Of a stretch of 54,040 nt of DNA, positions 1-54,040 are shown piece by piece. The position numbers were made by a program, and so were the translations under genes. The stretch is from NCBI GenBank assembly GCA_043810635.1, contig JBDRNY010000021.1, positions 1 through 54,040 on the forward strand, in the 5' to 3' direction. How positions within the stretch are numbered: position 1 is the first letter of the stretch; each line of letters begins with the position of its first letter. This DNA comes from Candidatus Micrarchaeota archaeon. Lineage in GTDB: Archaea; Micrarchaeota; Micrarchaeia; Anstonellales; Anstonellaceae. Below the pieces are notes generated by a model. It was given only the letters and a program-made list of their open reading frames with translations, did not search any database and was not told the origin of the DNA.

Positions 1-1
1 A

Positions 2-529
2 AAGCTTCCGACGAAAGTGAATATAATAATTTGCGCAGGATGCGGAAAAATAAAAAATAAGGGGAAATGGGAGAGGAGGAGTGATAAATTAATTGAGGAA
101 ATTGCTGTAAAAGCTTTTAGAAAAAGCGGGTTTGAGGGAAAATTTAATGTGAGTGAAGGGGTTTGGAAAGGAATTATTGAAGGGGCGGAATATTCCTGCC
201 CTGTGGAAATTGCAATTGAAAAAATTATGTGCAAAAACTGCTCCCGTGCAAGTTCTGGGTATTTTGAGGCAATAATTCAATTAAGGGGGGAGAAAGGGAA
301 AATAGACAAATATTTGAAAAAAATAGTGAGAAGGGTTGGGAAAAATAATAGTATTTCAAAAATTGAGGAAATGCACGGGGGAGTGGATGTTTATGTTGCA
401 TTCAAAAAAGAAATTGGGGAAATTTTGAGTGAGGGGGGAATGAAATTTGCAAGGACTAGGAAATTGGTGGGGGAAAGGAGAGATGGGAGGAGAATATACA
501 GGGATACTTATTTGGTAAGGTTTGGGTGA
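2..529 (+). CDS. NMD3-family ribosomal large-subunit maturation factor homolog; 5' end probably lies outside the window
   Basis: The reading frame is open from nt 2, with no in-frame stop before the GTG at 17. It has Cys pairs CAGCG and CKNCSR and the YFEAIIQLRG motif typical of archaeal NMD3-like proteins. At 170 aa it is shorter than usual, consistent with truncation at the window edge. Confidence 0.55.
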   Translation, partial: KLPTKVNIIICAGCGKIKNKGKWERRSDKLIEEIAVKAFRKSGFEGKFNVSEGVWKGIIEGAEYSCPVEIAIEKIMCKNCSRASSGYFEAIIQLRGEKGKIDKYLKKIVRRVGKNNSISKIEEMHGGVDVYVAFKKEIGEILSEGGMKFARTRKLVGERRDGRRIYRDTYLVRFG

Positions 530-578
530 AGTGGGCTATTGTTTAAATAATCCATTCAGCCAAATTATTTTTGCACAT

Positions 579-651
579 GGCCAAGGTGGTGTAGTTGGTA
601 GCACGGGGGACTGTGGATCCCTTAGCCCGAGTTCAAATCTCGGCTTTGGCC
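579..651 (+). tRNA. tRNA-His (anticodon GTG) with genomically encoded G-1
   Basis: Manual cloverleaf: 8-bp acceptor stem including G-1:C73 (GGCCAAGG/CTTTGGCC), D arm GTGT/GCAC, anticodon arm GGGGA-CTGTGGA-TCCCT and T arm CCGAG-TTCAAAT-CTCGG. CCA is not fully encoded. Confidence 0.9.
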
Positions 652-664
652 CAGATAATTTTTC

Positions 665-678
665 TTTTTATAAAAAAC
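665..678 (+). promoter_or_regulatory. Candidate TATA box for the 725-20229 operon
   Basis: TTTATAAAAA lies about 50 nt upstream of the ATG at 725, in the only intergenic gap (73 nt) before the nine-gene cluster. Confidence 0.3.
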
Positions 679-724
679 TCATAATAGCGGGATTTTTCTC
701 TGAAGATATAGTTTTTAAAAGATA

Positions 725-3700
725 ATGCAGAGTTTCGGAGTAATGGAAAGCCGATGCGGGAGGGTGGGGTTAGGTGTTTTTCTAGCTCTAATCTTATTTA
801 TATCTTTAGTTGCAGGGGCAGATTGCGAAGGCTCTCCTCCGTGTGATGGAAAAGAGTGCGCAGATGAAAACTTGGAATGTGTGGAAGCGGCGGGAAAATG
901 CACCTGCCAGTCAATATGCACTGAGCCTCCGAAACGCACATATATTGAAGCGTTTTATGAAGATTATAAGAGCACAAAAAATAAGGGCACCCTCGATATA
1001 AATGTTTTTTATATAGATGACAGCGGGCAGGTGCCTGAAAAAAAGCCAGTGGAAGGAGGACTTGTAATAATAGACAGCGGGGCATATGTCAAAGGAGGAG
1101 GGTACGACCCCTTTGGAGGGGCAGGTGCCAACAAAGTATGCAGAGCAACTACAGACAGCGAAGGAAAAATATTGGTTAATCTTCCCCACCCCTCAGGAGG
1201 GCAGAAAATAACGCACAGAATAATTTTTTGCCCTTATACAGATATGACAAGTGAGGGGGGGAAAGAGGATTTGGCAGTCTGCGCAAGGCTGTATGACAAT
1301 AATGCAGATGTTTATGAAAAAATCAATTGGCAGGAAATTCCAGTATGTGAAGGAAATCAGCCAGACCCTGAAAACAATATGCTGTTTAACGGGGAGGATG
1401 TAAAAAAGGCAGATAGGATAGGCCCCTCTGAAACATCTGTTGAAGCAATAAACAACAACCCTTCCGCAGCTGCCACCACATTTTGCTGGGCGCTTGCAAT
1501 TGTATTCGGGCTTCTTTTGTCTGCCTCATACACGGTTGGCAGAAACCCGCTGATGTTTCTTGACATGAACAGCATGCGCCAGGTGAAAATGAACAGAAAT
1601 TTTGGATATTATTTTCCAAGAACCCAGAATGTGAGCGTAAATGTTGAGGCGATTGCAAATACCATATACAGTGCTGCAAAAGTTGCAACCGCCAAAAAGG
1701 AAAAGAAGGGGGAGGGAAAGGAGGATGGAAAAAAGGAAGAGCCAAAGCAAAGGGAAGGGGAAAGCAATGAGGATTTTGAAGGAAGAAAGCTGGGTGAAAA
1801 AATTGCAGGTGAAATGGGTTCGTTTTCAATGGACGGCCTTCTTTCAGGAACATTTTTGGACAATAAATATGATTCTGCATATGCAAAATCAAGGGGAGGG
1901 ATAAGACAGGAGTTGCTGGCTCCTGTGCTTGGGGACCCGGCAAAAGGCGAAAATGTAGCAGGTGAAAACTTGTTTGGCGACAGCCCGTTTTTACGAGGCC
2001 TTGGAAGAGTGAGTGTAAGAATGCTTGCATCTGGAATGCTTGAAGGGGGAGTAAATCTTGTAGGAGGGGCAATAAAAGGAGGGCTGAAAGGGGGATTTAA
2101 AGGCGCTGTTAAAGGCATGAAATTTGGAAAAGCAGGCAGTTATGCAGGCATGAGGATATTGAGGGAAGGATACCGCCCGCTTGTGTGGGAGCTGCTCAAA
2201 GGAGGGGTGATGCTGGCTCCGGCATCAGATGAAACTGGTGCAGATGTGGAAGGCCCGGTTGCTGTAGGAGGAAAGTTTGAAGCTGTGGAAAAGCTTAAGA
2301 AAACAGTTGAAGGGAGAGAATACAGTGGAAAGTTTGATATAGCTGGAAATGAAAGCATTGGCTACACTGTTTCAGGAAAAATTGTTGCTTCAAAAAAATT
2401 GGAAGATACAAAAAAGAAATTAAGGAACCTTAAGAGATTTGTCCCTAGTGGTTCTTATCCAACCTTTTCAACCCGGGATAACGTTTATGCAATATTTGAT
2501 GATAAAGAAATTGCCAAACTTAATAAGATGCTGGCGGGGGAAAAAACAATAATAACAGATAAATTCGGAAGGAAATATTTAGTGGAAAAAAACTGGGATA
2601 TGTATAGCATGACAACAACTTTTGATATAACAATGGAAGGCACTAAGCTGAAAAGCGCTGAATTTACCAAAGACGGAAGAGTAAAGCTTGAGCTGTATGC
2701 TAAAACAACAGAGGATGGGTTTCCGGATTTAAAGAGCGAGGTGCTGACATATAATACAGATTATGCACTAAATATGGAAACAGGAAAAGTGCAGCTTGTA
2801 GACAATCTTTTAAGCAACCCGAGCCAGGGCGAATATTTCAAAACAAGCAGTGCAGGCACAATTGCATTCAACCCAAACACCCAGGAAATGATTACCCTTC
2901 AATCAGGGGAAAACTTTGCTGTCACAACACAAACAAGGCTTGTTTTGTCTTCAATATTCAGGGGGGAATGGATAGATGCATTGCAAGAGCTTGCAAAGCC
3001 GGTTACTGGAACAGTTGCCAGCTTGCTTGCAATAGGAAAAGGGCTTAAGGGAGAGTATGTTTTAAAAAAGGCTGAAAGAACATTTGGCAAAGGGTATGAG
3101 AGATTTAAGATAAAAAAAATATCGCAAAATAAAGGAATAGTTGTTGAATTGTTTCAAAATGCTGAAGGAGAACAGGAGGAAGGTAGGGAGGTTGGGACAT
3201 TTGAAAAAGGAAATATAAAATTTTCAGAAGAGTATGCTGGCTCGTTTGACAGCAATAGAATTTACAGGGTTGATGGAGAGAGCATTTTTGATGTAACAAC
3301 TGAAGTTAATGGCAAAACTACGCAAATAAACGGGACTGAAATTGACGGCACCAGAATAAATATTGGCGGGAAAGAGCTTGAAATAATAAATAAGATGATG
3401 CCTGATAAGGAGCTAAATGTCCAGATAATTGTGGACCCGAATAAACCAAGCAGGGCAACGGGAGAATTTGAAGTTGTGGCGCTAATATACCGCTCTGGTT
3501 ATGGCGTGGAAAAAATAACAGATGGAAAAGGGAATAAAATTGAATCAATAAATGCAAACGGAGTGGAGTATGGATTTGAGACAGGAAAAAACATGGAAGG
3601 CAAATCAGACAGCCATGTGCTTGCTGTTTCCCAGGTTGGAAAAGTTTCCGGAAATGTGGATGTGAATGCATGGGATTTGGTTATTGCAAAGCCAAACGGG

Positions 3701-5038
3701 GAATTGTATACGATTGACGGAAGGGCGGCGAAAAATTTTGATGAAGTGTATAAATCCATTTTATATGATGTTTATGGAATGAGCAGCAATGCAGAGCAGA
3801 TGGCAATGCAGCATAAAATGAATGACATGCTGCAAAAAAGCAATAAAATACTTAATGATGCGCAGCTGTCGTCAGAGCATGAAAAAGAACTGGATAATAT
3901 TGAAAAAGGGCTTAGAAGCCAGCTGCCTGAAAATGTAAAAGTTATGGACGGCACCCAGCTTAGGAAATTTGTTCTGGACGGGAGAGGTGCCAAGCTTACA
4001 GAAGCGCAGCAAAAATCATTGAACACGCTTATAGGCGTGGTCCATTACTCGGAATTTCAGTCTACAGATATGAAAGATTTGGAATCAACAATGTATATGT
4101 CAGGCTTTGTTGTAAGGAAGACAGCAAACACTCAGATTGTCAATTCAATGCTTCTTGAAAAATCAATCAGAAATGAGCTGAGGCAGGAATACGGGACCAT
4201 GGACATAAATGAGCTGCGTGCCATAGCGCAGAAGGGGACAGATTACGCAAAATTAGACCCATATTCTTTAGAGCCAACAAAAAATGAAATAAATGCAATC
4301 AAAAAGCTTAATGCGCTTAACAGCGGAATTGGAAGTGTGCTGGGGATATACAATACGCTCTCATCAGGTGAGCAAAAGCTTGCCAATAATATTGTGAAAG
4401 CGGAAATGGCAGACGTTGCCATGACAAGACATTCCGTATTGATGCAAGAATCTAATTTGGACAATATGGTTGAAACAAATCTTCGGCTGAAATCCGGAAA
4501 CCAGCATCTCGTTAAGATTACAAAAATAGAAAGGGAGGCGGCACAAAAGGCTGAGGAAAGCTTTGATAAAATGCAGGAAAAGCTGGGAAGGATTGATGAA
4601 ACTTTAGGCAAAAAAGTGCCTACAGTATTTGAAGAGCATAAAAGAAAAGTTGGAAGCAAAATAAGAATTGTCAAAGTTCCGACAGATTATAAACCGGAGA
4701 TAGTTGTAAACCAAAAAGCAATGGATGAATTTAGAAATGATGTTAAGGCATACCAAAGCCAGCAAAGAAAATTTGAGCAGAATATGAACAATATAAATGT
4801 TCTTAGAATGGCGGGAGATGCGATTGCAAATACTATGACTCCTGTACTTTCCAAAAAAAGAAAGTCAGGGGAATTGAGGGTGCTTATGAAGGAAACAAGC
4901 GAATTGGCATTGAACTATGCACGCCCGAGAGTTTTAGAAAAGAAAAAAGCCGAAATACTTGGGAAAATCCAGCAAAATATTGTAAGGATAAATAATATAT
5001 CCCAACAAGAAAAAGGGATTGAAAAGAAGAAAAAATAA
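725..5038 (+). CDS. Giant single-pass membrane protein (1437 aa) of unknown function, first gene of the cluster. It has a signal peptide, a ~220-aa Cys-rich ectodomain, one TM and a ~1160-aa Cys-free cytoplasmic domain.
   Basis: Long ORF. N-terminus is VGLGVFLALILFISLVAGA followed by CEGSPPCDGKECADENLECVEAAGKCTCQSIC. The TM is TFCWALAIVFGLLLSASYTVGRN. The remaining ~1160 aa contain no Cys, a Gly/Lys-rich segment (GGAIKGGLKGGFKGAVKGMKFGKAG) and a charged, coiled-coil-like C-terminal third. I see no recognisable enzymatic motif. Confidence 0.85.
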   Translation: MQSFGVMESRCGRVGLGVFLALILFISLVAGADCEGSPPCDGKECADENLECVEAAGKCTCQSICTEPPKRTYIEAFYEDYKSTKNKGTLDINVFYIDDSGQVPEKKPVEGGLVIIDSGAYVKGGGYDPFGGAGANKVCRATTDSEGKILVNLPHPSGGQKITHRIIFCPYTDMTSEGGKEDLAVCARLYDNNADVYEKINWQEIPVCEGNQPDPENNMLFNGEDVKKADRIGPSETSVEAINNNPSAAATTFCWALAIVFGLLLSASYTVGRNPLMFLDMNSMRQVKMNRNFGYYFPRTQNVSVNVEAIANTIYSAAKVATAKKEKKGEGKEDGKKEEPKQREGESNEDFEGRKLGEKIAGEMGSFSMDGLLSGTFLDNKYDSAYAKSRGGIRQELLAPVLGDPAKGENVAGENLFGDSPFLRGLGRVSVRMLASGMLEGGVNLVGGAIKGGLKGGFKGAVKGMKFGKAGSYAGMRILREGYRPLVWELLKGGVMLAPASDETGADVEGPVAVGGKFEAVEKLKKTVEGREYSGKFDIAGNESIGYTVSGKIVASKKLEDTKKKLRNLKRFVPSGSYPTFSTRDNVYAIFDDKEIAKLNKMLAGEKTIITDKFGRKYLVEKNWDMYSMTTTFDITMEGTKLKSAEFTKDGRVKLELYAKTTEDGFPDLKSEVLTYNTDYALNMETGKVQLVDNLLSNPSQGEYFKTSSAGTIAFNPNTQEMITLQSGENFAVTTQTRLVLSSIFRGEWIDALQELAKPVTGTVASLLAIGKGLKGEYVLKKAERTFGKGYERFKIKKISQNKGIVVELFQNAEGEQEEGREVGTFEKGNIKFSEEYAGSFDSNRIYRVDGESIFDVTTEVNGKTTQINGTEIDGTRINIGGKELEIINKMMPDKELNVQIIVDPNKPSRATGEFEVVALIYRSGYGVEKITDGKGNKIESINANGVEYGFETGKNMEGKSDSHVLAVSQVGKVSGNVDVNAWDLVIAKPNGELYTIDGRAAKNFDEVYKSILYDVYGMSSNAEQMAMQHKMNDMLQKSNKILNDAQLSSEHEKELDNIEKGLRSQLPENVKVMDGTQLRKFVLDGRGAKLTEAQQKSLNTLIGVVHYSEFQSTDMKDLESTMYMSGFVVRKTANTQIVNSMLLEKSIRNELRQEYGTMDINELRAIAQKGTDYAKLDPYSLEPTKNEINAIKKLNALNSGIGSVLGIYNTLSSGEQKLANNIVKAEMADVAMTRHSVLMQESNLDNMVETNLRLKSGNQHLVKITKIEREAAQKAEESFDKMQEKLGRIDETLGKKVPTVFEEHKRKVGSKIRIVKVPTDYKPEIVVNQKAMDEFRNDVKAYQSQQRKFEQNMNNINVLRMAGDAIANTMTPVLSKKRKSGELRVLMKETSELALNYARPRVLEKKKAEILGKIQQNIVRINNISQQEKGIEKKKK

Positions 5039-5056
5039 TTGGGAGGTTATGGCAGG

Positions 5057-6208
5057 ATGCTGAATGACTATATGGTTGCCCTTCCTTACGGAATTGCAAT
5101 CGGAAGCGCAATAGTTGCCCTTGCATATATGGCGGGCGCGTTTTTGCAGTCAAAACAGGCAAAAGCTTATGCAAAAACAGAGATGGGGGAGCTTGTACTA
5201 TCTGCAATTATTGTGGTTATTGCATTAAGCGTATACAGCTCGCAGGATATTAACATTGCACTAACAGGCAGTGCTGATATTCAGGGAGCGACAATAGACA
5301 GTATGAAAGTATATATGGAAAAGCCGCTAAACGATGCGTTTGTTTCCCTTGTAAGCTCAAGCTATTCATTAAGCAAATATATTTCATATAACTATAATAT
5401 CCAGCTGCCGCTTCCGGGCTTTTCACCCCAGACTGCCCAAAGCAAGGGGATAGGAGCATATCCCCTCAGCCTGCAACTTATTAGGGGAATTGATGCAATA
5501 TCACTGAACCTTTTGCTTGTAAGGGCAATGATGGTGCTTTATATTTTCCTTGAATTTGCATTCAAGCATATGCTTCTTCCTGCAGGAATTATTTTGCGCT
5601 TTATTCCGCCAACAAGAAAGATGGGCGCAATTTTAATAGGCACAGGGCTTGCAGTGCATCTGGCATTTCCTGCGGCGGTGGTATGGACAGGCTCTATGGC
5701 GCAGGATATTATGCCAAATTATGATGCACCCATAAGGGAGCTGGCAGACCCGGGAGATCCTGCATCTGCAGGAATTATCTGCAATGAAGTGGTGCAAACT
5801 GTTTATGGAATAGGGGATATGTTCGGGCCTTTGCTTATATGCATGACAGCATGCCTTGCAGCAACTGTAGGCTATCTTGCATGCGTGGGCTGGCCTTCAG
5901 TATGGCCTTTTACCACAGGCTCGGGATGCCTTGCAGGAGTATCAAGCGGATGGCAAATATACCAATATGCATTTCCCTTAACTGTTGGGCCAAACCTTGA
6001 GCTTTCAAGCATTGTGCTGACAGCAGAAAAGGCGGAAGAAATATTTGGAATAATTTTAGAGCAGATAATTCCTGCTGTAATGGAAAGGCATGTTGCAATA
6101 CTTATCATGGTAATTTTGCAGCTTACAGTTACTATTGTGCTTGCGCGGGCATTTTCCCAGGCAATAGGCGCAGAGGGTCAGATTTACGGGCTTAGCAGGT
6201 TGATATAA
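5057..6208 (+). CDS. Polytopic membrane protein, TM-core paralog 1 (no N-terminal signal peptide, small ectodomains)
   Basis: The ORF track starts at TTG 5039; ATG 5057 follows a GGAGG at 5042. It shares with paralogs 2-6 the TM hairpin (LAYMAGAFLQSKQAKAYAKTEMGELVLSAIIVVIAL), the core LLPAGIILRFIPPTRKMGAILIGTGLAVHLAFP and the C-terminal tail AIGAEGQIYGLSRLI. Confidence 0.85.
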   Translation: MLNDYMVALPYGIAIGSAIVALAYMAGAFLQSKQAKAYAKTEMGELVLSAIIVVIALSVYSSQDINIALTGSADIQGATIDSMKVYMEKPLNDAFVSLVSSSYSLSKYISYNYNIQLPLPGFSPQTAQSKGIGAYPLSLQLIRGIDAISLNLLLVRAMMVLYIFLEFAFKHMLLPAGIILRFIPPTRKMGAILIGTGLAVHLAFPAAVVWTGSMAQDIMPNYDAPIRELADPGDPASAGIICNEVVQTVYGIGDMFGPLLICMTACLAATVGYLACVGWPSVWPFTTGSGCLAGVSSGWQIYQYAFPLTVGPNLELSSIVLTAEKAEEIFGIILEQIIPAVMERHVAILIMVILQLTVTIVLARAFSQAIGAEGQIYGLSRLI

Positions 6209-6210
6209 AT

Positions 6211-7179
6211 ATGGAAAAAATACGCATGCTTGCATTGTTTTTTGCGGTTTTGTTTAGCATAAATATTGCATCAGCGCAAGATGTGTGCTTTGGGCAGACA
6301 ATGAACTGGGCATTGGAGCCGAGGTTTGCAATAGGCGGGGGGGCTCTTATAGGGTATGGAATTTTGATTATGGCATTTTTGTGCGTAGGCGCATATATGA
6401 TTGGAAAAGCTTTCAGCAAGCCGGAGTTTGTTGTGTGGGGCGCAAGCGAGGGAGTTACGCTCGTCTGGTCAATTCTGCTGATAATTGGAGTGCTGGCTGC
6501 ATTTATTTTTTCATGCGAGCTTTCCCAAAAAATTGCAGAAATAAACAACCCCAACAAAAGCCCGGCACATATGGCAACATTGGGCTTGAATGACTTGAAC
6601 AACAAATTTGGAATAACGATTGCAAAGGATTTGCAGGAGGATGCTATACATGACATGTTTGAGGGGATGTATTATGCATATTGGTCAATCCCTGCAATGG
6701 ACGGAGGAGGGCTTGCTTACAGGGCAAACAAGAGGGCATGGGCAACGCAGAGGGAGGTGCTTATAGATATCTATCTTCCGCTCAGCTATCTGCTGCATGC
6801 ACAAGAGCTTTTTCTTGAAATTTTGATGCCCGGTGTGATTGCAATTATTCTGCCTGCAGCGCTTTTCTTCAGGATGCTTTTTGTTACCCGGGATGTGGGA
6901 AATATTTTGATTGCTCTTTCCTTTTCAATATATTTTGCATTTCCGCTTGTGTATTTGCTCGCATTTTCTGCAACTGAAAACATGACAGCTGATTTTGAAG
7001 GGGATGAAAAAAACCCTTTTGAAAAAATGTCGCTTGCAAAAGATATGGTTGTTGGGGATGCGTTCCAAAAAATAGGGTATCTGGCGGCTGTTGCAGTTCT
7101 TTTGCCAAACCTTGCGCTTGTAATAGTTATTACAATGACAATGTCATTGTACAAGGCAATGAGAGGTATTGTTGCATGA
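6211..7179 (+). CDS. Polytopic membrane protein, TM-core paralog 2
   Basis: It has a signal-peptide-like N-terminus (LFFAVLFSINIASAQD), the TM hairpin GAYMIGKAFSKPEFVVWGASEGVTLVWSILLIIGVL and the core ILPAALFFRMLFVTRDVGNILIALSFSIYFAFP. Its stop overlaps the next start (ATGA at 7176). Confidence 0.85.
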   Translation: MEKIRMLALFFAVLFSINIASAQDVCFGQTMNWALEPRFAIGGGALIGYGILIMAFLCVGAYMIGKAFSKPEFVVWGASEGVTLVWSILLIIGVLAAFIFSCELSQKIAEINNPNKSPAHMATLGLNDLNNKFGITIAKDLQEDAIHDMFEGMYYAYWSIPAMDGGGLAYRANKRAWATQREVLIDIYLPLSYLLHAQELFLEILMPGVIAIILPAALFFRMLFVTRDVGNILIALSFSIYFAFPLVYLLAFSATENMTADFEGDEKNPFEKMSLAKDMVVGDAFQKIGYLAAVAVLLPNLALVIVITMTMSLYKAMRGIVA

Positions 7180-10100
7180 TATTGAATTTAGTCAAAAAAT
7201 TTGCGCCGGTTGTGTTGGCATTGCTCATTCTTGCTAGTGCAGCAAATTTTGCGCAAAAAAATGTAACCGAGCTGATTGAAGCGCAGATTCAAAACCCTCT
7301 TGCATACTGGGTTACAAATTATGAGGCGGTTGCCATTCTGGCCGCCATAATTGCAATTATTTTGGTGGCTTTGCTGTATTTTGCATCAAAATTCTTTGAA
7401 AGCGAGGAAATGGCAGGGCTTGCAAAAACAGAGCTTGTGCAGGCGGTTGCAGGAATTATTATACTGATAATTTTCCTTGCATTTGTCAATACATCAGACT
7501 GGCTCATAAACTATTCTGCTGAAAATATTAAGAGCCCGTGCCTTGACCCGAATTTCAATCCGCCTCCCCAGGCAACAACAATAAACAAATATGCTGCATG
7601 CTATACCCATAACCTGAAAGCAATGGCAGTAAGCATTGGAAAAAAAGCGCTCGGGGAGTCTGTTAAAGAGGCAAGAGAAGCATATTCAAGCTGGGGTTAT
7701 CAGAGCAATACAATATACCTGCTATACACTGGAATAAGCGGGAGGTTTAATGCGCACAAGAGGCTTGACTCTGAAATAAACGGGCTTGAATTTGATTTGG
7801 CAACAATATATATTACAAGCCTTGAGGCGCAGGAAAAATTTCTTAACAACATTGTGCCGGTGCTTGGGCCAAGCGCGCTTTTGATTGGAATTGTATTGCG
7901 CTCATTTTTCTTTACAAGAAAGCTTGGCGGGCTGCTTCTTGCAATAAGCATAGGGTTGATGATAATATTGCCTGCATGCTATCTTTTGGCATGGTACACT
8001 TTGCAGGTTGCGGCATATGGCGGGAAAGCAATAGGCGAGCCTGAAAGCTTATGCCCTGAAGGGTGCAAAGTGCTTCCGCCGTGGGGCTATTTGAAATCAA
8101 AAAATATTGATGGTGCGCAGCTTGCAATGGGCTTTTATGATGATGAACACAGGGTTGATGATTATGGAGTGTATTCTTTTGCAGATGTGGAAGAGATTAA
8201 TTTAAAGAGGGTGGAAAACGGAAAAGAGATGCTTACATTAAAAGACGGGGAAGCATGGATGGATGAAGAGAAAATTCAGGTTTGCTTCCCAAGGGACAAC
8301 TCCGGCTGGGGGAGTGCATTCAGTGCAGAGGATTCTGCAAACTGCCCTGCAGAATGCAGGTATTTGCCAACTCCAACAGAAATTAATTGCGACCAAAGCG
8401 CATGCGACAAAATTCCTGCAGCATGCAAAGCAGTAAGGGCAATGACAGAAGAGGATTTTGCCGACTATTGCACAGTAGAGAAAAACAAAGATTTTGCATG
8501 CTATTGCCCAGAAGACTGCATGCTTGATTTGCCTTTTGTTGAAGAGGATGCTGGTGCTGTAAACAAAGAAATGCTGGAAAGCAAATTTATGCAAATAAGC
8601 GAAAATGCAAACAAGTTTGCAGAAGATCCGCCGTTTGACTGTACAAAATGTCCGGTGCACTGCAGAGGTTATTATTCTGATATTGAGCCACAGGAAGTGA
8701 CCCATGCAGGGCAGGATAATGCCTGTGACAAGGAATGTGCAAACTGTTTTGAAGCAAAGCCTGATGTGCTTACAGGAATTCCTTCTTTGCGCACCACAAC
8801 ATGCAATTCCGAGCATACATGCGGAGACCCGTTAAGCGCCCGTGATGCGATTGCACAGGGAAGGCTTGATGTCTGCCCTATTGAATGCAGGGCAATTTTT
8901 GACGGGGTGGATGAAAAATACAAAGACCCGTATTATATTTATTATTGCGAGCAAAATTTCAAGAAAGTGTGTGAAGGCAGATGCCCTGAAAAATGCAAAA
9001 TCAAAATTTCAGATGTTGTTGCTATGGGAGGCTGCAGCTCTCCCCCAAAATTTGAAAATTTGGCAGGAAGAGCATGCACATATGAAGATGTAAAAGACGG
9101 GTGGGACGGAAACAATGCAAAATGCCTGATGGAAGCAGAAATTACTGCAAATTGCGCAAGATGCCCACTTGCGTGCAGGTTTGTAAACCCAAGCTCTATA
9201 CCAGAATACAAAGAAGATGACCTGGATACTGAGGAAGACGAATCAGAGCAGCTGGAGCTTAATGAAAACAATATTGAATTTTGCTCAGATCCGGATGTAA
9301 GAAGGTTTTGCACATGGGACAGCCCAAGGGATTATTGCAACTTAGGCGTGTGCGGGGTTGACAGGGAAACAGAAGGGCCTTTCTTGTGTGAAATTGAAGA
9401 CTTGTCATATAAATATTCGAATTTGCCGAATAATGAAGAATATTGCGGAACATGCTATACTATAAATAGTGCAAAAACAACAGGCCCGCAATGCCAGGTT
9501 TTGCTTTATTGGCAAAATGAAGAAGGAGAAATTCCTGCAGAATGCTCTGATGCTTGCAATCCTGGCACCACTAATGCCAGGGCGGGCGGGCAATGCAATG
9601 GATTTTGCTATCCAAGGCTTGAAATTCCTTCTGGCGGAAGCTGTGGGGAATATGATGAAAATAGCAGGGGTGAGGATGACAGGAGCATGGTAAACGGCGC
9701 GGCATGCCCCCTGAATTGCAGATATGATTATATGACAAAAAGCGGGGAAAAAATGCCGAATTATGCATTGCAAGCCTGTGGCTATGAATTAGATTTTTCA
9801 GACGGGCCGAAGGAGTGTGATACACGCTGTGAAGGAAGGGTTTATGGAACACGCAACAAAGACTGGTGCGAGGGAAGACGCAATGCAAATGCAGTCTGCA
9901 ATAGTGATGGCAGAACAAGCAGGGTATGGTATCACATAAATTCAGCGCCAGAAGTTCCAGATATGACAAGCTCATGCCCGTGTGAAGATGATAATGAATG
10001 CAATCAAAATACATGTGAGGATTCTAGAGGGGTTGAATACACAATAGGAAGGCTTCCAATTTATTCCTGCCAACGCCAGCAAACATATGATGGGTGGGAT

Positions 10101-11084
10101 GCAATTGTAAGGCGGGATACCGTAAAGGCAAATTATATAGAGTGCGGAACAATTGACAAAACAAATAATCAGGATTTGAATTTCTGCGGAAAGAAAACTG
10201 TTTTAAGAAGAGATGTTGTAGGGCTGGCTTCAGAATGCAAGGCAGAATATAATGCAAGGGCTGTTGCATGCCTGCCCAAGCCGCCGCTGGATTTGAAATC
10301 AGGCTATTGGACTGACGAGCAGGTAGCAAGGTTTGAAGCATCAATTCAAAGAGGGGAGCCTGTACTCGGGGTGGACGGCGGATTGGATGGTGATGGAAGC
10401 GATGTGAATTGTGTGAGTTGCCCCCTTCCTTGCAGGGTAAATGAAAATACAGATTATCAAGTATGTAAAGAATATGCCGAACACTCGAATGCAATAGACT
10501 GTGAAAGCCAGGTGCAATGTGATTTGCGCGCAATGCAGAACTCTCCGCCCGAAGTATACAACCCGATTGGATATTGTGGGGTTGATGGGGAGGCATTTAA
10601 CCTTGATAATAATTTATGTGAAAAGCCTCTTGCAGATAAGAGTGCTGCATGCCCTGCAAGATGCAGGCTTTCAATTTCAGGAGCGCTTCCAGTAGGGTGT
10701 GGAGAAGGGGAAATTGCTGATGCATGCAAATACCTTAAGCAGGAGTGTACAGCACAGGTGAAGGGAGCGCCATGCGCTGAATGCGACAAATGCGCTGTTG
10801 TGGAATGCACTGCAAAGCCATATGCATGGACAGAAAGCTGCACTGAGCTGTGCACAGCAGATGACTTGGAGTTAAGCCTCGGGCAACAAACCCCAGAAGC
10901 CCTGCTTTCAACAATTGAAGGGGCAAATGCAAGATACTCTGACTGGCAAACTCTTGGAGCGCTTGGGGTTGCATCATTTGTTCTTCCAATATTTTGCATG
11001 ATCATAACCATTGCATTTATCAGAACCCTCTCGCCATTGCTTGGGGGAGATATTGAAATTCCGGGGATAATGAAGTTGATATAA
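7176..11084 (+). CDS. Polytopic membrane protein, TM-core paralog 3, with a ~950-aa Cys-rich ectodomain inserted between the core and the last TM (1302 aa)
   Basis: It has the TM hairpin LLYFASKFFESEEMAGLAKTELVQAVAGIIILIIFL and the core VLRSFFFTRKLGGLLLAISIGLMIILPACYLL. The ectodomain holds about 80 Cys (manual count) and ten C-P-x-x-C-[RKM] motifs. The final TM and tail read FVLPIFCMIITIAFIRTLSPLLGGDIEIPGIMKLI. Confidence 0.85.
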   Translation: MILNLVKKFAPVVLALLILASAANFAQKNVTELIEAQIQNPLAYWVTNYEAVAILAAIIAIILVALLYFASKFFESEEMAGLAKTELVQAVAGIIILIIFLAFVNTSDWLINYSAENIKSPCLDPNFNPPPQATTINKYAACYTHNLKAMAVSIGKKALGESVKEAREAYSSWGYQSNTIYLLYTGISGRFNAHKRLDSEINGLEFDLATIYITSLEAQEKFLNNIVPVLGPSALLIGIVLRSFFFTRKLGGLLLAISIGLMIILPACYLLAWYTLQVAAYGGKAIGEPESLCPEGCKVLPPWGYLKSKNIDGAQLAMGFYDDEHRVDDYGVYSFADVEEINLKRVENGKEMLTLKDGEAWMDEEKIQVCFPRDNSGWGSAFSAEDSANCPAECRYLPTPTEINCDQSACDKIPAACKAVRAMTEEDFADYCTVEKNKDFACYCPEDCMLDLPFVEEDAGAVNKEMLESKFMQISENANKFAEDPPFDCTKCPVHCRGYYSDIEPQEVTHAGQDNACDKECANCFEAKPDVLTGIPSLRTTTCNSEHTCGDPLSARDAIAQGRLDVCPIECRAIFDGVDEKYKDPYYIYYCEQNFKKVCEGRCPEKCKIKISDVVAMGGCSSPPKFENLAGRACTYEDVKDGWDGNNAKCLMEAEITANCARCPLACRFVNPSSIPEYKEDDLDTEEDESEQLELNENNIEFCSDPDVRRFCTWDSPRDYCNLGVCGVDRETEGPFLCEIEDLSYKYSNLPNNEEYCGTCYTINSAKTTGPQCQVLLYWQNEEGEIPAECSDACNPGTTNARAGGQCNGFCYPRLEIPSGGSCGEYDENSRGEDDRSMVNGAACPLNCRYDYMTKSGEKMPNYALQACGYELDFSDGPKECDTRCEGRVYGTRNKDWCEGRRNANAVCNSDGRTSRVWYHINSAPEVPDMTSSCPCEDDNECNQNTCEDSRGVEYTIGRLPIYSCQRQQTYDGWDAIVRRDTVKANYIECGTIDKTNNQDLNFCGKKTVLRRDVVGLASECKAEYNARAVACLPKPPLDLKSGYWTDEQVARFEASIQRGEPVLGVDGGLDGDGSDVNCVSCPLPCRVNENTDYQVCKEYAEHSNAIDCESQVQCDLRAMQNSPPEVYNPIGYCGVDGEAFNLDNNLCEKPLADKSAACPARCRLSISGALPVGCGEGEIADACKYLKQECTAQVKGAPCAECDKCAVVECTAKPYAWTESCTELCTADDLELSLGQQTPEALLSTIEGANARYSDWQTLGALGVASFVLPIFCMIITIAFIRTLSPLLGGDIEIPGIMKLI

Positions 11085-12241
11085 TGAAAGCCAGGCATGA
11101 AAATAAAAAAAGGAAGAGGAGTATATGGCGCACACCGTTAATTGCAGTTTTGACTATTATGTTTCTTCTGCCGGCAGCTTTTGCAGCGCCAAAATGGGAA
11201 GTTGCAGTTTCGGCTGCAATTGCAATATCAATTCTCGGGGCAGCAATCGCATATCTGGCAGTGCATGCAATGCGGCTTGAGGTGATGAAGCCTGTTGTTT
11301 ATGATGAAATCGGGCAGGTTGTGCTGAATGTAATTATAATCGGGGTGATTATTCTCTCGCTCAGCTATTTTGATGATTCAATAAAAAAGTTTGTATTCGG
11401 ATTTAGCCAGCCTTCAGATACATGCAAGGAATGCTCCAAAGATACAGAGCAATATATTTATTGCAAAGCAAGCGCAAAAAATCCAGATTCGTGCAATTTT
11501 GACCCGAATGCGCCCGTGGAACCGCCTGCTGAGAATTTGCGGGGGTGGGCTTTGAACCTAAATGACCGCTCGCAAAAGCTTTTGGAAAAAAGAATTGACA
11601 ATATGGTGGAATATTCAAATGCAATAGGAGAGCAAAGCTCGCGGAGCGGGATGTGCAACTTTCTTGCAATAGGGTTTACAATTGCGGGATGCTCTTCTTG
11701 GGGAGTATTGCGGGGACCAGTAGGCCAGATGATAAATGTTGCAGGCATGGGAATGATGGATTTGGAAGCTGAAAGGATTTTGCTTCAGTTTGCGCAAAAT
11801 ACTGTGCTTGCACTTTTTCTGCCGCTGGGAATTTTGATGCGTGCGTTGTATATTACAAGGAAGGCGGGCTCTACTTTGATTGCGCTTGCGCTTTCGTTTT
11901 ACTTAATATTTCCTGCAGTAATTTTGATGGGGAATGCTGTTGCAGATGCGTTTATCAAAAATTATCAAGATTATGGAGACATATCAGGACTTGATGCAGG
12001 AAGCATAGAATGCGACCCGTTTGACCCGGATTTGAGGGATTTGAAAAACCAAATAAAGCAGGTTAATGAAGGCGGGAAAAATGATGAGCCTTCAAAATCC
12101 GAAACCCTGATATTCTATGTGCTTGGGCGGAATGTTATGATAACCGCGCTTGCGCTTACAGCAACTCTCGGGGCGGCAGGCGCACTTGGAAAAGGGCTGG
12201 GAGCGGAAATTTATATTAGTGCAATAGCAAGGCTGAGCTGA
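11084..12241 (+). CDS. Polytopic membrane protein, TM-core paralog 4
   Basis: The start overlaps the previous stop (TAATG). It has a signal-like N-terminus (LTIMFLLPAAFAAPK), the hairpin IAYLAVHAMRLEVMKPVVYDEIGQVVLNVIIIGVII, the core FLPLGILMRALYITRKAGSTLIALALSFYLIFP and the tail GLGAEIYISAIARLS. Confidence 0.85.
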   Translation: MKARHENKKRKRSIWRTPLIAVLTIMFLLPAAFAAPKWEVAVSAAIAISILGAAIAYLAVHAMRLEVMKPVVYDEIGQVVLNVIIIGVIILSLSYFDDSIKKFVFGFSQPSDTCKECSKDTEQYIYCKASAKNPDSCNFDPNAPVEPPAENLRGWALNLNDRSQKLLEKRIDNMVEYSNAIGEQSSRSGMCNFLAIGFTIAGCSSWGVLRGPVGQMINVAGMGMMDLEAERILLQFAQNTVLALFLPLGILMRALYITRKAGSTLIALALSFYLIFPAVILMGNAVADAFIKNYQDYGDISGLDAGSIECDPFDPDLRDLKNQIKQVNEGGKNDEPSKSETLIFYVLGRNVMITALALTATLGAAGALGKGLGAEIYISAIARLS

Positions 12242-12468
12242 TGGAAAAAATAAATAAAATGCAGAAAGATGCCCGCATTTTCGCGAAAAAAGCCAGCTAC
12301 AGCTTCTTGCTTGCAATTATGATTGCGCTTCTTTTTTCAAATTTTGCATTTGCAGAAATAATAGCAGAAGTGCAATATTCGGTAAATGACCAGCCGCCAG
12401 GGCAACAGCCTCCTGCAGAAATGCAGAGCAATGATATGCTTCAAACATTTGTTTGGCCCTCATGCGAG

Positions 12469-12478
12469 CCCCCCCCCC
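12469..12478 (+). repeat. Poly-C tract (C10) causing frameshift 1 in paralog 5
   Basis: Sequence reads gag-CCCCCCCCCC-tcatgc. With 9 C the frame reads ...WPSCEPPPSCSGQFYVTYTYSCGG. The tract is flanked by the direct hexamer TCATGC. Confidence 0.9.
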
Positions 12479-13208
12479 TCATGCTCAGGGCAGTTTTATG
12501 TTACTTATACCTATTCCTGCGGAGGGGAAGATGTAGATATTTCGGAATATGATGTTCAGGCAGGCGACCCTATATGGGAATTTTTTATTGCAAAATCATA
12601 CCCGCAATGCCAGAATTTGGATGTTTTGCAAAAAATTGAAGTAAAAGACACAAACCCCCCGGAAGATGAGCTAATTCCGCCCGTTCAAAATCCAATTATA
12701 ATAAACTGGGTGAACCAAAACCTTCCGCCAGATGTTGCAATAGACATGATTAGCCCTGAAGAGCGTGCATACACTCCGGGAGAAGATACGGAAATAGATA
12801 TTTATATTGAGTTTCGGGATTCTGATGATTTGGCAAAAAGGCTGATGACTAATGTACAAATAATGCATGACGGAGAAATAACGGGCAGTGTTTCCTGCAT
12901 TCCCGCGCTCGGAGGGCTGCAATGCACAGAGCAGGGCGATTTGGATAAAATGATCGAAACGCTTGGCGGAAGTTTTATCCACTACGTGATGCGAATAGAC
13001 AGCTCAACATATACACAAGATATTTTGGTTAAGGCAAATGTACAGGATCCGCAGGGGCTGCAAGATGCAGCAGATATGATAATTACTTCTGGAGATTTGC
13101 CAAAAAAGCCTGAAATTTTAGGTTATACTCCTGATGAACCGAGAAATGATGAGGAAATAATTGTTAGTGCAAGGCAGGATGAATTAAATGTTGGAAATCC
13201 AAACAGGC

Positions 13209-13216
13209 ATATATAT
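13209..13216 (+). repeat. (AT)4 dinucleotide repeat causing frameshift 2 in paralog 5
   Basis: Sequence reads c-atatatat-ac. Removing one AT unit gives cat ata tac aaa gtg tat gat = HIYKVYD, which matches the next tandem repeat. Confidence 0.85.
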
Positions 13217-15191
13217 ACAAAGTGTATGATAAAGATGGGGATTTGCAGTTTGAACAAACAGAGCCATTTGAGATGGTATTTCCGCCTCCACCGTCCATAA
13301 CAACTTCATATTCATTCACATGCACACCTGAAATATGCAAAAATAAAATTACTGTGGAAGTAATTGCAATCGGGAACGGGCTGGCTTCAGAATCTGCATT
13401 TATTACTATTGATTTGGATGATGGTGCACCAAGATATCTTATGCCCCCGCTAATCAGGATAGAGCCAGATGATCCTGAATGGGGGGAGGATTTTATTATT
13501 TATACAACACAGCCAGATGAGAGCCTGCCAGCACTTGAGCACAAATATAAAATTTATGAAATTGACGGGGAGGAGCAGGAGGAAATCCTGAGCTTTACCC
13601 TCCCTGTGCAAAACAGGGAAACCCAATATAATTTTGAGTGCGGAAGCGAGTATTGCGACAATCCAATTCTGGTTACAGTGAAAGCAGCAGATGGTTCTGA
13701 TGAATCAGAAGCAGGAAATTTGCTTATACAATTCAGGCCGGTTGCCCTGCCCCCGCCAGTGCTTGTTTCCGCAACTCCGCAGGATGTTTTTGAGCAGCTG
13801 GATTGGGATGGCATTGCCCTGATATTTTCTGAAAGCGATGTTATAATAAATATTGAAGCCGGAGGAGGGGGGCAAACTCCTGATAAGTTTGTTTATGAGG
13901 GCACAATAAACGGGGAAGAAATGGGCATTATTTCAGGCACCAAGCCTGCATCAGAGCTGCAGCAGATGAGAATAAATTGCAATGATATTGGATGCAAATA
14001 CGGGGATTATATAAGGCTGGATATAACAGCATATGAAGGGGTGAGGCAGAGCAGGCCGCTCTCCCTCAACTTTTATGTATCAGACCCAGAGCAGGGCTTA
14101 ATGCCTGCAATTGGAAGAATTTGCAGCAAGAAAGAAATCAACTCACTTATAGTTTATTCTGTAGCAGGGTTTGTTGCAATGATATTTATAATTGCAATAA
14201 CATTTATGCTGGGAAATGCACTCCATCAGCCGAGGTTTTTAGACTGGTCAAAAATGGAAGCAATGCAGATTGTTTTTTCATTTGTATTGTTTGCCTTGAT
14301 ATTTATTGCACTCCAGCTGCAATGCAACCTGAATATTGTTGAATTTAAAAACTGGCTTGGGGGGCAGGGAGGGCTTGCCCTTCGCGGAACTACAATGATG
14401 GAAGCTGCACAAGATTATGTTGAATGGTCGGTGGGGCAAACACACCTTACCCTGGTTATGCTGAGAAGGGATTTGGGGGCAATAAACATGCGCGCAACCT
14501 ATTCAAACTATGACAACCAGGGCTTGGGGCTTGGAATGAACGGATTTAGCTATGCGCCCTATTCAGGAGATTATACCACCACAGGCGCAATGGGAATGTT
14601 AATGAACCTGAATACTGGATTTATGCTGACAAATCTTTTTGAATATTTTTCGCTTGCATTTTTTGCATCCAGCACAGGGTTTCTTATATTTCTGGTGCCT
14701 ATTGGATTTTTGCTGCGCTCGGTGCCTTTCCTGCGCGGGCTTGGAGGGGGATTAGTTGCAATAGGAGTCGGGTTTTATATCATGTACCCGATTATTTTTG
14801 CCATGCTTGCAATCGCGCTTCCGCCGGCAATAACCAATGATGCAAGCAAAGTGTTTGATGACAGGTATTGCGGGGGAAAAGACTGCGGAACAGGAAACAA
14901 TTTGCAGCTGAAAATTGACAAGGTGCAGGCTGATGAGGAGAGCATTACAGGAAAAAACATATTTTCATATTTTGACGACCATCCAAACCCAAAAATAAAT
15001 ACCAACCCTAATGATGAAGAGTTTCCAAGGGTTGATTTGGCCACATTCTTCAGGCTTACTGCAATCAATTTTATAAGAACATTTTTCCTTCCAACTGTCG
15101 GCCTTGTTATAACAATTTCAATCATACGAGATATGTCAGGACTGCTGGGCGATGAAGTTGATGCGACAAAGCTTGTGCAAATGGTGTGATA

Positions 15192-16364
15192 ATGGAAAAT
15201 AGAAAATTAAATGCACGAAAAATCTGGCTTGCGCTTGCCTTTCTTATTGCAATCAATGCAATTATGCCCGCACTAAATGCTGCTGATGAAAGCACATGGG
15301 GAAGTGAGGAAGATGCTGCAAGAGTTAAATATTTCTTCCTGCAGCCGGGGGAGGAAGGGGCAGCGCAGGATACACGGCACCAGTGGAGAGGCATTGCAAT
15401 GCTTGCAATTGCAGTATGCATTTTTGCAAATATACTGGTTTATATGACAGGAAGGGCATTGGGAATGCAAAAAGTGGAAAGGTTTGCAATATCTGAATTT
15501 TACCAGGTAAGCGCATCTGCGATTATGATATTTTTGCTTATTTTGGTAGCAGAGGAAGGGTTTAATTTCCTTGCCCATGAAAGCGTGGGAATACTTCCGG
15601 AAGGCACAACTACAAAATGCGCAGGCGAGGAAAAAAATGTTTGGGAAGAGGGGCCGTTTGGAATAATGAGGTGCAAAATACAGGAAAAAATAATATATTT
15701 GGAAAAGCTTTATGACCAGGCATATGAAAACAACAAAAGAGTAGAATGGAAAACAGCTACATGCATTTATTTCATGAGCCTGCCGGTGTATTGCGGAGAC
15801 TGGAATATTGGCTGGCATGCAACTGTTGAAAAATCGCATTATATTGCGCACAAGATTGCGCCTATTGCAATCAATCTGCATGGCCAGTATATTTTTGCAA
15901 CCTATCTTGAGCAAAATATGCTTGCAGTGTTTTTGCCGCTCGGGCTTATTCTAAGGATTTTTCCGCCATTCAGGGGGATTGGGGCAATGCTTATAGCAAC
16001 ATCAATCGGCTTTTATATAGTGTTTCCAGTGTCATATATTTTGCTTGACCCAAGCACTATAAGGCCTGACCCATCGCAGGTTGTTCCCTATGTTGATGAT
16101 GCAAATGTGGGCCAGTGCTATAGAAGCTTTTCAGGCATGATAACCCTTCTTACCAAGCCACCAGCGCAGGAGCAGGGGGCAGGCGGGGTGCAGCAATTGC
16201 CAGACCCGGATAGGATTGGGAAGGAGATTGCGAACCTGCAGGTTGAGGCATTTTTCTATCCCTTGGCAGCGCTTGCTGCCACAATGTTTTTCATAACAAC
16301 TGCAGCCCCCATACTCGGAGGAGATTCTGGAATGATAATGCATTTCTTGGCAAAGGTTATATGA
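15192..16364 (+). CDS. Polytopic membrane protein, TM-core paralog 6
   Basis: ATG 15192 lies 2 nt after the stop of paralog 5 (the track starts at GTG 15186). It has a signal-like N-terminus (LAFLIAINAIMPALNAADE), the hairpin LVYMTGRALGMQKVERFAISEFYQVSASAIMIFLLI, the core FLPLGLILRIFPPFRGIGAMLIATSIGFYIVFP and the tail APILGGDSGMIMHFLAKVI. Confidence 0.85.
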   Translation: MENRKLNARKIWLALAFLIAINAIMPALNAADESTWGSEEDAARVKYFFLQPGEEGAAQDTRHQWRGIAMLAIAVCIFANILVYMTGRALGMQKVERFAISEFYQVSASAIMIFLLILVAEEGFNFLAHESVGILPEGTTTKCAGEEKNVWEEGPFGIMRCKIQEKIIYLEKLYDQAYENNKRVEWKTATCIYFMSLPVYCGDWNIGWHATVEKSHYIAHKIAPIAINLHGQYIFATYLEQNMLAVFLPLGLILRIFPPFRGIGAMLIATSIGFYIVFPVSYILLDPSTIRPDPSQVVPYVDDANVGQCYRSFSGMITLLTKPPAQEQGAGGVQQLPDPDRIGKEIANLQVEAFFYPLAALAATMFFITTAAPILGGDSGMIMHFLAKVI

Positions 16365-16368
16365 GAGG

Positions 16369-19300
16369 ATGAAAATGGAAGATATAAAAAAAACTGCACT
16401 TTTGTTTGCGATTTTGGCAGCAATTGCCCTCTTTGCATCAGGATGCACCCAACAGCCGAATACAAACCTATCATATGCAGACTGCTGCCAATATTCAGAA
16501 AAAAATTATGAATGCTTTATGGTGATGGAGGGGGATGAGCCGAAAAGAGATGGTGACGGAAGAATCGAGCTTAGTGAATGCGGCATATGCGAAAGATGGG
16601 ATGATTCAAGCGGGCTGTTGTATGACAATGCAGGAAATATTTTGCTGGATAAAAAGAAAATTCCTATCACCCCGGCAGAATGTGAAAATAATTGCAATTT
16701 CCAAAAAGCTGACTGCACAAACGAGGATGAGAGCGGAAACTGCTACCTTGTTGAAAACAACAAAATAAACCAAGATGTTGTTGTTGCCCCGATTTGCAGG
16801 GTTGCACCCGGAGACCCCTGCACCCAAAACGAATGCTCTGCAATGATATGCTCTGAGCAAAAACCAAGAGTAAGGCTTGCAACAAATGAGCAGGGGCTGA
16901 ATGCAATGGCTGAGAAGGGGAGCAGTGCAAGCAAGGATGTGGATGATGTTGGCGGGCTGAAGGGGATGATGTGCACATTTGACAAAATGAGCTCAAAAAC
17001 AACAAGGTTGCTAAAAAAAGGAGACGGATTTATAAATTCATTCAGGCTTGGAATTTCCGGGAGCTTTTCAGATTATGAGCAGGCGCGCTTTTACTTCCCG
17101 CCTTCGGATTTTTATTGCGGAAAGCTGGGGGAAAGGGCTGTTGTTGACAGGTTTGTAAATTATTTGGATGATGGAAAGGTATTGCCTCCGTTTAGGGGCG
17201 GAAATTTTATGGCAAAATTGCATTACTGCCAAAGGGATGGTGAAAAAGATGCAGATGATTCATATTGGTATTGCACAAATCCGCCCGAGCTGAGCGGCCT
17301 GAAATTTATTGTAGGGGAATATGCTTCAGATGAGGCTGCAGAATATGCTTGCGCAAATATTTGCAATTATTGGCAGGGAAAAACCTGCGAAAACAACAAC
17401 GAGCTTTATACTATTGATATTAATATTGCGCCACCGGGGGCAGATGAAAATATAGAAAAATTTGTAGATTATACAAGATATTATAGTTTGCTTGAAAAAG
17501 CTTATCCGATTCCGGACGCCCTTGATTATTACCATATAATGCCGCCCCTTGATGCAGGTGAGGAAGATATGGCAGCGGAGCTGCTAAAGCCGGGACCTGC
17601 AGGGGCACGGGTGTTTGAATGCACTGAAAGCACAGATTGCATGTCAAACATATGCAAAAAAGATGAGTTTAGCACAACCGCATGCTTTGACAAAAATACT
17701 GGCGAGAGGCTGGATTGCGGATGCAGGCTTATTTATGACTGTGATTTTGCATATTTGTGCGATCAGCTATATAAGAAAAGAACTGTTAAGTGGACAACAT
17801 GCTATAAATTAAGAAATGAATTGTGTGCATACAGGATTGGAGAGGGATATGTGCTTGCATGCGAATATAATGCAGTAGATAACAGAAAAGAATTTAGTGC
17901 ATTAAACGATTTTGGAGTGATTACGCTTGAAGATGACAAAATAAGGACTGGAGAATTTTGGGAGTTTGAGCAAACAAAAGACGAGCCACTGGAAATAGGG
18001 ATAATGCAAATGCTTGGGAAAAAAGAAAGGTGTTACAACAAAAACCTTGACCCGCAATGGAAAGACAAAAAAGAAGGAAGATGTCCCTCTGGGTATGAAA
18101 AAGAATTTTATTACAAATGGGTGAATGACCCTACAAGCGTTCGGGGATGTGTTGATGCGGAAGGAGGTTTTCGTGCATGCATAGAAGAGCATTGGGGCGC
18201 CTCGTTTGCGCCGGTTCCGTATGAGCAAATAATAATTGACACATACGGAGGGGGGACAAGCTTTTACACGGCCCCAGATATTACTTTTGAACAATTAAAG
18301 CAAAGAATGCCTGTTATTGATGCGTGTGAAATGCAATATGGAACAGATGTTATAGAATCAGAAACAAATGAAGGGACGCTGGAGGAAGCGCTTAAAAATT
18401 CAGGAGGGTATCCGCAGGATGAGAATGCAAAAAGAATAAACAAAATGTGGCGGCTTAATCGGCAAGGGGAAAATTCAGGGTTTGGAAAATGCATGCGCTC
18501 TGGAAAAGGGGATTATGACATGCCGTCGGTATTGGAATACGGAGTTTGCGAGCCTTGCGGCACCACTCTTTCATTGGCGTTTCAGAAAATTACAACTCAT
18601 GACAAAAGCTATTGCCCAACAACATGCAACACAGTATTTCCAATGTGCTTGTGTGATGATGAAGTGGAAGAACCCAGGGCGCACTTTATTTATTTGCATG
18701 AAACAGCTCCAAAAACATATCCAGAGTATGGATTTATTTCAAGCAAAATAGACGAATACATGGCTGCAGGCATAATGCCTGTGCTTGATATAAAAGAGTA
18801 TGAAATAACCACATCAGCACTTGGTTTGGACAAATATACTAGGTATTGGGATGCAGATGGAGAGGGGAGAGAATGGTGCGAGAATATGGGGGGGGAATGG
18901 GAAGAAGAGGGAAACTTTCTTGATTATTCAGACAGCTGCACCTGGGAAATTGGGCTTGGCGGAGATTATTTTCTAAAAGGATTGGCTGACGGGCGCTCTG
19001 CATCTATTCTTATAGTGGATGATTTGGAAGGGGTGGAAACCAAGCAGAGAATAAGCAATGTAAGATCACAGTGCCCGGATTGCATGCTTGCGCTTGAAAT
19101 AAAGCTTGAGGAGGGAGAGGTGCAGAAGGCAATGGAAGACGGCACCTACCCGCAAAGAGTTTCAGATATAATAAGAGAGTTTAGCGAAGAAAAGGAATAT
19201 GATGAATACAGATTTTCAGATCCTTGGGGAGGGATGCCAAAGCCGCCGCAGATAGCAGATGTGGATATTTTAGTGCTTAATATGAATTTGGAAGGTGCAA

Positions 19301-20229
19301 GCTTTGGAAATAAAGAAAAGCTGGATAAGGAAGTGAAAAACCTTGTAAATATGTCAAGAAAAATTTTGCAGCATGTTGGCTGGAAAACATTGTGGAAGTT
19401 TGAGGGGAATGAAAAAGCATACAAACACCAGGAATTTTACAAAACGCTTTGGGCAAACGAATATGAGATGAGTTTGTATGGTGTTGTGGGGATATTGCTT
19501 CCTCCAATGGATGAGCTTATTTACGGAAAGGACATAAAAGATGCAGAGAGTGCATTTTGCGCAGCAGAAGAAGGCTCTACAGAATTTTTGCATCCGGAAA
19601 ATGTGGTTGCATTGCAGCAGATTTATCCAAGGGAAGGATGCCAGTGCAACCCATGCACTGAAACCGAAATTAAACTTGACCAGTGCAAAGAGAGCGCAAG
19701 ACTTTGCCTTGACGGAATGCCATGCAAAAGTTATAATGAAGTGAGCGGGGAGTGGGATTTGCCCCCCTCAGGAAAATGCCAGGATGCATGTATTAGGGCA
19801 GATGGAGATTATATGAAAAAGTGCGAAGATGTGCAATTAGAAGTCACGTGCAGGGCTATGAGGTCAGATAATGAGTTGTTAAGATTATGCAGTGGGGCGC
19901 AGGATTTGCCTGAGTGCGATATTATTACATTTAAGATTAGCGAGCTTGTTACAAATCCGTTCTTAAGCCCGTACAGGGCAGAATTTATTGGGGGCCTACC
20001 TGCAAAAGAGCGCTGCTATATAGAGGAGGAAGATGCAAAATTCAGCTACCGCTTGCAAATATCTGCAAGGTCGTTTTCAGAACCCATGATATATCCAACT
20101 TATGGGGCAAACACAACAGAGTGCTCAAGGCTTAAGCTTACAGATGAGGATGTTGACACCTGCAACTGGGATTATAGAATTCCGTTGCCCATAAGAAAGA
20201 CTGCATGGACATGCACAATTTCAGGATAA
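16369..20229 (+). CDS. Giant Cys-rich secreted lipoprotein (1286 aa) of unknown function, last gene of the cluster
   Basis: It has a lipobox-like signal (LFAILAAIALFASGC). There are dozens of Cys throughout and no further TM segment. The start lies 4 nt after the stop of paralog 6. No recognisable domain. Confidence 0.85.
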   Translation: MKMEDIKKTALLFAILAAIALFASGCTQQPNTNLSYADCCQYSEKNYECFMVMEGDEPKRDGDGRIELSECGICERWDDSSGLLYDNAGNILLDKKKIPITPAECENNCNFQKADCTNEDESGNCYLVENNKINQDVVVAPICRVAPGDPCTQNECSAMICSEQKPRVRLATNEQGLNAMAEKGSSASKDVDDVGGLKGMMCTFDKMSSKTTRLLKKGDGFINSFRLGISGSFSDYEQARFYFPPSDFYCGKLGERAVVDRFVNYLDDGKVLPPFRGGNFMAKLHYCQRDGEKDADDSYWYCTNPPELSGLKFIVGEYASDEAAEYACANICNYWQGKTCENNNELYTIDINIAPPGADENIEKFVDYTRYYSLLEKAYPIPDALDYYHIMPPLDAGEEDMAAELLKPGPAGARVFECTESTDCMSNICKKDEFSTTACFDKNTGERLDCGCRLIYDCDFAYLCDQLYKKRTVKWTTCYKLRNELCAYRIGEGYVLACEYNAVDNRKEFSALNDFGVITLEDDKIRTGEFWEFEQTKDEPLEIGIMQMLGKKERCYNKNLDPQWKDKKEGRCPSGYEKEFYYKWVNDPTSVRGCVDAEGGFRACIEEHWGASFAPVPYEQIIIDTYGGGTSFYTAPDITFEQLKQRMPVIDACEMQYGTDVIESETNEGTLEEALKNSGGYPQDENAKRINKMWRLNRQGENSGFGKCMRSGKGDYDMPSVLEYGVCEPCGTTLSLAFQKITTHDKSYCPTTCNTVFPMCLCDDEVEEPRAHFIYLHETAPKTYPEYGFISSKIDEYMAAGIMPVLDIKEYEITTSALGLDKYTRYWDADGEGREWCENMGGEWEEEGNFLDYSDSCTWEIGLGGDYFLKGLADGRSASILIVDDLEGVETKQRISNVRSQCPDCMLALEIKLEEGEVQKAMEDGTYPQRVSDIIREFSEEKEYDEYRFSDPWGGMPKPPQIADVDILVLNMNLEGASFGNKEKLDKEVKNLVNMSRKILQHVGWKTLWKFEGNEKAYKHQEFYKTLWANEYEMSLYGVVGILLPPMDELIYGKDIKDAESAFCAAEEGSTEFLHPENVVALQQIYPREGCQCNPCTETEIKLDQCKESARLCLDGMPCKSYNEVSGEWDLPPSGKCQDACIRADGDYMKKCEDVQLEVTCRAMRSDNELLRLCSGAQDLPECDIITFKISELVTNPFLSPYRAEFIGGLPAKERCYIEEEDAKFSYRLQISARSFSEPMIYPTYGANTTECSRLKLTDEDVDTCNWDYRIPLPIRKTAWTCTISG

Positions 20230-20266
20230 ACACAATAATTTATTTGGATGGGGGAAAAGGAATGAA

Positions 20267-20277
20267 TTTTAAATATT
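20267..20277 (+). promoter_or_regulatory. Candidate TATA box of the psmA-exosome superoperon
   Basis: TTTTAAATATT lies about 60 nt upstream of the psmA ATG. An SD-like AGGGGTG lies 7 nt before the ATG. Confidence 0.35.
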
Positions 20278-20333
20278 GGTGCAACATAAAAAGAGTAACA
20301 AAAAGATGTCAGTCGTCTTTAGGGGTGTAATAT

Positions 20334-21044
20334 ATGTATCCAGTTTCATCTCAAGCATATGACCGGGCAATTACTGTTTTCTCGCCAGACGGAAGGCTTT
20401 TCCAGGTGGAATATGCCAAAGAGGCGGTGAGAAGGGGAGCCACTGCAATTGGATTGGTTTGCAGTGACGGCGTGGTATTGGTTGCATACAAGCATGCGCC
20501 ATCAAAATTGCTTGTGCCGGATTCTATGAAAAAAATATTTGAAATTGACACTCATATTTCTGCAACAGCTTCGGGGTTGATTGCAGATGCGAGAAGATTG
20601 ATTGATATTGCAAGAGTGGAGGCGCAAAGGCACAAAGTTGCATATTCAGAAAGCATTACTGTTGAAGCTATTGCAAAAGAATTGTGTGATTTGATGCAAG
20701 TGTATACCCAATACGGGGGAATAAGGCCTTTTGGGGTGAGCTTGCTTATTGCAGGCATTGACAGGGAGCCAAGGCTTTATGAGGCAGAACCGTCAGGTGC
20801 ATTGACAGGATATAAAGCATGTGCAATAGGCTCTGGGAAGAAAGAGGTGGAGGAGTTTTTTGAAAAAGAATATAAAGAGGATATTTCCTCTTCAGATGGA
20901 ATTTCGCTTGCAATAAAAGCATTGAAAAAAAATACTGAATTGAAATTGGACAGGGATAATATTGAAATTGCTATTTGCCCGAAAAGCAGCAAAAAATTTG
21001 ACATACTTTCTCCAAAAGAAGTGGAAAAATATTTGAAACCATAA
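20334..21044 (+). CDS. psmA: Proteasome subunit alpha
   Basis: The N-terminus YDRAITVFSPDGRLFQVEYAKEAV is the canonical 20S alpha-subunit signature. The length (236 aa) and the synteny with SBDS and the exosome genes agree. Confidence 0.95.
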   Translation: MYPVSSQAYDRAITVFSPDGRLFQVEYAKEAVRRGATAIGLVCSDGVVLVAYKHAPSKLLVPDSMKKIFEIDTHISATASGLIADARRLIDIARVEAQRHKVAYSESITVEAIAKELCDLMQVYTQYGGIRPFGVSLLIAGIDREPRLYEAEPSGALTGYKACAIGSGKKEVEEFFEKEYKEDISSSDGISLAIKALKKNTELKLDRDNIEIAICPKSSKKFDILSPKEVEKYLKP

Positions 21045-21063
21045 AAAGGTGAGTTGGAGCCGA

Positions 21064-21756
21064 ATGGCATCACTTGACAAGGCAATTGTTGCGCATATAA
21101 AAGTGGACGGAGCTGAATTTCAGATATTGGTAGATCCTGATTTGGCTTTAATGTATAAATTAGGGCAGAAAAAGGAATTGAATAATGTATTAGTAGTGGA
21201 AGAAGTGTTTGAAGATGCTAAAAAGGGGGAAAGGCATAAAAGCTCTGCCCTTCAAAAAGCATTTGGAACAACTGATGTATTCTCTATTGCGGAAAAAATT
21301 ATCAAAACAGGGCATATTGCCCTGACAACAGACCAGAAGAGAAGGATGGTGAAGGAAAAAAGAAAGCAGATTGCAGTGCTTATTGCAAAGGAGGCAACAG
21401 ACCCGAGGACGGGCGCGCCCCATCCGCTTGCAAGAATTGAAAATGCGATGGAAAATATAAGGCTTGATGTTGACCCTATTAAAGATGCGTCAGAGCAGGT
21501 GGAAGAGGTGCTTGATGCACTCAAGCTCACACTGCCGATAAAGCTTGCAAAAAGAAAAATTGCTGTTAAAGTAGGGCCTGAATATGCCCAGAAAATATAT
21601 GGAATGCTGAAAAATCATGGAATTGAAAAAGAGCAATGGACTAATGACGGAAGCCTTATAGCAGTAGTAACAGTGCCTGCAGGGCTTGCAGGAGAATTTT
21701 ATGACCGGCTTAACAAGGCGACCGGCGCCAGTGCTGAAACAAAAGTGATTGAATAA
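21064..21756 (+). CDS. SBDS-family ribosome maturation protein
   Basis: It contains LDKAIVAHIKVDGAEFQILVDPDLAL and is about 230 aa. It occupies the conserved position between psmA and rrp4. The ATG at 21064 follows AAGGTGA (the track start is GTG 21049). Confidence 0.85.
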   Translation: MASLDKAIVAHIKVDGAEFQILVDPDLALMYKLGQKKELNNVLVVEEVFEDAKKGERHKSSALQKAFGTTDVFSIAEKIIKTGHIALTTDQKRRMVKEKRKQIAVLIAKEATDPRTGAPHPLARIENAMENIRLDVDPIKDASEQVEEVLDALKLTLPIKLAKRKIAVKVGPEYAQKIYGMLKNHGIEKEQWTNDGSLIAVVTVPAGLAGEFYDRLNKATGASAETKVIE

Positions 21757-21918
21757 AAAATTCGGATAAACAAACAAAAAAGTAAAATAAATAAAAAATA
21801 AACGGACGAAAAAATAAACAATAAAATGAAAAACCCGAATCTTGGAAAACGGTTTGCGGGAAAATAAATTGAAGTTTTTGTTGAGGATAGAAAAACTGAA
21901 ATAAAAAAAGGTAATGAT

Positions 21919-22749
21919 ATGGGAAAAATAGTTGTGCCAGGAGAGGTAATAGCAGAAAGCGCTGTCAGGATGCCTTATACATATACTGACGGCAAAAAAA
22001 CATATGCGACCGTGCTAAGCCTTGTTTCAGAAGGAAATAAGCTGATACCGCTTGAAGGGCCGTACGAGCCGCTGGTGGATGATGTTGTTATAGGGTATGT
22101 TATAGATGTAAGGTTTGCGGGCGCTGACGTGCAGATAAATGCCCCGGGCAGGACATTTCTTTCAAACAGGAATACAAGGGAGAAATTTGCGCTTGGAAGC
22201 ATTATAATGGCAAGAATAGAAAAAGTGGATGAAACAGGCAGCATAGACTTGAGTGAAGCGAGGGTTTTGAAAGGGGGGATATTGGAAAAAATAAGCCCGG
22301 TGAAAGTGCCCAGGCTTATCGGCAAGAAGAATTCAATGATAGGAATGATATCAAGCGCAACAGAATGCAAAATTTTTGTTGGCAGAAACGGATTTGTGTT
22401 TATATTAACAGATGGGAATTATGAATTGGCAAAAGAAGCTGTTGAAATGATTGAAAGAGAAGCCCATATTTCAGGGCTTACTGACAGGGTGGCAAAATTT
22501 CTTTCTAATAAAACAGGCAAAGAAGTGGTGCCCCAGCCCCAGGAAAATGTTAACCCTTATGCAGATTTGCCTCCGAGGGAGGAAAGAAGGGAGTATGGGA
22601 GAGGGCCTCCCAGGCAGGGAGGATATGGCGGAGATAGAAGGGAAAGAAGAGATTATGGTGACAGGCGAGGCCCTCCGAGAAGGCATAGTGGGGGGTATGG
22701 AGACAGGAGAGGGCCTCCGAGAAGGCCGAGAACAAACAGCAGATACTAA
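21919..22749 (+). CDS. rrp4: Exosome RNA-binding subunit Rrp4 (S1 + KH) with an unusual Arg/Gly-rich C-terminal tail
   Basis: It starts GKIVVPGEVIAE and has an S1/KH-like layout. It lies directly upstream of rrp41-rrp42. The tail reads GRGPPRQGGYGGDRRERRDYGDRRGPPRRHSGGYGDRRGPPRRPR. Confidence 0.85.
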   Translation: MGKIVVPGEVIAESAVRMPYTYTDGKKTYATVLSLVSEGNKLIPLEGPYEPLVDDVVIGYVIDVRFAGADVQINAPGRTFLSNRNTREKFALGSIIMARIEKVDETGSIDLSEARVLKGGILEKISPVKVPRLIGKKNSMIGMISSATECKIFVGRNGFVFILTDGNYELAKEAVEMIEREAHISGLTDRVAKFLSNKTGKEVVPQPQENVNPYADLPPREERREYGRGPPRQGGYGGDRRERRDYGDRRGPPRRHSGGYGDRRGPPRRPRTNSRY

Positions 22750-22758
22750 GGTGAAAAT

Positions 22759-23514
22759 ATGGCAGAGGATAAAACAAAGCTTATTAGAAAGGACGGAAAA
22801 AGGCTTGACGGCCGTGCAATGGATGAATTAAGGCCGCTTGAAATAAAGGCAAGGGTGCTTAACAACACAGACGGCTCGGCGCTTATAACATGGGGCAAAA
22901 ACAAAATAATTGTAGGAGTGCACGGGCCGAGGGAATGCATACCCCGCCATGACCAGTCTCCTTACCGCGCAAAAGTGAGGTGCAGGTATAATATGGCTCC
23001 ATTTTGCTCGCTTGAAGAGCATGGAAGAAGCGGGCCTTCAAGAAGAAGCCAGGAATTGTCAAAAGTTATTAGCGAGGCGTTTGGAAATGTTGTGATTGCG
23101 GAAAATTTCCCAAAAACAGCAATTGATGTTTTTATTGATGTGCTGCAGTCTGACGGAGGCACAAGGTGCGCCGCGCTTACTGCTGCCGCTGTTGCGATTG
23201 CAGATGCGGGAATTCCCTGCAAAGATTTGATATCTGCGGTTGCTGTAGGGAAATTTGAAGGAAAGCTGGCTGTTGATTTGTCAAAAGACGAGGATAATTT
23301 TGGGCAGTCGGACAATCCGATGGCATTTGCTTCAAAAAATAATGAATTGCTTCTTTACCAGATGGATGGGCTGCTTACAAAAGAGGAAATAGGCAAGGCA
23401 ATTGAGATGGGAAAAGAAGCTGCGAAAAAAATCAATGAGCTGCAGGTGAAGGCATTGCAGGAAGTTTATGCAACCCCGAAAAAAAGATGGGTAGAGCTCG
23501 GAAACGGGAAATAA
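22759..23514 (+). CDS. rrp41: Exosome RNase PH-like catalytic subunit Rrp41
   Basis: It contains RKDGKRLDGRAMDELRPLEIKARVLNNTDGSALITWGKNKIIVGVHGPRE, an RNase PH fold signature. Synteny agrees. Confidence 0.92.
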   Translation: MAEDKTKLIRKDGKRLDGRAMDELRPLEIKARVLNNTDGSALITWGKNKIIVGVHGPRECIPRHDQSPYRAKVRCRYNMAPFCSLEEHGRSGPSRRSQELSKVISEAFGNVVIAENFPKTAIDVFIDVLQSDGGTRCAALTAAAVAIADAGIPCKDLISAVAVGKFEGKLAVDLSKDEDNFGQSDNPMAFASKNNELLLYQMDGLLTKEEIGKAIEMGKEAAKKINELQVKALQEVYATPKKRWVELGNGK

Positions 23515-23530
23515 AAATAAGGTGAAACTA

Positions 23531-24307
23531 ATGGAAATAGAAAAAGAAATTAGCCATGACATGGTTGAAAACCTGCTTAAGCAGGGAAAAAGAGGGGACG
23601 GAAGAAAAAAGCTGGAATACCGTGAAATTAAGTTGCAGAAAAATGTTATTCCAAACGCCGAAGGGTCGGCGCTTTGCTCTATTGGAAAAACACAGTTGCT
23701 TTCAGCAGTTAAGATTGCTTTGGCAAAGCCGTACCCTGACAGGCCTGAAGACGGGATACTTTCAACTAGCGCTGAATTTACCCCGCTCGGCTCCCCTTAT
23801 TTTGAGCCGGGCCCTCCCAGAGCTGGCGCAATAGAGCTTGCAAGGGTTGTGGACAGGGGAATCCGCTCGTCGGAATGCATTAACTTGAAAAAGCATAATA
23901 TTGAAAATTCGGAATTTGTGCTTGCAACATATATTGATTTGTGGATACTTGACCATGACGGAAATTTATTTGATGCGGCAATGCTTGCATCAATGTCTGC
24001 ATTGCAGAATACAAGGATGCCGAAAGTTGAGGAAGACAAGATAATTCGGGATGAAATTGTCGGAAAGCTGAAATTGTCAACTTCGGTTGTATCGTGCACA
24101 TTCACCAAAATCGGGGAAAATCTCCTCCTGGACCCTGCATTTGAAGAGGAAATTGGTGCTGAAGCAATGCTTACAATAGGCACCACCCCGGAATATGTGT
24201 GTGCAGTGCAGAAAAGCAAAAGAGGGGGGCTGACCCAAAAAGATATATTGGAATTGGTAGATATATCTTTTGACAAAGGAAAGGAATTGAGAAAATTCCT
24301 GGATTGA
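23531..24307 (+). CDS. rrp42: Exosome RNase PH-like subunit Rrp42
   Basis: It contains RGDGRKKLEYREIKLQKNVIPNAEGSALCSIGKTQLL. The position after rrp41 agrees. ATG 23531 follows AAGGTGA. Confidence 0.9.
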   Translation: MEIEKEISHDMVENLLKQGKRGDGRKKLEYREIKLQKNVIPNAEGSALCSIGKTQLLSAVKIALAKPYPDRPEDGILSTSAEFTPLGSPYFEPGPPRAGAIELARVVDRGIRSSECINLKKHNIENSEFVLATYIDLWILDHDGNLFDAAMLASMSALQNTRMPKVEEDKIIRDEIVGKLKLSTSVVSCTFTKIGENLLLDPAFEEEIGAEAMLTIGTTPEYVCAVQKSKRGGLTQKDILELVDISFDKGKELRKFLD

Positions 24308-24327
24308 ATTTTGAAGAGGTTATTATT

Positions 24328-24576
24328 ATGGCAGGCAAAAATGTAAGAAGCGGCGCTGAATTAAGGAAAAGGGCGGCAGCAGTAAAAGCTTCAAAAACAA
24401 AAAAGCACATCTGCCCCCGCACCGGGAAGAAAATGAAAAGAATTTCAAATTCCATCTGGAGGTCTGCGGGAGGGTATGTGTATGCAGGGGGGGCGTATGC
24501 GCCAGCCACTTCATCAGGGGAAGTTTTTTCAAGAATGGTAAAAGAGTATAAGCAGAAAAAAGCAAATAAGAAGTGA
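24328..24576 (+). CDS. rpl37ae: Ribosomal protein L37Ae (eL43) with three of the four zinc-ribbon cysteines lost
   Basis: It has an L37Ae-like GGAYAP motif and the conserved position before rpoP. HICPRTGKKMKRISNSIWRSAGGYVYAGGAYAP replaces the usual C-P-x-C...W-x-C-x-x-C pattern. Confidence 0.8.
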   Translation: MAGKNVRSGAELRKRAAAVKASKTKKHICPRTGKKMKRISNSIWRSAGGYVYAGGAYAPATSSGEVFSRMVKEYKQKKANKK

Positions 24577-24713
24577 TGGCTATGTATATGTGTGCAAAAT
24601 GCAAAAAGGAAATTAATGAACTGGAAACAAAGTTTACAAGGTGCCCTTACTGCGGATGCAGGGAAGTGCACAAAACAAGGCAGCCTATTGCAAAAGATGT
24701 GGATACTGATTAG
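24576..24713 (+). CDS. rpoP: DNA-directed RNA polymerase subunit P (Rpo12)
   Basis: This is a 45-aa ORF absent from the track (too short): MAMYMCAKCKKEINELETKFTRCPYCGCREVHKTRQPIAKDVDTD, with CxxC...CxxC. Its ATG overlaps the L37Ae stop (ATGA). Confidence 0.85.
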   Translation: MAMYMCAKCKKEINELETKFTRCPYCGCREVHKTRQPIAKDVDTD

Positions 24714-24755
24714 GCGCTTCCTTTTTTATATTATCTAATTCCAAACTTAATTTGT

Positions 24756-25142
24756 ATGTTAATTACTGTTTCGAAAAATTCCTCCGGAAAAATAAGGAGG
24801 AGTGCGGAAAAAATTGCTGCGCATATTCCGGAGTGTGGGTATATTCCGCGCTCGGGAAGGGCTATTTCAGAAATTTGCAATATTGTAAATAAGAGAGGGG
24901 GGAAGGAAATATTTGTTATTGATGAAAAAATGAGAGTAAGGAAATATTATGAAAAAGAAGGGGAATGGTGCTGGGATGCACGCTCGTTTAAAATAAAAAA
25001 AATAAAATTCGGGAAAATTGTGGAAAGAGAAATTTTTGATATGAAACTTGTTGCGAAAAATAAAGAGGGGAAAGATATTGTAGAATTTTTGGTTTTGAAA
25101 GCGGGTATGCGGAAAAATTGTGCGAAGAATGCGTGGAAATGA
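24756..25142 (+). CDS. Brix/Imp4-domain ribosome biogenesis protein (short form)
   Basis: The N-terminus MLITVSKNSSGKIRRSAEKIAAHIP...IPRSGRAISEI resembles archaeal Brix proteins. It occupies the conserved superoperon position after rpoP. Confidence 0.6.
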   Translation: MLITVSKNSSGKIRRSAEKIAAHIPECGYIPRSGRAISEICNIVNKRGGKEIFVIDEKMRVRKYYEKEGEWCWDARSFKIKKIKFGKIVEREIFDMKLVAKNKEGKDIVEFLVLKAGMRKNCAKNAWK

Positions 25143-25224
25143 AAATCGGTGTGAAAGGGGGAAAGATGAATATCAAATTTGAAAATGAGGAGAATATTGA
25201 AATTGAATATGAATGGGATGAATT

Positions 25225-25452
25225 ATGAAAAAAGTGGAATTAAAATTTGAAAATGAAGGGAGTGCGAAAAATGCTGGGAAAATTATTTCAATGCAATTGG
25301 AAAAAATAGGAAAAACAAAAACGAATGCGGAAATAAGGGGAAAGGATGTTGAAATTAAGATAGAAGATGAAGGGAAGAGTAATGAAAAGGCGGCATATTA
25401 TGCTGCAAAAAGGCTTGGAACCATGCTTTCTGAAATTGATAAGCAGATATAA
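25225..25452 (+). CDS. Probable KEOPS subunit Pcc1-like small protein
   Basis: The call rests on size (75 aa) and on its position between Brix and prefoldin beta in the archaeal superoperon. Sequence similarity was judged by eye only. Confidence 0.4.
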   Translation: MKKVELKFENEGSAKNAGKIISMQLEKIGKTKTNAEIRGKDVEIKIEDEGKSNEKAAYYAAKRLGTMLSEIDKQI

Positions 25453-25488
25453 AGGGGGGGAATTCAGTAAACTATCAGGTAATTCGCG

Positions 25489-25662
25489 TTGTCAAAAAAA
25501 GACTGGACCGTGATTTTGCATAAAGCAGAAGAAGGAGGCTACTGGGTGGATGTGCTTAATCTCCCGGGATGCATCTCACAAGGTGAAACAAAAAAAGAGG
25601 CACTCGAGAATATTAAAGAAGCCATTGAGCTTTATCTGGAAACGGTTGGGGAAGCAGGGTAA
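25489..25662 (+). CDS. HicB-like (UPF0150) antitoxin-fold small protein, TTG start, no adjacent HicA
   Basis: This 57-codon ORF is not in the track. WTVILHKAEEGGYWVDVLNLPGCISQGETKKEALENIKEAIELYLETV matches the HicB N-terminal domain pattern (GGY...PGC...G.T.EEAL.N..EAI). An SD-like AGGTAA lies 6 nt before the TTG. Confidence 0.55.
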   Translation: MSKKDWTVILHKAEEGGYWVDVLNLPGCISQGETKKEALENIKEAIELYLETVGEAG

Positions 25663-25721
25663 ACCATTAAAACCCTAAAATCCTTATGTAATACCATAAT
25701 ATTTGAAGCAGGTGAATTTGT

Positions 25722-26078
25722 ATGGCAGAATCTATCAGAGACCCGAAAAAGCTTCGGGCAGATGTTGATGAATTCCAAAGATTGCAGAGGCAGATGCAAA
25801 TGCTTGGGATGCAGAAGCAGCAGATGCAGATGCAAATTGAAGAGATGAAGCTGGCGCAGGAGGCGCTGAAAGATGCGAAAGGGGAAATTTACAAAGCTGT
25901 CGGGAATTTGCTTGTGGAAGCTGAAAAAGGGAAAACAAAAAAAGAATTGGAAGGCAGAATTGAAACATTTGAAGTAAGGAGAGGGACGATTGCAAAGCAG
26001 GAGGAAAAAATGAGGGAAAAATTGGATTCCCTGCGGAAAGAGCTTGAGAAAGCGACAGCGGCTGCGGGAAGCTCGTAA
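25722..26078 (+). CDS. pfdB: Prefoldin subunit beta
   Basis: It is a 118-aa coiled-coil protein (QRLQRQMQMLGMQKQQMQMQIEEMKLAQEAL...IYKAVGNLLVE). The superoperon position agrees. Confidence 0.85.
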   Translation: MAESIRDPKKLRADVDEFQRLQRQMQMLGMQKQQMQMQIEEMKLAQEALKDAKGEIYKAVGNLLVEAEKGKTKKELEGRIETFEVRRGTIAKQEEKMREKLDSLRKELEKATAAAGSS

Positions 26079-26088
26079 GGGTAGAATA

Positions 26089-27114
26089 ATGGCTGCAAGA
26101 AAAAAGAGGAAAAGGAAAAAAGCAAAAAGGGAGATGGCAGGCTATTCCCCCTCCCCTCCAAAAAAAATAAAAAAAATATTTTCTTCTTTCAAAAAGAAAA
26201 AAGCAATAATTACATTCCACTCGCTTGCGGATTTGGATGCGTGTGCATCAGCCCTTGTTTTGGCCCAGGAATTGGGAAATGCGGAAATTGGAATGCCAGA
26301 CAGGATAAATTCTGAAAGCAAAAGGGTGCTTGGGAAAAATTCCGGAAAATTCCTTAAATTTTTGGAATTGAGGAAAAAATTCCCGAAAGCAAAAATAATT
26401 TTGCTGGATTGCAATGAAAAAAGCCTGCTGCCGCATCTGCATGAAAATGAAGCGGATGTGTTGATAGACCACCATGCACTGCAAAAAAATTCTGTGGATG
26501 CAAAAATAAAATGGATAAACCCCGAGGCAAGCTCTACTTCTGAAATGATAGGGGAATTGGTAAAAAATCCGGATGCTTTCCAGGCAAAAATGCTTGTTTT
26601 GGGCATATTGTCTGATTCTGCAAATTTGGCAAATGCAAATGCAGGCACTTTTTCTGTGCTGTCAAAATTGCTTTCAAAATGCAATGAAAGCTATGAAGCA
26701 ATGCATTCAATGCTGCGCATTCCGCGCTCGGTGGAAAGCAGGATGAGGGTGCTGGAAGGGCTGAGAAATATTAATTTTATGCAGAAAGGGGGGATAATTT
26801 GCGCAATTGCGCAGGTTTCTTCAAATGAATCCCATGTTGCGGATGCGTTTATACGCGCTGGCGCCGACGGTGCGTTTGTAGGCGCGGCAGGAAGAAATAG
26901 TGCAAGGGTTTCTGCAAGAGTGAAGCAAAGAATGGTTGCGCATATTGATTTGCCGAAATTGATGGGTGAGGTTGGAAAAATAATTGGCGGAGGCGGGGGA
27001 GGGCACCCCGCCGCTGCGGGCGCAACAGGCGCAAACCCGCAAAAATTGGGGGAAGCGCTTGCATTGGCGCAAAAGCTTTTTTTCAGGCATACAACAGCAA
27101 GAATAAAAATTTAG
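26089..27114 (+). CDS. DHH/DHHA1-family phosphoesterase (RecJ/NrnA-like) with a Lys/Arg-rich N-terminal extension
   Basis: It has DLDACASALVL, DHH (LIDHHAL) and the DHHA1 motif GGGGGGHPAAAGA. ATG 26089 lies after the pfdB stop (track start 26044 overlaps pfdB). Confidence 0.75.
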   Translation: MAARKKRKRKKAKREMAGYSPSPPKKIKKIFSSFKKKKAIITFHSLADLDACASALVLAQELGNAEIGMPDRINSESKRVLGKNSGKFLKFLELRKKFPKAKIILLDCNEKSLLPHLHENEADVLIDHHALQKNSVDAKIKWINPEASSTSEMIGELVKNPDAFQAKMLVLGILSDSANLANANAGTFSVLSKLLSKCNESYEAMHSMLRIPRSVESRMRVLEGLRNINFMQKGGIICAIAQVSSNESHVADAFIRAGADGAFVGAAGRNSARVSARVKQRMVAHIDLPKLMGEVGKIIGGGGGGHPAAAGATGANPQKLGEALALAQKLFFRHTTARIKI

Positions 27115-27130
27115 GGCTCCAAATAGCTTA

Positions 27131-28096
27131 ATGACAATTGTAGAAGAGTTGCGCTCAAAAATTTCAAAAGAAGAGTTTGAAACAGGAGTGCGGGAGAAAT
27201 TGGAGGAATTTCACCACCTTATTACAAAAGAAAGCGCGGAATATTTGCTTGCATTGGAAAAAATAGGGGCAAAAGCAAAATTAGAAAATATTGAATCTGC
27301 AAAACTGAAAGGAATTCCGTGCATTTTGAATGCAAGGGTGGAAAGGGTGTTTTTGCCCCAAATATTTGAAAAAGGGGGGGAGGAATCCCGAACTCAGAGG
27401 ATGCAAATTTCTGACCAGACAGGGGGGGTTATAGTTGCATGCTATGATGAGGGAAGCAAAAAAATTGACAAAGAAATTGTTGCGGGGGATTTGGCTGAAA
27501 TAGGGCCCGTGAGGTTTCGGGGGGAGGAATTTCATCTTCTTCCAAAAGGAAATGTGAGAAGGATTCAGAAAGGGGCAAGGGGAAAGCTGAAGGATGAAAA
27601 ATTGCAGGTTGGGAATTTTGAAGGAAAAGTTGTGCAATTTCAGGGGGATTTTCCATATAAAAAAGGGCAGGCAAGGCTGGTTGGAGAGGGGGAAACTGCA
27701 TTGATGAGCTCTTTTGAATTGGAAGACGGGAGCGGGAAAAAAAGAGTGGTGGTTTGGGACAGCCCCGGCATGAAAAATATTTTGAAAAAAGGTATGGAAG
27801 TTGAAATTGAAAACGGAAACAGAAGAAACGGGGAAGTGCATATTGGAAAAGGGGGAAGACTGGTGTTTGACAGGAAGGAGGAGAAAAGGCCTGAAATTGA
27901 GAGAATTGAAATTAATGAGGGGGAAGTAAAAGTTTTTGCTAAAGAAAAAACAATTGTATTTGAAAATTTGGAAGAAGCGTGCTTTAAATTCGGCATTGGA
28001 AAAGTGCCTGAAGGAATTAAGGAAAAAACCGCGCTTGAATTAAAGAAAAATGATTGGGTTGGAAAGCCGTTGCCTTTAAAATGGGAAAAAAATTAA
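27131..28096 (+). CDS. OB-fold protein, RPA-like ssDNA-binding candidate (two OB-like repeats)
   Basis: Two segments fit an OB pattern: ILNARVERVF...MQISDQTGGVIVACYDE...GDLAEI, and FEGKVVQF...FELEDGSGKKRVVVWDS...KKGMEVEIENG. This was judged by eye only. Confidence 0.4.
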   Translation: MTIVEELRSKISKEEFETGVREKLEEFHHLITKESAEYLLALEKIGAKAKLENIESAKLKGIPCILNARVERVFLPQIFEKGGEESRTQRMQISDQTGGVIVACYDEGSKKIDKEIVAGDLAEIGPVRFRGEEFHLLPKGNVRRIQKGARGKLKDEKLQVGNFEGKVVQFQGDFPYKKGQARLVGEGETALMSSFELEDGSGKKRVVVWDSPGMKNILKKGMEVEIENGNRRNGEVHIGKGGRLVFDRKEEKRPEIERIEINEGEVKVFAKEKTIVFENLEEACFKFGIGKVPEGIKEKTALELKKNDWVGKPLPLKWEKN

Positions 28097-28680
28097 GTTC
28101 TTGAGCCGGGCAGCCATGTGTAAACTGTCATATTTCCAACATATTGCGCCTGCTCGCTCCCTATCTCGCGCTCAACATAAACAACTCTTCTTACTTTTGC
28201 TATTTCTGCATTGGCAGGTGGTTCGTTTCCAAATTCAACATTTATGGCTTGGGGGAAAGGAGGATATTTGAATGTGTCAGGGTCTGCAATTGCAAGCCGC
28301 ATAACAACATAATATTCTGCAGAAGTTGCCATCAACACCCTTGAGTCATCATAATTTTGTCCGGGTATAAGATGCACGCTTGCAGCTTCTATATTTGGCC
28401 GCGGTACCCTTTGATAAACCAAATTTCCTGGAAATGAATTTTCCACTCCAAACCCTGCTCTCATTGCGCCTGAAGGGTTGATATACCAATTAGAAGGATT
28501 GCCAACTCCAAGCATTAAATCAGAAATTCGGTGAGCTTCGCTTTGCAAATAATCTGTATCTTCATTCATCTGGGAGCGGAGCGCAAACCAGTGGTTCATT
28601 AAAATAGAAAGGGCCATGATGAAAATTACAGAGGCAAGGATTGCATCAAATGAAAAATATTGCCCGCGCAAAAAATTCAT
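28093..28680 (-). CDS. Type IV pilin-like protein (class III signal peptide), 195 aa
   Basis: The N-terminus is MNFLRG/QYFSFDAILASVIFIMALSIL. The start overlaps the upstream stop (ATGA). Confidence 0.7.
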   Translation of the reverse strand: MNFLRGQYFSFDAILASVIFIMALSILMNHWFALRSQMNEDTDYLQSEAHRISDLMLGVGNPSNWYINPSGAMRAGFGVENSFPGNLVYQRVPRPNIEAASVHLIPGQNYDDSRVLMATSAEYYVVMRLAIADPDTFKYPPFPQAINVEFGNEPPANAEIAKVRRVVYVEREIGSEQAQYVGNMTVYTWLPGSRT

Positions 28681-29192
28681 ATGTCCACCTCAATTCTTGT
28701 GCCATCCTCATCTGTAATATAATTAAATGAAATTGCCCCGCTGCTTGAATACACTTCAACTACAGTATAATGCACTCCTCCGGCATTATATTCATGAGAA
28801 TATCCGCCGCCCGGCAAAGTGAAATTTCCAAATCCTATTGGGTATGCAAAGCTCATTTCCTCCCCGTCTCTGCCTTCCACATCAGCATAAATCCATCCCG
28901 AGCTTACAAACCTCAATCTATAAGGCTCTCCATTCACTTCTTCCTGAATATTGAATTTTGCAGAAAAGCCCGGGCCTCCGTCCAATACGAATTTTGCATA
29001 ATCCCCTACTTGGTTTACTGTTGCCCTTGCAAGCATAAATTCCCTTTTTTGTATGTCTGCATTAAAGCTGGAAATAATGAAAAGCGTGAAAAATACGAAC
29101 ATAAGCATGAAAAATGCAATATAAATCATAACTTCCATTGACACTTGCGCCTTTTTGCAACCCCGCCATTTTTTTTGCAATTCAATTTCCAT
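28677..29192 (-). CDS. Type IV pilin-like protein (class III signal peptide), 171 aa
   Basis: The N-terminus is ...RGCKKA/QVSMEVMIYIAFFMLMFVFFTLFII, which fits the QxSxE pattern of archaeal class III signal peptides. Confidence 0.7.
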   Translation of the reverse strand: MEIELQKKWRGCKKAQVSMEVMIYIAFFMLMFVFFTLFIISSFNADIQKREFMLARATVNQVGDYAKFVLDGGPGFSAKFNIQEEVNGEPYRLRFVSSGWIYADVEGRDGEEMSFAYPIGFGNFTLPGGGYSHEYNAGGVHYTVVEVYSSSGAISFNYITDEDGTRIEVDI

Positions 29193-29275
29193 CCCAATAA
29201 CCTTTTTTTCTATTCCGCCCGCAATACAAATTTTTCAATATTTTCATCCGCCCGGTTTTTTGCAATTCAATTTCC
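29163..29275 (-). repeat. 28-nt direct repeat (25/28 identical) at 29163-29190 and 29248-29275
   Basis: On the + strand the copies read ccgccaTTTTTTTTGCAATTCAATTTCC and ccgcccggTTTTTTGCAATTCAATTTCC. Copy 1 covers codons 2-10 of the 171-aa pilin-like gene. Copy 2 lies in the 109-nt gap upstream of it. Confidence 0.8.
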
Positions 29276-29301
29276 GCTTTTCAATTCCAAACCTCTTTTT
29301 T

Positions 29302-29871
29302 TCAATAATCCACTCCCGGCACGAACCTTACAATATTTACATATTGCCCCTCGTTTTTTACAATAAGCACCTGTGAGCCTGGGTTGAGGGTGCCGTCAGC
29401 ACGCTCAAGATAATTTAAATTATGGGCAACATGGCCTGCAGGAATATTTTTCACAGGCGCAGGGGAAATTACAATAACTCTTACTTCCCCGCCTGTAGAA
29501 TCATCAAGAGTAAGCACAATATCCCTTCCTTTTGTTTTTATTTCATCAGGGCAGATGAGCTTTCCATTAGGGTCGATTGAGCAGATTATTTCATTTCCAC
29601 TCAAAGAAACATCCATAATTCCGTCAGGGTAATTTACCAGAATAGTTCTTCTTGCCCCATACCCTTCATACCAGACTTCCCCTGCAGTGTCTGATATATG
29701 CTGTGCCATTGCCTTTGCCTGCATTTGGTTTAATGTTTGTATTTTCAAAGTGGTGGAAGAATAGAAAATCAATACAAGGGGGATTATGAATACCAGTGCA
29801 ATTCCCAATATCATTAAAGTTTCAACTGCCGCCTGCCCGAATTTTGCTTTTGTTTTATTAAACAAATTCAT
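29302..29871 (-). CDS. Type IV pilin-like protein (class III signal peptide), 189 aa
   Basis: The N-terminus is MNLFNKTKAKFG/QAAVETLMILGIALVFIIPLVLIF, with Glu at +5. Confidence 0.75.
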   Translation of the reverse strand: MNLFNKTKAKFGQAAVETLMILGIALVFIIPLVLIFYSSTTLKIQTLNQMQAKAMAQHISDTAGEVWYEGYGARRTILVNYPDGIMDVSLSGNEIICSIDPNGKLICPDEIKTKGRDIVLTLDDSTGGEVRVIVISPAPVKNIPAGHVAHNLNYLERADGTLNPGSQVLIVKNEGQYVNIVRFVPGVDY

Positions 29872-29879
29872 AATACCAC

Positions 29880-31886
29880 TTATCTGCAGCTTGAACCGTC
29901 GTTTACAAGAGATTCAGTAAATTCTAACTCTTCCAAATTATACCTGTTAGATGGAACTTCACCAGGATTGGCATCATCCGGCAGGGTTGTTAATGCAAAC
30001 CTCCCAACTCCCACCTGCCTTATGTATTTGTCTTCCATGCACATCCAATAAGATTTGCATCCGGGCAGCCCTTTTTCAAAAACTCCGGAGCATTTGGGCG
30101 TGCTGACACCCTCTTGATAAAAATGATAATCCATGCGAGACCTTCGCTCATTATTTACGCCTCTAGAATCTGCAGTGTTTGCATTCGGGTCACGCCATCC
30201 GCCAGCCCATGCGCCAACATTAAATGATTCAATTCCATATTCAAGAAAGGGGGAGGAGTAAGGAGTTATGCCGTCATAGCTTTTCAGCACAGTAAGCCTT
30301 TGCAAATAAGAGGGGCCGTATTCGGATTTTACATAGTATCCGCAAATTGCCATATCCCTCGGGCCAGTCATATCCCATAATTTGCTGTCTGCAGAAGTAC
30401 TACTTGCTTCCTTCATCCTAAGCGCAGCAAGCCTGTCTGCCTTGCTTGTAGCACTATTATATTCTTCCATTATTTCACTGTAATTTACATCATTTTCAAT
30501 AAGTGCTTCAGAAAGCCCAAGATGATAATTTTTTTCAATATCTGGAAGCCGGCCTGACAGACAAATATAAGGTATGTCAGTGTTTTTTGGAATTGTTTCC
30601 ACAACATAATGCGGCTCTTTAATATAAGTATCAGGATCTGCAAGGACACTGCAGCCCCTTCCCCTAAGCTCGTAATATCGTATTTTGTAAAGGCAGCCTT
30701 TTTGTGTTATTTGATATAAAAAGCAATTAGGGGCAATATTATTGATAGCAAATCCATCATCAAAGCCTGCAGGTTGATGGAGTAATATTATCCCCCCAAA
30801 ATATTTGGATTGTTCAACTGCAGTTTCCACGTTTGTTGTTGCATAAATATACTGGTTTATCCTGGAGATGTTAAATCTGTAATTTAAATCTGGATTGTTT
30901 TTTACAAATTCAAAATATTCTTTTGTTTCTCCATATGAAACAACAGGCCCGAAAAACCAGCCCATCCCTTCTATTGCATCAGGCGCTGCAGCCGCAATTT
31001 CTGCCCTTGCATCAGCAGGAACTTCATATTCTTGCGAATGATAAACATTTTTGTGAGGAAGGGCATAAAGATCAGTAATTGTCCCGATTGAAATTCCTCC
31101 GGGAGAGAGTTTGTATTTCAAATCATTTCTTAAAAGCGAGGGGTCTGTGAATCCGTTTATATCCACTGAAACATTTGCTTCCAATAATTTGTTTATTTCC
31201 ACCCTTCCGTCATCATCATAAAATTTTACAGGCACTTTCAAATAAACCCCGACAGTCCATTCATCCCTGTGGCTGAAATTATAATCCTGCACTTCGCCCC
31301 ATTCAATATTATAGCCAGACATTTTTGCGGCTTTTGCGGTTTCTTCAAAATAATATGAAAGCAGGTATTTTTTTTCTTCACCTGAAAATGTGAGGTTTTT
31401 CTGCACCCAGACTATGCCCATTCCTTCAGGTATTGCATAATTATAGAAAAATTTGTTTTGATATGAATTAGAAGAGTCGGTTATATACGCGCTGGTATTT
31501 CCATATACCATTAATTCATACATGGTTTTGTTTACATAATAAGTTCCGTCAGGGTCGCGAACTCGGTTTGGCTCATTCTCCTCTTCCACGGAATAAGCAT
31601 TTCTATATATCCCCATAATTTCTCCTTGGGGATGCTCTTCAATCGTGCCTGAGAGGTTGTCAAGGCAGTAAATCATTGATGCATTTACAAACCTGGAAAA
31701 TGATTTGTTATCTATAAGGGAAAGGGAGGTGCGCATTGCATCAATCCTGAAATTTTCCGCGGCGCGCTTTTCCTCAATCTGCTGAGTCTGGGCCCATAGT
31801 TGAACTGAAATAAATATAAATGAAATTAAAATTAAGGCAAGCACCGTGAAAATAAATCCTTTTTTGTTTTGAATAATTGAATTCAT
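29880..31886 (-). CDS. Large (about 668 aa) protein with a pilin-type N-terminus; candidate tip or adhesin subunit
   Basis: MNSIIQNKKG/FIFTVLALILISFIFISV is followed by a ~640-aa soluble domain. ATG 31886 lies 2 nt after the upstream stop (the track start 31898 would overlap it). Confidence 0.7.
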   Translation of the reverse strand: MNSIIQNKKGFIFTVLALILISFIFISVQLWAQTQQIEEKRAAENFRIDAMRTSLSLIDNKSFSRFVNASMIYCLDNLSGTIEEHPQGEIMGIYRNAYSVEEENEPNRVRDPDGTYYVNKTMYELMVYGNTSAYITDSSNSYQNKFFYNYAIPEGMGIVWVQKNLTFSGEEKKYLLSYYFEETAKAAKMSGYNIEWGEVQDYNFSHRDEWTVGVYLKVPVKFYDDDGRVEINKLLEANVSVDINGFTDPSLLRNDLKYKLSPGGISIGTITDLYALPHKNVYHSQEYEVPADARAEIAAAAPDAIEGMGWFFGPVVSYGETKEYFEFVKNNPDLNYRFNISRINQYIYATTNVETAVEQSKYFGGIILLHQPAGFDDGFAINNIAPNCFLYQITQKGCLYKIRYYELRGRGCSVLADPDTYIKEPHYVVETIPKNTDIPYICLSGRLPDIEKNYHLGLSEALIENDVNYSEIMEEYNSATSKADRLAALRMKEASSTSADSKLWDMTGPRDMAICGYYVKSEYGPSYLQRLTVLKSYDGITPYSSPFLEYGIESFNVGAWAGGWRDPNANTADSRGVNNERRSRMDYHFYQEGVSTPKCSGVFEKGLPGCKSYWMCMEDKYIRQVGVGRFALTTLPDDANPGEVPSNRYNLEELEFTESLVNDGSSCR

Positions 31887-31888
31887 AT

Positions 31889-32548
31889 TTAACCCCATAC
31901 TGTAAGCCTCAATAATCCTACGCTAAAATCCCCGTGTATAAAGGAGCTTGCTGTCTGTATATCGCACGGCACTTTTGTGCATTCGGAAGGGGGGGTGGTG
32001 TATACCGGCGTCCCTGCGGTTCTGGATTCATACGGCATATAGCCTTTGCACACTACATTGCAATTCATTGAATCCCCGCCGATTACGGGGTCTTTGTATA
32101 CTGCAATTAAAAGGGTGGAAGAGGCGGCAACACGGTGGAAAGGCATATTGCAAAAACGCATTCCATTGTCATACCTGCTCGGGCAGTCAGATGATGCATT
32201 ATGTATCGGATGCCACTGCCTTGTTCCAAAATCATAATAATCATAAGAATAGGAATATGGATCTGGCACCAAATCATTTGTAATTTGAATCAACTTCGCA
32301 GAATGGGAGGGGTCAATATTTCCTTCTAATGCGCCTTGTACTGCCTCTCCAAACAAATCTTTTCCCCCATCATATCTTACTTCATATAATGAGTTCAAAC
32401 TATCTTGGGCAATATAATTTGCCTGCTCAAGCGCGCGGTAATAGCCCACAGGGGAGGATGAAACCACCACCAGGGATTGGACGGCAATAAGAATAAGCGA
32501 AAATGCTACGAATGAATCTAAAGAGAAAGCAAACCCCCGCTTTTCCAT
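31889..32548 (-). CDS. Type IV pilin-like protein (class III signal peptide), 219 aa
   Basis: The N-terminus is MEKRG/FAFSLDSFVAFSLILIAVQSLVVV. It is the first gene of the minus-strand pilin operon. Confidence 0.7.
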   Translation of the reverse strand: MEKRGFAFSLDSFVAFSLILIAVQSLVVVSSSPVGYYRALEQANYIAQDSLNSLYEVRYDGGKDLFGEAVQGALEGNIDPSHSAKLIQITNDLVPDPYSYSYDYYDFGTRQWHPIHNASSDCPSRYDNGMRFCNMPFHRVAASSTLLIAVYKDPVIGGDSMNCNVVCKGYMPYESRTAGTPVYTTPPSECTKVPCDIQTASSFIHGDFSVGLLRLTVWG

Positions 32549-32607
32549 ATGGCAAAAATAGCAGGCAAGAGTTTAAAATGTGAGGGAAGGCAACTAATAT
32601 AGGTGGT
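32549..32607. promoter_or_regulatory. Candidate bidirectional promoter between the divergent pilin operons
   Basis: The spacer is 59-62 nt and contains TTTAAAA (32572-32578). That motif lies about 25 nt from the minus-strand ATG (32548) and about 35 nt from the plus-strand ATG (32611). GGTGGTG precedes the plus-strand start. Confidence 0.35.
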
Positions 32608-32610
32608 GTG

Positions 32611-32862
32611 ATGAGAGGGCAGCTTTCTGCGGAGATGCTTATTATTCTTGCAATTATTTTGGGGCTTGTTTTTATTGTATTTACCCAGATGACAAAAACC
32701 GTGAAAGACACTGGGGAAGCGGTTGATGAAAGGACAGGGAAATTGATTAATGCGACAGCATTAAGCGCTGAAGAAATGGCATGCGTAAAAGATGCTGATT
32801 GCGAGAAAGTAGATGATGCGTGGGAATGCGATGTGAGCAAGGGGCATTGCACAGAAAAGTAG
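32611..32862 (+). CDS. Short type IV pilin-like protein (83 aa), candidate major pilin
   Basis: MRG/QLSAEMLIILAIILGLVFIVF is a close match to the QxSxExxxL class III signal motif. The small Cys-containing C-terminal domain reads CVKDADCEKVDDAWECDVSKGHC. Confidence 0.75.
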   Translation: MRGQLSAEMLIILAIILGLVFIVFTQMTKTVKDTGEAVDERTGKLINATALSAEEMACVKDADCEKVDDAWECDVSKGHCTEK

Positions 32863-32868
32863 ATTTTG

Positions 32869-33273
32869 ATGAAAGGGCAGCTGACTCTTGAAATGCTTGT
32901 TGTGGGCGCGCTTGCGCTTGCTCTATTGCTAATTGCGGCAAGTGCGGTATCAAAAATTCAATATGCAGAAGCCATGATGTTTGAAAGAAAAATATTGCAG
33001 GAAGAATTGCATTATATGGCAGAATATGCTGATGAAATTTGCATTTTGGGCGCTGGCAATGCGCGCACTGTGCCTCTTTCAAATACTCCTTTGAATATTG
33101 ATGCAAGTGAAAATAAGAAAATGCTTATTGTAAAATTAGGGGAGTGGCATGCGGTTGAGGAAACTGCTTGTGAAATTAAGATAATTGAGAATGTTCCTTT
33201 TCAAAATACTGCATATTTGTGGTATGAAGAAAATGAAGATAAAGTAATTCTTTCTTCTGAGCCGAAAACCTGA
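32869..33273 (+). CDS. Type IV pilin-like protein, 134 aa
   Basis: The N-terminus is MKG/QLTLEMLVVGALALALLLIAASAV, with Glu at +5. Confidence 0.75.
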   Translation: MKGQLTLEMLVVGALALALLLIAASAVSKIQYAEAMMFERKILQEELHYMAEYADEICILGAGNARTVPLSNTPLNIDASENKKMLIVKLGEWHAVEETACEIKIIENVPFQNTAYLWYEENEDKVILSSEPKT

Positions 33274-33333
33274 GCCGAACCAAATCCACAACCCTTTTAT
33301 ACAATACAACGGTTGGAATTTACGGTGTTGTTT

Positions 33334-35560
33334 ATGGATATGGGCGCAAAAACAATATTGTTTGCAATTTCAATTTTTTCATTAATTTTAATGGCAGGCT
33401 GTGTTGAGCCGCCTCCGCCTAACGGGGGAGGGCAGAATATTACTACCCAGCCAGGGGGAGGGCAGATTATCGTGCCCCCTGATTTGAGCGGTCAAACAGA
33501 AGAATTGAAAAAATTTGAAAATATGGATGAAATGCAGAAATGGCTGAAGGAAAATACCAAACAAGACAGGTATTATTATGATGATGTGATGTATGAATCA
33601 GCTCCTGGAATGGATATTCTTGGCATGGCTACAAGCGGTGCGGCGTCTAAAGCAGCGCCTGTTGCGGGCGTGGATTATTCTGCAACAAATGTACAGGTAG
33701 TTGGTGTGGATGAAGCTGATTTTGTAAAAACAGACGGAAATTATATTTACATTATACACAACAATGAGCTGATTATTGTTGATGCAACAAACGGAGGGGA
33801 AAATTCTGAAGTGATATCAAGGACTGAAATTGTTGATGAAGATGCGAGCTATTATTCCCCCCAAGCAGAGCAGATGTTTATCTATGGAGAGAGGCTTGTG
33901 ATTTTTGTTGACAAGCCGGATGAGGCAATTACATTTCCGAGGTATGATATTACGCCCAGGGAAACTTATGTTGAAAACACGGTTGCTATTATATATGATA
34001 TAAGCAACAGGGAGGCTCCTGAAATAAATGAAGTTATGACAATTTCAGGAAGCTATTACCAGTCAAGGATGATTGGGGACAAGGTGTATGTGATAACAAG
34101 GGAAGATGTAAATTATTACTCACCCGTACGCGAGCCTATGATATATTATGATGTGATAGAAATTCTTCCGCCTGTATATTATTTTGACCACCCTGAAGAT
34201 GATTATGTTTTCCACACAATTGCGTCAATAGATGTTGATGATGAGGAAATTGTTGATGCCCAGACATTTTTGATGGGCTATGGAAACACAATGATGATGT
34301 CAACGGAAAATATGTATATTGCATACCAAAAATATGACCAGTGGTACTGCTATTGGTGCTATGAGGAGAAAAGGTATGACAGGGAAAGGTTTTTTGAAGT
34401 GGTTGTGCCGCTTCTGCCTGACAACGTGGCAAACAAAATTTATGAAATAGATGGGAAAAATGTTTCAGAGCAGGAAAAATGGAGGCAGATATCCGCCAAA
34501 TTGGAAGATTTCTTTGAACCAATACTTACTGATGAGGAAACATATATGGATAAGAAATATTACGAGGAATTGATGGAAAAAATAGAAGATGCTTTGGCAG
34601 AATATGATGCAAACAAAAAGCTTGATGAAACCGCAACCATTATACACAAATTCGGGGTGGACAACGGGAAAATTACATACAAAGCAAAAGGTGCGGTGCA
34701 CGGATATTTGCTAAACCAGTTTTCAATGGATGAATTTGAGGGGAATTTGAGGGTGGCAACAACAGTGGATATTTGGACAACCTACAAAAATTTGGAATAC
34801 AACAATGTGTATGTATTGAATGAGGAAATGGAAACAATCGGCTCTCTTGAAAGGATTGCGCCTGACGAGGAAATCTACTCTGCGAGGTTTATGGGCAAAA
34901 AGCTTTATTTGGTAACATTCAAGCAAATAGACCCGTTCTTTGTAATAGATTTGTCAAATCCGGAGGAACCGGAAATACTTGGCGCATTGAAAATACCGGG
35001 TTATAGTGATTATTTGCATCCATATGATGAAAATACTATAATAGGGGTTGGAAAAGAAACAGAAGAAAATATTTGGGGGGGGAGTAAGCACAGGAGGGGT
35101 GAAAATAGCCCTCTTTGACGTGAGCAACCCCGAGAAGCCGAAAGAAATTGACAAAATAGAAATTGGGAAGGGGGGTTCGGACAGTGCGGTGCTGCATGAC
35201 CATAAGGCATTTTTGCTTGACAAAAGAAACAGCATAATGGTAATTCCGGTGAAAGAAGTGGAAGTGGAGGAAGGGCTTTTCAGGGACAAAACAACTGTAT
35301 TGGACGGAGCATATGCATTCAGGATCGACAAGGATGGATTTGAGGAAATAGGAGTGGTAAGGCATTCCAAGAAAAAAGATTATTATGACAGCTGGAGAAG
35401 CCAGGCAACTGTTATGAGAAGCATGTATATCGGCGGGGATTTGTACACAATTTCGACGCAATATATAAAGGCAAATAAATTAGAAGATGGGTTGCCTTCC
35501 TTAAACAGCATAGAATTGCCTGAAGAAGAGGAGGATGACTGGTGGAATTGGTTTGAATAA
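33334..35560 (+). pseudogene. Secreted beta-propeller-domain lipoprotein (COG4880-like), interrupted by a frameshift at a G8 tract
   Basis: It has a lipobox-like LILMAGC, and VQVVGVDEADFVKTDGNYIYII is typical of the secreted beta-propeller family. ORFs 33313-35118 and 35048-35560 join as ...EENIWGGVSTGGVKIALFDVSNPEKP if G8 (35075-35082) is read as G7. Confidence 0.7.
35075..35082 (+). repeat. Poly-G tract (G8) at the frameshift site of the beta-propeller gene
   Basis: The sequence reads atttGGGGGGGGagt. The two reading frames overlap exactly here. Confidence 0.9.
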
Positions 35561-35572
35561 AAATGTTCAGAA

Positions 35573-35709
35573 TGCCAAGGGAGGGATTTGAACCCTCGGC
35601 TTCCAGATTTCTCAGAGAGCCATTATTCATCATTAAGCAAAAATGCTTTCGGCACTCATACGGCTTTGCATATGAGTCTGGCACTCTAACCAAACTGAGT
35701 TACCTTGGC
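35573..35709 (-). tRNA. tRNA-Met (anticodon CAT; elongator type, or Ile2-type CAU) with a 62-nt intron at position 37/38
   Basis: Manual fold on the minus strand: acceptor GCCAAGG/CCTTGGC, D arm ACTC/GAGT, anticodon stem CCAGA/TCTGG with loop CTCATA-[intron 35609-35670]-A, T arm GAGGG-TTCAAAT-CCCTC, discriminator A. The G1:C72 pair and the anticodon stem argue against an initiator. Confidence 0.85.
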
Positions 35710-35869
35710 AACAGATATTATTTGAACAAATAAAGAATAAAAAAGGAGCATAAGCAGTGCAACTGGAAATAAAATCCAAAATTCCCTTATTTTTTCATAA
35801 CTTTTTTTCATTTTTCAATTATTTGAAATTTTTGCTTCGGAAATGCCGTGAGAGAAAGATATTTAAATC

Positions 35870-38800
35870 ATGTGTGAGATGGTTGGAATGGTGGTACCAG
35901 TGTTGGGTTTGTCCAAATTCGTTCCTAAGAAGATGTTCTCGTATATATTTGCTATTTTTGCAATATTTCTTTTGATGGGTTTGTCAAATGCTGCATTAAG
36001 CATTTTTGCAAATACCACCAATGCTACCACCAATAGCAGTTTCAGTTATACTTGGTATTCGAAAAATGCAACTTTAATTCAGATCAATGTGACTGCAAAT
36101 GATTCGGATTATTTGCAGAATATTACTAATGTTACCTTGAACGGCTCTGTTTGTAGTGAAGGGGCACTCGTAGCTTTTGTTAACACCACCAATGCAACAA
36201 ACGGCAGTGGCACCAACAGTGCATTTTCAACTGTTAATTGGACTGTTAATTGCACATTCTCGCAGGGTGCAACCGACGGGCCGAAAAACCTTACAATTAC
36301 AGTATATAACAACAAGTCTGAAAATGCGACTGTAAATATTACAATTACCCAGGATACTACGGGCCCCACATTTGTAAAGCACCCCAACAGCACAGGAGTG
36401 CTTCAGCAAGATAATTGGTATTCTGACTGGTATGTTAATGTTACTGACAATGAAAATATTTTGAATATAACAATCAATGTGTCAGATGCAGGAGTGTGGA
36501 ATGTTTCCCATATCAACATCAGCTTGTGGAATAACAGCCAAGGAGGAGCGGTGCACACATTCTTTGGAGTGTGGAATATGTCCAACACTTCAACCCAATG
36601 GAACATCACCCTTAACCTCACAAACATATCATTTAACAACCACACAATTACAACTCCGGAAGGATATATTCTTTACATAAACGGAAGTGATGTTTTGGGC
36701 AATGTGCCTTCAGGCTCTCCTGAAAACCAGTCAATCAGCTTATTATTGCATAATTTAGGAAATGTGCAGGGGCCGCCGGCAGACGTAATAATGAACGGCG
36801 TTAATATAAGCCAGTGCATAAGGGAAACTACTGCATCAACAAACATGAGCAAAATCAGGAATTATGCTGCAACCAACTTTGTAATGGAATCGGAAATGAA
36901 CGGCACAGCCACATGCAGTGCAATGTTTGGAATGACCCAGGCAGCCCCGTGGAATAACACCTTCCAGAAAATTGGAAAAGTAAACTTTAGCCTTGTTAAT
37001 ATAAGCAGCCAGGCGCAGGCGCAAGCAGTTATGATGGCAATGGGCAATGCAATACAGATACAGATTGCGCCTCCGCGCTCTTACAGAGCTTCAAGAATTT
37101 ATGTTAATTCAAGCGCGATATCATCGCTTAACACAAGCGCAAATATTACATTGTATTACCTGCCGCTTTGCGGCGTACCTAATATAAGCTATGACGAGGG
37201 AGGAGACAACAGTGTGGTAGTTGTTGCAAATTCAACATGGTATGATTCAGCCAATTACACCTGCTTTACAAACCTTACAATACAGGTGGGCAATTTCTCA
37301 GGCTATAACTTATCAGATGTTACTCCGCCTTCAATAAGAATACTCAGCCCGCTTAATGCATCAAACTATTCCTCGGCCCACATAAGTTTCTCAGTAAACG
37401 GAACTGGGAGCGAGATAAGCTATATTGCCTCATGGATTGTGAATTCCTCAGGTTCCACAGTCAGTAACGCAGGTTTTGTGTTCAATGGCACCCATAATTT
37501 AGGAAACACCTCGGGGTGCGTTAACATTTCCCCAAGCTGGGCAAATATGACATGCAATATGACCAATCTAAGCCTGCCTGCAACCGCAGGAAATTATACA
37601 TTATATGTAAGAGCATATGACTTTGGAGGAACCTCTGGAAACATCCTCCTAGTAAATTCATCTTTTGTAAACAACACAGGCCCGACGGTTAGTGCAAATG
37701 TTACATATACAAACAAAACCACAGGGCACACCATAACCATCCAGGCAACATTTGCTGATGACAACGGGGCAGATGATATCAACTTTACAAATGTGAGCTT
37801 AAACTTAAGCGGCTACACCAATGTTTCATGCACATATAATAGCAATACTACATCTGGCGGCTCGTTTACTGTTTATTACAATTGCACAAACAACACAGCA
37901 TTTGTGCAGGGCAGGAACTTCACCCTTAACATAACTGTAAATGACACTTACAACACCACAGTCAATGCAGTGTATGCTGCAGGGGACGGCAATATGTCAT
38001 TGCCTGACAATGCGCCTGTAATAAGCGCGGTTGCAATTACGCCCTTGCCATTATTCAACTTTACAAACGCTACATGCACCCCGACAGTGTCAGACCCTGA
38101 CAATGATACGTTTAATTATACCTACAACTGGTCGATTAACGGAAGCTATACAAGAAATTTGAGCGGAAATACATACAATACAACAGATACTATGTGGTAT
38201 GTTTCCAACTACACTGCTGGTTCAAATATTACATGCATGGTGATTGTAAACAGCACATATGCAAATGCAACAGCAGTTAATTCAACCACATATATTGTGT
38301 CAAACCAGACAGGATCTAATATGACAATTATAAATAATATTACAATGAATGTATCCCACTCCCTAAACTACACAACTGTAGCAGGAGATGTATCGCTCAA
38401 TATGAGCTTTGTAAACGGCACCAATGTAAGCATGCCTGCAGGCAACAACTATACTACAGAAGTAAATGCAACGGAAGGAAATGTTTTCTTGTGGATTTCC
38501 AACTTCACCGTATCCAGCGGTGATTTGACAAATACAAATACATCGCAATACGGCCTTATCTTCCAGGGAGGGCCTTCAGGAGTGAATTTCACGCCAAATG
38601 CAACTGTGACATTTAATTACAGTGGAGTTTCAGCAGCACTGCAAGCCCAGATTGAAACAGCATTGGCTGCAGGAAATCTGTGGATTAAGAAATGCAATGA
38701 ATCCGGAGGGGCATGCCAAAACCTTTCCCCAAGCGGATATTCCGCAGCAAGCAACCTCATCAATGTAAGCATATCAGGATTTTCAGTGCTTGGAATTTAT

Positions 38801-39235
38801 GACAACACATCAGCACCTGCTGCAGCAGCCACACCCGGAACAACCAGCAGTGGAAGCTCAACTGGTGGAGGCTCATTCTCCCAGCCAGTTCCTGCAACAC
38901 CTTCAGCTGGTGAAGAAGAGGAAGGAGAAACAACACCGCCAGCAACTCCGCCATCAGGAGGAACTGTTGAACAGCCAGGGCCTGGGGAAGCAGGAGGGCA
39001 GCAGCCTGGAGAAGGAGAGCAGCAGCCCCCGACAACACCAACAACTCCGCAGCCGGGCACAACAATAACTCCGCCAGGAGGAGCGGCTCCAACAACGCCT
39101 GGAGAAGAGCCGGGAATTGACTTCTTCGGCATTTTGGTATCTCTTGTAGGAATAGTCATCCTCATTGCAATAGTCGGAGGAGGGGCATTCCTGCTGTTAA
39201 GAGGAGGCAAAGGAAAAGGGCTTGCTGGCATTTAG
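35870..39235 (+). CDS. Surface (S-layer-like) glycoprotein candidate, 1121 aa, extremely rich in N-glycosylation sequons, with a Pro/Thr linker and a C-terminal TM anchor
   Basis: The signal peptide is MFSYIFAIFAIFLLMGLSNAALS, so the real start may be ATG 35933. My manual count gives about 105 N-x-S/T sequons. The C-terminus has a PGTTSSGSS...TPTTPQPGTTITPP linker, then PGIDFFGILVSLVGIVILIAIVGGGAFLLL and RGGKGKG. Confidence 0.8.
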   Translation: MCEMVGMVVPVLGLSKFVPKKMFSYIFAIFAIFLLMGLSNAALSIFANTTNATTNSSFSYTWYSKNATLIQINVTANDSDYLQNITNVTLNGSVCSEGALVAFVNTTNATNGSGTNSAFSTVNWTVNCTFSQGATDGPKNLTITVYNNKSENATVNITITQDTTGPTFVKHPNSTGVLQQDNWYSDWYVNVTDNENILNITINVSDAGVWNVSHINISLWNNSQGGAVHTFFGVWNMSNTSTQWNITLNLTNISFNNHTITTPEGYILYINGSDVLGNVPSGSPENQSISLLLHNLGNVQGPPADVIMNGVNISQCIRETTASTNMSKIRNYAATNFVMESEMNGTATCSAMFGMTQAAPWNNTFQKIGKVNFSLVNISSQAQAQAVMMAMGNAIQIQIAPPRSYRASRIYVNSSAISSLNTSANITLYYLPLCGVPNISYDEGGDNSVVVVANSTWYDSANYTCFTNLTIQVGNFSGYNLSDVTPPSIRILSPLNASNYSSAHISFSVNGTGSEISYIASWIVNSSGSTVSNAGFVFNGTHNLGNTSGCVNISPSWANMTCNMTNLSLPATAGNYTLYVRAYDFGGTSGNILLVNSSFVNNTGPTVSANVTYTNKTTGHTITIQATFADDNGADDINFTNVSLNLSGYTNVSCTYNSNTTSGGSFTVYYNCTNNTAFVQGRNFTLNITVNDTYNTTVNAVYAAGDGNMSLPDNAPVISAVAITPLPLFNFTNATCTPTVSDPDNDTFNYTYNWSINGSYTRNLSGNTYNTTDTMWYVSNYTAGSNITCMVIVNSTYANATAVNSTTYIVSNQTGSNMTIINNITMNVSHSLNYTTVAGDVSLNMSFVNGTNVSMPAGNNYTTEVNATEGNVFLWISNFTVSSGDLTNTNTSQYGLIFQGGPSGVNFTPNATVTFNYSGVSAALQAQIETALAAGNLWIKKCNESGGACQNLSPSGYSAASNLINVSISGFSVLGIYDNTSAPAAAATPGTTSSGSSTGGGSFSQPVPATPSAGEEEEGETTPPATPPSGGTVEQPGPGEAGGQQPGEGEQQPPTTPTTPQPGTTITPPGGAAPTTPGEEPGIDFFGILVSLVGIVILIAIVGGGAFLLLRGGKGKGLAGI

Positions 39236-39239
39236 CCCA

Positions 39240-39271
39240 TTTTTTCTTCTTTTTTATTTTTATTTTCTTTT
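39240..39271 (+). terminator. Oligo-T-rich putative archaeal terminator after the glycoprotein gene
   Basis: The sequence tttttcttcttttttatttttattttctttt lies immediately downstream of the TAG at 39233. Confidence 0.45.
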
Positions 39272-39343
39272 CAATATAGCCCAATTACTTTTTATTTTAT
39301 TGCAACCTATCCTAATTATGGCAAAACATAAGAGGCGAAGATG

Positions 39344-39406
39344 ATGGCAAAACAACAGCAGAAAAGGTTTTGCCAGACTTATCCGGGAAAAAGGAGGATA
39401 AGCTGA
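39344..39406 (+). promoter_or_regulatory. Conserved leader upstream of glyS: 20-codon uORF (MAKQQQKRFCQTYPGKRRIS) containing an 8-bp hairpin
   Basis: The element is 33/36 nt identical to 43097-43132 upstream of rpl7ae. The hairpin is GGCAAAAC (39346-53)/GTTTTGCC (39367-74) with a 13-nt loop. The uORF has its own SD (GAGG, 8-nt spacing), and its TGA overlaps the glyS ATG (TGATG). An 8-codon mini-ORF (39318-39344, MAKHKRRR) precedes it in the same overlapping fashion. Confidence 0.5.
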
Positions 39407-40905
39407 TGGCAAAATTACATGAGAAAATATTGGATATTGCGATTCAGCGGGGATTTCTCATTCCTTCAGCCGAAATTTACAACTCTCCTGCAGGATTTTA
39501 TGATTACGGGCCTGTGGGGGCGGCTGTTAAAAGAAAAATGCAAAATTTGTGGAGAGAATTGTTTGTTTTAAGGCAGGGGTATTTGGAAATTGAAACCAGC
39601 ATAATACTTCCGCATAATGTGTTTGTTGCTTCAGGCCATGCTGCAAATTTCAAGGATTTTATGATTGAATGCAAAAAAGAAAAGAAAAAATTTCGGGCAG
39701 ACAAATTGCTTGAAGAAAAAACAGGAAAAAGTTGGGAAGGAAAGAGTGCCGGGGAAATTGAGAAAGGGATAAAAGAGCATAAAATAAAATGCCCGGATTG
39801 TGAGGAAGAGCTGGCAGATGTTGCTTCTTTTAATTTGATGTTCGGCACAAGGATAGGCAGTGGAAAAGATGATAATGCAAATTTAAGGCCTGAAACAGCG
39901 CAGGGAATATTTCTTGCATTTAAAAGAATATTTGCGCAATACGGGGCAAATCTGCCTGTTGCAATAGCCCAGATTGGAAAATCTTTTAGAAATGAAATTT
40001 CCCCCCGCCAGGGATTGGTAAGGATGAGGGAGTTTACGCAAATGGAATTAGAATATTTTTTTAACCCTAAAAATGACAAAATGGAAGAATTTGAAAAATT
40101 GAAGGAAAAAAAGGTGAGGATAAAGCTTCCTGCAAAGAAAAACGAGGAAGCGAAAATTGAAGAAATAACATTGCAGGAAGGGGTGGAAAAAAAATATTTT
40201 CCAAATGAAATTATGGCAGTAATGATATATTGGCAGCAGGAATATTATGAAAAAATCGGAATTGACAAGAATAAATTTCATTTCAGGATTATGCCCCCAG
40301 AAGAGTTGCCCCATTATTCCAAGGGAAATGTTGATTTGGAAGTGGAGACAAGCTATGGGGTGATTGAAACAGTCGGCACTGCTTATAGGACAGATTTTGA
40401 TTTATCCTCCCATCAAAAGCATTCTAAACAGGAATTGGCTGTGCATGTGCAGGGGGAGGGAAAAATAATCCCCCATGTAATTGAGCCTTCATTTGGAGTG
40501 GACAGGCCGTTTTATTGCATTTTAGAGCATTGCTTTAGGGAGAAGAGCAAGGAAAAGGAGTGGGAATGGTTTGCTCTTCCGCCGTCTATTGCGCCTTATG
40601 TTGCAGGAATATTTCCATTGCAAAAAAAAGATGGATTGCCTGAAATTGCGGAAAAAATTGTGAAAATGCTTCGTGAGGAAGGGATAGATGTTTATTATGT
40701 GAGAACAGGTTCGATAGGGAAGAGATATGCGCGCGCTGATGAAATCGGGGTGCCTTATTGCATTACAATAGATTATGAGAGCAAGGAAAAAAATGATGTT
40801 ACAATTAGGTATCGGGATGACGGGGGGCAGGAAAGAATTGCAATAAGCGAGCTGGCGGGGAAAATAAGAGAATTGGAAAAAGAGGGGAAAACTTCGCTAA
40901 AATGA
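39406..40905 (+). CDS. glyS: Glycine--tRNA ligase (archaeal/eukaryotic-type class II)
   Basis: It contains MAKLHEKILDIAIQRGFLIPSAEIYNSPAGFYDYGPVGAAVKRKMQNLWRE, FRNEISPRQGLVRMREFTQMELEYF and EPSFGVDRPFY. A GGAGG lies 8 nt before ATG 39406. Confidence 0.93.
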   Translation: MAKLHEKILDIAIQRGFLIPSAEIYNSPAGFYDYGPVGAAVKRKMQNLWRELFVLRQGYLEIETSIILPHNVFVASGHAANFKDFMIECKKEKKKFRADKLLEEKTGKSWEGKSAGEIEKGIKEHKIKCPDCEEELADVASFNLMFGTRIGSGKDDNANLRPETAQGIFLAFKRIFAQYGANLPVAIAQIGKSFRNEISPRQGLVRMREFTQMELEYFFNPKNDKMEEFEKLKEKKVRIKLPAKKNEEAKIEEITLQEGVEKKYFPNEIMAVMIYWQQEYYEKIGIDKNKFHFRIMPPEELPHYSKGNVDLEVETSYGVIETVGTAYRTDFDLSSHQKHSKQELAVHVQGEGKIIPHVIEPSFGVDRPFYCILEHCFREKSKEKEWEWFALPPSIAPYVAGIFPLQKKDGLPEIAEKIVKMLREEGIDVYYVRTGSIGKRYARADEIGVPYCITIDYESKEKNDVTIRYRDDGGQERIAISELAGKIRELEKEGKTSLK

Positions 40906-41571
40906 TTCTGGCTCCTTTGGCTGGGAAGAAGGAACTTCCTTAGGTTTTTCATCATTTTTTGAAGAATAGATTTTCACATAAAGCGCTACCCCGGAAAGCG
41001 CTATTGCATATATGGGCCACAAAAGCCAGCCAAAAGAATCTTTGCTTTGCCTGGAACTAAGAAATATGGAAAAAAGTTCTGAAAATGAATATGTTCCCTT
41101 ATCTTTTTCCTTGAACCACGAAACCCAAGCTTGTGCAGTAGTATTCTGCAGGATGCTACGAGTTTGGAAAAGTTCGGATGGGATTCCTCCTATGTCGTGT
41201 ATCATAAAAGTTAGGGGAGAGTCTTTTACAATTGGTCCAGTTTCAACAAGCAGGGACCTGTAATCAGAGTATATGCCATTACATGCTACACTCCATAAAT
41301 ACGTTTTCGCCTCCATGTTCTTGGAAGTAAAAACAATTTTTTCCCCGGCAGGCACCCGAAGCGGACCTAAGGGGGACGAGCCTTCAGACAGAAAAAAACA
41401 GGTTGCAGCATCAGACTCTTGGCTTTCTCCAGTATAAACAAATGAAAAATCAACGCTTGAGCTGTTGGTGCGCAGACCGTCAATTGGAGAGATAAGCTCG
41501 ACAGAGGCAACAGCAAAGATGAGTGGGAAAAGAAGAAATACCGCAACAAAAAATTTTATCCCGCAGGTCAT
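40897..41571 (-). CDS. Secreted protein with a C-terminal TM anchor, unknown function (224 aa)
   Basis: It has an N-terminal signal (FFVAVFLLFPLIFAVASV) and a C-terminal TM (WLLWPIYAIALSGVALYVKIY) followed by a charged tail. Confidence 0.6.
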   Translation of the reverse strand: MTCGIKFFVAVFLLFPLIFAVASVELISPIDGLRTNSSSVDFSFVYTGESQESDAATCFFLSEGSSPLGPLRVPAGEKIVFTSKNMEAKTYLWSVACNGIYSDYRSLLVETGPIVKDSPLTFMIHDIGGIPSELFQTRSILQNTTAQAWVSWFKEKDKGTYSFSELFSIFLSSRQSKDSFGWLLWPIYAIALSGVALYVKIYSSKNDEKPKEVPSSQPKEPESF

Positions 41572-42770
41572 TTATCCACCCTAACAAATTTATCCACTAT
41601 AGGCCTAATGGCTGTTTTAATAGGACAATATATCCTCATAAATACAACAGAAAACAGATAAGAAATGAGAAGGACAGGGAGAGCATATACTAAGAAAGCC
41701 AAAGGACCGCCAATAAAAGGCAAATTATTTCTCAATAAAGCATATACTGCCCAATGGATTAGATAAATTGTAAGGATATGCCTTCCGAATTCAGAGAGAA
41801 AGTCTGTTATTATTCCCCCAAAGCGATAGGATGTGAGAAAGAGCAGCAATATCAGCGGGGGAAAAAGGAAGAATGCATATTTGTAAGAGAGATAAATAAA
41901 CACTGAAGTGCCTATGAGAATAAACAGTAATATGGCTGAAACTAGTACGGATTTCTTTCTTTTTGCTACAGAATCAAAATTATATTCTGAGAGGTATGCA
42001 CCAAAAAGAAAAAAGAAAAGATATCGGAATGGAAGTGTGAGTATAAGAGAATAAGCTATTGAGGTTGTGTACAGGTGAGATTCAAAGAAATCGGATACGA
42101 AACAAGAGATAAGTGAAAAAATAAAAACGGCTATTAACACCTTCTGATTAAGAAAGAAGCGTTTGAAATTTAGGAAAAATGGAAATATGAGATACATATA
42201 GATTATTAACGGGATGAAGTAATTTGAGGGGGAGTCGTGAATATATGGCATTTGTCCCAGTACCATGTCAAGAAAAACATTGATTGGGTCAATTGGGAAA
42301 GAGGATAGGATGCGCAGAAGAACAACTATCAGAAAATAGGGAACAATTATGCGGAAAAAAATGTTGAGAAAATATTTTTTGTATGAAAACAAATAAGCAT
42401 AACGCTTCATCAGCAGGTATCCAGAGCATAAAATGAAAATAGGAACAGCAGACCCTAGAAAAAAGTAAGGAATAGGACTGTTTACGTGGATTAGTATTAC
42501 GGCAATTATGCCGATTCCCTTTAGCACATCAAAAAGCTTGATTCTTTTTTGTTTTTCAGAAGGGTCGGGCTCCTCTCTTTTTGGGAAATTTTTCAATGCC
42601 CATCCCAAGGTAACTAAAAACAGGATTCCGATCGTGAAATCAAGAAAGAAATTGAGAGGATCAAACTCAAACATATAAATTATATGAATGAAAAAAGGAT
42701 ATAAACAATAGCTAATAAGATGCAAATCTGCCAATATTAGAAAAACAAGCCTTAAATAGGGAAAATACAT
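41568..42770 (-). CDS. Integral membrane acyltransferase (acyltransferase-3 family-like)
   Basis: It has about 10 TM segments. FDVLKGIGIIAVILIHV resembles the LD.LRG.A...V...H N-terminal motif of acyltransferase-3 proteins. The true start may be internal. Confidence 0.5.
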   Translation of the reverse strand: MYFPYLRLVFLILADLHLISYCLYPFFIHIIYMFEFDPLNFFLDFTIGILFLVTLGWALKNFPKREEPDPSEKQKRIKLFDVLKGIGIIAVILIHVNSPIPYFFLGSAVPIFILCSGYLLMKRYAYLFSYKKYFLNIFFRIIVPYFLIVVLLRILSSFPIDPINVFLDMVLGQMPYIHDSPSNYFIPLIIYMYLIFPFFLNFKRFFLNQKVLIAVFIFSLISCFVSDFFESHLYTTSIAYSLILTLPFRYLFFFLFGAYLSEYNFDSVAKRKKSVLVSAILLFILIGTSVFIYLSYKYAFFLFPPLILLLFLTSYRFGGIITDFLSEFGRHILTIYLIHWAVYALLRNNLPFIGGPLAFLVYALPVLLISYLFSVVFMRIYCPIKTAIRPIVDKFVRVDK

Positions 42771-42785
42771 TATATTTTTGCAAAT

Positions 42786-42995
42786 GGCCCCCGAGCTGCT
42801 TGCGCTCCCTTAAATGGGAGTGAGGAAGTTCTGTCCACAGCAAATGATAAGCCCTCCGCCTTCAAGGGGCGGAGCCGGGAGCAGAAACGACACCTGTATG
42901 GGATGAAACGGCTCGGCTTTAGAGGGCGGCTGTGCAAGGCATTTATGCCGCGTCAGTCGAATGCAGCTAAAACAGAAGACAGACTATGAGGGGCC
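42786..42995 (+). ncRNA. rnpB: RNase P RNA, compact form (about 210 nt)
   Basis: It is a GC-rich non-coding island. P1 is GGCCCC/GGGGCC, P2 is AGCUGC/GCAGCU and the P3 hairpin is CUCCC-UUAAAU-GGGAG. The CR-I-like GAGGAAGUUCUGUCC pairs with the CR-V-like ACAGAAGACAGACUAU to form a P4 helix with a bulged U. Confidence 0.7.
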
Positions 42996-43096
42996 GTTTG
43001 CACTAAAAATAGCTTTTTAAGCATTCTACCTCTAAATATTTAGTGCTGATTCTTTTAGCATCAGCTATGAACCGATGAAAATTGAGGTGAGCATAT

Positions 43097-43162
43097 ATGG
43101 CAAAACAACAGCAGAAGCGGTTTTGCCAGACATCACCGACGAATGAAATGAGGAGGCGATGA
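43097..43162 (+). promoter_or_regulatory. Conserved leader upstream of rpl7ae: 21-codon uORF (MAKQQQKRFCQTSPTNEMRRR) containing the same 8-bp hairpin
   Basis: This is a near-identical copy of 39344-39379. The hairpin is GGCAAAAC (43099-106)/GTTTTGCC (43120-127). The uORF has its own SD (GAGGTGA, 8-nt spacing), and its TGA ends 2 nt before the rpl7ae ATG at 43165. Confidence 0.5.
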
Positions 43163-43164
43163 AG

Positions 43165-43692
43165 ATGGCAAAAAGCTATGTTAAATACGAAACTCCGAAA
43201 GAAATAGTTGCAAAGGCATTGGAAGCACTGACTATTGCAAATGATTCTGGAAGGGTTAGAAAAGGTGCTAATGAAACAACTAAAGGAATTGAAGCTTCTA
43301 CTTCAAAGCTCGTGCTTATTGCATCTGATGTTGAGCCTGAAGAGGTTGTAATGCATCTTCCTGAAGTGTGCAAGGAAAAAGGAGTGGCATTTGTATATAT
43401 TCCGACAAAAAAAGAGCTGGGCGGGGCTATTGGATTGCCTGTGCCTTGCGCTGCTGCTTCTATTGACAAGCCGGGAAATGCAACAGAAATGGTGAAAACT
43501 ATTGTTGACAAAATTACTCCATTGTGCGGAATAAGCGAGAAAAAGGAAGTGAAGGAGAAAAAGGTTGAGAAAAAAGAAGTTGTGAAGGAAAAAGAGGAAA
43601 AGAAGGAAGTGAAGAAAGAAAAGAAGGGAAGGAAAAAACACCCTAAAAAGGAAAAAAAAGCAGAAGCAAAAAAAGAAGAGGAAAAGAAATAG
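43165..43692 (+). CDS. rpl7ae: Ribosomal protein L7Ae (also a box C/D, H/ACA and RNase P subunit) with a ~55-aa Lys/Glu-rich C-terminal extension
   Basis: It contains VKYETPKEIVAKALEALTIANDSGRVRKGANETTKGIEASTSKLVLIASDVEPEEVVMHLPEVCKEKGVAFVYIPTKKELG. The tail reads EKKEVKEKKVEKKEVVKEKEEKKEVKKEKKGRKKHPKKEKKAEAKKEEEKK. Confidence 0.93.
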   Translation: MAKSYVKYETPKEIVAKALEALTIANDSGRVRKGANETTKGIEASTSKLVLIASDVEPEEVVMHLPEVCKEKGVAFVYIPTKKELGGAIGLPVPCAAASIDKPGNATEMVKTIVDKITPLCGISEKKEVKEKKVEKKEVVKEKEEKKEVKKEKKGRKKHPKKEKKAEAKKEEEKK

Positions 43693-43700
43693 GTGAATAA

Positions 43701-43919
43701 ATGGCTGCACCGCACGAAGCAATTCCTGTTGAAATTGTTGATGTAAAAGGAATAAAGACGGGCATACACGGCGAGGTATACCAGGTATTGTGCAAAATAC
43801 AGGCAGGCAAAGACAAGGGAAGAGTGATAAGAAGAAATGTTAAAGGACCTATTAAGAAAGGAGATGTGATTCTTTTGCTTGAAACAGAAAGGGAGGCAAA
43901 AGAAATCAGGGCAAGATAA
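43701..43919 (+). CDS. rps28e: Ribosomal protein S28e
   Basis: It contains PVEIVDVKGIKTGIHGEVYQVLCKIQAGKDKGRVIRRNVKGPIKKGDVILLLETEREA. The operon order is canonical. Confidence 0.93.
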   Translation: MAAPHEAIPVEIVDVKGIKTGIHGEVYQVLCKIQAGKDKGRVIRRNVKGPIKKGDVILLLETEREAKEIRAR

Positions 43920-43929
43920 GGTGTGAAAG

Positions 43930-44220
43930 ATGCCATTTGATTCTTTTTCAAACGAAGATATACCCAAAGGCACTGGCATAATGTATGTAATGAAAGACGG
44001 CAGGCTGTTTTATTTCAAAAACTCAAAAACCATGAAAAATATGCTTAAACTGGGAAGAGACGGCAGGAATGTGCGCTGGACCAAGAAAACTGCTGCATTG
44101 GTGCATGAGAAAAAGAAAGTGGAAAAGAAAGATTCTGCGCTTGCAAAAGAGATAGAAAAGAAATTGGCTGAAAAAGAGGCTGCAAAAGGCGGGGAAGATA
44201 AAAAGAAGGGAAAGGAATGA
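43930..44220 (+). CDS. rpl24e: Ribosomal protein L24e lacking all four zinc-ribbon cysteines
   Basis: IPKGTGIMYVMKDGRLFYFKNSKTMKNMLKLGRDGRNVRWTKK aligns with L24e (C.FCG..I.PGTG.M.V.KDG....FCSSKC), with Cys replaced by D, S, K and T. Confidence 0.85.
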   Translation: MPFDSFSNEDIPKGTGIMYVMKDGRLFYFKNSKTMKNMLKLGRDGRNVRWTKKTAALVHEKKKVEKKDSALAKEIEKKLAEKEAAKGGEDKKKGKE

Positions 44221-44232
44221 TTGGTGGATAAG

Positions 44233-44700
44233 ATGGCAGTTGAACAAACCCTTGTATTGCTAAAGCCTGATGCGTTGCAAAGGGGAATTATTGGCAAAAT
44301 TATTGCAAGAGTGGAAAAAAGAGGGTTGCAAATAATTGGAATGAAGATGATTCAGTTAAATGAAAATATTTGCAAAGAGCATTATGCACACCTTGTTGGC
44401 AAGCCTTTTTACCCGAAATTAGTGCAATTTATGACTTCTGCGCCTGTAATTGCAATTGTTGTGGAAGGAGTGGAGGCAGTAAGAATTGTAAGAGATATGT
44501 GCGGGCCTACAAATGCACGCGAAGCTCCTGCAGGAACTATTAGGGGGGACTTTTCGCTTTCTACTCAATGCAATGTAATACATGCATCAGATTCGCTTGA
44601 AACTGCTGGAAAGGAAATTGCCAGGTTTTTTTCTGAGAAGGAATTATATAAATGGACAAGAGAATTGGACAAACTTACTTGTGCTGAAGATGAAAAGTAG
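44233..44700 (+). CDS. ndk: Nucleoside diphosphate kinase
   Basis: It contains EQTLVLLKPDALQRGIIGKIIARVEKRG, GPTNAREAPAGTIRGDF and NVIHASDS (active-site His). Confidence 0.93.
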   Translation: MAVEQTLVLLKPDALQRGIIGKIIARVEKRGLQIIGMKMIQLNENICKEHYAHLVGKPFYPKLVQFMTSAPVIAIVVEGVEAVRIVRDMCGPTNAREAPAGTIRGDFSLSTQCNVIHASDSLETAGKEIARFFSEKELYKWTRELDKLTCAEDEK

Positions 44701-44737
44701 ATACCTATAAAAACCCCTTTTTACATACATTATATTC

Positions 44738-44850
44738 GTCAGCGGCCATAGGAGCGGGGCAAAACCCGAACCCATCTCGAACTCGGCAGTTAAGCCTGCT
44801 CACGATTGCGCTGTTACTGCATTCCTGCGGGAAGGCCAATTGCTGCTGAC
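44738..44850 (+). rRNA. rrf: 5S ribosomal RNA, not linked to 16S/23S in this window
   Basis: Helix I is GUCAGCGGC.../...GCUGCUGAC. The conserved CCCAUCUCGAACUCGGCAGUUAAGC core is present. Confidence 0.88.
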
Positions 44851-44976
44851 ACAAAATTACTGAATTTTGTGTGACTTGCGCTGCAAGCGCAAGCTGAGCA
44901 CTTAAATTTCATAGCTTTAATCTGAAAGCTGGCAACTAAAACTACTTTTAAAAATACTAGATATGTTATAACACAC

Positions 44977-46407
44977 ATGAAAAAAGCGTTTATATTCTCA
45001 ATTGCCATTCTTTCTCTCTTATTAGGCGTGTTTGCCCTTGATGAGAGCACATGGGGAGGAGGCGGAGGATGGGGGGAGGAAGTTGAAGTGAGGGTGCTGG
45101 ATGCCCATAACAGGCCTGTTGAAGGGGCTGAAGTGTATATAATATGGGAAATATCAGAGTCAAGGGGAGAAGGGCAGACAAAAACAAAAATTGCAAATGA
45201 CAGGGGAAGGGCTGAATTTTCGCTTACAAATATTGAATTTAATGAAGAGGATACAGATTATACTTATGACGTGTATGCAAAATATGGCAAAGCTGAAAAC
45301 AAAACGGAATTTGAATATAATGTGAGTAGTATGCCGAAGACTGTCAATCTTGAAGTGTATAAGGCAACATTTTGGGCAAGGGACAAGGATTTGAAGCCAT
45401 TGAAAATAGGGCTTAATGTTGATGACAGATATGAATTGGAAACAAATGAAAACGGAATTGTGTATATTCTTTTGGATAAAGGAAAGCATTATGTAAAGCC
45501 CATGTTTTTGGATGTCAGGGATGTGATAGAATTCGAGCTGGAAGAGGATGCGCAGATAAATTTAACAGTAAAATTGTACAGCCTTTCTGTAAGGGTTATT
45601 GATGATATGAGCACCCCCCTGTCTGCGCAAGTGTATGCAGGCTCGCAGACAAAAAAGAGCATTGACGATGGGTGGGCTTATTTTTCAAATATAACAAAGT
45701 CAGATTTGATGGTGCAGGCAAGCTATGGAAGGTACAAAAAAACTTCTTCAGTGAATTTGAGTATAAGCAATGAAACAATTATTATATTTGACAGCCACCC
45801 CCCCACAATATCAGATGTTTTTCCGCAGTGGAACCAGCAAAACCTTCAGGTAAGGGCGGTTATATCTGATGATGGGCAGTATGCAAGCGGCTTGCGGGAC
45901 GGGAATGCTTCAATAGACTTGTTTTATATCGGGGAAGATAAGGTGCAGAGGCAGGTGCCGATGTATGGTGTTGGTTATAATCTTTTTGAGGGGCTTGTTC
46001 CTACCCAGCCGGGAATGGGCACAATAAGGTATATTGTGCAGGCAACTGATGCTGACGGAAACACTGCAAGCGAGGCAGACACTTTTGTAATTCCGACTAC
46101 AGCAATTCCGGGAAACGGCACGCAGGGAGGGAAGCCGCCCCTGGACGCAATAATTGAAATGTTCGGAGGGGGCTGGACAATTATTCCCATTATTATTTTC
46201 ATAATTGCAATAATAATTGTTGGAGGGTATTGGTATTACAATACAAGAAAAGCTCCAAGTGAGGAAGGGGAGGAGCCGGAATACAAGTACAGGACAAAGG
46301 AGGAAAAGGCAGAGCAGGCAAAAGAAAAAAAGGATATAAAGAAAATGGTGCCAAAGAAAAGAGAGGGCAAGCCAGTGCCTCCAAAGCCCCCGGCAGCCAA
46401 AAAATAA
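44977..46407 (+). CDS. Secreted surface protein with a carboxypeptidase-regulatory/Ig-like N-terminal domain, a C-terminal TM and a Lys/Glu-rich cytoplasmic tail
   Basis: It has a signal peptide (FIFSIAILSLLLGVFA), VEVRVLDAHNRPVEGAEVYIIWE, and the TM WTIIPIIIFIIAIIIVGGYWYY. Confidence 0.7.
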   Translation: MKKAFIFSIAILSLLLGVFALDESTWGGGGGWGEEVEVRVLDAHNRPVEGAEVYIIWEISESRGEGQTKTKIANDRGRAEFSLTNIEFNEEDTDYTYDVYAKYGKAENKTEFEYNVSSMPKTVNLEVYKATFWARDKDLKPLKIGLNVDDRYELETNENGIVYILLDKGKHYVKPMFLDVRDVIEFELEEDAQINLTVKLYSLSVRVIDDMSTPLSAQVYAGSQTKKSIDDGWAYFSNITKSDLMVQASYGRYKKTSSVNLSISNETIIIFDSHPPTISDVFPQWNQQNLQVRAVISDDGQYASGLRDGNASIDLFYIGEDKVQRQVPMYGVGYNLFEGLVPTQPGMGTIRYIVQATDADGNTASEADTFVIPTTAIPGNGTQGGKPPLDAIIEMFGGGWTIIPIIIFIIAIIIVGGYWYYNTRKAPSEEGEEPEYKYRTKEEKAEQAKEKKDIKKMVPKKREGKPVPPKPPAAKK

Positions 46408-46420
46408 GCAACTGATTTTT

Positions 46421-46915
46421 ATGGACAATAAATTGCGGGAGATTCTTTCAAAGCCTTTTGGGCCGGTTATGAAAGTGGAAGAGGTAATTTCAAAGCTTGG
46501 AAAAGAAAAAATGAAACTAGTTATTGCAATAGGGGATGAAAGCGTGTATAACTTATTGATAAATGATATAATGCCGGATGTGGGAATATTTGATTTTAAA
46601 GTGAAGAGGGAGAGGGTGCCTGAGGAGTGGATAAGAGTTATACAGAAGAGTGCGGGAAATGCAATTAAAATAAAAAATCCGGCAGGAGAGATAACTTCCG
46701 AACTTGAAAAAGAAGTGAAGGAAACAGTGGAAAACGGGAAAGGATGGATTGAAATTATAGGGGAAGAGGATTTGGCAGCATTGCCTGCCCTTGCTTATGC
46801 GCCTGAAGGTGCGCTGATTTTATACGGGCAGCCGGATGAGGGGATTGTCTGGCTGGAAATAAGTGAAGAAAATAAAAAGAAGGGAAATGAATTGCTGGGG
46901 AAAATAAGAGAGTAA
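46421..46915 (+). CDS. GTP-dependent dephospho-CoA kinase (DUF359/UPF0218 family)
   Basis: It has the family pattern IAIGDESVYNLL...PDVGIFDFKVKRE...IIGEEDLAALPALAYAPEGALILYGQPDEGIVW. Confidence 0.7.
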   Translation: MDNKLREILSKPFGPVMKVEEVISKLGKEKMKLVIAIGDESVYNLLINDIMPDVGIFDFKVKRERVPEEWIRVIQKSAGNAIKIKNPAGEITSELEKEVKETVENGKGWIEIIGEEDLAALPALAYAPEGALILYGQPDEGIVWLEISEENKKKGNELLGKIRE

Positions 46916-46934
46916 TTTTTGCTCCAAGAAAATT

Positions 46935-48170
46935 TCACTCATACCTCAGCGCTTCAATAGGAGTTATGCTTGCTGCGCGCCTTGCAGGAAGAAAGCCTGA
47001 TACCATTCCTATTGTAAAACTAAATCCAAGGGCAAATGTAATAAGAGACAAATCTATAATTGCATGAAAGCCGGCAATGTTTACTATTAATGCAAAAAAT
47101 CCGCCAACTAAAATTCCAATAACCCCCCCGAGCAAGCCGAGCATTCCGCTTTCAATTATGAAAATGGAAAGCACTGCAAAATCTGAAGCCCCTATTGCTT
47201 TCAAAGTGCCTATTTCCCCTGTCCGTTCCATTACAGCCATATACATTGTATTCATTACCCCCACTCCGCCAACAATAAGTGAAATTGAGGCAATAAAGGC
47301 AAGGAAAAGGGAAATCAGGTCTGTTATCATTCCAATTTGGTCCAGCATGGATTCAGAAGTCATTATAGTAAAATCTTTTTCTTCCAGGCGCACATGGTGG
47401 GCTGCTGCAAGCGCTATTTCCGCCCTTTCTGCAACCTGGGTTACATTCATGCCGTCTGCCACCTCAAACATAATTCCATTAACTTCATTTTTTGCCAAAC
47501 TGCCTCCTGACAATTCTTTCATGTCATCAATATGCACAACTACTGCATTGTCATTGTCTTCCCCTTCAAGCCCTCCTTTTTTCTCAAGCACCCCAATCAC
47601 GCGGAATTTTTTCTTTTCTTTTCCAATATAAATAAACTGGCCGGCAGATATTTTGCGGTCAAACACATCATCAGCAATATTTGCCCCAAGAAGAGCAACA
47701 TTTCTGTCACTATCACGAGGAAACCTGCCTTCCCTTAATACATAAAAATCCTTATACATGGCAAAGAGAGCGTCTGGATAAACCCCCATAACAGATATGG
47801 AAGCTGTCTGGTCACGGAATGTGATGCTCTGCTGACTCATAATATAGGCAGTAATAAGTTCAACCCCTGGCACCCCTGCAATAGTGTTTATATCTTTTTC
47901 AAAAAGCCTGCCTTCAGAAGCCCCGGGGGCATGGCTTCCGCCCATCATGCTTGAGAGGCTTCCGGGCATAACCACAACCATGTTTGAGCCAAATGCGCTC
48001 ATCATGTCATCAATTGTATAAGAAAGCCCCTCGCCCAATGAAATTAAGGAAACTATTGCAGCAATTCCGATAACTATTCCAAGTATTGTTAAGGAAGAGC
48101 GGAGTTTGCTGTAGAGCAAGGAGCGGTATGCATACCAGAAAAATTCAATAATTGAATCAATTTTCCACAT
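46935..48170 (-). CDS. ABC transporter permease, MacB/FtsX family
   Basis: It has an N-terminal TM, a ~230-aa periplasmic-type domain and a C-terminal FtsX-like 3-TM module (GEIGTLKAIGASDFAVLSIFIIES). Confidence 0.85.
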   Translation of the reverse strand: MWKIDSIIEFFWYAYRSLLYSKLRSSLTILGIVIGIAAIVSLISLGEGLSYTIDDMMSAFGSNMVVVMPGSLSSMMGGSHAPGASEGRLFEKDINTIAGVPGVELITAYIMSQQSITFRDQTASISVMGVYPDALFAMYKDFYVLREGRFPRDSDRNVALLGANIADDVFDRKISAGQFIYIGKEKKKFRVIGVLEKKGGLEGEDNDNAVVVHIDDMKELSGGSLAKNEVNGIMFEVADGMNVTQVAERAEIALAAAHHVRLEEKDFTIMTSESMLDQIGMITDLISLFLAFIASISLIVGGVGVMNTMYMAVMERTGEIGTLKAIGASDFAVLSIFIIESGMLGLLGGVIGILVGGFFALIVNIAGFHAIIDLSLITFALGFSFTIGMVSGFLPARRAASITPIEALRYE

Positions 48171-48174
48171 TTTC

Positions 48175-49392
48175 TTAACCCTGCCTTATTGCAACAATTG
48201 GGGAAAGCTTGGAAGCTTTTCTTGCAGGCAAAATGCCGGATATTACCCCGATTCCGATGCTGAATATTAATGCAAAAGCAATAAGCCACGGGCTTATTAC
48301 TGTTTTGAAATCAAAGAATGAAACTATAATTGACAATACCCAGCCAATCAGCAAGCCTATAATTCCGCCAACAAGGCCGATAATCGCGCTTTCCAAAACT
48401 ATGAGAAGCAAAACATCTTTGCTGGATGCACCTATTGCTTTCAAAGTGCCTATTTCTTTTGTTTTTTCCATTACAGCCATATACATTGTATTTGCAACCC
48501 CCACTCCCCCAACAAGCAGGGAAATGGCTGTAATAAATCCTAAGAATGCAGTAAGTATGCCTATAATTTGTCCAACCTGCTCAAGTATAGAATCAGAAGT
48601 CATAATTGAGAAATCCTTGTCATCAATAGATACTCCGCGCGAGGATGCCAAAGCCCATTCAACCCTGCCAATTGTTTCATCAAAATCAAACCCCTCGGCA
48701 ACCTGAAATCTTACCATTGTAACCTCATTTTCAGCTATGCTGTCTCCTGCCAATTTCTCTGCATCAGCATAAGGAATTATGATGACAGATTTTGCCACAG
48801 CATTGGCAGGGTCAAGGATGCCCACAACTCTAAACCTCTTTTTTTCCTCCCCCAAATAAAATACTGAACCCACATCCATATGCTGGCTTTTGAATATTGA
48901 ATCATCTGCATACTGCTCGCCGATAACCGCCACTCCCCGGTCATATTCTGTCAAATACCTTCCTTTATACACACCTATGTCAACCAATTTGGAAAACTTT
49001 TCTGGCTCGGTTCCATATACAGAAACTGTAAGGTTTTTTTTCTTAAATTCCATGGAAGTGCTTACTGCAAGCTGCTTTGTTACATAGGTGGTGCCTGGAA
49101 TTGTTTTAACTCGCTCCATATCTTTTTCAAATATTTTTCCTTTGGATGGGGGGGCATATCCTCCCCCGCTCATTGCCATGGAAGACATATCTCCGGCCAT
49201 TATTACTGCATTTCTTGGCCCAAATGCTTCAAGCTGCTCTTCCACCCCTGCCATAAGCCCGTCGCTTATTGATATTAGGCAAACAACAGCAGCCACCCCT
49301 ATTACAATGCCAAGCACTGTAAGATAGGAACGAAGCTTGCGGTGGGAAAGGGAGCGCAAAGAATATGAAAGCAGGTCAATTAAGCTTACCAT
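48175..49392 (-). CDS. ABC transporter permease, MacB/FtsX family (paralog of the previous gene)
   Basis: It has the same architecture (KEIGTLKAIGASSKDVLLLIVLES). Confidence 0.85.
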   Translation of the reverse strand: MVSLIDLLSYSLRSLSHRKLRSYLTVLGIVIGVAAVVCLISISDGLMAGVEEQLEAFGPRNAVIMAGDMSSMAMSGGGYAPPSKGKIFEKDMERVKTIPGTTYVTKQLAVSTSMEFKKKNLTVSVYGTEPEKFSKLVDIGVYKGRYLTEYDRGVAVIGEQYADDSIFKSQHMDVGSVFYLGEEKKRFRVVGILDPANAVAKSVIIIPYADAEKLAGDSIAENEVTMVRFQVAEGFDFDETIGRVEWALASSRGVSIDDKDFSIMTSDSILEQVGQIIGILTAFLGFITAISLLVGGVGVANTMYMAVMEKTKEIGTLKAIGASSKDVLLLIVLESAIIGLVGGIIGLLIGWVLSIIVSFFDFKTVISPWLIAFALIFSIGIGVISGILPARKASKLSPIVAIRQG

Positions 49393-49402
49393 AACTCTGC
49401 CC

Positions 49403-50962
49403 TCACTTCTTTTTCTCTTTTCTCATATAGAAATACCAATACAAAGCAGCAATCAGCACAACTGCACCCACTATTGCAAATATGCACATTGTGAAATCGC
49501 CGCTTCCTCCTGCAGCATCTGCGCCCAATATTTTCAGCTCAATTGTTTGGGTTATGTCATACTCTTTGTTGTAAGAGTCTCGGAATTTCATGTTTACATC
49601 AAGGTTGTGTATTCCCGGAGTGGTATTGGCGGGTATTTTTACCTTGTATTGCACTGTGCTAAAGTCATCTTCCACAAGCCCGCCGATAAATTGCTTATCT
49701 TGGGCTTCTTGCAATACAAATGCATCCCCTTCAATTCCAACAGTAAGCGCTTTTATTGAGGAAGTGCCTACATTTGACACAAGCACAGAAAGGCTGTGGT
49801 CCCCTCCAACAACAAGAGGGGCGGGGTTTGCTGATACAAATACGCTCACATCACTCAATCCTTCCACATTTATTCCAAGAGGAAGAAGCTCGGGCGAGCG
49901 GGAATCCCCGTTTTCATCCTTTGAATTTACTGCCATATACTGGCGGTAGAATCCGGTTGCCACATCGCTAACTCCAACATCCAAAGTTACCAGTTTTGAA
50001 TCACCCGGCGCAAGGTCTCCTACAGAAGCATATGTTGCTCCAAGGGTTGTGAGGGTGTTGCCTGTGCAAAGAGAGGTGTCATAGCCTGCTGTTTCACAGT
50101 CTTTTGCTGTTGCCATCTCAATTCTTACATCATATGCAGTTTCGTCTCCATTGTTAAACACTTTTAATTTTAATGGCAAATCATAGCCGGGAACAAATTT
50201 GTAACCTCCCTCAAGAGATAAATCTATTCTTGGTGATTTTCGTTTTACAACAAGGCGCAGCTTTTCTGCAGATGTCTGCTCCCCGCCTGCTTCGTCAAGG
50301 TAGATTATTGTAACAGGCACTGAATAGGTGCCAGAAGTTATGTTTGATGCAAGAGTTACTCCGAGCACAAACTCGTTTGACTCCCCAACACCAATATTGC
50401 CTATAACAAGCGGGTTGGGCCCTGTTTGCAAAAATTGGGAAGAGTTTATGGAAAAGCGGATGTTTCTTGCAGCCCCGCCATTGTTTGAAATTCTTATATT
50501 TACCTCAAAATCCCCTGTGGTGTAAACAGTTTTGTCAAGCGCTTCTAATGAGAAAATTGCAGGGTTGGTTACTGTTATGGGGGTTTGGATTGTTTTGTAT
50601 GCAGTGCCTGTGGCATTTACCCAGCTGAATTTAACTGTCATCTGGTAAACTCCTGCAGGGGTGGATAAGGGCACTGAAAACGGAACAGTTGCGGTGCCTG
50701 AAGAAGAGGGCCGGAAATCCCCGAGAAATGTGCTTCCTTGAGAATGTATATATCCGGTTCCGGACGCTTCTACAATAACAGAAGTTGCATCTCTTGTATC
50801 TGCATTTGAAACCGTCATGCTCACAACCCCGGTAGTGCCGGGGCGCACAATAGACGGAAGCACGGTTATATTTGAGACAGACAAGTCTGCAAATATTGCA
50901 CTGCTCAGCAAAAACAATGCCAAAGCAAAAATTCCTATATTTTTATACAACTTCCCGTTCAT
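49403..50962 (-). CDS. Secreted repeat protein with CARDB/COG1361-type S-layer-like domains and a C-terminal TM
   Basis: It has a signal peptide (MNGKLYKNIGIFALALFLLSSAIFA) and four repeats with the x-N-x-G-x-x-x-A pattern (SNADTRDA, SNNGGAARN, FNNGDETAY, SNVGTSSIKA). ATG 50962 overlaps the upstream small-ORF stop (ATGA). Confidence 0.75.
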   Translation of the reverse strand: MNGKLYKNIGIFALALFLLSSAIFADLSVSNITVLPSIVRPGTTGVVSMTVSNADTRDATSVIVEASGTGYIHSQGSTFLGDFRPSSSGTATVPFSVPLSTPAGVYQMTVKFSWVNATGTAYKTIQTPITVTNPAIFSLEALDKTVYTTGDFEVNIRISNNGGAARNIRFSINSSQFLQTGPNPLVIGNIGVGESNEFVLGVTLASNITSGTYSVPVTIIYLDEAGGEQTSAEKLRLVVKRKSPRIDLSLEGGYKFVPGYDLPLKLKVFNNGDETAYDVRIEMATAKDCETAGYDTSLCTGNTLTTLGATYASVGDLAPGDSKLVTLDVGVSDVATGFYRQYMAVNSKDENGDSRSPELLPLGINVEGLSDVSVFVSANPAPLVVGGDHSLSVLVSNVGTSSIKALTVGIEGDAFVLQEAQDKQFIGGLVEDDFSTVQYKVKIPANTTPGIHNLDVNMKFRDSYNKEYDITQTIELKILGADAAGGSGDFTMCIFAIVGAVVLIAALYWYFYMRKEKKK

Positions 50963-51171
50963 AAAACCACCCGCAAGGAAACCCACGATTTCAATCGTGG
51001 GAGGAATTGTGAAGCTTCCAGTGGAAACCTACCCTCAAAACCTTTAAATATCCCTGTAAACATATTCTCTTCGTATTTTGGAGCGGATTCGTCCAGTTTT
51101 CCAGATATGAAGTGTCGGTCAATACGCTTGTCCGCTGACATGACGGGTTGCTGTTTAGTTATGCGGTGCAT
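50959..51171 (-). CDS. Small hypothetical protein (70 aa) inside the ABC operon
   Basis: A GGAGGT lies 7 nt upstream of the ATG, and there is ATGA coupling to the downstream gene. No recognisable domain. Confidence 0.4.
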   Translation of the reverse strand: MHRITKQQPVMSADKRIDRHFISGKLDESAPKYEENMFTGIFKGFEGRFPLEASQFLPRLKSWVSLRVVL

Positions 51172-51228
51172 ATTTGTGACCTCCGATTGGAATTGAATTG
51201 CCTCTGCGGCTGGGTATCCGCATGCAAG

Positions 51229-51248
51229 CCAACCAATTTATTGGTTGG
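51229..51248. repeat. Perfect 20-nt palindrome CCAACCAAT-TT-ATTGGTTGG between the ABC ATPase gene and the small ORF
   Basis: It has 9-bp arms and a 2-nt spacer. It lies 25 nt after the ATPase stop and about 58 nt before the small-ORF ATG. Confidence 0.85.
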
Positions 51249-51272
51249 TAGTTGACAACACTCACCTTGTTA

Positions 51273-51992
51273 TTATTTTTTCTTATAAACATCAGATTCT
51301 ATTTTCCCGTCCTTTAATTTTATAACCCTCGGGCTGCGCTTTGCAATTTCTGCGTCATGTGATACGATTATTATGGTGCGCCCCTCTTTATGCAGCCTGT
51401 CAAAAACTTTCAATACTTCATCCCCTGTTTTTGAATCCAAATTTCCTGTCGGCTCGTCTGCCAACAAAATTGACGGGTCGTTTACAAGCGAGCGCGCAAT
51501 TGCAACCCTTTGCCTCTGCCCTCCTGACAATTCTGCAGGGCGGTGGGTAAGCCTGTCTCCCATCCCAATGCTTTCAAGCGCTGCGGTTGCTTTTCTTATC
51601 CTTTCCTCTTTTGAAACATTGTAAAACATCATAGGCAGGGCAGTATTTTCAAGAGCGGAGAGGGAGGGGATGAGGTGAAATGCCTGGAATATAAATCCTA
51701 TTTTCTTTCCCCTGAAATAAGACAACTCGTCATCAGTAAGGCGGGCAATGTCTGTGTTGTCTATTTTCATGGTTCCGTTTGTCGGCCTGTCAAGCAATCC
51801 CAGGATGTGGAGAAGGGTGCTTTTTCCGCTGCCAGAAGGGCCCATTATTGACACTCTTTCGCCCTCTTTTATATCCAAAGACAGGCCGCAAAGCGCATGC
51901 ACCTGCACCTCGCCCATCTGATATGTTTTGGCAACATCATTAAGAGAAAGCACGGTTTTCCCTTTTTGGATAGTCTTTGACGAACGCCTCAT
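51273..51992 (-). CDS. ABC transporter ATP-binding protein (MacB/LolD-like)
   Basis: It has Walker A GPSGSGKST, the signature LSGGQRQRVAIARSL and Walker B ILLADEPTGNLD. Confidence 0.93.
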   Translation of the reverse strand: MRRSSKTIQKGKTVLSLNDVAKTYQMGEVQVHALCGLSLDIKEGERVSIMGPSGSGKSTLLHILGLLDRPTNGTMKIDNTDIARLTDDELSYFRGKKIGFIFQAFHLIPSLSALENTALPMMFYNVSKEERIRKATAALESIGMGDRLTHRPAELSGGQRQRVAIARSLVNDPSILLADEPTGNLDSKTGDEVLKVFDRLHKEGRTIIIVSHDAEIAKRSPRVIKLKDGKIESDVYKKK

Positions 51993-52054
51993 TTTGGCTC
52001 AACCCTTGTTCATTTTAAACCTCAATAAATTATTATAACCCTTTACTCCTAAAA

Positions 52055-52255
52055 ATGTATATGGCATCAACAAAAATGAAGGCATTGCTGGAAATTGCAA
52101 GAATAGTTGCTGGCATTGCAGCAGGCTATTTGGTATATTGGAAATGGGATGAAGTGAGAACAGGGGATCCGGAATATTATGCAATACTTGCCGGAATAAT
52201 TGTTTCTGTAATGTTTATTGTATTGCTTAAAAAACTGAATAAGGGAGAAGGCTAA
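52055..52255 (+). CDS. Small two-TM membrane protein, hypothetical
   Basis: This is a 66-aa ORF with two hydrophobic segments (IARIVAGIAAGYLVYW and AILAGIIVSVMFIVLL). Confidence 0.4.
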   Translation: MYMASTKMKALLEIARIVAGIAAGYLVYWKWDEVRTGDPEYYAILAGIIVSVMFIVLLKKLNKGEG

Positions 52256-52299
52256 ATTTGGAATTTCCTTTTTGTATTATTTCGCTTAAAAAGAAAATG

Positions 52300-53208
52300 T
52301 TAGAATTTGAATTGCTTTCTTATTTCCCTTCTTTTTGGCATTCCCTGAGCGCCCGGATGCATTACTTTTGCAGCAGCGCATGCATGAGCCATTTTAATTG
52401 ATTCATATATTGAGCGCCCTTCTAATTTTCCGCAAATAACTCCTGATGCAAATGCATCCCCCGCACCCAATGTATCTGCAACATGGGGGGCGGTGTATGG
52501 GGGCACTTCATATAATTTCATTCCATTCTGGCATGCAATTGCAGGGCCGTGCCCTGTTTTCAAAATTACGGTGCAGTCAAATTCTTTTGAAAGATGCTTT
52601 ATTTCTTCAGAAGATTTGGAGCCTGTTAATGCATTCAATTCTTTTCTATTGAGGATGAGCAATTCAGTGCGCTCAATTACAGGAGACAGTTTTTCCAATC
52701 CCAATCTTGAAGCGGCCCTGCCCGGGTCAAATGAAAGAGGAATTTGAAATTTCGCGGCAGCTTTGCTTGCCTGCGAAAGCCAGGAATATTCGCACCCTGT
52801 CAAATGCACCCATCTTGAATTTGCAATATATTTTGCAGGCAAATTTCTCGGAGCGTCTACGCTTCCCTTGTCTTCTATTACCATTACCTGCCCTTCTTTG
52901 TCTATCAAAATCACAGAAAGCCCTGTGCGCCCCCCTCTCACAATCCTTATTTCTTTTTTATCCACCCCCCTTCTCCTTAATTCATCAACAAGGAATTTCC
53001 CATGAATATCATCCCCCACATTTGAAACCAATCCTGAAGTGTGGTTTAATTTTCTGCAATTCATTGCAACATTTGCTGCGCTTCCCCCGGGCCCGGATTG
53101 GGGGGGCATTCTCATAAATACTGTTTTATCCAGTTGGGGGAAATTTTGCACATAATCCCTTATGTCATATACCAAATGGCCCACGCATACTATATCCAAC
53201 TTCCCCAT
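52300..53208 (-). CDS. PfkB-family carbohydrate/nucleoside kinase
   Basis: It has GGSAANVAM near the N-terminus and DTLGAGDAFASGVI near the C-terminus, the ribokinase-family signatures. Confidence 0.85.
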   Translation of the reverse strand: MGKLDIVCVGHLVYDIRDYVQNFPQLDKTVFMRMPPQSGPGGSAANVAMNCRKLNHTSGLVSNVGDDIHGKFLVDELRRRGVDKKEIRIVRGGRTGLSVILIDKEGQVMVIEDKGSVDAPRNLPAKYIANSRWVHLTGCEYSWLSQASKAAAKFQIPLSFDPGRAASRLGLEKLSPVIERTELLILNRKELNALTGSKSSEEIKHLSKEFDCTVILKTGHGPAIACQNGMKLYEVPPYTAPHVADTLGAGDAFASGVICGKLEGRSIYESIKMAHACAAAKVMHPGAQGMPKRREIRKQFKF

Positions 53209-53238
53209 ACAAGAAGCAAAACATAAAGGGTATAAAAA

Positions 53239-53799
53239 TCAATCTATTTCAATCCTTTCTTCAATTTTTTTCAGCAGTAAATCAAATTTTTCAAATCCTG
53301 ACTGCGCCTGAAAATGTTCTCCTCCTTTTAGTAAAATTATATTTTCCCCAAGATTTGATGCAAACTCTTGCGCTTTTTGCAATGGAATATGGGAGTCATT
53401 GTCTGAATGGAAAATATAGAATTTTTTGCAATTTTCCTTTATTTTATTCCAATCAAATTTTCTTTCTGAAAAATCATCAATATTTTCTTCCCCTTCCACA
53501 TCAAGATGGCCAACAAACCCGCTCACAAGAAATGCTGAATTTATTTTTACATTTTCAGAATTTAGTATATTAAGAATAAACGGAACTCCGAGGCTGTGGC
53601 CTATCATAATGGAATCCTCCAGATATTGCTCGAATGGCTTGAGCGTTTCCATCCAATTTTGAAGGGTTTGCTTTTCTTCTATTGGAAATTGGGGCGCAAA
53701 AACCTGCATCCCTTTTTCCTCTAATTTGCTTTTAAGCCAGGGATACCAGTGCTTTTCAGGATTTCCGCCTGAGCCGTGGATGATAAATGCATATTTCAT
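53239..53799 (-). CDS. Alpha/beta serine hydrolase, YdeN/RBBP9-like
   Basis: It is 186 aa, with IIHGSGGNPEKHWYPWL and the nucleophile motif GHSLG. Confidence 0.7.
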   Translation of the reverse strand: MKYAFIIHGSGGNPEKHWYPWLKSKLEEKGMQVFAPQFPIEEKQTLQNWMETLKPFEQYLEDSIMIGHSLGVPFILNILNSENVKINSAFLVSGFVGHLDVEGEENIDDFSERKFDWNKIKENCKKFYIFHSDNDSHIPLQKAQEFASNLGENIILLKGGEHFQAQSGFEKFDLLLKKIEERIEID

Positions 53800-53849
53800 A
53801 AAATGATTTGGGCATTGATTATTAAAAGAAGTATTGTGTAAATAATTTT

Positions 53850-54040
53850 ATGAAAATGTCATTGCTATTGCTGGGCATAATTGCTATTTCATTTATTTTG
53901 CAAATTGCAATAGGGCCATTTACCCAAATATTCTATTTCAATCCTGCAAATCTGCAAATTTGGCAATTTATTACTTCAATATTTTTGCACGGCAGCGTAA
54001 TCCACCTTTTATTCAATGCGTATGCATTGTTTTTGTTTGG
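53850..54040 (+). CDS. Rhomboid-family intramembrane serine protease, 3'-truncated at the window end
   Basis: MKMSLLLLGIIAISFILQ...WQFITSIFLHGSVIHLLFNAYALFLF carries the rhomboid H-x-x-x-N motif. The ORF runs off the end of the window. Confidence 0.65.
   Translation, partial: MKMSLLLLGIIAISFILQIAIGPFTQIFYFNPANLQIWQFITSIFLHGSVIHLLFNAYALFLF

Follow-up and report, generated by a model that had tools for sequence, protein, structure and literature searches.

A conserved operon of six paralogous membrane proteins in Micrarchaeota as a candidate part of a T4SS/Ced-like apparatus

What is the function of a 19.5-kb block of envelope-protein genes whose products yield no above-threshold match in Pfam and NCBIfam searches and contain no credible Walker A motif? 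The block lies in a window of 54,040 nt, by which we mean the whole stretch of DNA analysed, from an archaeon of the Micrarchaeota (DPANN). The + strand from tRNA-His (580-652) to psmA (20334-21044) is covered by long ORFs, and the block consists of eight co-directional, overlapping genes, A to H. A sequence-only reading had counted nine same-strand ORFs; the tiling by long ORFs is real, but the genes number eight, with gene F split into three overlapping ORFs, inside which the proposed range of gaps from -4 to +18 nt fails. The other junctions are as first described (ATGA at C/D, TAATG at D/E, TGATG at E/F, and 2-4 nt between genes at B/C, F/G and G/H), and the block size of about 6,500 codons, or 36% of the window, was borne out. 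A short A+T-rich stretch (660-724, + strand) separates gene A from tRNA-His; it contains TATA-like runs (TTTTATAAAAAA near 665-676) and, as read from the sequence, is a possible operon promoter.

GTDB species genomes yielded 54 loci with orthologous gene strings, 53 of the loci being labelled Micrarchaeota or its families; the sequence-only reading had staked its claim on such co-occurrence in related genomes. Because the orthologs keep the same order in dozens of other contigs, A to H are genuine genes rather than chance ORFs. The cluster adjoins psmA-SBDS-exosome in close relatives (L001, L003, L005 and L012), and some genomes carry two arrays of the paralogs described below, namely LFW-35 (L015 and L032) and one MAG (L005 and L054). 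Alongside the array there is a single-pass protein of the A type and, in the window's lineage, the Cys-rich lipoprotein H. We found no description of this cluster in the literature, and no curated family covers the paralogs. The operon is thus no artefact and has been kept throughout these tiny symbiotic archaea, and the results support the view that it is a single unit devoted to envelope proteins and not to metabolism.

Genes B to G are mutually paralogous (pairwise BLASTP 1e-5 to 1e-9) and share the motif L-P-x-G-x-x-L-R-x5-R-x2-G...P, in agreement with the earlier description of six paralogous polytopic membrane proteins. They belong to one 5-6-TM family, which comprises 2,796 representative clusters at E<=1e-3 and 1,815 at E<=1e-10; every family match with an organism name is from Micrarchaeota, and searches of Pfam and PDB with the family gave no match. 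All six genes lie on the + strand. Gene B (5039-6208, array position 1) encodes 389 aa from TTG 5039, the likely start being ATG 5049 or 5057, and gene C (6211-7179, position 2; 322 aa) is a minimal core version of the family. Gene D (7176-11084, position 3; 1302 aa) adds about 970 aa to the core in the extracellular loop from TM4 to TM5, and among orthologs this insert ranges from 681 to 1816 aa. Gene E (11084-12241, position 4) encodes 385 aa. Gene F (12241-15189, position 5) encodes a signal peptide, tandem FnIII/Ig-like β-sandwich ectodomains and a C-terminal family core; an AF2 model of its last ORF (pLDDT 66.9) matched FnIII tandems in Foldseek (E ~1e-7). Gene G (15186-16364, position 6; 390 aa from ATG 15192) is the best-conserved paralog, and its AF2 model (pLDDT 78.7, pTM 0.71) predicts a signal peptide, five TM segments, outward-projecting long helices and two β-hairpins. 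The invariant residues, listed for gene G as E102, L248, P249, R255, R261, G264 and P279, sit in the membrane core and at the cytoplasmic face, not in the ectodomains.

We compared positions among 59 arrays with exactly six copies, and found that position i had position i as its best match in 49-80% of cases, where chance alone would give 17%. The six copies thus stand in fixed order with each position its own orthogroup, and B to G are ancient, non-interchangeable paralogs of one polytopic family. For the window's array, the best-matching positions were 1,2,3,1,2,6 in L140 and 1,2,3,4,4,6 in L141. The number of genes and their positional orthology therefore argue for a ring of unlike subunits, probably a hexamer.

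The array is flanked by two large proteins. Gene A (725-5038, + strand; 1437 aa) encodes a signal peptide, a Cys-rich ectodomain (aa 33-246), one TM segment (aa 247-265), a juxtamembrane region to about aa 320, and a cytoplasmic tail rich in K, E and G. A giant cytoplasmic domain had been described for this protein; the 1,172-aa tail does exist, but it is the least conserved part, conservation being confined to the ectodomain, TM and juxtamembrane module (about aa 50-320). An iterated HMM located this module beside six-paralog arrays in 21 loci, at three different positions; a word-indexed homolog search with gene A returned the query alone, and no Pfam or NCBIfam family matched it. Gene H (16369-20229, + strand; 1286 aa) encodes a predicted lipoprotein, predicted to be wholly extracellular, with 65 Cys and a lipobox (..SGC) followed by a CC motif. 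The gene follows the array in 27 loci, and all orthologs keep the lipobox, which bears out its assignment as a lipoprotein; Pfam, NCBIfam and PDB searches gave no match.

The partition of cysteines between rich ectodomains and poor cytoplasmic parts, noted from the sequence, was confirmed against a baseline of 1.27% Cys across eleven cytoplasmic housekeeping proteins of the window. The ecto-insert of gene D contains 80 Cys in 970 residues (8.2%) and ten CPxxC motifs, gene H reaches 5.2%, and the ectodomain of gene A has 11 Cys in 214 residues, while its cytoplasmic tail has 0 in 1172 (P ~3e-7). The ectodomains are highly variable and either disulfide-rich (D, H) or FnIII/Ig-like (F), in support of the claim that the paralogs bear hypervariable ectodomains. 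The FnIII/Ig tandems of F, the variable insert sizes and the Cys content of 5-8% versus 1.27% fit a role in adhesion.

We further examined whether the paralogs are related to the VirB6-like channel proteins CedA and CedE of the archaeal Ced DNA-import system, which are homologs of VirB6 (PMC11868833, PMC9905601). Among 117 family members, 12 matched the NCBIfam model of CedE (best E 1.2e-5) and four that of CedA (best E 5.7e-4), whereas every other NCBIfam family was matched by no more than one. The matches are in the same register, aligning TM3-TM4(-TM5) with CedA/E positions ~112-247. However, no member reached a curated cut-off, and all CedE/CedA matches fell far below; gene G, the paralog of the block that matches CedE/CedA, scored at best 17.8 bits for CedE against a cut-off of 400. 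The CedE matches are also not independent, because the majority probably come from position-6 orthologs. A search of PDB sequences with the family profile did not find VirB6, Foldseek of the gene G model against PDB gave a best E of 0.38 with no VirB6 chain among the 50 listed matches, and hhalign gave a probability of 0.09 against A. tumefaciens VirB6 and of 0.5 against the pilin-like protein of L051 described below. Since the direct CedA/E/VirB6 matches are not confident, the cluster is best described, from these comparisons, as related to T4SS-like systems, though very divergent and much elaborated; it does not belong to a characterised machinery, yet it is not wholly without relatives. The claim that the products have no recognisable family accordingly stands for curated families, and gives way where recurrent sub-threshold CedE/CedA matches and ATPase-linked arrays elsewhere are concerned; a confident match to Ced, Ted or VirB6 had been named beforehand as the outcome that would overturn the novelty of the cluster, but the matches seen were sub-threshold, and Foldseek and hhalign were negative for VirB6.

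In other Micrarchaeota, the six-gene array is directly followed by two 2-TM proteins and then by an ATPase of the HerA/VirB4 superfamily. The order at many loci is array (six genes), two 2-TM proteins, a 500-aa ATPase, small proteins and a wHTH/coiled-coil protein, after which come a membrane protein of about 790 aa and a giant secreted protein; it is seen in metagenome and genome loci, including the complete genome of Ca. Fermentimicrarchaeum limneticum. The ATPase, 53-87% identical across the phylum, matches CedD (2.6e-20), VirB4-like CD1110 (4.5e-18), CedB (2.3e-17) and HerA (1.5e-16), and in PDB both HerA proteins and the VirB4 ATPase domain 4ag5, and is no nearer to VirB4 than to HerA. 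A minimal set occurs at L051, where a VirB2-like pilin and a single family member are followed by a 2-TM protein, an ATPase with CedB as best match (3.4e-15) and a wHTH protein. Its pilin-like protein (125 aa, signal peptide and two TM) matches Pfam TrbC/VirB2 over nearly its full length (E 0.0024); the single family member of L051 has no CedA/E match. The array and ATPase modules can be unlinked: the ATPase module occurs without an adjacent array in L068 and L145, and c7, a small Zn-ribbon protein of the ATPase-type loci, is also encoded ahead of window-type arrays (L017, L022 and L035). In the window, the cluster and its surroundings contain no ATPase, 2-TM c4 protein or pilin-like gene, which speaks against a translocation machine.

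A trans-envelope or cell-contact role, as first proposed, is still the best reading. More specifically, we give a probability of about 0.5 to the proposal that the block supplies the channel and adhesion parts of a T4SS/Ced-like translocation apparatus, specific to Micrarchaeota, whose motor is encoded elsewhere in the lineage. B to G would assemble 1:1:1:1:1:1 as a hetero-hexameric ring in the cytoplasmic membrane, forming a VirB6/CedA-like channel platform with E102 and R255/R261 at its cytoplasmic mouth. Two extracellular loops of the paralogs would bear the lineage-variable modules, disulfide-rich in D and FnIII/Ig-like in F, which together with gene H may form an adhesive extracellular cap touching the host cell. 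The ectodomain, TM and juxtamembrane module of gene A would dock on the ring, with the variable cytoplasmic tail as a scaffold. A hexameric HerA/VirB4-type motor, presumably encoded elsewhere in the genome, would then move a macromolecule between symbiont and host by way of the ring. The analogy of Ced, Ted and T4SS makes DNA the most likely cargo, and protein or other cargo is also possible. The operon is thus a concrete candidate for how Micrarchaeota connect to their hosts, and most likely encodes that half of an undescribed machine which lies in the membrane and at the surface, the machine being a distant relative of type IV secretion-like systems for DNA and protein transfer.

The ring might instead be a categorically new platform, not homologous to VirB6/CedA and served in some lineages by a HerA-type pump, in which case the T4SS resemblance would be one of analogy, or would arise because a motor of the same superfamily had been recruited. 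We consider this somewhat unlikely. Every direct test of VirB6 membership failed or was sub-threshold, nothing in T4SS corresponds to the accessory proteins c4, c14, c15, A and H, and the ATPase scores about equally against HerA and against VirB4/CedB. However, CedE and CedA are the sole recurrent families, matched in a consistent register, and the L051 module shows the pilin-channel-ATPase gene logic of Ted/Ced. Moreover, the components of Ced and Ted have no recognisable sequence similarity to each other, and weak signals are therefore expected even for true homologs (PMC9905601). A static arrangement, in which disulfide bonds stabilise the array, H and A as a surface anchor for attachment or S-layer organisation with no translocation, and the motor link seen elsewhere is ancestral or irrelevant in the window's lineage, appears distinctly unlikely. 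It would suit the missing ATPase in cis, the enormous extracellular mass (about 2,200 ecto residues in D and H, besides the FnIII/Ig repeats of F) and the retention of the cluster phylum-wide beside housekeeping operons. Against it, the invariant residues lie at the membrane core and cytoplasmic face, six conserved polytopic subunits are too many for an anchor, and the window's array is positionally orthologous to the ATPase-linked arrays L140 and L141.

The same housekeeping context, together with the very high conservation of an ATPase of the FtsK-HerA superfamily, could point to a DNA pump on a membrane ring by which a dividing or budding cell moves its own DNA. The neighbouring c15 protein weakly matches CdvB, MreC, ZapB and EAP30, but the similarity is of a weak coiled-coil/wHTH kind; an internal machine would not be expected to have huge, fast-evolving adhesin-like ectodomains or a surface lipoprotein, some genomes carry two arrays, and we regard such a device as very improbable. 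Finally, gene F consists of ORFs at 12241-12552 (frame 1), 12386-13300 (frame 2) and 13222-15189 (frame 1). Of the two frameshifts that divide them, one coincides with a C10 homopolymer (12469-12478, + strand) and the other lies further along, near 13195-13222. The C10 run, the sole homopolymer of at least 8 bases in the gene F region and without an equivalent tract in seven related loci, represents an error of assembly or else a site of slipped-strand phase variation. That the frameshifts mark a pseudogenised relic or mis-assembled locus is hardly credible, however: they compensate each other within the variable ectodomain, the other seven genes are intact with conserved orthologs, and relatives have an intact gene F (975-1115 aa), which tblastn places first in frame 2, then in frame 1.

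We compared the proposed translocation apparatus with known systems. The array-linked ATPase is annotated as "HerA-like" in its source records and matches DUF87/HerA models and HerA structures, as would the HerA of the archaeal DNA-end-resection helicase HerA-NurA. However, its scores of ~52-60 bits compare with equivalog cut-offs of 800-970, and it sits between membrane-protein genes, with no adjoining NurA, Mre11 or Rad50. The DNA-import systems Ced (Sulfolobales) and Ted (Thermoproteales) comprise a channel (CedA/CedE/TedA), an ATPase (CedB/CedD/TedB) and a pilin (CedA1/TedC). Like the Micrarchaeota system, as judged from its genes, they are chromosomal, domesticated, minimal archaeal T4SS-like systems with a polytopic channel protein; the likeness extends to the CedE and CedA profile matches, the only recurrent ones of the family, to the ATPase of the window cluster's relatives, which best matches CedD and CedB, and to the VirB2-like two-helix protein of L051. 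CedA and CedE, too, have been proposed to form a hetero-oligomer (PMC11868833). In contrast, Ced and Ted have one or two channel proteins rather than six fixed paralogs, and occur in free-living Thermoproteota rather than DPANN symbionts. The Micrarchaeota system further differs in its giant, Cys-rich or FnIII-like ectodomains and the additional conserved partners A, H, c4, c14 and c15, an ATPase and a pilin are missing in cis from the window, and all scores are far below family cut-offs.

Resemblance to VirB6/TrbL/TrwI, the inner-membrane channel protein of bacterial T4SS, lies in the polytopic architecture with a large extracytoplasmic loop, in the adjoining VirB4-family ATPases, and in an N-terminal signal-peptide and 2-TM module similar to the VirB2-like N-terminal region of VirB6/CedA (PMC9905601). 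Sequence, profile and Foldseek comparisons of the family nevertheless gave no match to VirB6, and no homologs of VirB3, 5, 7, 8, 9, 10 or 11 were identified. The VirB6 of R388 is a homo-pentamer, whereas the Micrarchaeota family would form a hetero-hexamer. The rvh T4SS of Rickettsiales (Rickettsia, Anaplasma, Ehrlichia) has four to five tandem VirB6 paralogs with giant extensions (PMC7648143, PMC2653234), and shares with the six-paralog array the setting of obligate host-associated organisms with reduced genomes and tandem paralogs, some enlarged to thousands of residues. However, rvh is bacterial, spans a diderm envelope, has a full VirB8-11 scaffold and retains recognisable VirB6 paralogs; the resemblance is at best an independent, convergent elaboration. 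The chromosomal T4SS of Patescibacteria (CPR) is near-ubiquitous in that phylum, with components essential for epibiotic growth (PMC12102498, PMC12857230). Although it is a recognisable MPF-FATA system with single-copy VirB6, in which VirB4, VirB6, PrgI and others are detectable by standard HMMs, it likewise belongs to ultrasmall epibionts, is phylum-wide and is not tied to mobile elements, and it is the natural bacterial parallel to the DPANN system.

The envelope cluster occupies positions 725–20229 on the plus strand of the archaeal window, with an NMD3 fragment and tRNA-His (580–652) upstream and psmA, SBDS, Rrp4, Rrp41 and Rrp42 downstream. It consists of genes A (725–5038, an ORF of 1437 aa), B (5039–6208), C (6211–7179), D (7176–11084, 1302 aa), E (11084–12241), F (12241–15189, three overlapping ORFs in frames 1, 2 and 1), G (15186/15192–16364) and H (16369–20229, 1286 aa), all on the plus strand. 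The sequence-only reading had counted nine translationally coupled genes. Every junction that it quoted (ATGA, TAATG, TGATG and spacers of 2–4 nt) was confirmed in the sequence, and the gene count was reduced to eight, since orthologs of F in relatives are intact (975–1115 aa) and align across all three window ORFs, which are therefore a single gene. The cluster is thus a conserved eight-gene operon. The same alignment indicates that F carries two compensating frameshifts, one at a run of ten C residues (12469–12478) inside a Pro-rich stretch of the ectodomain and another near 13195–13222. F in the window is consequently either broken or mis-assembled, through an assembly error or through slipped-strand phase variation of a surface-exposed subunit. 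Because none of seven related loci showed a recurrent homopolymer frameshift or a tract equivalent to the C10 run, phase variation of F is unsupported, though conceivable.

The products of B, C, D, E, F and G are mutually paralogous (pairwise BLASTP E values from 1e-5 to 1e-9) and share a core in which E102, R255, R261, G264 and P279 (numbering of G) are invariant. The AF2 model of G (pLDDT 78.7, pTM 0.71) displays a signal-like N-terminal helix followed by five long membrane helices, with an extracellular domain of helices and two beta-hairpins between TM2 and TM3 and a disordered, variable loop between TM4 and TM5. In D, this variable loop is expanded into an insert of approximately 970 aa containing 80 Cys residues and ten CPxxC motifs. 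These motifs (within aa 293–1163 of D) are spaced through the ectodomain insert, often with R or K immediately after them, and the pattern suggests a repeated, undescribed Cys-rich module for which structural disulfides, metal sites or redox activity are all possible roles. F instead has an N-terminal ectodomain, which was modeled by AF2 as tandem FnIII/Ig-like beta-sandwiches that Foldseek matched to FnIII pairs of NCAM, Dscam and titin with E values of approximately 1e-7. H contains 65 Cys residues, and a CC motif comes directly after the lipobox in all orthologs.

A begins with a signal peptide and a Cys-rich ectodomain, has a single TM segment and ends in a K-, E- and G-rich cytoplasmic tail of 1,172 aa (aa 266–1437), which lacks Cys and shows no conservation among orthologs. 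The earlier proposal that cysteines are partitioned between the two sides of the membrane proved correct: the ectodomains contain 5–8% Cys, compared with 1.27% in eleven cytoplasmic housekeeping proteins of the window, and against the latter frequency a tail of this length without Cys has a probability of approximately 3e-7. Compositional bias is the sole explanation that we offer for the Cys-free tail. Only the N-terminal ectodomain, the TM segment and the juxtamembrane module of A (approximately aa 50–320) are conserved, and an iterated HMM search found this module beside six-gene arrays of all three locus types described below, in 21 loci. When full-length A was used to look for homologs, nothing but A was recovered; saturation of the candidates by low-complexity words is the probable cause.

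We compared all nine ORF products with Pfam and NCBIfam, and nothing exceeded the thresholds; Pfam in particular gave no match for any of the six paralogs. A profile of the six paralogs yielded only chance matches among PDB sequences (USP14 and designed proteins), and profiles of H and of the 2-TM proteins encoded at related loci found nothing in the PDB beyond coiled-coil noise. The Foldseek matches of the G model (BAR domains and ZnT1) were generic helical bundles with E values of 0.38 or higher and are meaningless, and no chain of the solved VirB6 protein (R388 TrwI) appeared among the 50 matches listed. These profile and structure searches therefore gave no confident match to characterised machinery. 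A type IV pilus or archaellum assembly platform (PilC/FlaJ, PilB/FlaI) was rejected, as the cluster has no T2SSF or T2SSE Pfam match and the pilin-like genes of the window are unlinked to it. The latter are five consecutive genes on the minus strand (28093–32548; 195, 171, 189, 672 and 219 aa), whose N-termini resemble archaeal class III (type IV pilin-like) signal peptides and none of which matched Pfam; they may form a separate minor-pilin or pilus-tip cluster. The window also encodes, at 35870–39235 on the plus strand, a protein of 1121 aa that carries dozens of N-x-S/T sequons, has a stalk rich in Pro, Thr and Gly and is anchored by a C-terminal TM segment; it had no Pfam match and looks like an S-layer or major surface glycoprotein.

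The claim that the cluster belongs to no recognisable family accordingly holds at the level of Pfam and NCBIfam thresholds and PDB matches; it is qualified by recurrent sub-threshold matches to CedE and CedA, which are VirB6-like channel proteins of the DNA-import system of Sulfolobales (PMC11868833, PMC9905601). When 117 diverse members of the paralog family were scanned against NCBIfam, 12 matched CedE (best E value 1.2e-5) and 4 matched CedA, all below threshold, and each of the other NCBIfam families was matched by a single member only. The CedE and CedA matches fall in a consistent register, in which TM3–TM4(–TM5) of the family aligns with CedA/E positions of approximately 112–247. G itself scored 17.8 bits for CedE (cut-off 400) and 14.8 bits for CedA (cut-off 330). 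The CedE matches probably come mostly from position-6 orthologs and are not independent. No paralog reached a curated cut-off for VirB6/TrbL in Pfam or for CedA, CedE or VirB6 in NCBIfam, and hhalign of the 117-sequence profile against Agrobacterium tumefaciens VirB6 gave a probability of 0.09, which is a weak test with a single sequence as template. Likewise, the N-terminal module showed no significant resemblance to VirB2-like proteins (Pfam TrbC in D, E value 0.73; hhalign against the pilin-like protein of locus L051, described below, probability 0.5). The topology of the family, with a signal peptide, five TM segments and two ectodomain loops, fits that of VirB6-type proteins.

A word-indexed homolog search returned only 'hypothetical proteins', with source names that were nearly all Micrarchaeota. 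An exhaustive HMM search recovered 2,796 representative clusters of the family at E ≤ 1e-3, and all matches bearing an organism name were from Micrarchaeota. A scan of one genome per GTDB species, with a pattern tuned to G-type proteins and thus informative about the Micrarchaeota loci found rather than about other phyla, identified 54 loci, all assigned to Micrarchaeota, Micrarchaeia, Anstonellaceae, Bilamarchaeaceae or Micrarchaeaceae except for one contig labelled Saccharimonadales, which is probably mis-binned. One contig and two proteins (L050, DATJMH010000008.1; P0211 and P0247) carry labels of the bacteria Candidatus Saccharimonadales or Aquilonibacter together with the Micrarchaeota six-paralog array or ATPase, and these labels probably reflect mis-binning in public MAGs.

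In the gene maps, nearly every occurrence of the family was a run of exactly six adjacent genes, and orthologous gene strings recurred in related genomes. In 59 six-gene arrays, the protein at a given position best matched the protein at the same position in 49–80% of comparisons, compared with 17% expected by chance. This result shows that the six-fold duplication is ancient, that the six subunits are not interchangeable and that their order is fixed. The simplest explanation is that the array encodes an obligate hetero-oligomer, probably a hexameric ring. Three types of locus were distinguished. In type I, to which the window belongs, the array contains large ectodomain inserts and is followed by H, with A placed either ahead of the array or behind H; its neighbours in the closest relatives are the psmA–exosome genes or NMD3. 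Type II has a compact array with an A-like gene alongside, usually divergently upstream and sometimes downstream. In type III, a compact array is followed by genes for 2-TM proteins, an ATPase and further proteins. Two arrays are present in some genomes, for example LFW-35 (L015, L032) and the MAG closest to the window (L005, L054).

A second line of evidence on known machinery, independent of the CedE and CedA matches, is that the array is linked to a HerA/VirB4-type ATPase in other Micrarchaeota. The order of type III genes after the array is two paralogous 2-TM proteins of approximately 275 aa, the ATPase of approximately 500 aa, small proteins, a wHTH/coiled-coil protein, a membrane protein of approximately 790 aa and a giant secreted protein. 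The array, both 2-TM genes and the ATPase occur together in L038, L047, L048, L052 and L140–L144. An alignment-based search with the ATPase recovered 80 metagenome loci, where a single-protein query with the L051 ATPase had found none, and more than 20 of them share this order, which was also found in the complete genome of Ca. Fermentimicrarchaeum limneticum and further assemblies. In that genome (L140, 528–21539; CP058998.1, 33741–55279), and in approximately 25 similar loci (L066–L144), the string comprises approximately 15 genes: the six paralogs, two 2-TM proteins, the HerA/VirB4-like ATPase (under the annotation 'HerA' or 'ATP-binding protein'), a 99-aa protein that repeats the C-terminus of the ATPase, a Zn-ribbon/TM protein, a wHTH protein that weakly matches CdvB/EAP30, a membrane protein of approximately 800 aa and a secreted giant of up to approximately 2,900 aa.

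The type III ATPase matched DUF87/HerA, AAA_10 and the TraG P-loop in Pfam, and HerA proteins and the VirB4 ATPase domain 4ag5 in the PDB. Its NCBIfam matches were CedD (2.6e-20), VirB4-like CD1110 (4.5e-18), CedB (2.3e-17) and HerA (1.5e-16), all far under the equivalog cut-offs. With more than 1,000 homologs and identities of 53–87%, the ATPase is a distinct and highly conserved member of the HerA/VirB4 superfamily. A HerA–NurA repair complex was rejected, given scores of 52–60 bits for the ATPases of relatives against cut-offs of 800–970 and neighbours that are membrane proteins rather than NurA, Mre11 or Rad50.

A shorter arrangement was found in Micrarchaeota YP1.bin29 (L051, JAKASF010000001.1, 2550–6462), in which a 125-aa protein with a signal peptide and two TM segments is encoded directly upstream of one family member, followed by a 2-TM protein, an ATPase with CedB as top match (3.4e-15) and a wHTH protein. 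The 125-aa protein matched Pfam TrbC/VirB2 over positions 16–88 of 98 with an E value of 0.0024 and 18.5 bits (cut-off 27.9), and the family member had no CedA or CedE match in NCBIfam. The arrangement resembles, in minimal form, the pilin–channel–motor gene logic of Ted, Ced and T4SS, and L051 may represent an ancestral or mobile version of the system. The module is followed by the gene for a Thr-rich surface protein of 721 aa, and the canonical ATPase P0218 may lie on the same 68,520-bp contig.

In L068 and L145, the ATPase module has no array beside it, and at three loci the gene for the small Zn-ribbon protein known from type III lies just before a type I array; these observations indicate that the modules belong together and are nevertheless separable in the genome. 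No ATPase, 2-TM protein or pilin-like gene is associated with the cluster in the window, the ATPase matches P0268, P0217 and P0285 lie in assemblies other than those with the type I cluster, and homology of the type III giant secreted proteins to H or A was undetectable.

On the whole, we consider it about an even chance (probability approximately 0.5) that the array, the cap, A and a motor encoded elsewhere constitute a T4SS/Ced-like translocation apparatus. The six paralogs would assemble as a hetero-hexamer into a VirB6/CedA-like channel platform; the disulfide-stabilised adhesive cap toward the host would consist of D, F and H, and the conserved module of A near the membrane might serve to dock it. 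A motor, likewise hexameric and encoded elsewhere, would then push a macromolecule through the ring, and by analogy with Ced/Ted the cargo would most plausibly be DNA. A more specific version is tentative and, in our judgement, somewhat doubtful: a hetero-hexameric VirB6-like pore, fitting a hexameric HerA/VirB4-type motor in its six-fold pseudo-symmetry, together with the disulfide-rich cap, would be a symbiont-side conduit for DNA or other macromolecules from hosts, would be the structure behind the intercellular connections between DPANN archaea and hosts seen by microscopy and would represent a new, phylum-defining class of archaeal secretion or uptake system.

The direct tests of VirB6 membership, all negative or sub-threshold, speak for a genuinely new membrane complex with no more than a HerA-type motor in common with these systems, an explanation that we regard as unlikely but deserving serious attention, set against the recurrent CedE/CedA matches in a consistent register and the gene logic of L051. 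That the window cluster has no ATPase would also be expected if type I lineages used the products as a static adhesion or envelope scaffold, which seems rather improbable. A division or chromosome-segregation pump would likewise accommodate a HerA-type motor and is very unlikely, and a decaying locus, which the frameshifted F might bring to mind, is hardly credible, since F is intact in relatives and the two shifts compensate each other.

It has long been an open question how DPANN archaea attach to hosts and acquire the molecules, among them nucleotides and lipids, that they are unable to make. For this problem, the analysis provides a conserved, testable gene set across Micrarchaeota, with a parts list of six putative ring subunits, an A-type anchor, surface proteins, two 2-TM proteins and a HerA/VirB4-type ATPase. 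The system is found in MAGs of Micrarchaeaceae, the family of the ARMAN-2-like strains cultured with hosts, as well as in the complete genome of Ca. Fermentimicrarchaeum limneticum. Cryo-ET has revealed intercellular tubes and contact structures of DPANN archaea, for which one such study named no genes (PMC11329633). In a non-exhaustive literature search, neither the cluster nor a T4SS-like system in Micrarchaeota was mentioned in that study, a T4SS review (PMC12857230), the Ced/Ted paper (PMC9905601) or Micrarchaeota genome and co-culture papers (PMC5498576, PMC8975820).

If the proposed translocation apparatus is real, T4SS-like machinery extends to DPANN archaea, and the array would be the first fixed six-paralog VirB6-like assembly; if the link to VirB6 is wrong, the cluster would encode an entirely new membrane machine of at least equal interest. 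We view the system as a variation on a T4SS-like theme, with a substantial chance of greater novelty. The closest known systems are Ced/Ted and the bacterial T4SS that contain VirB6. Conceptually close are the rvh T4SS of Rickettsiales, whose VirB6 paralogs lie in tandem and are hugely extended (PMC7648143, PMC2653234), and the chromosomal T4SS that is phylum-wide in CPR bacteria and on which their epibiosis depends (PMC12102498), a finding that the proposed apparatus would mirror.

Follow-up and report, generated by a model that had tools for sequence, protein, structure and literature searches.

Positions 5039-16364 of a DNA stretch of 54,040 nt (the window: Candidatus Micrarchaeota archaeon, GCA_043810635.1, contig JBDRNY010000021.1, positions 1-54,040, forward strand) encode six tandem paralogs, P1-P6, each with five transmembrane (TM) helices. 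The six proteins are homologous, the number and order of their genes are fixed, the genes are tightly packed and the set, referred to here as the hexad, is spread across the phylum. The region is best explained as an operon of eight genes (G0-P1-P2-P3-P4-P5-P6-G7) that encodes a membrane complex, and we lean towards reading the hexad system as a membrane translocon akin to type IV secretion systems (T4SS) and Ced, in which the six paralogs supply the channel module. The host, of the DPANN phylum Micrarchaeota, is a tiny, symbiotic archaeon. The genes of the region are as follows:

G0, 725..5038, + strand, partner protein, 1437 aa
P1, 5039..6208, + strand, family member, position 1, 389 aa
P2, 6211..7179, + strand, family member, position 2, 322 aa
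P3, 7176..11084, + strand, family member, position 3, 1302 aa
P4, 11084..12241, + strand, family member, position 4, 385 aa
P5, 12241..15189, + strand, family member, position 5; ORFs 12241-12552, 12386-13300 and 13222-15189 (core)
P6, 15186..16364, + strand, family member, position 6, 392 aa
G7, 16369..20229, + strand, partner protein, 1286 aa

The G0 stop abuts the P1 start, the first 4 nt of P3 coincide with the end of P2, and P4 shares 1 nt with P3 at its start and 1 nt with P5 at its stop.

Six Paralogs on a Five-TM Scaffold

The ORFs lie where a preliminary description of this DNA had placed six tandem paralogs, and pairwise BLASTP over the core bears out their kinship, with E-values from 3e-5 to 1e-3 (nominal database size 1e8). 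All strings quoted there for three shared motifs are present in the translations. The six-way alignment contains invariant columns (E48, R187, R193, G196, L199 and P211 in P1 numbering), which are 92-100% conserved across 320 unique family members; column conservation in this set is E 95%, G 92%, R 97%, R 99%, G 97%, P ~100% and, in the tail, G 92%. The Glu is located in the TM1-TM2 turn, R-x5-R-x2-G in the TM3-TM4 turn, the Pro closes TM4, and G-x-[DE] lies in the tail. In all six paralogs the conserved residues face the cytoplasm or sit at the membrane boundary.

The proposed five-TM scaffold and the signal-peptide-like N-termini of P2-P6 are both seen by hydropathy, the signal segment of P5 being encoded in the separate ORF 12241-12552. 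P1 has the five core helices but lacks a signal segment, and its second outer loop contains an additional hydrophobic stretch. Helices in AlphaFold2 models of P6 (pLDDT 78) and P1 (pLDDT 83) agree with hydropathy. P2 is the most compact of the six and its C-terminal tail motif is degenerate. P3 carries a ~990-aa insertion between TM4 and TM5 and contains 84 Cys, with ten CPxxC[RKM] repeats.

The P5 gene spans 12241-15189. It is one gene, split into three ORFs in this assembly by two compensating frameshifts, at a C10 run (12469-12478) and an (AT)n run (13209-13217). Its orthologs are intact (1059-1090 aa), and tblastn alignments with two of them (1059 and 1073 aa) span two reading frames. The encoded protein starts with a signal peptide. 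Subtracting the 655-aa core ORF leaves an N-terminal outer region of ~600-700 aa, in which two-Cys segments recur, and the five-TM core beyond it matches the family profile at 3e-90.

A profile built from the six paralogs retrieves 2,870 protein clusters, the named members of which are nearly all Micrarchaeota “hypothetical proteins”. Searches of Pfam, NCBIfam and PDB sequences gave no significant match for P1-P6, which supports the view that no curated family covers them and agrees with the earlier failure to recognize the family. The outer segments had been considered hypervariable and mutually unrelated. They do differ between paralogs, but they are conserved inside each orthologous group, and the TM2-TM3 loop retains a weakly alignable helical scaffold; the outer domains are paralog-specific, not hypervariable. 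P6 orthologs, for example, share ~50% identity and have retained the Cys, Trp and His residues of the loop; the orthologs of P1 are P0002-P0010.

The Hexad Is a Fixed Module

Exactly six family genes are present in 24 of 28 uninterrupted clusters, the four exceptions being cut by contig ends or split. The best match of a family gene in another locus stands at the same position in 62% of cases (17% expected by chance), and in 51% when only distant loci are considered. Within hexads the median intergenic distance is 0.5 nt; 87% of the gaps are 10 nt or shorter, and at 43% of them the genes overlap. Three genomes contain a second complete hexad, not extra single copies. Compact hexads, which have small outer loops only, retain all six genes. 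The genes that flank hexads are otherwise housekeeping genes with no relation to the family.

One could imagine that these are independent surface proteins, i.e., a birth-and-death family of membrane anchors that show different adhesin or receptor domains and share no common complex. The outer domains are indeed very different, as the P3 insertion and the N-terminal extension of P5 with its Cys pairs illustrate, and DPANN genomes commonly encode large surface proteins rich in Cys. We nevertheless consider this scenario improbable. The fixed number of genes, their positional orthology across the phylum and their abutting or overlapping arrangement favour a six-subunit complex over independent proteins; duplication as whole hexads, conservation of each outer domain among its own orthologs, the cytoplasm-facing conserved residues and the retention of six genes in compact hexads argue in the same direction. 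The hetero-oligomer envisaged in the preliminary description thereby receives strong indirect support, and P1-P6 may well form a hetero-hexameric assembly.

Partner Proteins G0 and G7

Hydropathy divides G0 into a signal peptide, an outer domain that contains Cys, a single TM helix (~residues 247-265) and a ~1150-aa cytoplasmic domain. Homologs of its N-terminal ~390 aa adjoin type-1 hexads in loci L001-L003, L015-L017, L023, L026 and L029. G0 had been put forward as a seventh, truncated family member; this is rejected, since the family profile does not match it at E-values up to 100 with all filters off, and by sequence G0 is a partner protein rather than a member of the family. G7 carries a signal or lipoprotein-like segment at its N-terminus, contains 65 Cys and lacks further TM helices, and its homologs are found directly 3′ of the sixth gene of type-1 hexads (L004, L006-L017, L019, L021-L023, L026, L029 and L031). 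Neither G0 nor G7 has a match in Pfam, NCBIfam or PDB.

Compact Hexads Are Linked to a HerA/VirB4-Clade ATPase

Downstream of the hexad in loci L030, L038, L039 and L044, and on its strand, come genes for two paralogous ~275-aa proteins with two TM helices and then one for a ~505-aa P-loop ATPase. L042 showed just one family gene on the stretch examined, followed by one such 2-TM protein and a 428-aa homolog of the ATPase. The ATPase matches HerA structures (8wiv, 3.9e-12; 4d2i, 7e-10) and, over residues 60-329, i.e., the entire ATPase domain, the VirB4-like protein 4ag5 (1.3e-6). An hhalign comparison with R388 VirB4 covered 236 ATPase-domain columns (P = 3e-4). A metagenome sample of 29 loci was chosen by the ATPase alone, each with at least 9.5 kb of upstream sequence. 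Six family genes and the two small genes were located upstream of the ATPase in 23 of these loci, and five family genes and the two small genes in 2 more (25/29). Compact hexads are thus linked to a HerA/VirB4-clade ATPase, a feature that the preliminary description had missed.

The linkage applies to compact hexads of other genomes; the 54-kb window contains neither a HerA/VirB4-like ATPase nor a homolog of the two small proteins. The hexad of the window may use an ATPase that is encoded elsewhere.

Resemblance to CedA and CedE

When 197 family members were compared with 18,950 NCBIfam and 24,736 Pfam models, ten matched CedE and six matched CedA, all below threshold (best E-values 4.2e-5 and 8.5e-5). 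Other NCBIfam families recurred at most twice, and every Pfam match was a singleton. CedA and CedE are thus the sole curated families matched repeatedly by hexad members. The matches are direction-dependent: 123 reversed hairpins, the reversed consensus first among them, gave no CedA or CedE match. Among the six window proteins only P6 matches CedE (E 0.0022) and CedA (E 0.016), again below threshold. Coordinates and scores are available for window P6 and the family consensus; there the match covers ~50-60 residues of the TM3-loop-TM4 hairpin, with bit scores below 20 against curated cut-offs of 330 and 400, that is, more than ten-fold lower. The family profile did not match the polytopic proteins of Sulfolobus conjugative plasmids pNOB8 and pKEF9. 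The preliminary description had overlooked this sub-threshold likeness.

CedA and CedE are VirB6 homologs, CedE having five TM helices (PMC11868833, PMC9905601), and a hetero-oligomer of the two has been proposed (PMC11868833). CedA, CedE and TedA, which belong to the Ced and Ted DNA exchange systems of Sulfolobales and Thermoproteales, are polytopic as hexad subunits are, and the latter share the five-TM count of CedE; the Ced/Ted partner ATPases (CedB/CedD/TedB) fall in the same HerA/VirB4 clade as the one linked to compact hexads. The systems also differ. Ced comprises one or two such proteins, each ~260 aa long, whereas in the hexad the number is fixed at six, the paralogs measure 300-1500 aa and their outer domains are large; a CedA1/TedC-like pilin gene was not found with hexads; hexad hosts belong to another phylum, within DPANN; and the window cluster has two giant partner proteins instead of an ATPase. 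Homology of the family to CedA/VirB6 is plausible.

The weak CedA/CedE similarity and the HerA/VirB4-like ATPase of related loci could also point to a conjugation or DNA-transfer module of a mobile element (plasmid, ICE or virus) that happened to integrate here, and arrays of VirB6 paralogs are known in bacterial T4SS loci (PMC2653234). The genomic setting makes this origin very unlikely. Synteny is conserved in several genomes, with NMD3 on one side of the cluster and the proteasome/SBDS/exosome operon on the other. Other hexads lie among unrelated housekeeping genes (LeuRS, OTCase, glycogen synthase, RNR and similar), and a Pfam scan of these neighbours, with 25 of 43 families listed, showed no integrase, relaxase or coupling protein. 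GC content across the cluster (0.41-0.45) is inside the range of the remaining window (0.38-0.45), and orthologs of hexad genes track the phylum.

Comparison with VirB6 and Tweety Proteins

The top PDB match of the P6 model in Foldseek was TrwI/VirB6 (8rt9_F; probability 0.77, E 0.08, TM-score 0.24-0.31). It is not significant and was not reproduced with P1: VirB6 is absent among the best 50 matches of the P1 model, the nine best of which are all TTYH1/2/3 (probability up to 0.72, E at best 0.06). TTYH2 is also among the P6 matches. TM-scores for both models are ~0.2-0.3 throughout, and ~0.2 for TTYH. Profile-profile comparison with a TrwI/VirB6 alignment gave a probability of at most 1.7%, equal to the reversed control, and none of the 197 members matched Pfam TrbL/VirB6 or Pfam Tweety.

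VirB6/TrbL proteins (TrwI of R388, Rickettsiales RvhB6a-e, Anaplasma VirB6-1 to -4, Bartonella Trw) are polytopic subunits of a channel or platform in the inner membrane and have a helical part in the periplasm. They resemble the proposed hexad subunits in this layout, but show no sequence or profile similarity to the family. R388 VirB6 is a pentamer. The VirB6 sets of Rickettsia are like the hexad in their multiple paralogs, conserved TM-cytoplasmic region and large extensions: there are five, of 674-1154 aa, with conservation confined to that region (PMC2653234), which the extensions flank (PMC2653234, PMC7648143). Near hexads, phmmer searches with R388 VirB2, VirB4, VirB11 and VirD4, the Pfam scan of neighbours and hhalign of the small proteins against R388 VirB2-VirB11 revealed no homologs of VirB2, B3, B5, B8, B9, B10, B11 or D4, and no VirB2/CedA1-like pilin.

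These results bear on a further alternative, which we regard as unlikely yet worth weighing: an envelope complex of a new kind that has no relation to type IV secretion, in which the six paralogs still form one complex, the CedA/CedE likeness is convergent and the ATPase drives assembly or transport by a mechanism not homologous to that of T4SS. Such a complex could anchor or organize the S-layer, or serve as a TTYH-like conduit for solutes or lipids in an organism unable to make its own lipids. Eukaryotic TTYH1-3 have the topology predicted for hexad subunits: N-terminus out, five TM helices, C-terminus in and extensions forming an outer helical bundle. This topology, the place of TTYH in both Foldseek lists, the empty hhalign comparison with VirB6 and the missing pilin gene speak for the alternative. 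So do the incomplete lipid, nucleotide and amino-acid synthesis of a cultivated Micrarchaeon that lacks known amino-acid transporters (PMC8975820) and the unresolved anchoring of its S-layer protein (bioRxiv 10.1101/2021.04.28.441871). Against it stand the low TTYH TM-scores and the null Tweety search, the recurrence of CedA/CedE matches that disappear on reversal, and the placement of the linked ATPase in the clade used by Ced/Ted and T4SS. TTYH proteins are homo-dimers with no known ATPase partner, and the resemblance of the models to them most likely reflects shared architecture, not homology.

A Putative Translocon

In the translocon that we prefer, the core would consist of six distinct homologous five-TM subunits, probably one copy each, in one hetero-oligomeric channel or platform, with each paralog displaying its own conserved outer domain. 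A pseudo-six-fold ring of subunits would fit a hexameric motor. The subunit would most likely be related, very distantly, to VirB6, CedA, CedE and TedA, the channel proteins of type IV secretion and archaeal DNA exchange. In the compact module of other Micrarchaeota, the hexad would be co-transcribed with the two small 2-TM proteins and the ATPase, which would power translocation; the form found in the window has large ectodomains and two giant partners, G7, which is secreted and rich in Cys, and G0, which crosses the membrane once and has a huge cytoplasmic domain. The transported substrate may be DNA, protein or host-derived material. The weak CedA/CedE resemblance of the family and the ATPase linkage of compact hexads make it probable that the system is related to machines of a known kind, and the motor ATPase adjacent to the hexad in relatives suggests that the product of the hexad is probably a channel, so far undescribed, of a secretion- or conjugation-like type.

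Organization of the gene cluster

G0 to G7 form a run of eight plus-strand genes with practically zero intergenic space, in which the six tandem paralogs P1-P6 are flanked by genes of two giant partner proteins, G0 and G7. The cluster and its flanks are laid out as follows.

Genes of the cluster and its flanks in the window
17-529, NMD3 gene, flank on one side of the cluster
725-5038, plus strand, G0, 1437 aa
5039-6208, plus strand, P1
6211-7179, plus strand, P2
7176-11084, plus strand, P3
11084-12241, plus strand, P4
12241-15189, plus strand, P5
15186-16364, plus strand, P6
16369-20229, plus strand, G7, 1286 aa
20334-24307, proteasome-alpha, SBDS, Rrp4, Rrp41 and Rrp42 operon, flank on the other side of the cluster

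The window is archaeal, and relatives carry Candidatus Micrarchaeota labels. The adjacency of the six-gene cluster to the proteasome-alpha/SBDS/Rrp4/Rrp41/Rrp42 superoperon recurs, in either orientation, in four loci fetched from related genomes (L001-L004). An additional gene of ca. 300 aa, absent from the window, is found directly upstream of P1 in several of the fetched loci (L001:9059-9997, also L002 and L003; L006:167-1063; L028:3408-4298).

Six paralogs with a common five-TM core

The common core ascribed to P1-P6 in the preliminary description is supported by mutual BLASTP E-values of 3e-5 to 1e-3 (nominal database size 1e8) and by matches of all six proteins to the family profile (3e-56 to 1e-89). 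The conserved motifs are likewise real: E48, R187, R193, G196, L199 and P211 (P1 numbering) are invariant in the six-way alignment, and the same columns are 92-100% conserved across 320 unique family sequences. The family signature is a five-TM core in which the TM1-TM2 turn has a Glu, the TM3-TM4 turn has R-x5-R-x2-G, TM4 ends with a Pro and the tail reads G-x-[DE], encoded as six tandem ordered genes.

Hydropathy analysis recovered the expected topology, with a signal-peptide-like segment and five TM helices in P2-P6 (the signal segment of P5 is located in ORF 12241-12552) and five core helices without a signal peptide in P1. AlphaFold2 models of P6 (pLDDT 78) and P1 (pLDDT 83) agree with this topology. 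Since the TM1-TM2 and TM3-TM4 turns carry positive charges, both turns and the C-terminal tail are predicted to be cytoplasmic, which is the face to which the motifs had been assigned.

The outer loops are paralog-specific yet conserved among orthologs, and "hypervariable", the term used for them initially, is therefore the wrong word; P6 orthologs are ca. 50% identical and retain the Cys, Trp and His residues of the loops. Two compensating frameshifts, one at a C10 run (12469-12478) and the other at an (AT)n run (13209-13217), disrupt P5, which is one gene; its orthologs are intact, and the first and last pieces of the window P5 are in a common reading frame. Both frameshifts coincide exactly with slippery repeats, and they could stem from misassembly or from phase variation of a subunit exposed at the surface. 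In its outer insertion (residues 293-1164 of the protein encoded at 7176-11084), P3 has the motif CPxxC[RKM] ten times.

The partner proteins differ from the paralogs. G0, proposed to be a seventh, truncated member, gave zero match to the family profile in hmmsearch even when filters were switched off and E-values of up to 100 were allowed, and its membership was rejected. It crosses the membrane once and has a cytoplasmic domain of ca. 1150 aa; its conservation in relatives is restricted to the N-terminal ca. 390 residues. What had been observed in the sequence therefore stands, and the interpretation placed on it was borne out only in part. G7 is a Cys-rich secreted protein with 65 cysteines and no CPxxC[RKM] motif; the cysteines of P3 number 84. 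We considered an S-layer role for G7 or P3 and rejected it, given that the known Micrarchaeon S-layer protein is almost devoid of sulfur-containing residues.

Family size and taxonomic range

P1-P6 matched no Pfam or NCBIfam model at threshold and no PDB sequence. Profile searches of PDB with family alignments returned noise only. A profile of the six retrieved 2,870 clusters (50% identity) at E <=1e-3 and 1,959 at E <=1e-10, and every named member is a "hypothetical protein".

A scan of GTDB representative genomes with the P6-ortholog alignment yielded 43 loci, 42 of which are titled as Micrarchaeota-lineage or "uncultured archaeon". The sole exception, L041 (DATJMH010000008.1), is titled "Candidatus Saccharimonadales bacterium"; it contains a complete hexad (a P1-P6-type six-gene cluster) of the Micrarchaeota type together with the two small genes described below, and its label is probably a binning error. 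One 2-kb contig with a family member is labelled Aenigmarchaeota. Because the scan relied on two short peptide patterns, the taxonomic range is a lower bound.

The hexad is a fixed module

ORFs were called in the fetched loci and scored with the family profile. Exactly six family genes were present in 24 of the 28 clusters uncut by a contig end, the other four being truncated or split. The best match of a gene in another locus shared its ordinal position in 62% of cases, and in 51% when distant loci were compared (17% is expected by chance). Neighboring genes of a hexad are separated by a median of 0.5 nt, and 43% of the junctions overlap. Two types can be distinguished. Type 1, to which the window belongs, is marked by large outer insertions and by G7 as the next gene, and it often adjoins the proteasome/exosome operon; type 2 is compact, with 300-550 aa per gene. 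G7 homologs are found directly after the sixth gene in most large-ectodomain clusters, and G0-like genes are located upstream or downstream of them. Three assemblies contain one hexad of each type: LFW-35 (L015 and L028), JBAZLL (L008 and L049) and JAZDKV (L007 and L045).

A constant gene number, a constant order, translational coupling and duplication of the module only as a whole are all expected of an obligate complex with six distinct subunits; none of the four is expected of independent surface proteins that evolve by birth and death. The neighbors of hexads in the other loci are housekeeping genes, and neither an integrase nor a relaxase was seen among the 25 of their 43 Pfam families that were listed, which argues against a mobile element. 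The hexad module is best described as phylum-wide and chromosomal.

A HerA/VirB4-clade ATPase is encoded downstream of compact hexads

The fetched Micrarchaeota loci were searched with T4SS and plasmid ATPases. Just downstream of the compact hexads in L030, L038, L039 and L044, a P-loop protein of ca. 505 aa (Walker A GITGAGKS, DEAW, REGRKY) was found, and in L042 a homolog of 428 aa follows the single family gene detected there. The protein matches HerA structures (8wiv, 3.9e-12; 4d2i, 7e-10) as well as the VirB4-like protein 4ag5 (1.3e-6), the latter match spanning the whole ATPase domain; in an hhalign comparison with R388 VirB4, 236 columns of the ATPase domain were aligned (P = 3e-4). CedB, TedB and VirB4 belong to this HerA/VirB4 clade. 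Between hexad and ATPase, there are two paralogous proteins of ca. 275 aa, in each of which two TM helices at the N-terminus are combined with a soluble domain; PDB searches and hhalign against the R388 VirB proteins, VirB3, VirB8 and the N-terminal domain of VirB4 included, returned no relatives of theirs. Downstream of the ATPase, genes for a 98-aa protein, a zinc-ribbon two-TM protein, a 241-aa protein and a 784-aa surface protein are all conserved between divergent loci. The zinc-ribbon protein is also encoded immediately upstream of type 1 hexads in L017 and L029 and may be a shared accessory or regulator.

Genes accompanying the hexads in fetched loci
L039:11035-14280, two small proteins and the ATPase; equivalents in L030, L038, L044 and L042
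L039:14590-14919, L030:14573-14950, L017:698-1048 and L029:2-352, zinc-ribbon protein, N-terminal CxxC...CxxC and two C-terminal TM helices

The association was tested independently by scanning metagenome contigs with the ATPase alone, which yielded 29 loci with >=9.5 kb of upstream sequence. In 23/29, the upstream sequence contained exactly six family genes together with the two small ones, all on the same strand; five plus two were found in 2/29, the two small genes only in 3/29 and none in 1/29. The ATPase is not the housekeeping HerA of a HerA-NurA-Mre11-Rad50 operon: its scores against Sulfolobus HerA are low (42 bits), and the nearby 784-aa gene, which encodes a surface protein with a signal peptide and a C-terminal TM helix, has no Rad50 match. 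From the hexads upstream of independently selected ATPase genes and from this context, it follows that the compact hexad is in one operon with a motor of the HerA/VirB4 clade.

In the 54-kb window, neither a HerA/VirB4-type ATPase nor a homolog of the two small proteins was found. The only P-loop candidate is an ABC ATPase adjoining permeases, the first of which scanned as MacB/FtsX-like. The large-ectodomain hexad may share the motor, may use G0 or may need none.

Other genes of the window
29880-31898, minus strand, ORF of 672 aa, no Pfam match
33313-35118, beta-propeller protein, 601 aa, between the 672-aa and 1121-aa ORFs
35870-39235, plus strand, ORF of 1121 aa, no Pfam match
46935-51992, minus strand, transporter cluster: two paralogous permeases (411 and 405 aa), a 527-aa gene and an ABC-type ATPase (Walker A GPSGSGKS)

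The cluster at 46935-51992 comprises the sole clear transport genes within the window.

Similarity to CedA/CedE and comparison with VirB6

In the crenarchaeal DNA-exchange system, VirB6 is represented by its homologs CedA and CedE, the latter with five TM helices (PMC11868833, PMC9905601). The curated cut-offs of their NCBIfam models (NF041796 and NF053657) are 330 and 400 bits; window P6 and the family consensus, for which scores were returned, remained below 20 bits. NCBIfam scans of 197 members (83 + 114) gave ten matches to CedE and six to CedA, with best E-values of 4.2e-5 and 8.5e-5, respectively; every other NCBIfam family appeared at most twice among these members, and all Pfam matches were singletons. 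In window P6 and the family consensus, where coordinates were returned, it is the TM3-loop-TM4 hairpin that aligns, to CedE 125-196 and CedA 128-183. A reversed control of 123 sequences (122 hairpins and the reversed consensus) produced zero CedA/CedE matches and a noise floor of single matches at E 0.0017 or weaker. A similarity that recurs, is consistent in position and goes beyond TM composition points, at the sequence level, to remote homology with CedA/CedE.

Direct homology to bacterial VirB6 found no support in sequence and profile comparisons. None of the 197 members matched Pfam TrbL/VirB6 (PF04610) at E <=0.1, and hhalign against 120 TrwI/VirB6 homologs gave probabilities of <=1.7%, equal to the reversed control, with a narrow TrwI alignment (Neff 3.3). 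The probability against TrwI as a single sequence was 0.1%, and single R388 VirB proteins gave nothing above the control. In the Sulfolobus conjugative plasmids pNOB8 and pKEF9, the family profile matched none of the polytopic proteins. No homolog of R388 VirB2 was detected in ca. 887 kb of Micrarchaeota loci, archaeal pilins being too divergent for this test to be decisive; one family member matched Pfam T4SS_pilin (E 0.03).

Fold searches with the two models disagree. The top match of the P6 model is TrwI/VirB6 (8rt9_F, E 0.082, probability 0.77, TM-score 0.24/0.31), VirB6 is absent from the top 50 matches of the P1 model, and the latter are headed by TTYH (7p54_A, E 0.061, probability 0.72, TM-score 0.22); no Pfam Tweety match was found among the 197 members. 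Every TM-score is ca. 0.2-0.3. An unrelated new envelope complex would be in line with these comparisons, and it would leave the CedA/CedE matches and the motor of the compact hexads to be accounted for; we hold it to be the less likely reading, though one with a considerable chance. Homology to the CedA/VirB6 superfamily appears likely, if unproven, and we have refrained from filing the family under it. The description that best fits the system is T4SS/Ced-like, with a six-paralog channel module and a motor gene that is decoupled in this window.

A partial precedent for the hexad is provided by Rickettsia, where five VirB6 paralogs of 674-1154 aa are conserved only in the TM-cytoplasmic region (PMC2653234). 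Rickettsia, however, retains a full T4SS. Several Bartonella genomes also encode multiple distinct TrwI/VirB6 proteins each (database sequences P0220-P0296), again forming VirB6 paralog arrays, in line with the amplification of trwI that is known from the Trw locus of Bartonella. We know of no described precedent for a VirB6-like ring diversified into six fixed, non-interchangeable subunits.

Proposed function and significance

In the mechanism that we propose, six homologous five-TM subunits, one copy of each, would assemble into a hetero-oligomeric inner-membrane channel or platform. The conserved cytoplasm-facing residues would form inter-subunit contacts or a common docking surface for a hexameric HerA/VirB4-type ATPase, which the two small proteins would tether to the channel, and the paralog-specific outer domains together with G7 would make the extracellular part.

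Micrarchaeota and other DPANN archaea are unable to synthesize lipids, nucleotides or most amino acids for themselves and are without recognisable transporters (PMC8975820). The dependence of the organism on its host for these compounds (PMC8975820) makes a role of the hexad in uptake or exchange attractive as a proposal. At its fullest, the proposal would be that of an ATPase-driven hetero-hexameric conduit of conjugation-like descent, a phylum-defining symbiosis machine importing DNA, lipids or other host material at the contact site, with the large-ectodomain form of the window and its Cys-rich partners G7 and G0 as the host-contacting version; we offer this fullest form as a speculative possibility.

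The hexad module is a concrete candidate for the machinery that obtains such compounds from hosts, on account of its phylum-wide spread, its six positions that are each an orthologous group of their own and its link to a HerA/VirB4-type motor. Hidden so far from annotation by "hypothetical protein" names and the lack of a Pfam family, it is large, conserved and directly testable in two cultivated Micrarchaeota, and the family, with its thousands of clusters, deserves a curated model. If the proposal is true, T4SS/Ced-like machinery would be extended to DPANN, and the hexad would be the first case of a channel subunit turned into six obligate paralogs, with a bearing on how hetero-oligomeric rings evolve from homo-oligomers.

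Follow-up and report, generated by a model that had tools for sequence, protein, structure and literature searches.

A cysteine-rich ectodomain without a match among described domain families, inserted in the third of six tandem membrane paralogues of Micrarchaeota

The stretch of DNA analysed (hereafter, the window) comprises 54,040 nucleotides from Candidatus Micrarchaeota archaeon (GCA_043810635.1, JBDRNY010000021.1:1-54040), and harbors six tandem genes, P1 to P6, flanked by two further genes named G1 and G2 (Table 1). The label "paralog 3", given to P3 in an earlier reading of the sequence alone, is justified, as alignment reveals a common membrane core in the six neighbouring ORFs. The ORFs of the locus abut or overlap: P3 overlaps P2 by 4 nt and P4 by 1 nt. 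The G1 product has an outer N-terminus that is small and contains Cys, a single transmembrane segment and a long K/E-rich cytoplasmic part; the position or strand of G1 varies in other genomes. The locus is chromosomal, and lies beside housekeeping genes (NMD3, tRNA-His, proteasome, exosome).

Table 1. Features of the six-paralogue locus, in window coordinates.
Feature	Position (nt)	Strand	Remarks
G1	725..5038	+	1437 aa; abuts P1
P1	5039-6208	+	same membrane core as P3
P2	6211-7179	+	same membrane core as P3
P3	7176..11084	+	1302-aa membrane protein with Cys-rich ectodomain, third of six tandem paralogues; ORF and translation
P3 signal peptide (aa 1-25) and membrane core	7176..8027	+	four hydrophobic helices; paralogue alignment
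P3 ectodomain (aa 285-1240)	8028..10895	+	956 aa, 80 Cys
Motif 1, CPEGCK (aa 293)	8052..8069	+	C-P-x-x-C invariant in 17/17 first-round homologues
Motif 2, CPAECR (aa 390)	8343..8360	+	
Motif 3, CPEDCM (aa 444)	8505..8522	+	
Motif 4, CPVHCR (aa 492)	8649..8666	+	C489 ahead (CxxCPxxC form)
Motif 5, CPIECR (aa 567)	8874..8891	+	within modelled stretch aa 552-612
Motif 6, CPEKCK (aa 603)	8982..8999	+	
Motif 7, CPLACR (aa 663)	9162..9179	+	C660 ahead
Motif 8, CPLNCR (aa 844)	9705..9722	+	
Motif 9, CPLPCR (aa 1082)	10419..10436	+	C1079 ahead
Motif 10, CPARCR (aa 1159)	10650..10667	+	C-P-x-x-C invariant in 17/17 first-round homologues
P3 last hydrophobic helix (aa 1258-1283) and conserved C-terminal tail	10947..11081	+	SPLLGGDIEIPGIMKLI
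P4	11084-12241	+	paralogue
P5	12386-15189	+	paralogue; frame-shifted near 13205-13220
P6	15186-16364	+	paralogue; AF2 pLDDT 76, pTM 0.69
G2	16369..20229	+	1286-aa Cys-rich protein, 65 Cys; lipobox LFASGC; always after P6

Orthologues of P3 are found in about 79 Micrarchaeota species, and the order P1-P2-P3-P4-P5-P6-G2 is kept in nearly all of the 79 loci detected in GTDB species genomes. Nearly all these loci are labelled as Micrarchaeota or its families, and seven carry generic or Iainarchaeum-like labels. The P1-P6/G2 family is restricted to Micrarchaeota, with a fixed gene order, and in nearly every locus P3 exceeds the other five paralogues in length. G2 has a signal peptide with a lipobox, as bacterial-type lipoproteins do, and is a predicted lipoprotein. 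With the pattern [LVI][ASTG][GAS]C at the end of the signal peptide, 37 of 48 orthologues proved to have the lipobox, and several others end in F-G-C, outside the pattern used. Recurrent neighbours within 7-10 kb encode a Lon_C-domain protein and a small AAA_18 kinase-like protein. No gene for a VirB4/CedB-type ATPase, a pilin or a VirB5-like protein was detected in the 54-kb window, nor did the 7-10 kb around the locus in the 79 genomes contain one, and genes for VirB2, VirB8 or a coupling protein were likewise absent near the locus.

The P3 ORF is stop-free and encodes 84 cysteines in total. Its signal peptide is of Sec type, without a twin-arginine motif. The core (AF2 pLDDT 77-88) has a helical outer loop of ~130 aa with conserved C122 and C142, and a cytoplasmic loop with the sequence FFFTRKLGG. 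The ectodomain, located between the fourth and the last hydrophobic helices, is acidic (pI 4.4; D+E 172 vs K+R 93) and contains no N-x-S/T sequon in aa 285-1240. These features agree with the sequence-only reading, which had described an acidic ectodomain of about 950 aa and 80 cysteines in paralog 3, with one cysteine per ~12 residues by manual count; the computed density is one per 11.95 residues (80/956 aa). The domain itself stands, but its exact bounds, placed at 8040-10900, are corrected to 8028-10895. Across lineages, ectodomain length varies more than four-fold, from 260 to 1213 aa. Mean AF2 pLDDT is 50.5, with most of the domain below 50, and the sole confidently modelled stretch (pLDDT 72-80) is aa 552-612 (nt 8829-9011).

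All ten copies of the motif that had been listed (LCPEGCK, NCPAECR, YCPEDCM, KCPVHCR, VCPIECR, RCPEKCK, RCPLACR, ACPLNCR, SCPLPCR and ACPARCR) are present exactly as given. Their spacing is not the 50-150 aa proposed, however, but ranges from 36 to 238 aa (97, 54, 48, 75, 36, 60, 181, 238 and 77). When the ectodomain was subjected to 20,000 composition-preserving shuffles, the mean number of CPxxC was 0.40 per shuffle (maximum, 4), and that of CPxxC[RKM], observed ten times in the real sequence, was 0.043 (maximum, 2). Similarly, 35 orthologues contain 288 motifs compared with 18 expected. Among 765 CPxxC copies in 107 members of the P3 family, the next residue is R in 59% and K in 21%, a cysteine is found at position -3 in 40%, and the following cysteine lies 9-14 residues downstream; the consensus is [C-x2]-C-P-x2-C-[R/K]-hydrophobic. 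The motif is specific to this family, with no copies in neighbouring genes. The ectodomain contains 16 Cx3C arrangements in total. In the AF2 model, "xxC" falls in a short helical turn for 6 of the 10 motifs mapped onto the DSSP string.

The periodic part of the earlier proposal, in which a disulfide-knotted module of 50-150 aa recurs, could not be upheld. When the core motif was kept fixed and the flanks of the ten copies were shuffled, pairwise scores remained nearly unchanged (z = 1.0-2.9), and the highest score among real pairs of copies did not exceed the highest among shuffled ones. DNA repeats are limited to the 19-28 nt that encode the motif, and cysteine spacing outside the motif is irregular in the family. 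The recurring unit is therefore a motif of 6-13 residues or, at most, a loose four-cysteine mini-module, C-x(4-9)-C-x(1-3)-C-P-x2-C-[RK]; among 3,967 ORFs of 81 loci, an HMM of the latter matched nothing but P3 orthologues. Compact homologues have ~22-45 aa per Cx3C motif, with ~4 cysteines per unit. Hence, C-P-x-x-C-[R/K] is a short structural motif and not a periodic domain repeat.

Cysteines are the conserved part of the ectodomain: column identity is 90% for cysteines vs 29% for other residues, and 53 of the 84 cysteines of P3 are invariant in 15 orthologues. Their number in the ectodomain (range 69-90) is even in 14 of these 15 orthologues (binomial p ~5e-4), with seven counts that are multiples of 4 and seven that are 2 mod 4. 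Pairs of cysteines are gained or lost together (634+650, 481+531 and 293+1175), as is a set of six (738/760/773/790/807/1032). The second cysteine of the motif is lost alone in some orthologues (C496, C1086). Of 37 G2 orthologues, 33 have an even number of cysteines downstream of the lipobox cysteine (p = 5e-7). Altogether, these patterns support the view that the cysteines would be disulfide partners, and suggest that they behave unlike metal ligands. Parity is less clear in more distant subfamilies of P3 (even in 21/35 and 16/24), an effect that can be attributed to domain boundaries and to an extra N-terminal Cys-rich extension found there.

Cysteine-based cofactors of known types were considered and rejected. 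A ferredoxin-type Fe-S or multihaem c-type protein does not agree with the lack of CxxCH and CxxCxxCxxxC in P3, which has only 6 histidines, nor with an export signal devoid of twin arginines. A thioredoxin-fold oxidoreductase (DsbA, thioredoxin, glutaredoxin) was discarded on the basis of spacing, which is Cx3C rather than CxxC, and because no family match was obtained.

Searches for known families were also negative. Pfam gave no match at E<=10 for the ectodomain, for G2 or for three homologues, and NCBIfam contained no family matching the ectodomain. Among PDB sequences, the whole-family profile had no match at E<=1 and the mini-module profile had none at E<=10. A phmmer search of 1.84 billion representative proteins with the ectodomain retrieved only 22 matches: those that are full-length share the architecture of P3, and the remainder are fragments. 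Membership in the EGF, laminin-EGF, TNFR, furin-like or Giardia VSP families was rejected, as no profile matched and tandem modules of fixed spacing are lacking. Both the extracytoplasmic, Cys-dense character of the domain and the claim that it cannot be assigned to a known family hold, and the ectodomain appears, by sequence comparison, to belong to no described domain family.

The membrane core offers a weak but recurrent resemblance. The paralogues have an outer N-terminus, five hydrophobic helices, a large outer region after helix 2 and an inner C-terminus; hydropathy, paralogue alignment and AF2 models of the P3 core and P6 all yield the topology of VirB6/CedA proteins. In P6, the modelled helices span residues 65-89, 93-128, 206-254, 258-285 and 339-374, and the outer region, residues 129-205, is modelled as helical/beta. 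A similar topology is found in Agrobacterium tumefaciens VirB6, and the VirB6 protein of R388 forms a pentameric ring that underlies a stalk or channel. CedE is described as having five transmembrane helices (PMC11868833). Recurrent NCBIfam matches involve CedE/CedA only, every other family being a singleton or doubleton: the 69 P6 orthologues gave 15 member-hits and the 120 orthologues of P1, P2, P4 and P5 gave 8, a total of 23 in 189 orthologues, with a best E of 1.4e-4. Wherever mapped, they lie on the helix 3-loop-helix 4 hairpin. Scores for P6 of the window (15-18 bits) do not reach the curated cut-offs of 330-400 (NF041796 CedA, NF053657 CedE), and Pfam TrbL/VirB6 had no match in the window. 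In a Foldseek search against 350,542 PDB chains, the top match of the P6 model was 8rt9_F (E = 0.034, probability 0.93, TM 0.24/0.32, rmsd 11 A). With 272 residues, this chain fits R388 TrwI/VirB6 (342 aa) and not TrwJ/VirB5 (226 aa). Use of hhalign against A. tumefaciens VirB6 and R388 TrwI detected nothing. A PDB search with A. tumefaciens VirB6 as query gave no chain at E<=0.01, an indication that the VirB6 family is very divergent in sequence. All the signals are sub-threshold, and VirB6 ancestry of P1-P6 is best viewed as a plausible proposal. If the core is remotely VirB6/CedA-like, P3 would be a protein of the "extended VirB6" type: it fits the layout, with a 956-aa hydrophilic domain between helices 4 and 5, and its membership hinges on the unproven homology of the core.

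The interpretation we favor, with a probability of roughly 0.55 and with function deduced indirectly, is that the ectodomain belongs to an extended-VirB6-like envelope complex, in which it serves as a disulfide-stapled module at the surface. An acidic, folded extracellular domain, with ~40 disulfide bonds holding it together, would be inserted in the last outer loop (helices 4-5) of the third paralogue. As modelled, the motif would consist of a single helical turn that bears two half-cystines; a basic residue and then a hydrophobic residue in extended conformation come after it. By analogy with the small Tim chaperones, independent loss of the second cysteine suggests that the two cysteines of the motif bond different partners; if so, the motif would staple neighbouring segments of a non-periodic, fast-evolving scaffold. 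P1-P6 and the Cys-rich lipoprotein G2 most likely form a single hetero-oligomeric envelope complex, whose exposed part would be the P3 ectodomain together with G2. A surface role is conceivable, for example in bridging the gap beneath the S-layer and making contact with the host cell, and the P3 ectodomain may be considered a candidate part of the host-contact machinery of Micrarchaeota. Several observations count against this interpretation: the low AF2 confidence of the ectodomain, VirB6/CedA signals that all stay below threshold, the lack of a linked ATPase, pilin or VirB5-like gene, the loss of clear parity in distant subfamilies, and the origin of many source genomes in groundwater or sediment (according to record titles), where stable extracellular disulfides are not self-evident.

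Other explanations were weighed. P1-P6 and G2 might be purely structural, a static device that anchors or spaces the S-layer and the pseudo-periplasm, with the P3 domain as a rigid pillar alien to host contact and transport, and a VirB6 resemblance either convergent or irrelevant. Micrarchaeota do possess an S-layer whose anchoring is unresolved (10.1101/2021.04.28.441871), and the location of the locus by housekeeping genes in nearly every sampled species resembles that of a core function; the lack of a linked ATPase and the sub-threshold VirB6/CedA signals point in the same direction. We nevertheless find this explanation doubtful: a length that varies between 260 and 1213 aa and a non-Cys identity of 29% are more easily explained by a surface that is exposed and diversifying than by a spacer of fixed form, and both the recurrent CedA/CedE matches and the VirB6 top fold match would have to be coincidences. 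It seems improbable, on the other hand, that the ectodomain is a rod of small disulfide modules from a very divergent branch of a known Cys-rich family (furin-like/EGFR, TNFR, laminin-EGF or Giardia VSP-like CXXC). A cysteine density of 6-9% with short motif-level repetition, and the four-cysteine units of compact homologues, would suit such a rod, and furin-like regions contain strings such as C-P-x-x-C-K; however, the empty Pfam and PDB profile searches, the scarcity and uniform architecture of phmmer matches, and the irregular spacing outside the motif argue otherwise.

A metal-binding or redox surface array, the alternative entertained in the sequence-only reading, receives very little credence from our data. 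In such an array, CPxxC pairs would chelate metal or cycle between thiol and disulfide, serving sequestration, mineral attachment or electron exchange. Pairs of cysteines four residues apart, with a basic residue after them, would be able to chelate soft metals, a strongly acidic domain could bind cations, and many habitats are metal-rich groundwater or sediment, as judged by record titles. Yet cysteines are gained and lost two at a time, multiples of four are not favoured among their counts, loss of C496 or C1086 alone would destroy a chelating pair, and neither haem- or cluster-type motifs, abundant histidines, a twin-arginine signal for cofactor-loaded export, nor a thioredoxin-fold or metal-domain match was found. 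The surface-module interpretation has, in turn, a bolder version that we regard as rather unlikely: P1-P6/G2 might be a conserved host-interaction or intercellular-transfer machine of Micrarchaeota. Six diverged VirB6-like subunits would form a hetero-oligomeric ring, a VirB4-type motor having been lost or never acquired, and the P3 ectodomain and G2 would cross the S-layer and form or tip intercellular tubes, structures that have been seen between a Micrarchaeon and its host by cryo-tomography (PMC11329633). If this were true, the fast-evolving loops between CPxxC[RK] staples would set host specificity.

Comparison with known systems places P3 among several partial analogues. Furin-like/EGFR, TNFR and Giardia VSP proteins share with it a very high cysteine content, short recurring cysteine motifs in place of long repeats, and an extracellular scaffold with variable loops. 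In P3, however, the signature is C-P-x2-C-[RK] (Cx3C) and not CxxC, spacing is irregular, and the domain, without HMM or PDB-sequence match, is an insertion within a polytopic membrane protein. Twin Cx3C proteins such as the small Tim chaperones place their thiols on one face of a single helical turn and bond them to different partners, but they are ~10-kDa helical hairpins with exactly two Cx3C motifs, whereas P3 has 16, where proline takes position 2 and the motif is followed by a basic residue; the comparison does not imply homology. Nanohaloarchaeota, another DPANN lineage, have the SPEARE proteins, which are very large, lineage-specific extracellular proteins with a proposed role in host interaction. 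They share with P3, itself a putative surface protein, their great size and their occurrence in ultrasmall symbiotic archaea; unlike P3, they carry protease, adhesion and nuclease-type domains and have no polytopic VirB6-like core, and no sequence relation was seen.

Closer parallels concern the membrane core. CedA and CedE, archaeal VirB6 homologues of the crenarchaeal Ced DNA import system, are archaeal membrane proteins like P1-P6, and the paralogue pair has been proposed to act together (PMC11868833). They differ from P3 in their size (~260 aa, with no ectodomain), are UV-induced in Sulfolobales, and work with the CedB and CedD ATPases and the CedA1 pilin, none of which is linked to P1-P6. 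Extended VirB6 proteins with large hydrophilic domains are known, as are tandem VirB6 paralogues in Ehrlichia, and no function has yet been assigned to their additional domains (PMC12857230). P1-P6 depart from them in their archaeal host, in the presence of six paralogues in fixed order and in the lack of a significant sequence match, and P3 does so in having a Cys-rich disulfide scaffold as its added domain, with no VirB4, VirB2, VirB5, VirB8 or coupling protein nearby. Nonetheless, extended VirB6 proteins (four in Ehrlichia, within the Rickettsiales, and 700-900-aa proteins of Gram-positive MPF_FA systems) have, like P3, a core of about five helices and a large hydrophilic domain, central or near the C-terminus, and those of Rickettsiales occur, like P1-P6, as several tandem paralogues in an obligate symbiont.

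The open reading frame of P3, the third of six tandem paralogous membrane proteins (P1 to P6), runs for 1302 codons without a stop and encodes 84 cysteines. Eighty of these lie in the ectodomain, a stretch of 956 residues (aa 285-1240, nt 8028-10895) that separates hydrophobic helix 4 from the last one, which amounts to one cysteine per 12 residues. The ectodomain is acidic (172 D+E vs 93 K+R, pI 4.4), and translation counts thus bear out the Cys-dense, acidic domain described in a sequence-only reading. The ten heptapeptides with the motif C-P-x-x-C-[RKM] listed in that reading are all present, at aa 293, 390, 444, 492, 567, 603, 663, 844, 1082 and 1159; in 20,000 shuffles of the ectodomain the motif appeared 0.043 times on average and twice at most. 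Cysteine makes up 6.5% of P3 and 5.1% of G2, a lipobox protein encoded after P6, while most other ORFs of the window contain 0-2% and none exceeds 3%. The earlier observation is therefore confirmed; its interpretation is partly supported.

The motif copies had been described as a repeated module with a spacing of 50-150 aa. The measured spacing ranges from 36 to 238 aa, and the module itself did not withstand flank shuffling: with the six-residue core fixed, pairwise scores among the ten copies barely drop (z = 1.0-2.9), and among non-overlapping pairs the top real pair is no better than the top shuffled pair. Self-BLAST of the ectodomain was uninformative, giving zero off-diagonal matches with real and shuffled sequence alike. 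Recent DNA duplication was discarded as the source of the motif, as repeats at the DNA level are limited to motif-coding stretches of 19-28 nt. Among 765 motifs from 107 members of the P3 family, 59% are followed directly by R and 21% by K, and in 40% a cysteine occupies position -3 (the CxxCPxxC form); the next cysteine usually follows 9-14 residues on, other spacings being variable. In compact homologues a loose unit with four cysteines, C-x(4-9)-C-x(1-3)-C-P-x2-C-[RK], recurs every 22-45 residues. A mini-module HMM detected 141 sites in 3,967 ORFs of 81 loci, exclusively in P3 orthologues, and the mini-module profile has no match among PDB sequences even at E ≤ 10. C-P-x2-C-[R/K] is a short motif, not a periodic domain repeat.

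The closest homologues of the P3 ORF are found in Micrarchaeota genomes. All 16 homologues of the first search round have the same architecture, with 4-13 CPxxC motifs each vs 0.15-0.6 expected. When the ectodomain alone was compared by phmmer with 1.84 billion representative proteins, only 22 proteins were detected at E ≤ 0.001; full-length matches are all of the same design, mostly with ten motifs, and the remainder are fragments. Later word-indexed searches added only two further P3 relatives and 23 P6 orthologues. When each GTDB species was scanned through one genome, 143 matching stretches emerged, of which the best 79 loci were analysed. One locus, L035, lies on the complete Micrarchaeota chromosome OY970229.1. 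Nearly all of these are labelled as Micrarchaeota, Micrarchaeia, Anstonellaceae or Bilamarchaeaceae, and seven bear generic labels only or '(I)ainarchaeum sp.'. Among the loci with the full P1-P6 order, three (L025, L066 and L074) bear the label 'Candidatus (I)ainarchaeum sp.', and a Marsarchaeota label is attached to the P6 orthologue P0058; either the locus is not confined to Micrarchaeota or the bin labels are wrong.

In almost all loci P3 exceeds the other five paralogues in length (about 600-1800 aa); its ectodomain alone spans 260-1213 aa. Only membrane-proximal parts of the ectodomain are common to all subfamilies (motifs 1-3, C603 of motif 6, motif 10 and the C-terminal Cys cluster), its middle being lineage-specific. 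No description of the locus or of the domain was found in the searchable literature on Micrarchaeota/DPANN, Cys-rich, VirB6/CedA, nanotube, surface-protein and type IV secretion topics. A preprint on 'cysteine-rich repeats' was rejected as a prior description because it deals with unrelated eukaryotic repeats, and the S-layer of Ca. Micrarchaeum harzensis is made of another protein, which is poor in sulfur (10.1101/2021.04.28.441871).

Features of the window, with examples of a recurrent neighbour in other loci (locus handle before the coordinates)
Feature	Position	Strand	Remark
tRNA-His	580-652		directly upstream of G1
G1	725-5038	+	1437 aa, flanks P1-P6
P1	5039-6208	+	shared paralogue core
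P2	6211-7179	+	shared paralogue core
P3	7176-11084	+	shared paralogue core and Cys-rich ectodomain
P4	11084-12241	+	shared paralogue core
P5	12386/13222-15189	+	shared paralogue core, split reading frame
P6	15186-16364	+	shared paralogue core
G2	16369-20229	+	1286 aa, 65 Cys, lipobox LFASGC, flanks P1-P6
tRNA match, 137 nt	35573-35709	-	Rfam yes, ARAGORN no
5S rRNA gene	44738-44851		
MacB/FtsX-type ABC exporter set	46935-51992	-	two MacB_PCD+FtsX permeases
527-aa NPCBM_assoc-domain protein	in 46935-51992	-	same exporter set
ABC ATPase of the MacB/FtsX-type set	51273-51992	-	
Lon_C protein, examples	L013:21795-23522, L016:21314-23074, L029:20583-22283, L047:20815-22609		

The six paralogues have in common a signal peptide, a conserved Glu after helix 1, a helix-loop-helix hairpin with the pattern P..R.....R..G..L.......P, and a last helix followed in the paralogue alignment by an LGG[DE] tail. 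Their ORFs adjoin or overlap by 1-4 nt, and the order P1-P2-P3-P4-P5-P6-G2 is kept, with few exceptions, across the 79 loci. The conserved tail after the last helix (helix and tail together, nt 10947-11081 in the window) reads S-P-x-L-G-G-D-[IV]-E-I-P-G-[LI]-x-[KR]-[LI]-I in every lineage of P3; a weaker L-G-[GA]-[DE] is seen in P1, P4, P5 and P6, and P2 lacks it. P5 is spread over two ORFs that overlap but are read in different frames (12386-13300 and 13222-15189, with the junction near 13205-13220). As single P5 relatives of 975-1102 aa align over both ORFs, a frameshift is present, and it may reflect a sequencing error, a pseudogene or recoding.

For the disulfide reading of the P3 cysteines (below), G2 provides an independent check: downstream of the lipobox Cys, 33 of 37 orthologues have an even number of cysteines (p = 5e-7). 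This suggests that G2 is anchored by a lipid and that its remaining cysteines are all paired in disulfides. The idea that P3 and G2 share one Cys-rich domain was rejected: the P3-ectodomain HMM matches no G2, G1 or other paralogue, and G2 has neither a CPxxC[RK] motif nor detectable similarity to the P3 ectodomain. G1, for which no family or PDB match was found, has a signal peptide, a short outer Cys-bearing part, a single TM helix and some 1,150 K/E-rich cytoplasmic residues; it adjoins P1 in the window and in one other locus (L001), but in other genomes it is encoded downstream or on the opposite strand. N-glycosylation sequons are scarce in the nine ORFs of the locus (nt 725-20229; 12 observed vs about 33 expected). 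In the P3 ectodomain, where about 5 would be expected, they are absent altogether, as they are in that of the closest homologue, P0002; more distant P3 orthologues contain up to 23.

Elsewhere in the window are archaeal housekeeping genes (proteasome alpha, SBDS, Rrp4/41/42, NMD3, a class II tRNA synthetase and others). The 137-nt tRNA match probably contains an intron. An ORF of 1121 aa at 35870-39235, with a C-terminal hydrophobic helix and no Pfam match, has 107 N-x-S/T sequons vs 30.5 expected, an excess that probably denotes a heavily N-glycosylated S-layer or surface protein.

The membrane core of the paralogues shows a remote likeness to VirB6 proteins. CedA and CedE are archaeal VirB6 homologues, with five TM helices described for CedE (PMC11868833), and P6 of the window matches both weakly in NCBIfam (CedE, E = 0.0022; CedA, E = 0.016) at the hairpin formed by helix 3, loop and helix 4. 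CedE was matched by 10 and CedA by 5 of 69 P6 orthologues, and each by 4 of 120 P1/P2/P4/P5 orthologues (best E = 1.4e-4), all other NCBIfam families being singletons or doubletons. An AF2 model of P6 (27 sequences, pLDDT 76.3, pTM 0.69) was compared with 350,542 PDB chains; the top match was a chain of the R388 stalk complex, 8rt9_F (E = 0.034, probability 0.93, TM 0.24/0.32). At 272 residues the chain is too long for TrwJ/VirB5 (226 aa) and must therefore be TrwI/VirB6 (342 aa). Comparison of the P6 family with single sequences of A. tumefaciens VirB6 and R388 TrwI by hhalign revealed no similarity, which is weak counter-evidence since A. tumefaciens VirB6 itself misses TrwI in the PDB. Searches of the window, and of the 7-10 kb around the locus in other genomes, found no VirB4/CedB-type ATPase, pilin or VirB5-like gene. 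On balance, VirB6 ancestry of the core is somewhat favoured. Two genes recur beside the locus, one for a Lon_C-domain protein and one for a small P-loop protein of kinase-like type. In many Micrarchaeota loci the former (about 560-650 aa) is encoded downstream of G2, at a distance of two to three genes, and a small AAA_18 kinase-like gene recurs upstream; neither adjoins the locus of the window.

The cysteines of the ectodomain behave, as judged from alignments, as disulfide partners. Among 15 orthologues with 30-41% identity, 53 of the 84 cysteines are invariant, and pairwise column identity is 90% for Cys, 29% for the rest of the ectodomain and 40% for the membrane core. The number of ectodomain cysteines ranges from 69 to 90 and is even in 14 of the 15 (p about 5e-4). 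Even counts are divided between multiples of four (seven) and 2 mod 4 (seven), so that counts shift by two at a time, the step predicted for disulfides rather than for Cys4 metal sites. Variable cysteines are gained or lost jointly (634+650; 481+531; 293+1175; six at 738/760/773/790/807/1032). The second motif cysteine may be missing alone (C496 in three orthologues, C1086 in four), and the two cysteines of one motif thus probably bond to different partners. In distant subfamilies parity is ambiguous, since domain boundaries are uncertain there and an additional Cys-rich extension at the N-terminus blurs the count. A metal or redox array, offered earlier on the strength of the CPxxC pattern, is accordingly a less likely explanation: cysteines change by two, zero CxxCH and zero ferredoxin-type patterns occur, His residues number just six, and the signal is of the Sec type.

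Also less likely is a divergent version of a known Cys-rich fold. The claim that the ectodomain cannot be assigned to a known domain held, with no match in Pfam even at E ≤ 10, in NCBIfam or among PDB sequences. PDB sequence and profile searches with the P3 family, the six paralogues of the window, P6 orthologues, G1 and G2 gave nothing relevant, and a mixed-paralogue profile produced two chance matches only (E = 0.19 and 4.4). The AF2 model of P3 (aa 103-1302, 19 sequences, mean pLDDT 50.5) has a membrane core at pLDDT 77-88 and an ectodomain mostly below 50, except for a small helical unit at aa 552-612 (pLDDT 72-80) that holds motifs 5 and 6; 'xxC' is modelled as a short helical turn in the six motifs mapped on the DSSP string, with a bridge residue after several. 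Foldseek with this low-confidence model returned noise only (best E = 1.1).

The firm part of our interpretation is that the region encodes a lineage-specific, extracellular, predicted disulfide-stapled domain whose hallmark is the short C-P-x2-C-[R/K] motif. As to function, fast-evolving, length-variable loops on a conserved Cys frame would fit a surface that meets the environment or a host, and there is a real chance that P3 is part of a Micrarchaeota host-interaction apparatus; a purely structural role in the envelope is the main rival.

We propose that P3 is an extended-VirB6-like subunit, that P1-P6 and the G2 lipoprotein may form a hetero-oligomeric envelope complex, and that the P3 ectodomain would be its exposed part. 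Cryo-tomography has revealed intercellular tubes in a cultivated Micrarchaeon, with no genes assigned so far (PMC11329633). For the attachment of DPANN archaea to their hosts and the exchange of material with them, this fixed-order locus of seven to eight genes would be a phylum-wide candidate, with membrane subunits that distantly resemble VirB6/CedA, the channel-platform proteins used in conjugation and DNA import, and with the Cys-rich domain as its largest exposed part. Because the locus is present in cultivable Micrarchaeota relatives, localisation and proteomics are feasible, and the diagnostic motif of this newly described disulfide-scaffold family can be used to find and type members. 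Extended VirB6-type membrane proteins and disulfide-rich surface scaffolds are known kinds, and P3 would be a variant of both. In bacteria, large 'extended VirB6' proteins bear unexplained hydrophilic domains, and tandem VirB6 paralogues occur in Ehrlichia (PMC12857230); the P1-P6 array would be an archaeal parallel to such 'extended VirB6' paralogue arrays of obligate intracellular bacteria.

Follow-up and report, generated by a model that had tools for sequence, protein, structure and literature searches.

The archaeal pilins of the DUF361/Class_IIIsignal type are characterized by a glutamine at position +1 and a glutamate at +5, a signature that is known from Methanococcus maripaludis, where these proteins are processed by EppA (PMC3875500; PMC4371748). 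In the Epd pilins, the leader ends in Gly and is followed by Gln+1 and Glu+5; the major pilin has 74 amino acids and the minor pilins are larger (PMC3875500), and the processing tetrads are KGQV, KGQL, KGQI, and RAQI (PMC4371748). The pilus genes of M. maripaludis occupy four or more separate places on the chromosome, and those for the ATPase and the platform are not located with the pilin genes (PMC3875500). Clade-1 systems were described as having stand-alone major pilins of ~70 amino acids together with five or more minor pilins and a large adhesin at the tip (PMC4858521). A 2026 census found system-1 pilins in 1,990 DPANN genomes and reported that in DPANN archaea the ATPase gene adjoins the platform gene and the pilin genes are scattered (PMC13705601). 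The micrarchaeon “Candidatus Mancarchaeum acidiphilum” Mia14 possesses two type IV pilus ATPase/TadC loci and one A24 peptidase; downstream of one of these loci is a run of seven class III-signal proteins, of which five are annotated as pilins (MIA14_0252-0260; PMC5498576, supplementary table 2).

The genes of the locus analyzed here probably specify the subunits of an Epd-like pilus (“system 1” or clade 1 of the archaeal type IV filaments), built from Class_IIIsignal/DUF361-type pilins. The window is an entire 54-kb contig of a tiny symbiotic DPANN archaeon of the Micrarchaeota. An initial annotation had reported seven pilin-like open reading frames (ORFs), all of which were found again at the same positions:

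28093..28680, minus strand: G1, pilin-like protein of 195 amino acids, last gene of a five-gene operon (ORF and motif)
28677..29192, minus strand: G2, pilin-like protein of 171 amino acids, paralogue of G3 (ORF and motif)
29193..29301, no strand: G2/G3 intergenic gap of 109 nt with a direct repeat (sequence reading)
29302..29871, minus strand: G3, pilin-like protein of 189 amino acids (ORF and motif)
29880..31886, minus strand: G4, pilin-like protein of 668 amino acids, candidate distal/adhesin subunit (homologues, tblastn, model)
31889..32548, minus strand: G5, pilin-like protein of 219 amino acids, first gene of the five-gene operon (ORF and motif)
32549..32610, no strand: divergent G5/G6 intergenic region of ~62 nt (sequence reading)
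32611..32862, plus strand: G6, candidate major pilin of 83 amino acids (Pfam near-hit, orthologue alignment)
32869..33273, plus strand: G7, pilin-like protein of 134 amino acids coupled to G6 (ORF and motif)

The tight coupling reported for the minus-strand genes was confirmed: G1 and G2 share a 4-nt ATGA overlap, G3 and G4 are separated by 8 nt, and G4 and G5 by 2 nt (counted from the 668-aa start of G4; an alternative ATG at 31898 would yield 672 amino acids), with a longer spacing of 109 nt between G2 and G3. G6 lies 62 nt from the divergent G5 and 6 nt from G7, and has an alternative GTG start at 32608 (GVG position) that would yield 84 amino acids. The G5/G6 region, which contains a TATA-like TTTAAAA at 32572–32578 and a Shine-Dalgarno-like GGTGGTG 5′ of G6, is probably a compact bidirectional promoter.

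The N-termini are identical to those listed in the initial annotation, namely LRG/QYFSFDAIL (G1), KKA/QVSMEVMIY (G2), KFG/QAAVETLMIL (G3), KKG/FIFTVLALIL (G4), KRG/FAFSLDSFVAF (G5), MRG/QLSAEMLIIL (G6), and MKG/QLTLEMLVVG (G7). All seven proteins have a short basic leader, Gly or Ala at -1, and an N-terminal hydrophobic helix of ~20 residues, which contains the one strongly hydrophobic 19-residue window of each protein (mean Kyte-Doolittle 2.3–3.0); no second transmembrane-like segment was found in any of them. These motifs and the single N-terminal helix support the proposed type IV pilin-like (class III signal) nature of the seven proteins. Gln+1 is combined with Glu+5 in G2, G3, G6, and G7 and with Asp+6 in G1, G5 has Phe+1 and Asp+6, and G4 is unique among the seven in having Phe+1 and no acidic residue near +5. 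Four proteins had been assigned to the QxSxE pattern; Glu+5 is indeed present in four, but the strict pattern is found in two (QVSME and QLSAE), from which QAAVE and QLTLE deviate. The description of Glu+5 as bacterial-like was not upheld, as together with Gln+1 it forms the published archaeal EppA-type signature (PMC3875500; PMC4371748). When a filter for class III-type N-termini was applied to ORFs of at least 60 amino acids, 8 of 216 in the 54-kb window passed, 6 of them within this 5.2-kb stretch (the seventh pilin-like gene was slightly below the hydrophobicity cut-off used); class III-type N-termini cluster here far beyond chance.

In every orthologue group conservation is highest in the N-terminal motif, and across 24 Q-type sequences the only invariant columns are Gln+1 and Glu+5. 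The Pfam family Class_IIIsignal (PF04021) was found in 7 of 24 Q-type orthologues; among the seven proteins themselves G6 alone reached it, slightly under the gathering cut-off (21.3 bits versus 23.7 bits; E = 2.5e-4), and no Pfam family was assigned to any G1, G4, or G5 orthologue. Two hallmarks of extracellular proteins were observed, a density of 0.9 N-glycosylation sequons per 100 amino acids (0.23 in cytoplasmic neighbors) and even numbers of conserved cysteines.

G6 has a leader of three residues (M-R-G), and an alignment of eight orthologues revealed an invariant GQxSAEMLI and four invariant cysteines near the C-terminus. Its family comprises 99 proteins; “UPF0333 family” and “class III signal peptide-containing protein” are among the names given to them, and precomputed PF04021 hits exist for distant members; judged from these sequence relationships, G6 is a member of the Class_IIIsignal/UPF0333 small-pilin family. 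It is always accompanied by G7, which carries a conserved ICILG.GN.R motif, and in other Micrarchaeota the same pair is found by itself amid housekeeping genes. Among the seven proteins, G6 is the strongest candidate for the role of major pilin, as had been suggested for this 83-aa protein. The Tad/Flp pilins have a very small shaft subunit as well, and weak matches to Pfam Flp1_like were obtained for G6 (E = 0.008) and 3 of 24 orthologues, but the C-terminus of G6 is a predicted disulfide knot. The Flp motif and Tyr+6 are likewise missing from the Epd pilins (PMC3875500).

Searches for the operon G5-G4-G3-G2-G1 retrieved 90 loci, and its gene order and slot-specific N-termini are kept across the phylum (from G5 to G1: Phe+1 with Asp+6, a large protein without the acidic residue, twice Gln+1 with Glu+5, and QYFSFD). 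The G1 family contains 648 proteins at E ≤ 1e-3, and all organism-named members belong to Micrarchaeota-type archaea. A scan of 185,579 species genomes for the G1 signature [KR]GQYFSxDA[IV] gave 130 matching stretches; 126 of the 130 are true relatives, and these were found in Micrarchaeota-type genomes only. By tblastn G4 was detected in 81 and G5 in 77 of the 90 loci, and 64 of 80 species loci contain the G5-type motif. G2 and G3 are paralogues (hhalign probability 97%, E = 1.9e-10, 91 columns), and G3 orthologues show KGQ[SA]S.E at the N-terminus. G5 contains six cysteines. G4 has 12 homologues with 36–45% identity, the organism-named ones all from Micrarchaeota, and contains 10 cysteines and 10 N-glycosylation sequons (5.3 expected; P ~ 0.03).

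Modeling of the N-terminal helices, which the initial annotation had proposed, predicted long helices in both G1 and G4. The AlphaFold model of G1 (pLDDT 91, pTM 0.79) is pilin-like, with a 50-residue helix (residues 8–57) that begins directly after the predicted cleavage site and is followed by a sheet of four long beta-strands. The G4 model (pLDDT 61) has a 55-residue N-terminal helix (3–57) and a confident alpha/beta domain (116–260), and is poor over the C-terminal half. Foldseek found no solved pilin resembling either model, neither protein has a match in the PDB by fold or by sequence, and profile searches against PDB sequences retrieved no relatives.

If the seven proteins form an Epd-like pilus, each would be inserted into the membrane by its N-terminal hydrophobic helix and cleaved after Gly/Ala at -1 by a prepilin (class III signal) peptidase, whereupon a FlaI/CpaF-type ATPase and a TadC-type platform encoded elsewhere in the genome would extract the mature subunits from the membrane into a helical fiber with a core of packed N-terminal helices. 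Since a requirement for Gln+1 was reported for EppA, Phe+1 in G4 and G5 calls for the assumption of either a peptidase of broad specificity or a second enzyme of this kind. G6, with its short leader, Gln+1/Glu+5, and C-terminal four-cysteine knot, would be the shaft subunit and G7 its constant partner, and the phylum-wide operon would provide five subunits of low abundance, which prime assembly and come to lie at the tip. The suggested role of the larger proteins as minor or tip subunits is the most likely one; G4, lacking an acidic residue near +5 and rich in sequons and cysteines, is the likely distal adhesin. Such a pilus would likely be used for attachment to surfaces or the host cell, and the seven genes are good candidates for host attachment.

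As initially stated, no assembly machinery is encoded nearby: Pfam searches of the sizeable ORFs in the 54 kb found no T2SSE/FlaI, T2SSF/TadC, or A24 domain. At the edge of the contig, a truncated ORF encodes NMD3, and an unannotated 224-aa ORF (40897–41571) considered as a polytopic peptidase was rejected, as its product has a signal peptide and is anchored at the C-terminus. In none of the 90 related loci does an ATPase, platform, or peptidase gene lie closer than 10 kb to the operon. This absence is not unusual, but the norm for M. maripaludis (PMC3875500) and DPANN archaea (PMC13705601). The locus further resembles the Epd system in leaders ending in Gly/Ala followed by Gln+1/Glu+5, in near-identical tetrads ([KR]GQL and KAQV), in a very small major pilin (75–86 amino acids versus 74 in Epd), in larger minor pilins plus one large class III-signal protein (PMC3875500; PMC4371748; PMC4858521), and in ATPase/platform genes apart from the pilin genes (none within 10 kb). 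It differs in that three of the seven proteins break the Gln+1/Glu+5 rule (Phe+1 in G4 and G5, Asp+6 in G1 and G5), in the three-residue leader and four-cysteine knot of G6, in having no EppA gene in or near the operon, and in the globular domains of G1, G4, and G5, which fall outside any described family. The run of seven class III-signal proteins in Mia14, a member of the same phylum, is comparable by annotation but directly follows ATPase and TadC genes, which are found nearby neither here nor in the 90 related loci. The cluster exists as described, and what looks odd about it is usual in a pilus class already known from methanogens.

Bacterial GspH-I-J-K (type II secretion system, T2SS) and FimU-PilV-W-X (type IVa pili) are low-abundance pilin-like proteins encoded in compact operons, and the largest member of each set has no acidic residue at +5 and presumably caps the tip. 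The operon studied here is similarly compact and its largest product, G4, also lacks this residue, but no sequence or fold homology was detected past the N-terminal segment, and the likeness is best regarded as an analogy of design, not family membership. The resemblance of the five-gene set (four smaller proteins and a large one without Glu+5) to bacterial pseudopilin or minor-pilin sets would also fit a short pseudopilus or cell-surface assembly, comparable to the Sulfolobus bindosome or T2SS pseudopilins, that anchors or pushes out surface proteins instead of forming an extended pilus, with G4 as a displayed enzyme or binding protein and not a tip adhesin. Consistent with this, a small major-pilin gene adjoins the operon in only 7 of 64 loci and is absent there in most Micrarchaeota, and archaeal class III signals are documented on non-pilus surface proteins (PMC13705601; PMC4187195). 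However, we consider this explanation unlikely given that G6 belongs to the family of the proven Epd shaft pilin type, present across Micrarchaeota-type archaea (the sequence being silent on length), and that none of the seven proteins shows a detectable domain of a secreted cargo or a binding protein.

A functional link to an envelope cluster 8 kb away had also been put forward. This cluster, an array encoding six polytopic membrane proteins that are paralogues of one another (window positions 5039–16364), is accompanied by a HerA/VirB4-type ATPase and could together with the five pilin-like proteins form one undescribed cell-contact machine without a canonical pilus motor. In 20 of 53 informative G1-centered loci, representing three lineages and three layouts, the array is no more than ~12 kb away from the operon, both operons are arranged head-to-head with 54 nt between them in L085, L089, and L091, and no locus has a T2SSE ATPase near the operon. 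In the array-centered view, however, just 3 of 79 metagenomic loci have the operon nearby (among the 26 of at least 12 kb, 2 do), and 33 loci with full flanks contain no array within 10 kb. Because the unrelated genes for CarS, an S49 peptidase, an RNA ligase, and PIN_5 persist equally as neighbors, much of the proximity is inherited synteny, and a single rearrangement separates layouts B and C. Moreover, the array proteins have no similarity to T2SSF/TadC, the usual motor of the array is of the DUF87/AAA_10/TraG type and not the pilus type, and we know of no system that assembles class III pilins with such a HerA/VirB4-type motor. The synteny thus gives the suggested link limited support, against which stand the type of motor and the rarity of the operon alongside the array; the link is weak, and a combined machine appears improbable.

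The reading of the N-termini as ordinary Sec signal peptides or uncleaved signal anchors that resemble prepilins by coincidence is scarcely credible, even though five of the seven lack a family match, as Gly/Ala-1 is invariant, +1 is Gln or Phe with an acidic +5/+6 residue within the hydrophobic segment, these signal residues are kept over dozens of species although the remainder diverged to ~25% identity, the hydrophobic stretch of ~20–22 residues runs into a 50-residue helix unlike Sec h-regions, and G6 relatives contain PF04021.

The long G2/G3 gap is a peculiarity of this locus, the corresponding distance in relatives being ~10 nt; its direct repeat is a copy of the first ~28 nt of the G2 coding sequence.

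Seven type IV pilin-like genes located at positions 28093–33273 probably constitute a well-conserved gene set of the kind encoding the Epd pili of Methanococcus maripaludis in the Micrarchaeota. An ORF read of the window recovered all seven exactly as described in the initial annotation. G5, G4, G3, G2 and G1 (in this order; 219, 668, 189, 171 and 195 aa) form an operon on the minus strand, and a divergent intergenic region of 62 nt lies between G5 and the coupled plus-strand pair G6–G7 (83 and 134 aa). The spacing claimed for the minus-strand genes was confirmed as well, with a 4-nt ATGA overlap, gaps of 8 and 2 nt, and a single gap of 109 nt. Each of the seven proteins starts with a short basic leader, followed by Gly or Ala and one strongly hydrophobic helix of approximately 20 residues, and a hydrophobicity scan detected no second TM-like segment in any of them. 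This class III-type N-terminus was found in 7/7 window proteins and in their orthologues across 90 loci. A simple class III-type filter was passed by 8 of the 216 window ORFs with a length of at least 60 aa; since 6 of these 8 fell within this 5.2-kb locus, the clustering of the pilin-like ORFs is not a matter of chance. The seven proteins contain 0.9 sequons per 100 aa, compared to 0.23 in twelve cytoplasmic neighbours, and G4 has 10 sequons versus 5.3 expected from its composition (P ~0.03). The cysteines of G4, G5 and G6 occur in even, conserved numbers. A direct repeat of approximately 28 nt (GGAAATTGAATTGCAAAAAA..GGCGG; 29163–29301) has one copy in the 109-nt gap, which separates G3 from G2, and another at codons 2–10 of G2. 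Since relatives lack the G3–G2 gap, the 5' end of G2 appears to have been duplicated locally.

An affiliation of G6 to the Pfam family Class_IIIsignal (PF04021; DUF361/UPF0333) is suggested by a match of 21.3 bits (E = 2.5e-4), a score below the gathering threshold of 23.7 bits. The same family was matched at E ≤ 0.01 by 7 of 24 orthologues of the Gln+1/Glu+5 proteins G2, G3, G6 and G7 (best E = 3.4e-5), and distant members of the G6 family carry precomputed PF04021 matches. This family encompasses 99 proteins, some of which are named “UPF0333 family” (JGI) or “class III signal peptide-containing protein” (NCBI). G6 starts with a leader of three residues (M-[KR]-G), and its GQxSAEMLI motif and four cysteines close to the C-terminus are invariant in an alignment of eight orthologues. 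A comparison with hhalign identified G2 and G3 as paralogues (probability 97%). G1, G5 and G4 are mutually alike in the N-terminal segment only, and no Pfam family was matched by the orthologues of G1, G4 and G5. Members of a pilin set usually resemble one another in the N-terminal segment alone.

The N-terminal segment is also the best-conserved part of each orthologue group, and Gln+1 and Glu+5 were the sole invariant columns among 24 sequences from the four groups possessing them. Inspection of the neighbourhoods of G4 homologues revealed the two-plus-five-gene module with its order preserved in seven loci of six other assemblies, even where the flanks differ. All G4 homologues with an organism name belong to the Micrarchaeota, and all named organisms among the 648 proteins retrieved with the G1 profile are Micrarchaeota-type archaea. 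A scan of 185,579 species, each represented by one genome, with the pattern [KR]GQYFSxDA[IV] yielded 130 matching stretches, 126 of which were true G1 relatives, and 80/80 titles among the matches listed were of the Micrarchaeota type. The five-gene operon recurs in distant members with slot order (that is, the order of operon positions) and motif types unchanged. The slot motifs hardly vary among these 80 loci (QYFSFDAI, QVATEF, QSSLEL, FLFTV and FIFSLDAF); the complete five-gene chain was recovered in at least 31 of them and a G5-type gene in 64, and tblastn detected G4 in 81 of 90 loci. Only 7 of 64 loci, all of them from the subclade closest to the window, have G6 beside the operon, and elsewhere the G6–G7 pair stands alone among housekeeping genes. 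The locus is thus made up of a five-gene operon conserved throughout the phylum and a conserved small-pilin gene pair, two units that merely happen to adjoin in the lineage of the window. The N-terminal signatures QYFSFDA and FxFSLDAF can serve as simple markers for spotting the operon in metagenomes.

Structure prediction for G1, which was built on an alignment of 63 sequences, gave a confident model (pLDDT 91, pTM 0.79) with a helix at residues 8–57 that begins directly after the predicted cut, followed by two short helices and four long strands. The order of elements in this model is that expected of a type IV pilin. A Foldseek comparison of the model with the PDB retrieved no significant neighbour, the best being the ribosomal protein uS3 (E = 0.009, TM 0.22). 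The mediocre model of G4 (pLDDT 61) comprises an N-terminal helix of 55 residues and a confident alpha/beta domain (residues 116–260), and had no Foldseek neighbour in the PDB either; profiles of G6, G1, G3, G5 and G4 found nothing meaningful among PDB sequences. The predicted folds are therefore consistent with, though not decisive for, pilins.

The DUF361 pilins of M. maripaludis have leaders of 5–13 residues ending in Gly as well as conserved Gln+1 and Glu+5, with a major pilin of 74 aa and minor pilins of 130–299 aa (Nair et al., 2013; PMC3875500). Their processing tetrads are RAQI, KGQV, KGQV, KGQL and KGQI, and the peptidase EppA requires Gln+1 (Pohlschroder and Esquivel, 2015; PMC4371748). 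The combination of Gln+1 and Glu+5, which was taken from these two papers as criterion for Epd-type pili and corresponds to the EppA substrate signature, occurs in 4/7 window proteins (G2, G3, G6 and G7). Clade-1 systems combine stand-alone major pilins of approximately 70 aa with five or more minor pilins and a large adhesin at the tip (Makarova et al., 2016; PMC4858521), an arrangement resembled by the small G6 (75–86 aa across relatives) and the five-gene operon with its 668-aa G4, which is likely an adhesin. Several features set the window proteins apart from Epd pili, however. G4 and G5 have Phe+1 and thus fall outside the signature, Asp+6 is found in G5 and, together with Gln+1, in G1, and G6 combines a three-residue leader with a Cys knot. 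The five-gene order is strict throughout the Micrarchaeota, and the globular domains of G1, G4 and G5 lack described relatives. As PibD cuts leaders down to three residues and FlaK requires five (PMC4187195), the leader of G6 has the shortest length known to be accepted. The co-occurrence of substrates with Gln+1 and with Phe+1 would imply either one peptidase of broad specificity or two peptidases. To the bacterial minor-pilin complexes GspHIJK and FimU-PilVWX there is a likeness of design only, and neither profile nor fold searches found a PDB relative pointing to homology of the globular domains.

The claim that the 54 kb contain no assembly machinery was upheld by Pfam searches, in which none of the sizeable ORFs matched a T2SSE/FlaI ATPase, a T2SSF/TadC platform, or an A24 peptidase; an ORF at the contig edge, considered as a cut-off ATPase, turned out to be NMD3. 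No secretion ATPase was found beside the operon in 90 loci either, where the P-loop candidates were an ABC ATPase, a Mg-chelatase-like AAA+ protein, RFC, Cdc6, a TPR-AAA protein, and LeuRS. In other Micrarchaeota, an A24 prepilin peptidase, a GspE/FlaI-type ATPase, and a TadC/FlaJ/PilC platform have all been reported (PMC5498576; PMC13705601). The genome of the Micrarchaeon Mia14 has two ATPase/TadC loci, with a run of seven class III-signal proteins after one of them, as well as a single A24 peptidase gene (Golyshina et al., 2017; PMC5498576, supplementary table 2). A CpaF-family ATPase and two TadC genes, the kind of set that Epd-type pili would use, are also listed there. According to a 2026 census (PMC13705601), ATPase and platform genes of DPANN archaea are adjacent to each other and the pilins scattered from them, and 1,990 DPANN genomes carry system-1 pilins. 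The initial annotation had highlighted both Glu+5 and the absence of assembly genes from the vicinity. Judged by the published traits of Epd pili (PMC3875500, PMC4371748) and by those of DPANN archaea in the census, neither is exceptional in this pilus class or this lineage.

Several other genes accompany the operon. A 321-aa OB-fold (RPA-like) gene (27131–28096), whose 3' end overlaps that of the convergent G1 by 4 nt, is a conserved neighbour in 15 loci. In eight species, an AAA+ gene of approximately 470 aa, Mg-chelatase (ChlI)-like and with the Walker A motif GPPGTGKS, directly follows the G1 homologue in the same orientation. Several distant Micrarchaeota lineages have an S49/SppA-NfeD-type peptidase gene directly upstream of the operon, usually accompanied by CarS, RNA ligase, and PIN_5 RNase genes; the association with this type of signal-peptide peptidase may be either functional or merely syntenic.

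Operon neighbours in related loci (L numbers denote loci in other assemblies or metagenomes)
L027, 10995–12410, strand of the G1 homologue: AAA+ gene of ~470 aa (also in L031, L032, L035, L039, L040, L073 and L080)
L009, 5278–6228: S49/SppA-NfeD-type peptidase gene
L010, 5779–6705: S49/SppA-NfeD-type peptidase gene
L082, 5413–6354: S49/SppA-NfeD-type peptidase gene
L091, 19203–20195: S49/SppA-NfeD-type peptidase gene

An alternative explanation is that the five-gene operon does without a canonical pilus motor and works with an array of six paralogous polytopic membrane proteins (5039–16364), part of the large envelope cluster at 725–20229, and a HerA/VirB4-type ATPase as a hybrid cell-contact machine. 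If so, the class III-signal pilin-like proteins would be the outer part of a conjugation-like conduit from the Micrarchaeon to its host. An HMM of the cluster paralogues found six in the window and showed that 15 of 80 species loci have an array at most 10 kb from the operon, and in at least four further window-type loci the last giant gene of the cluster lies at the locus edge. On the G1 tree, proximity of array and operon occurs in three lineages and three layouts. In one of these lineages (L085, L089, L091) the array and five pilin-like genes are arranged head-to-head at a distance of 54 nt, a spacing that indicates a shared promoter region. However, CarS, the S49 peptidase, RNA ligase, and PIN_5 are unrelated and yet equally persistent operon neighbours, and two of the three layouts are only one rearrangement apart. 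In a metagenome scan centred on the array, with orthologues of a single slot as query, the operon was near only 3 of 79 arrays, and no array was present at 33 loci with full flanks. The paralogues are not recognizable as divergent TadC/PilC platforms either, as 0/12 matched T2SSF (PF00482) even at E ≤ 1 and their profile had no PDB relative. Nor was a GspE/FlaI-type ATPase borne out for the array, whose recurring partner is of the HerA/VirB4/TraG type (DUF87, AAA_10, P-loop_TraG). Such a hybrid machine is very improbable, and the functional link between pilin-like operon and envelope cluster that had initially been considered conceivable is rated as highly unlikely.

Arrangements of the six-paralogue array in related loci
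L085, 542–6882: array and operon, head-to-head
L091, 3924–14910: array and operon, head-to-head
L126, 8827–14376, all on the same strand: array with HerA/VirB4/TraG-type ATPase (also in L109, L118, L119, L164 and L166)

In these last six metagenomic loci, the array is followed by two uncharacterized genes of approximately 270 aa and then by the ATPase gene of approximately 505 aa. No ATPase of this type is in view at the array of the window itself. The envelope cluster also contains a 103-aa ORF (12241–12552), the N-terminus of which (KKA/SYSFLLAIMIALLFSNFAFA) resembles a class III signal or a signal peptide. Gene boundaries in this region may be mis-set, since the ORF overlaps the next one (12386–13300) in a different frame.

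Micrarchaeota are tiny, host-dependent archaea. As a probable Epd-like gene set, the locus offers phylum-wide candidates for host attachment, namely a small putative shaft pilin carrying a disulfide knot and five subunits that form a constant set, among them the likely adhesin G4. Epd-like type IV pili with scattered genes have already been described, and the features that drew attention to the locus are textbook for the class and unsurprising to a specialist. Its value therefore lies in annotation and in the choice of experimental targets in the few cultivated Micrarchaeota co-cultures rather than in a new principle.

Within the window, which represents a complete contig of a metagenome-assembled genome, the locus is surrounded by archaeal housekeeping genes (proteasome alpha, SBDS, exosome Rrp4/41/42, prefoldin, L7Ae, NDK, and a class II aminoacyl-tRNA synthetase). 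A 224-aa ORF without annotation (40897–41571), which adjoins an Acyl_transf_3 gene, carries a signal peptide as well as a TM anchor at the C-terminus and probably encodes a surface protein. The Beta_propel (PF09826) gene next to G7 (33313–35560) is split into two parts (33313–35118 and 35048–35560), whereas a single gene of 758–762 aa takes its place in relatives. The break sits at a run of eight G (~35074–35081) and could be due to a sequencing error or to slipped-strand (phase) variation.
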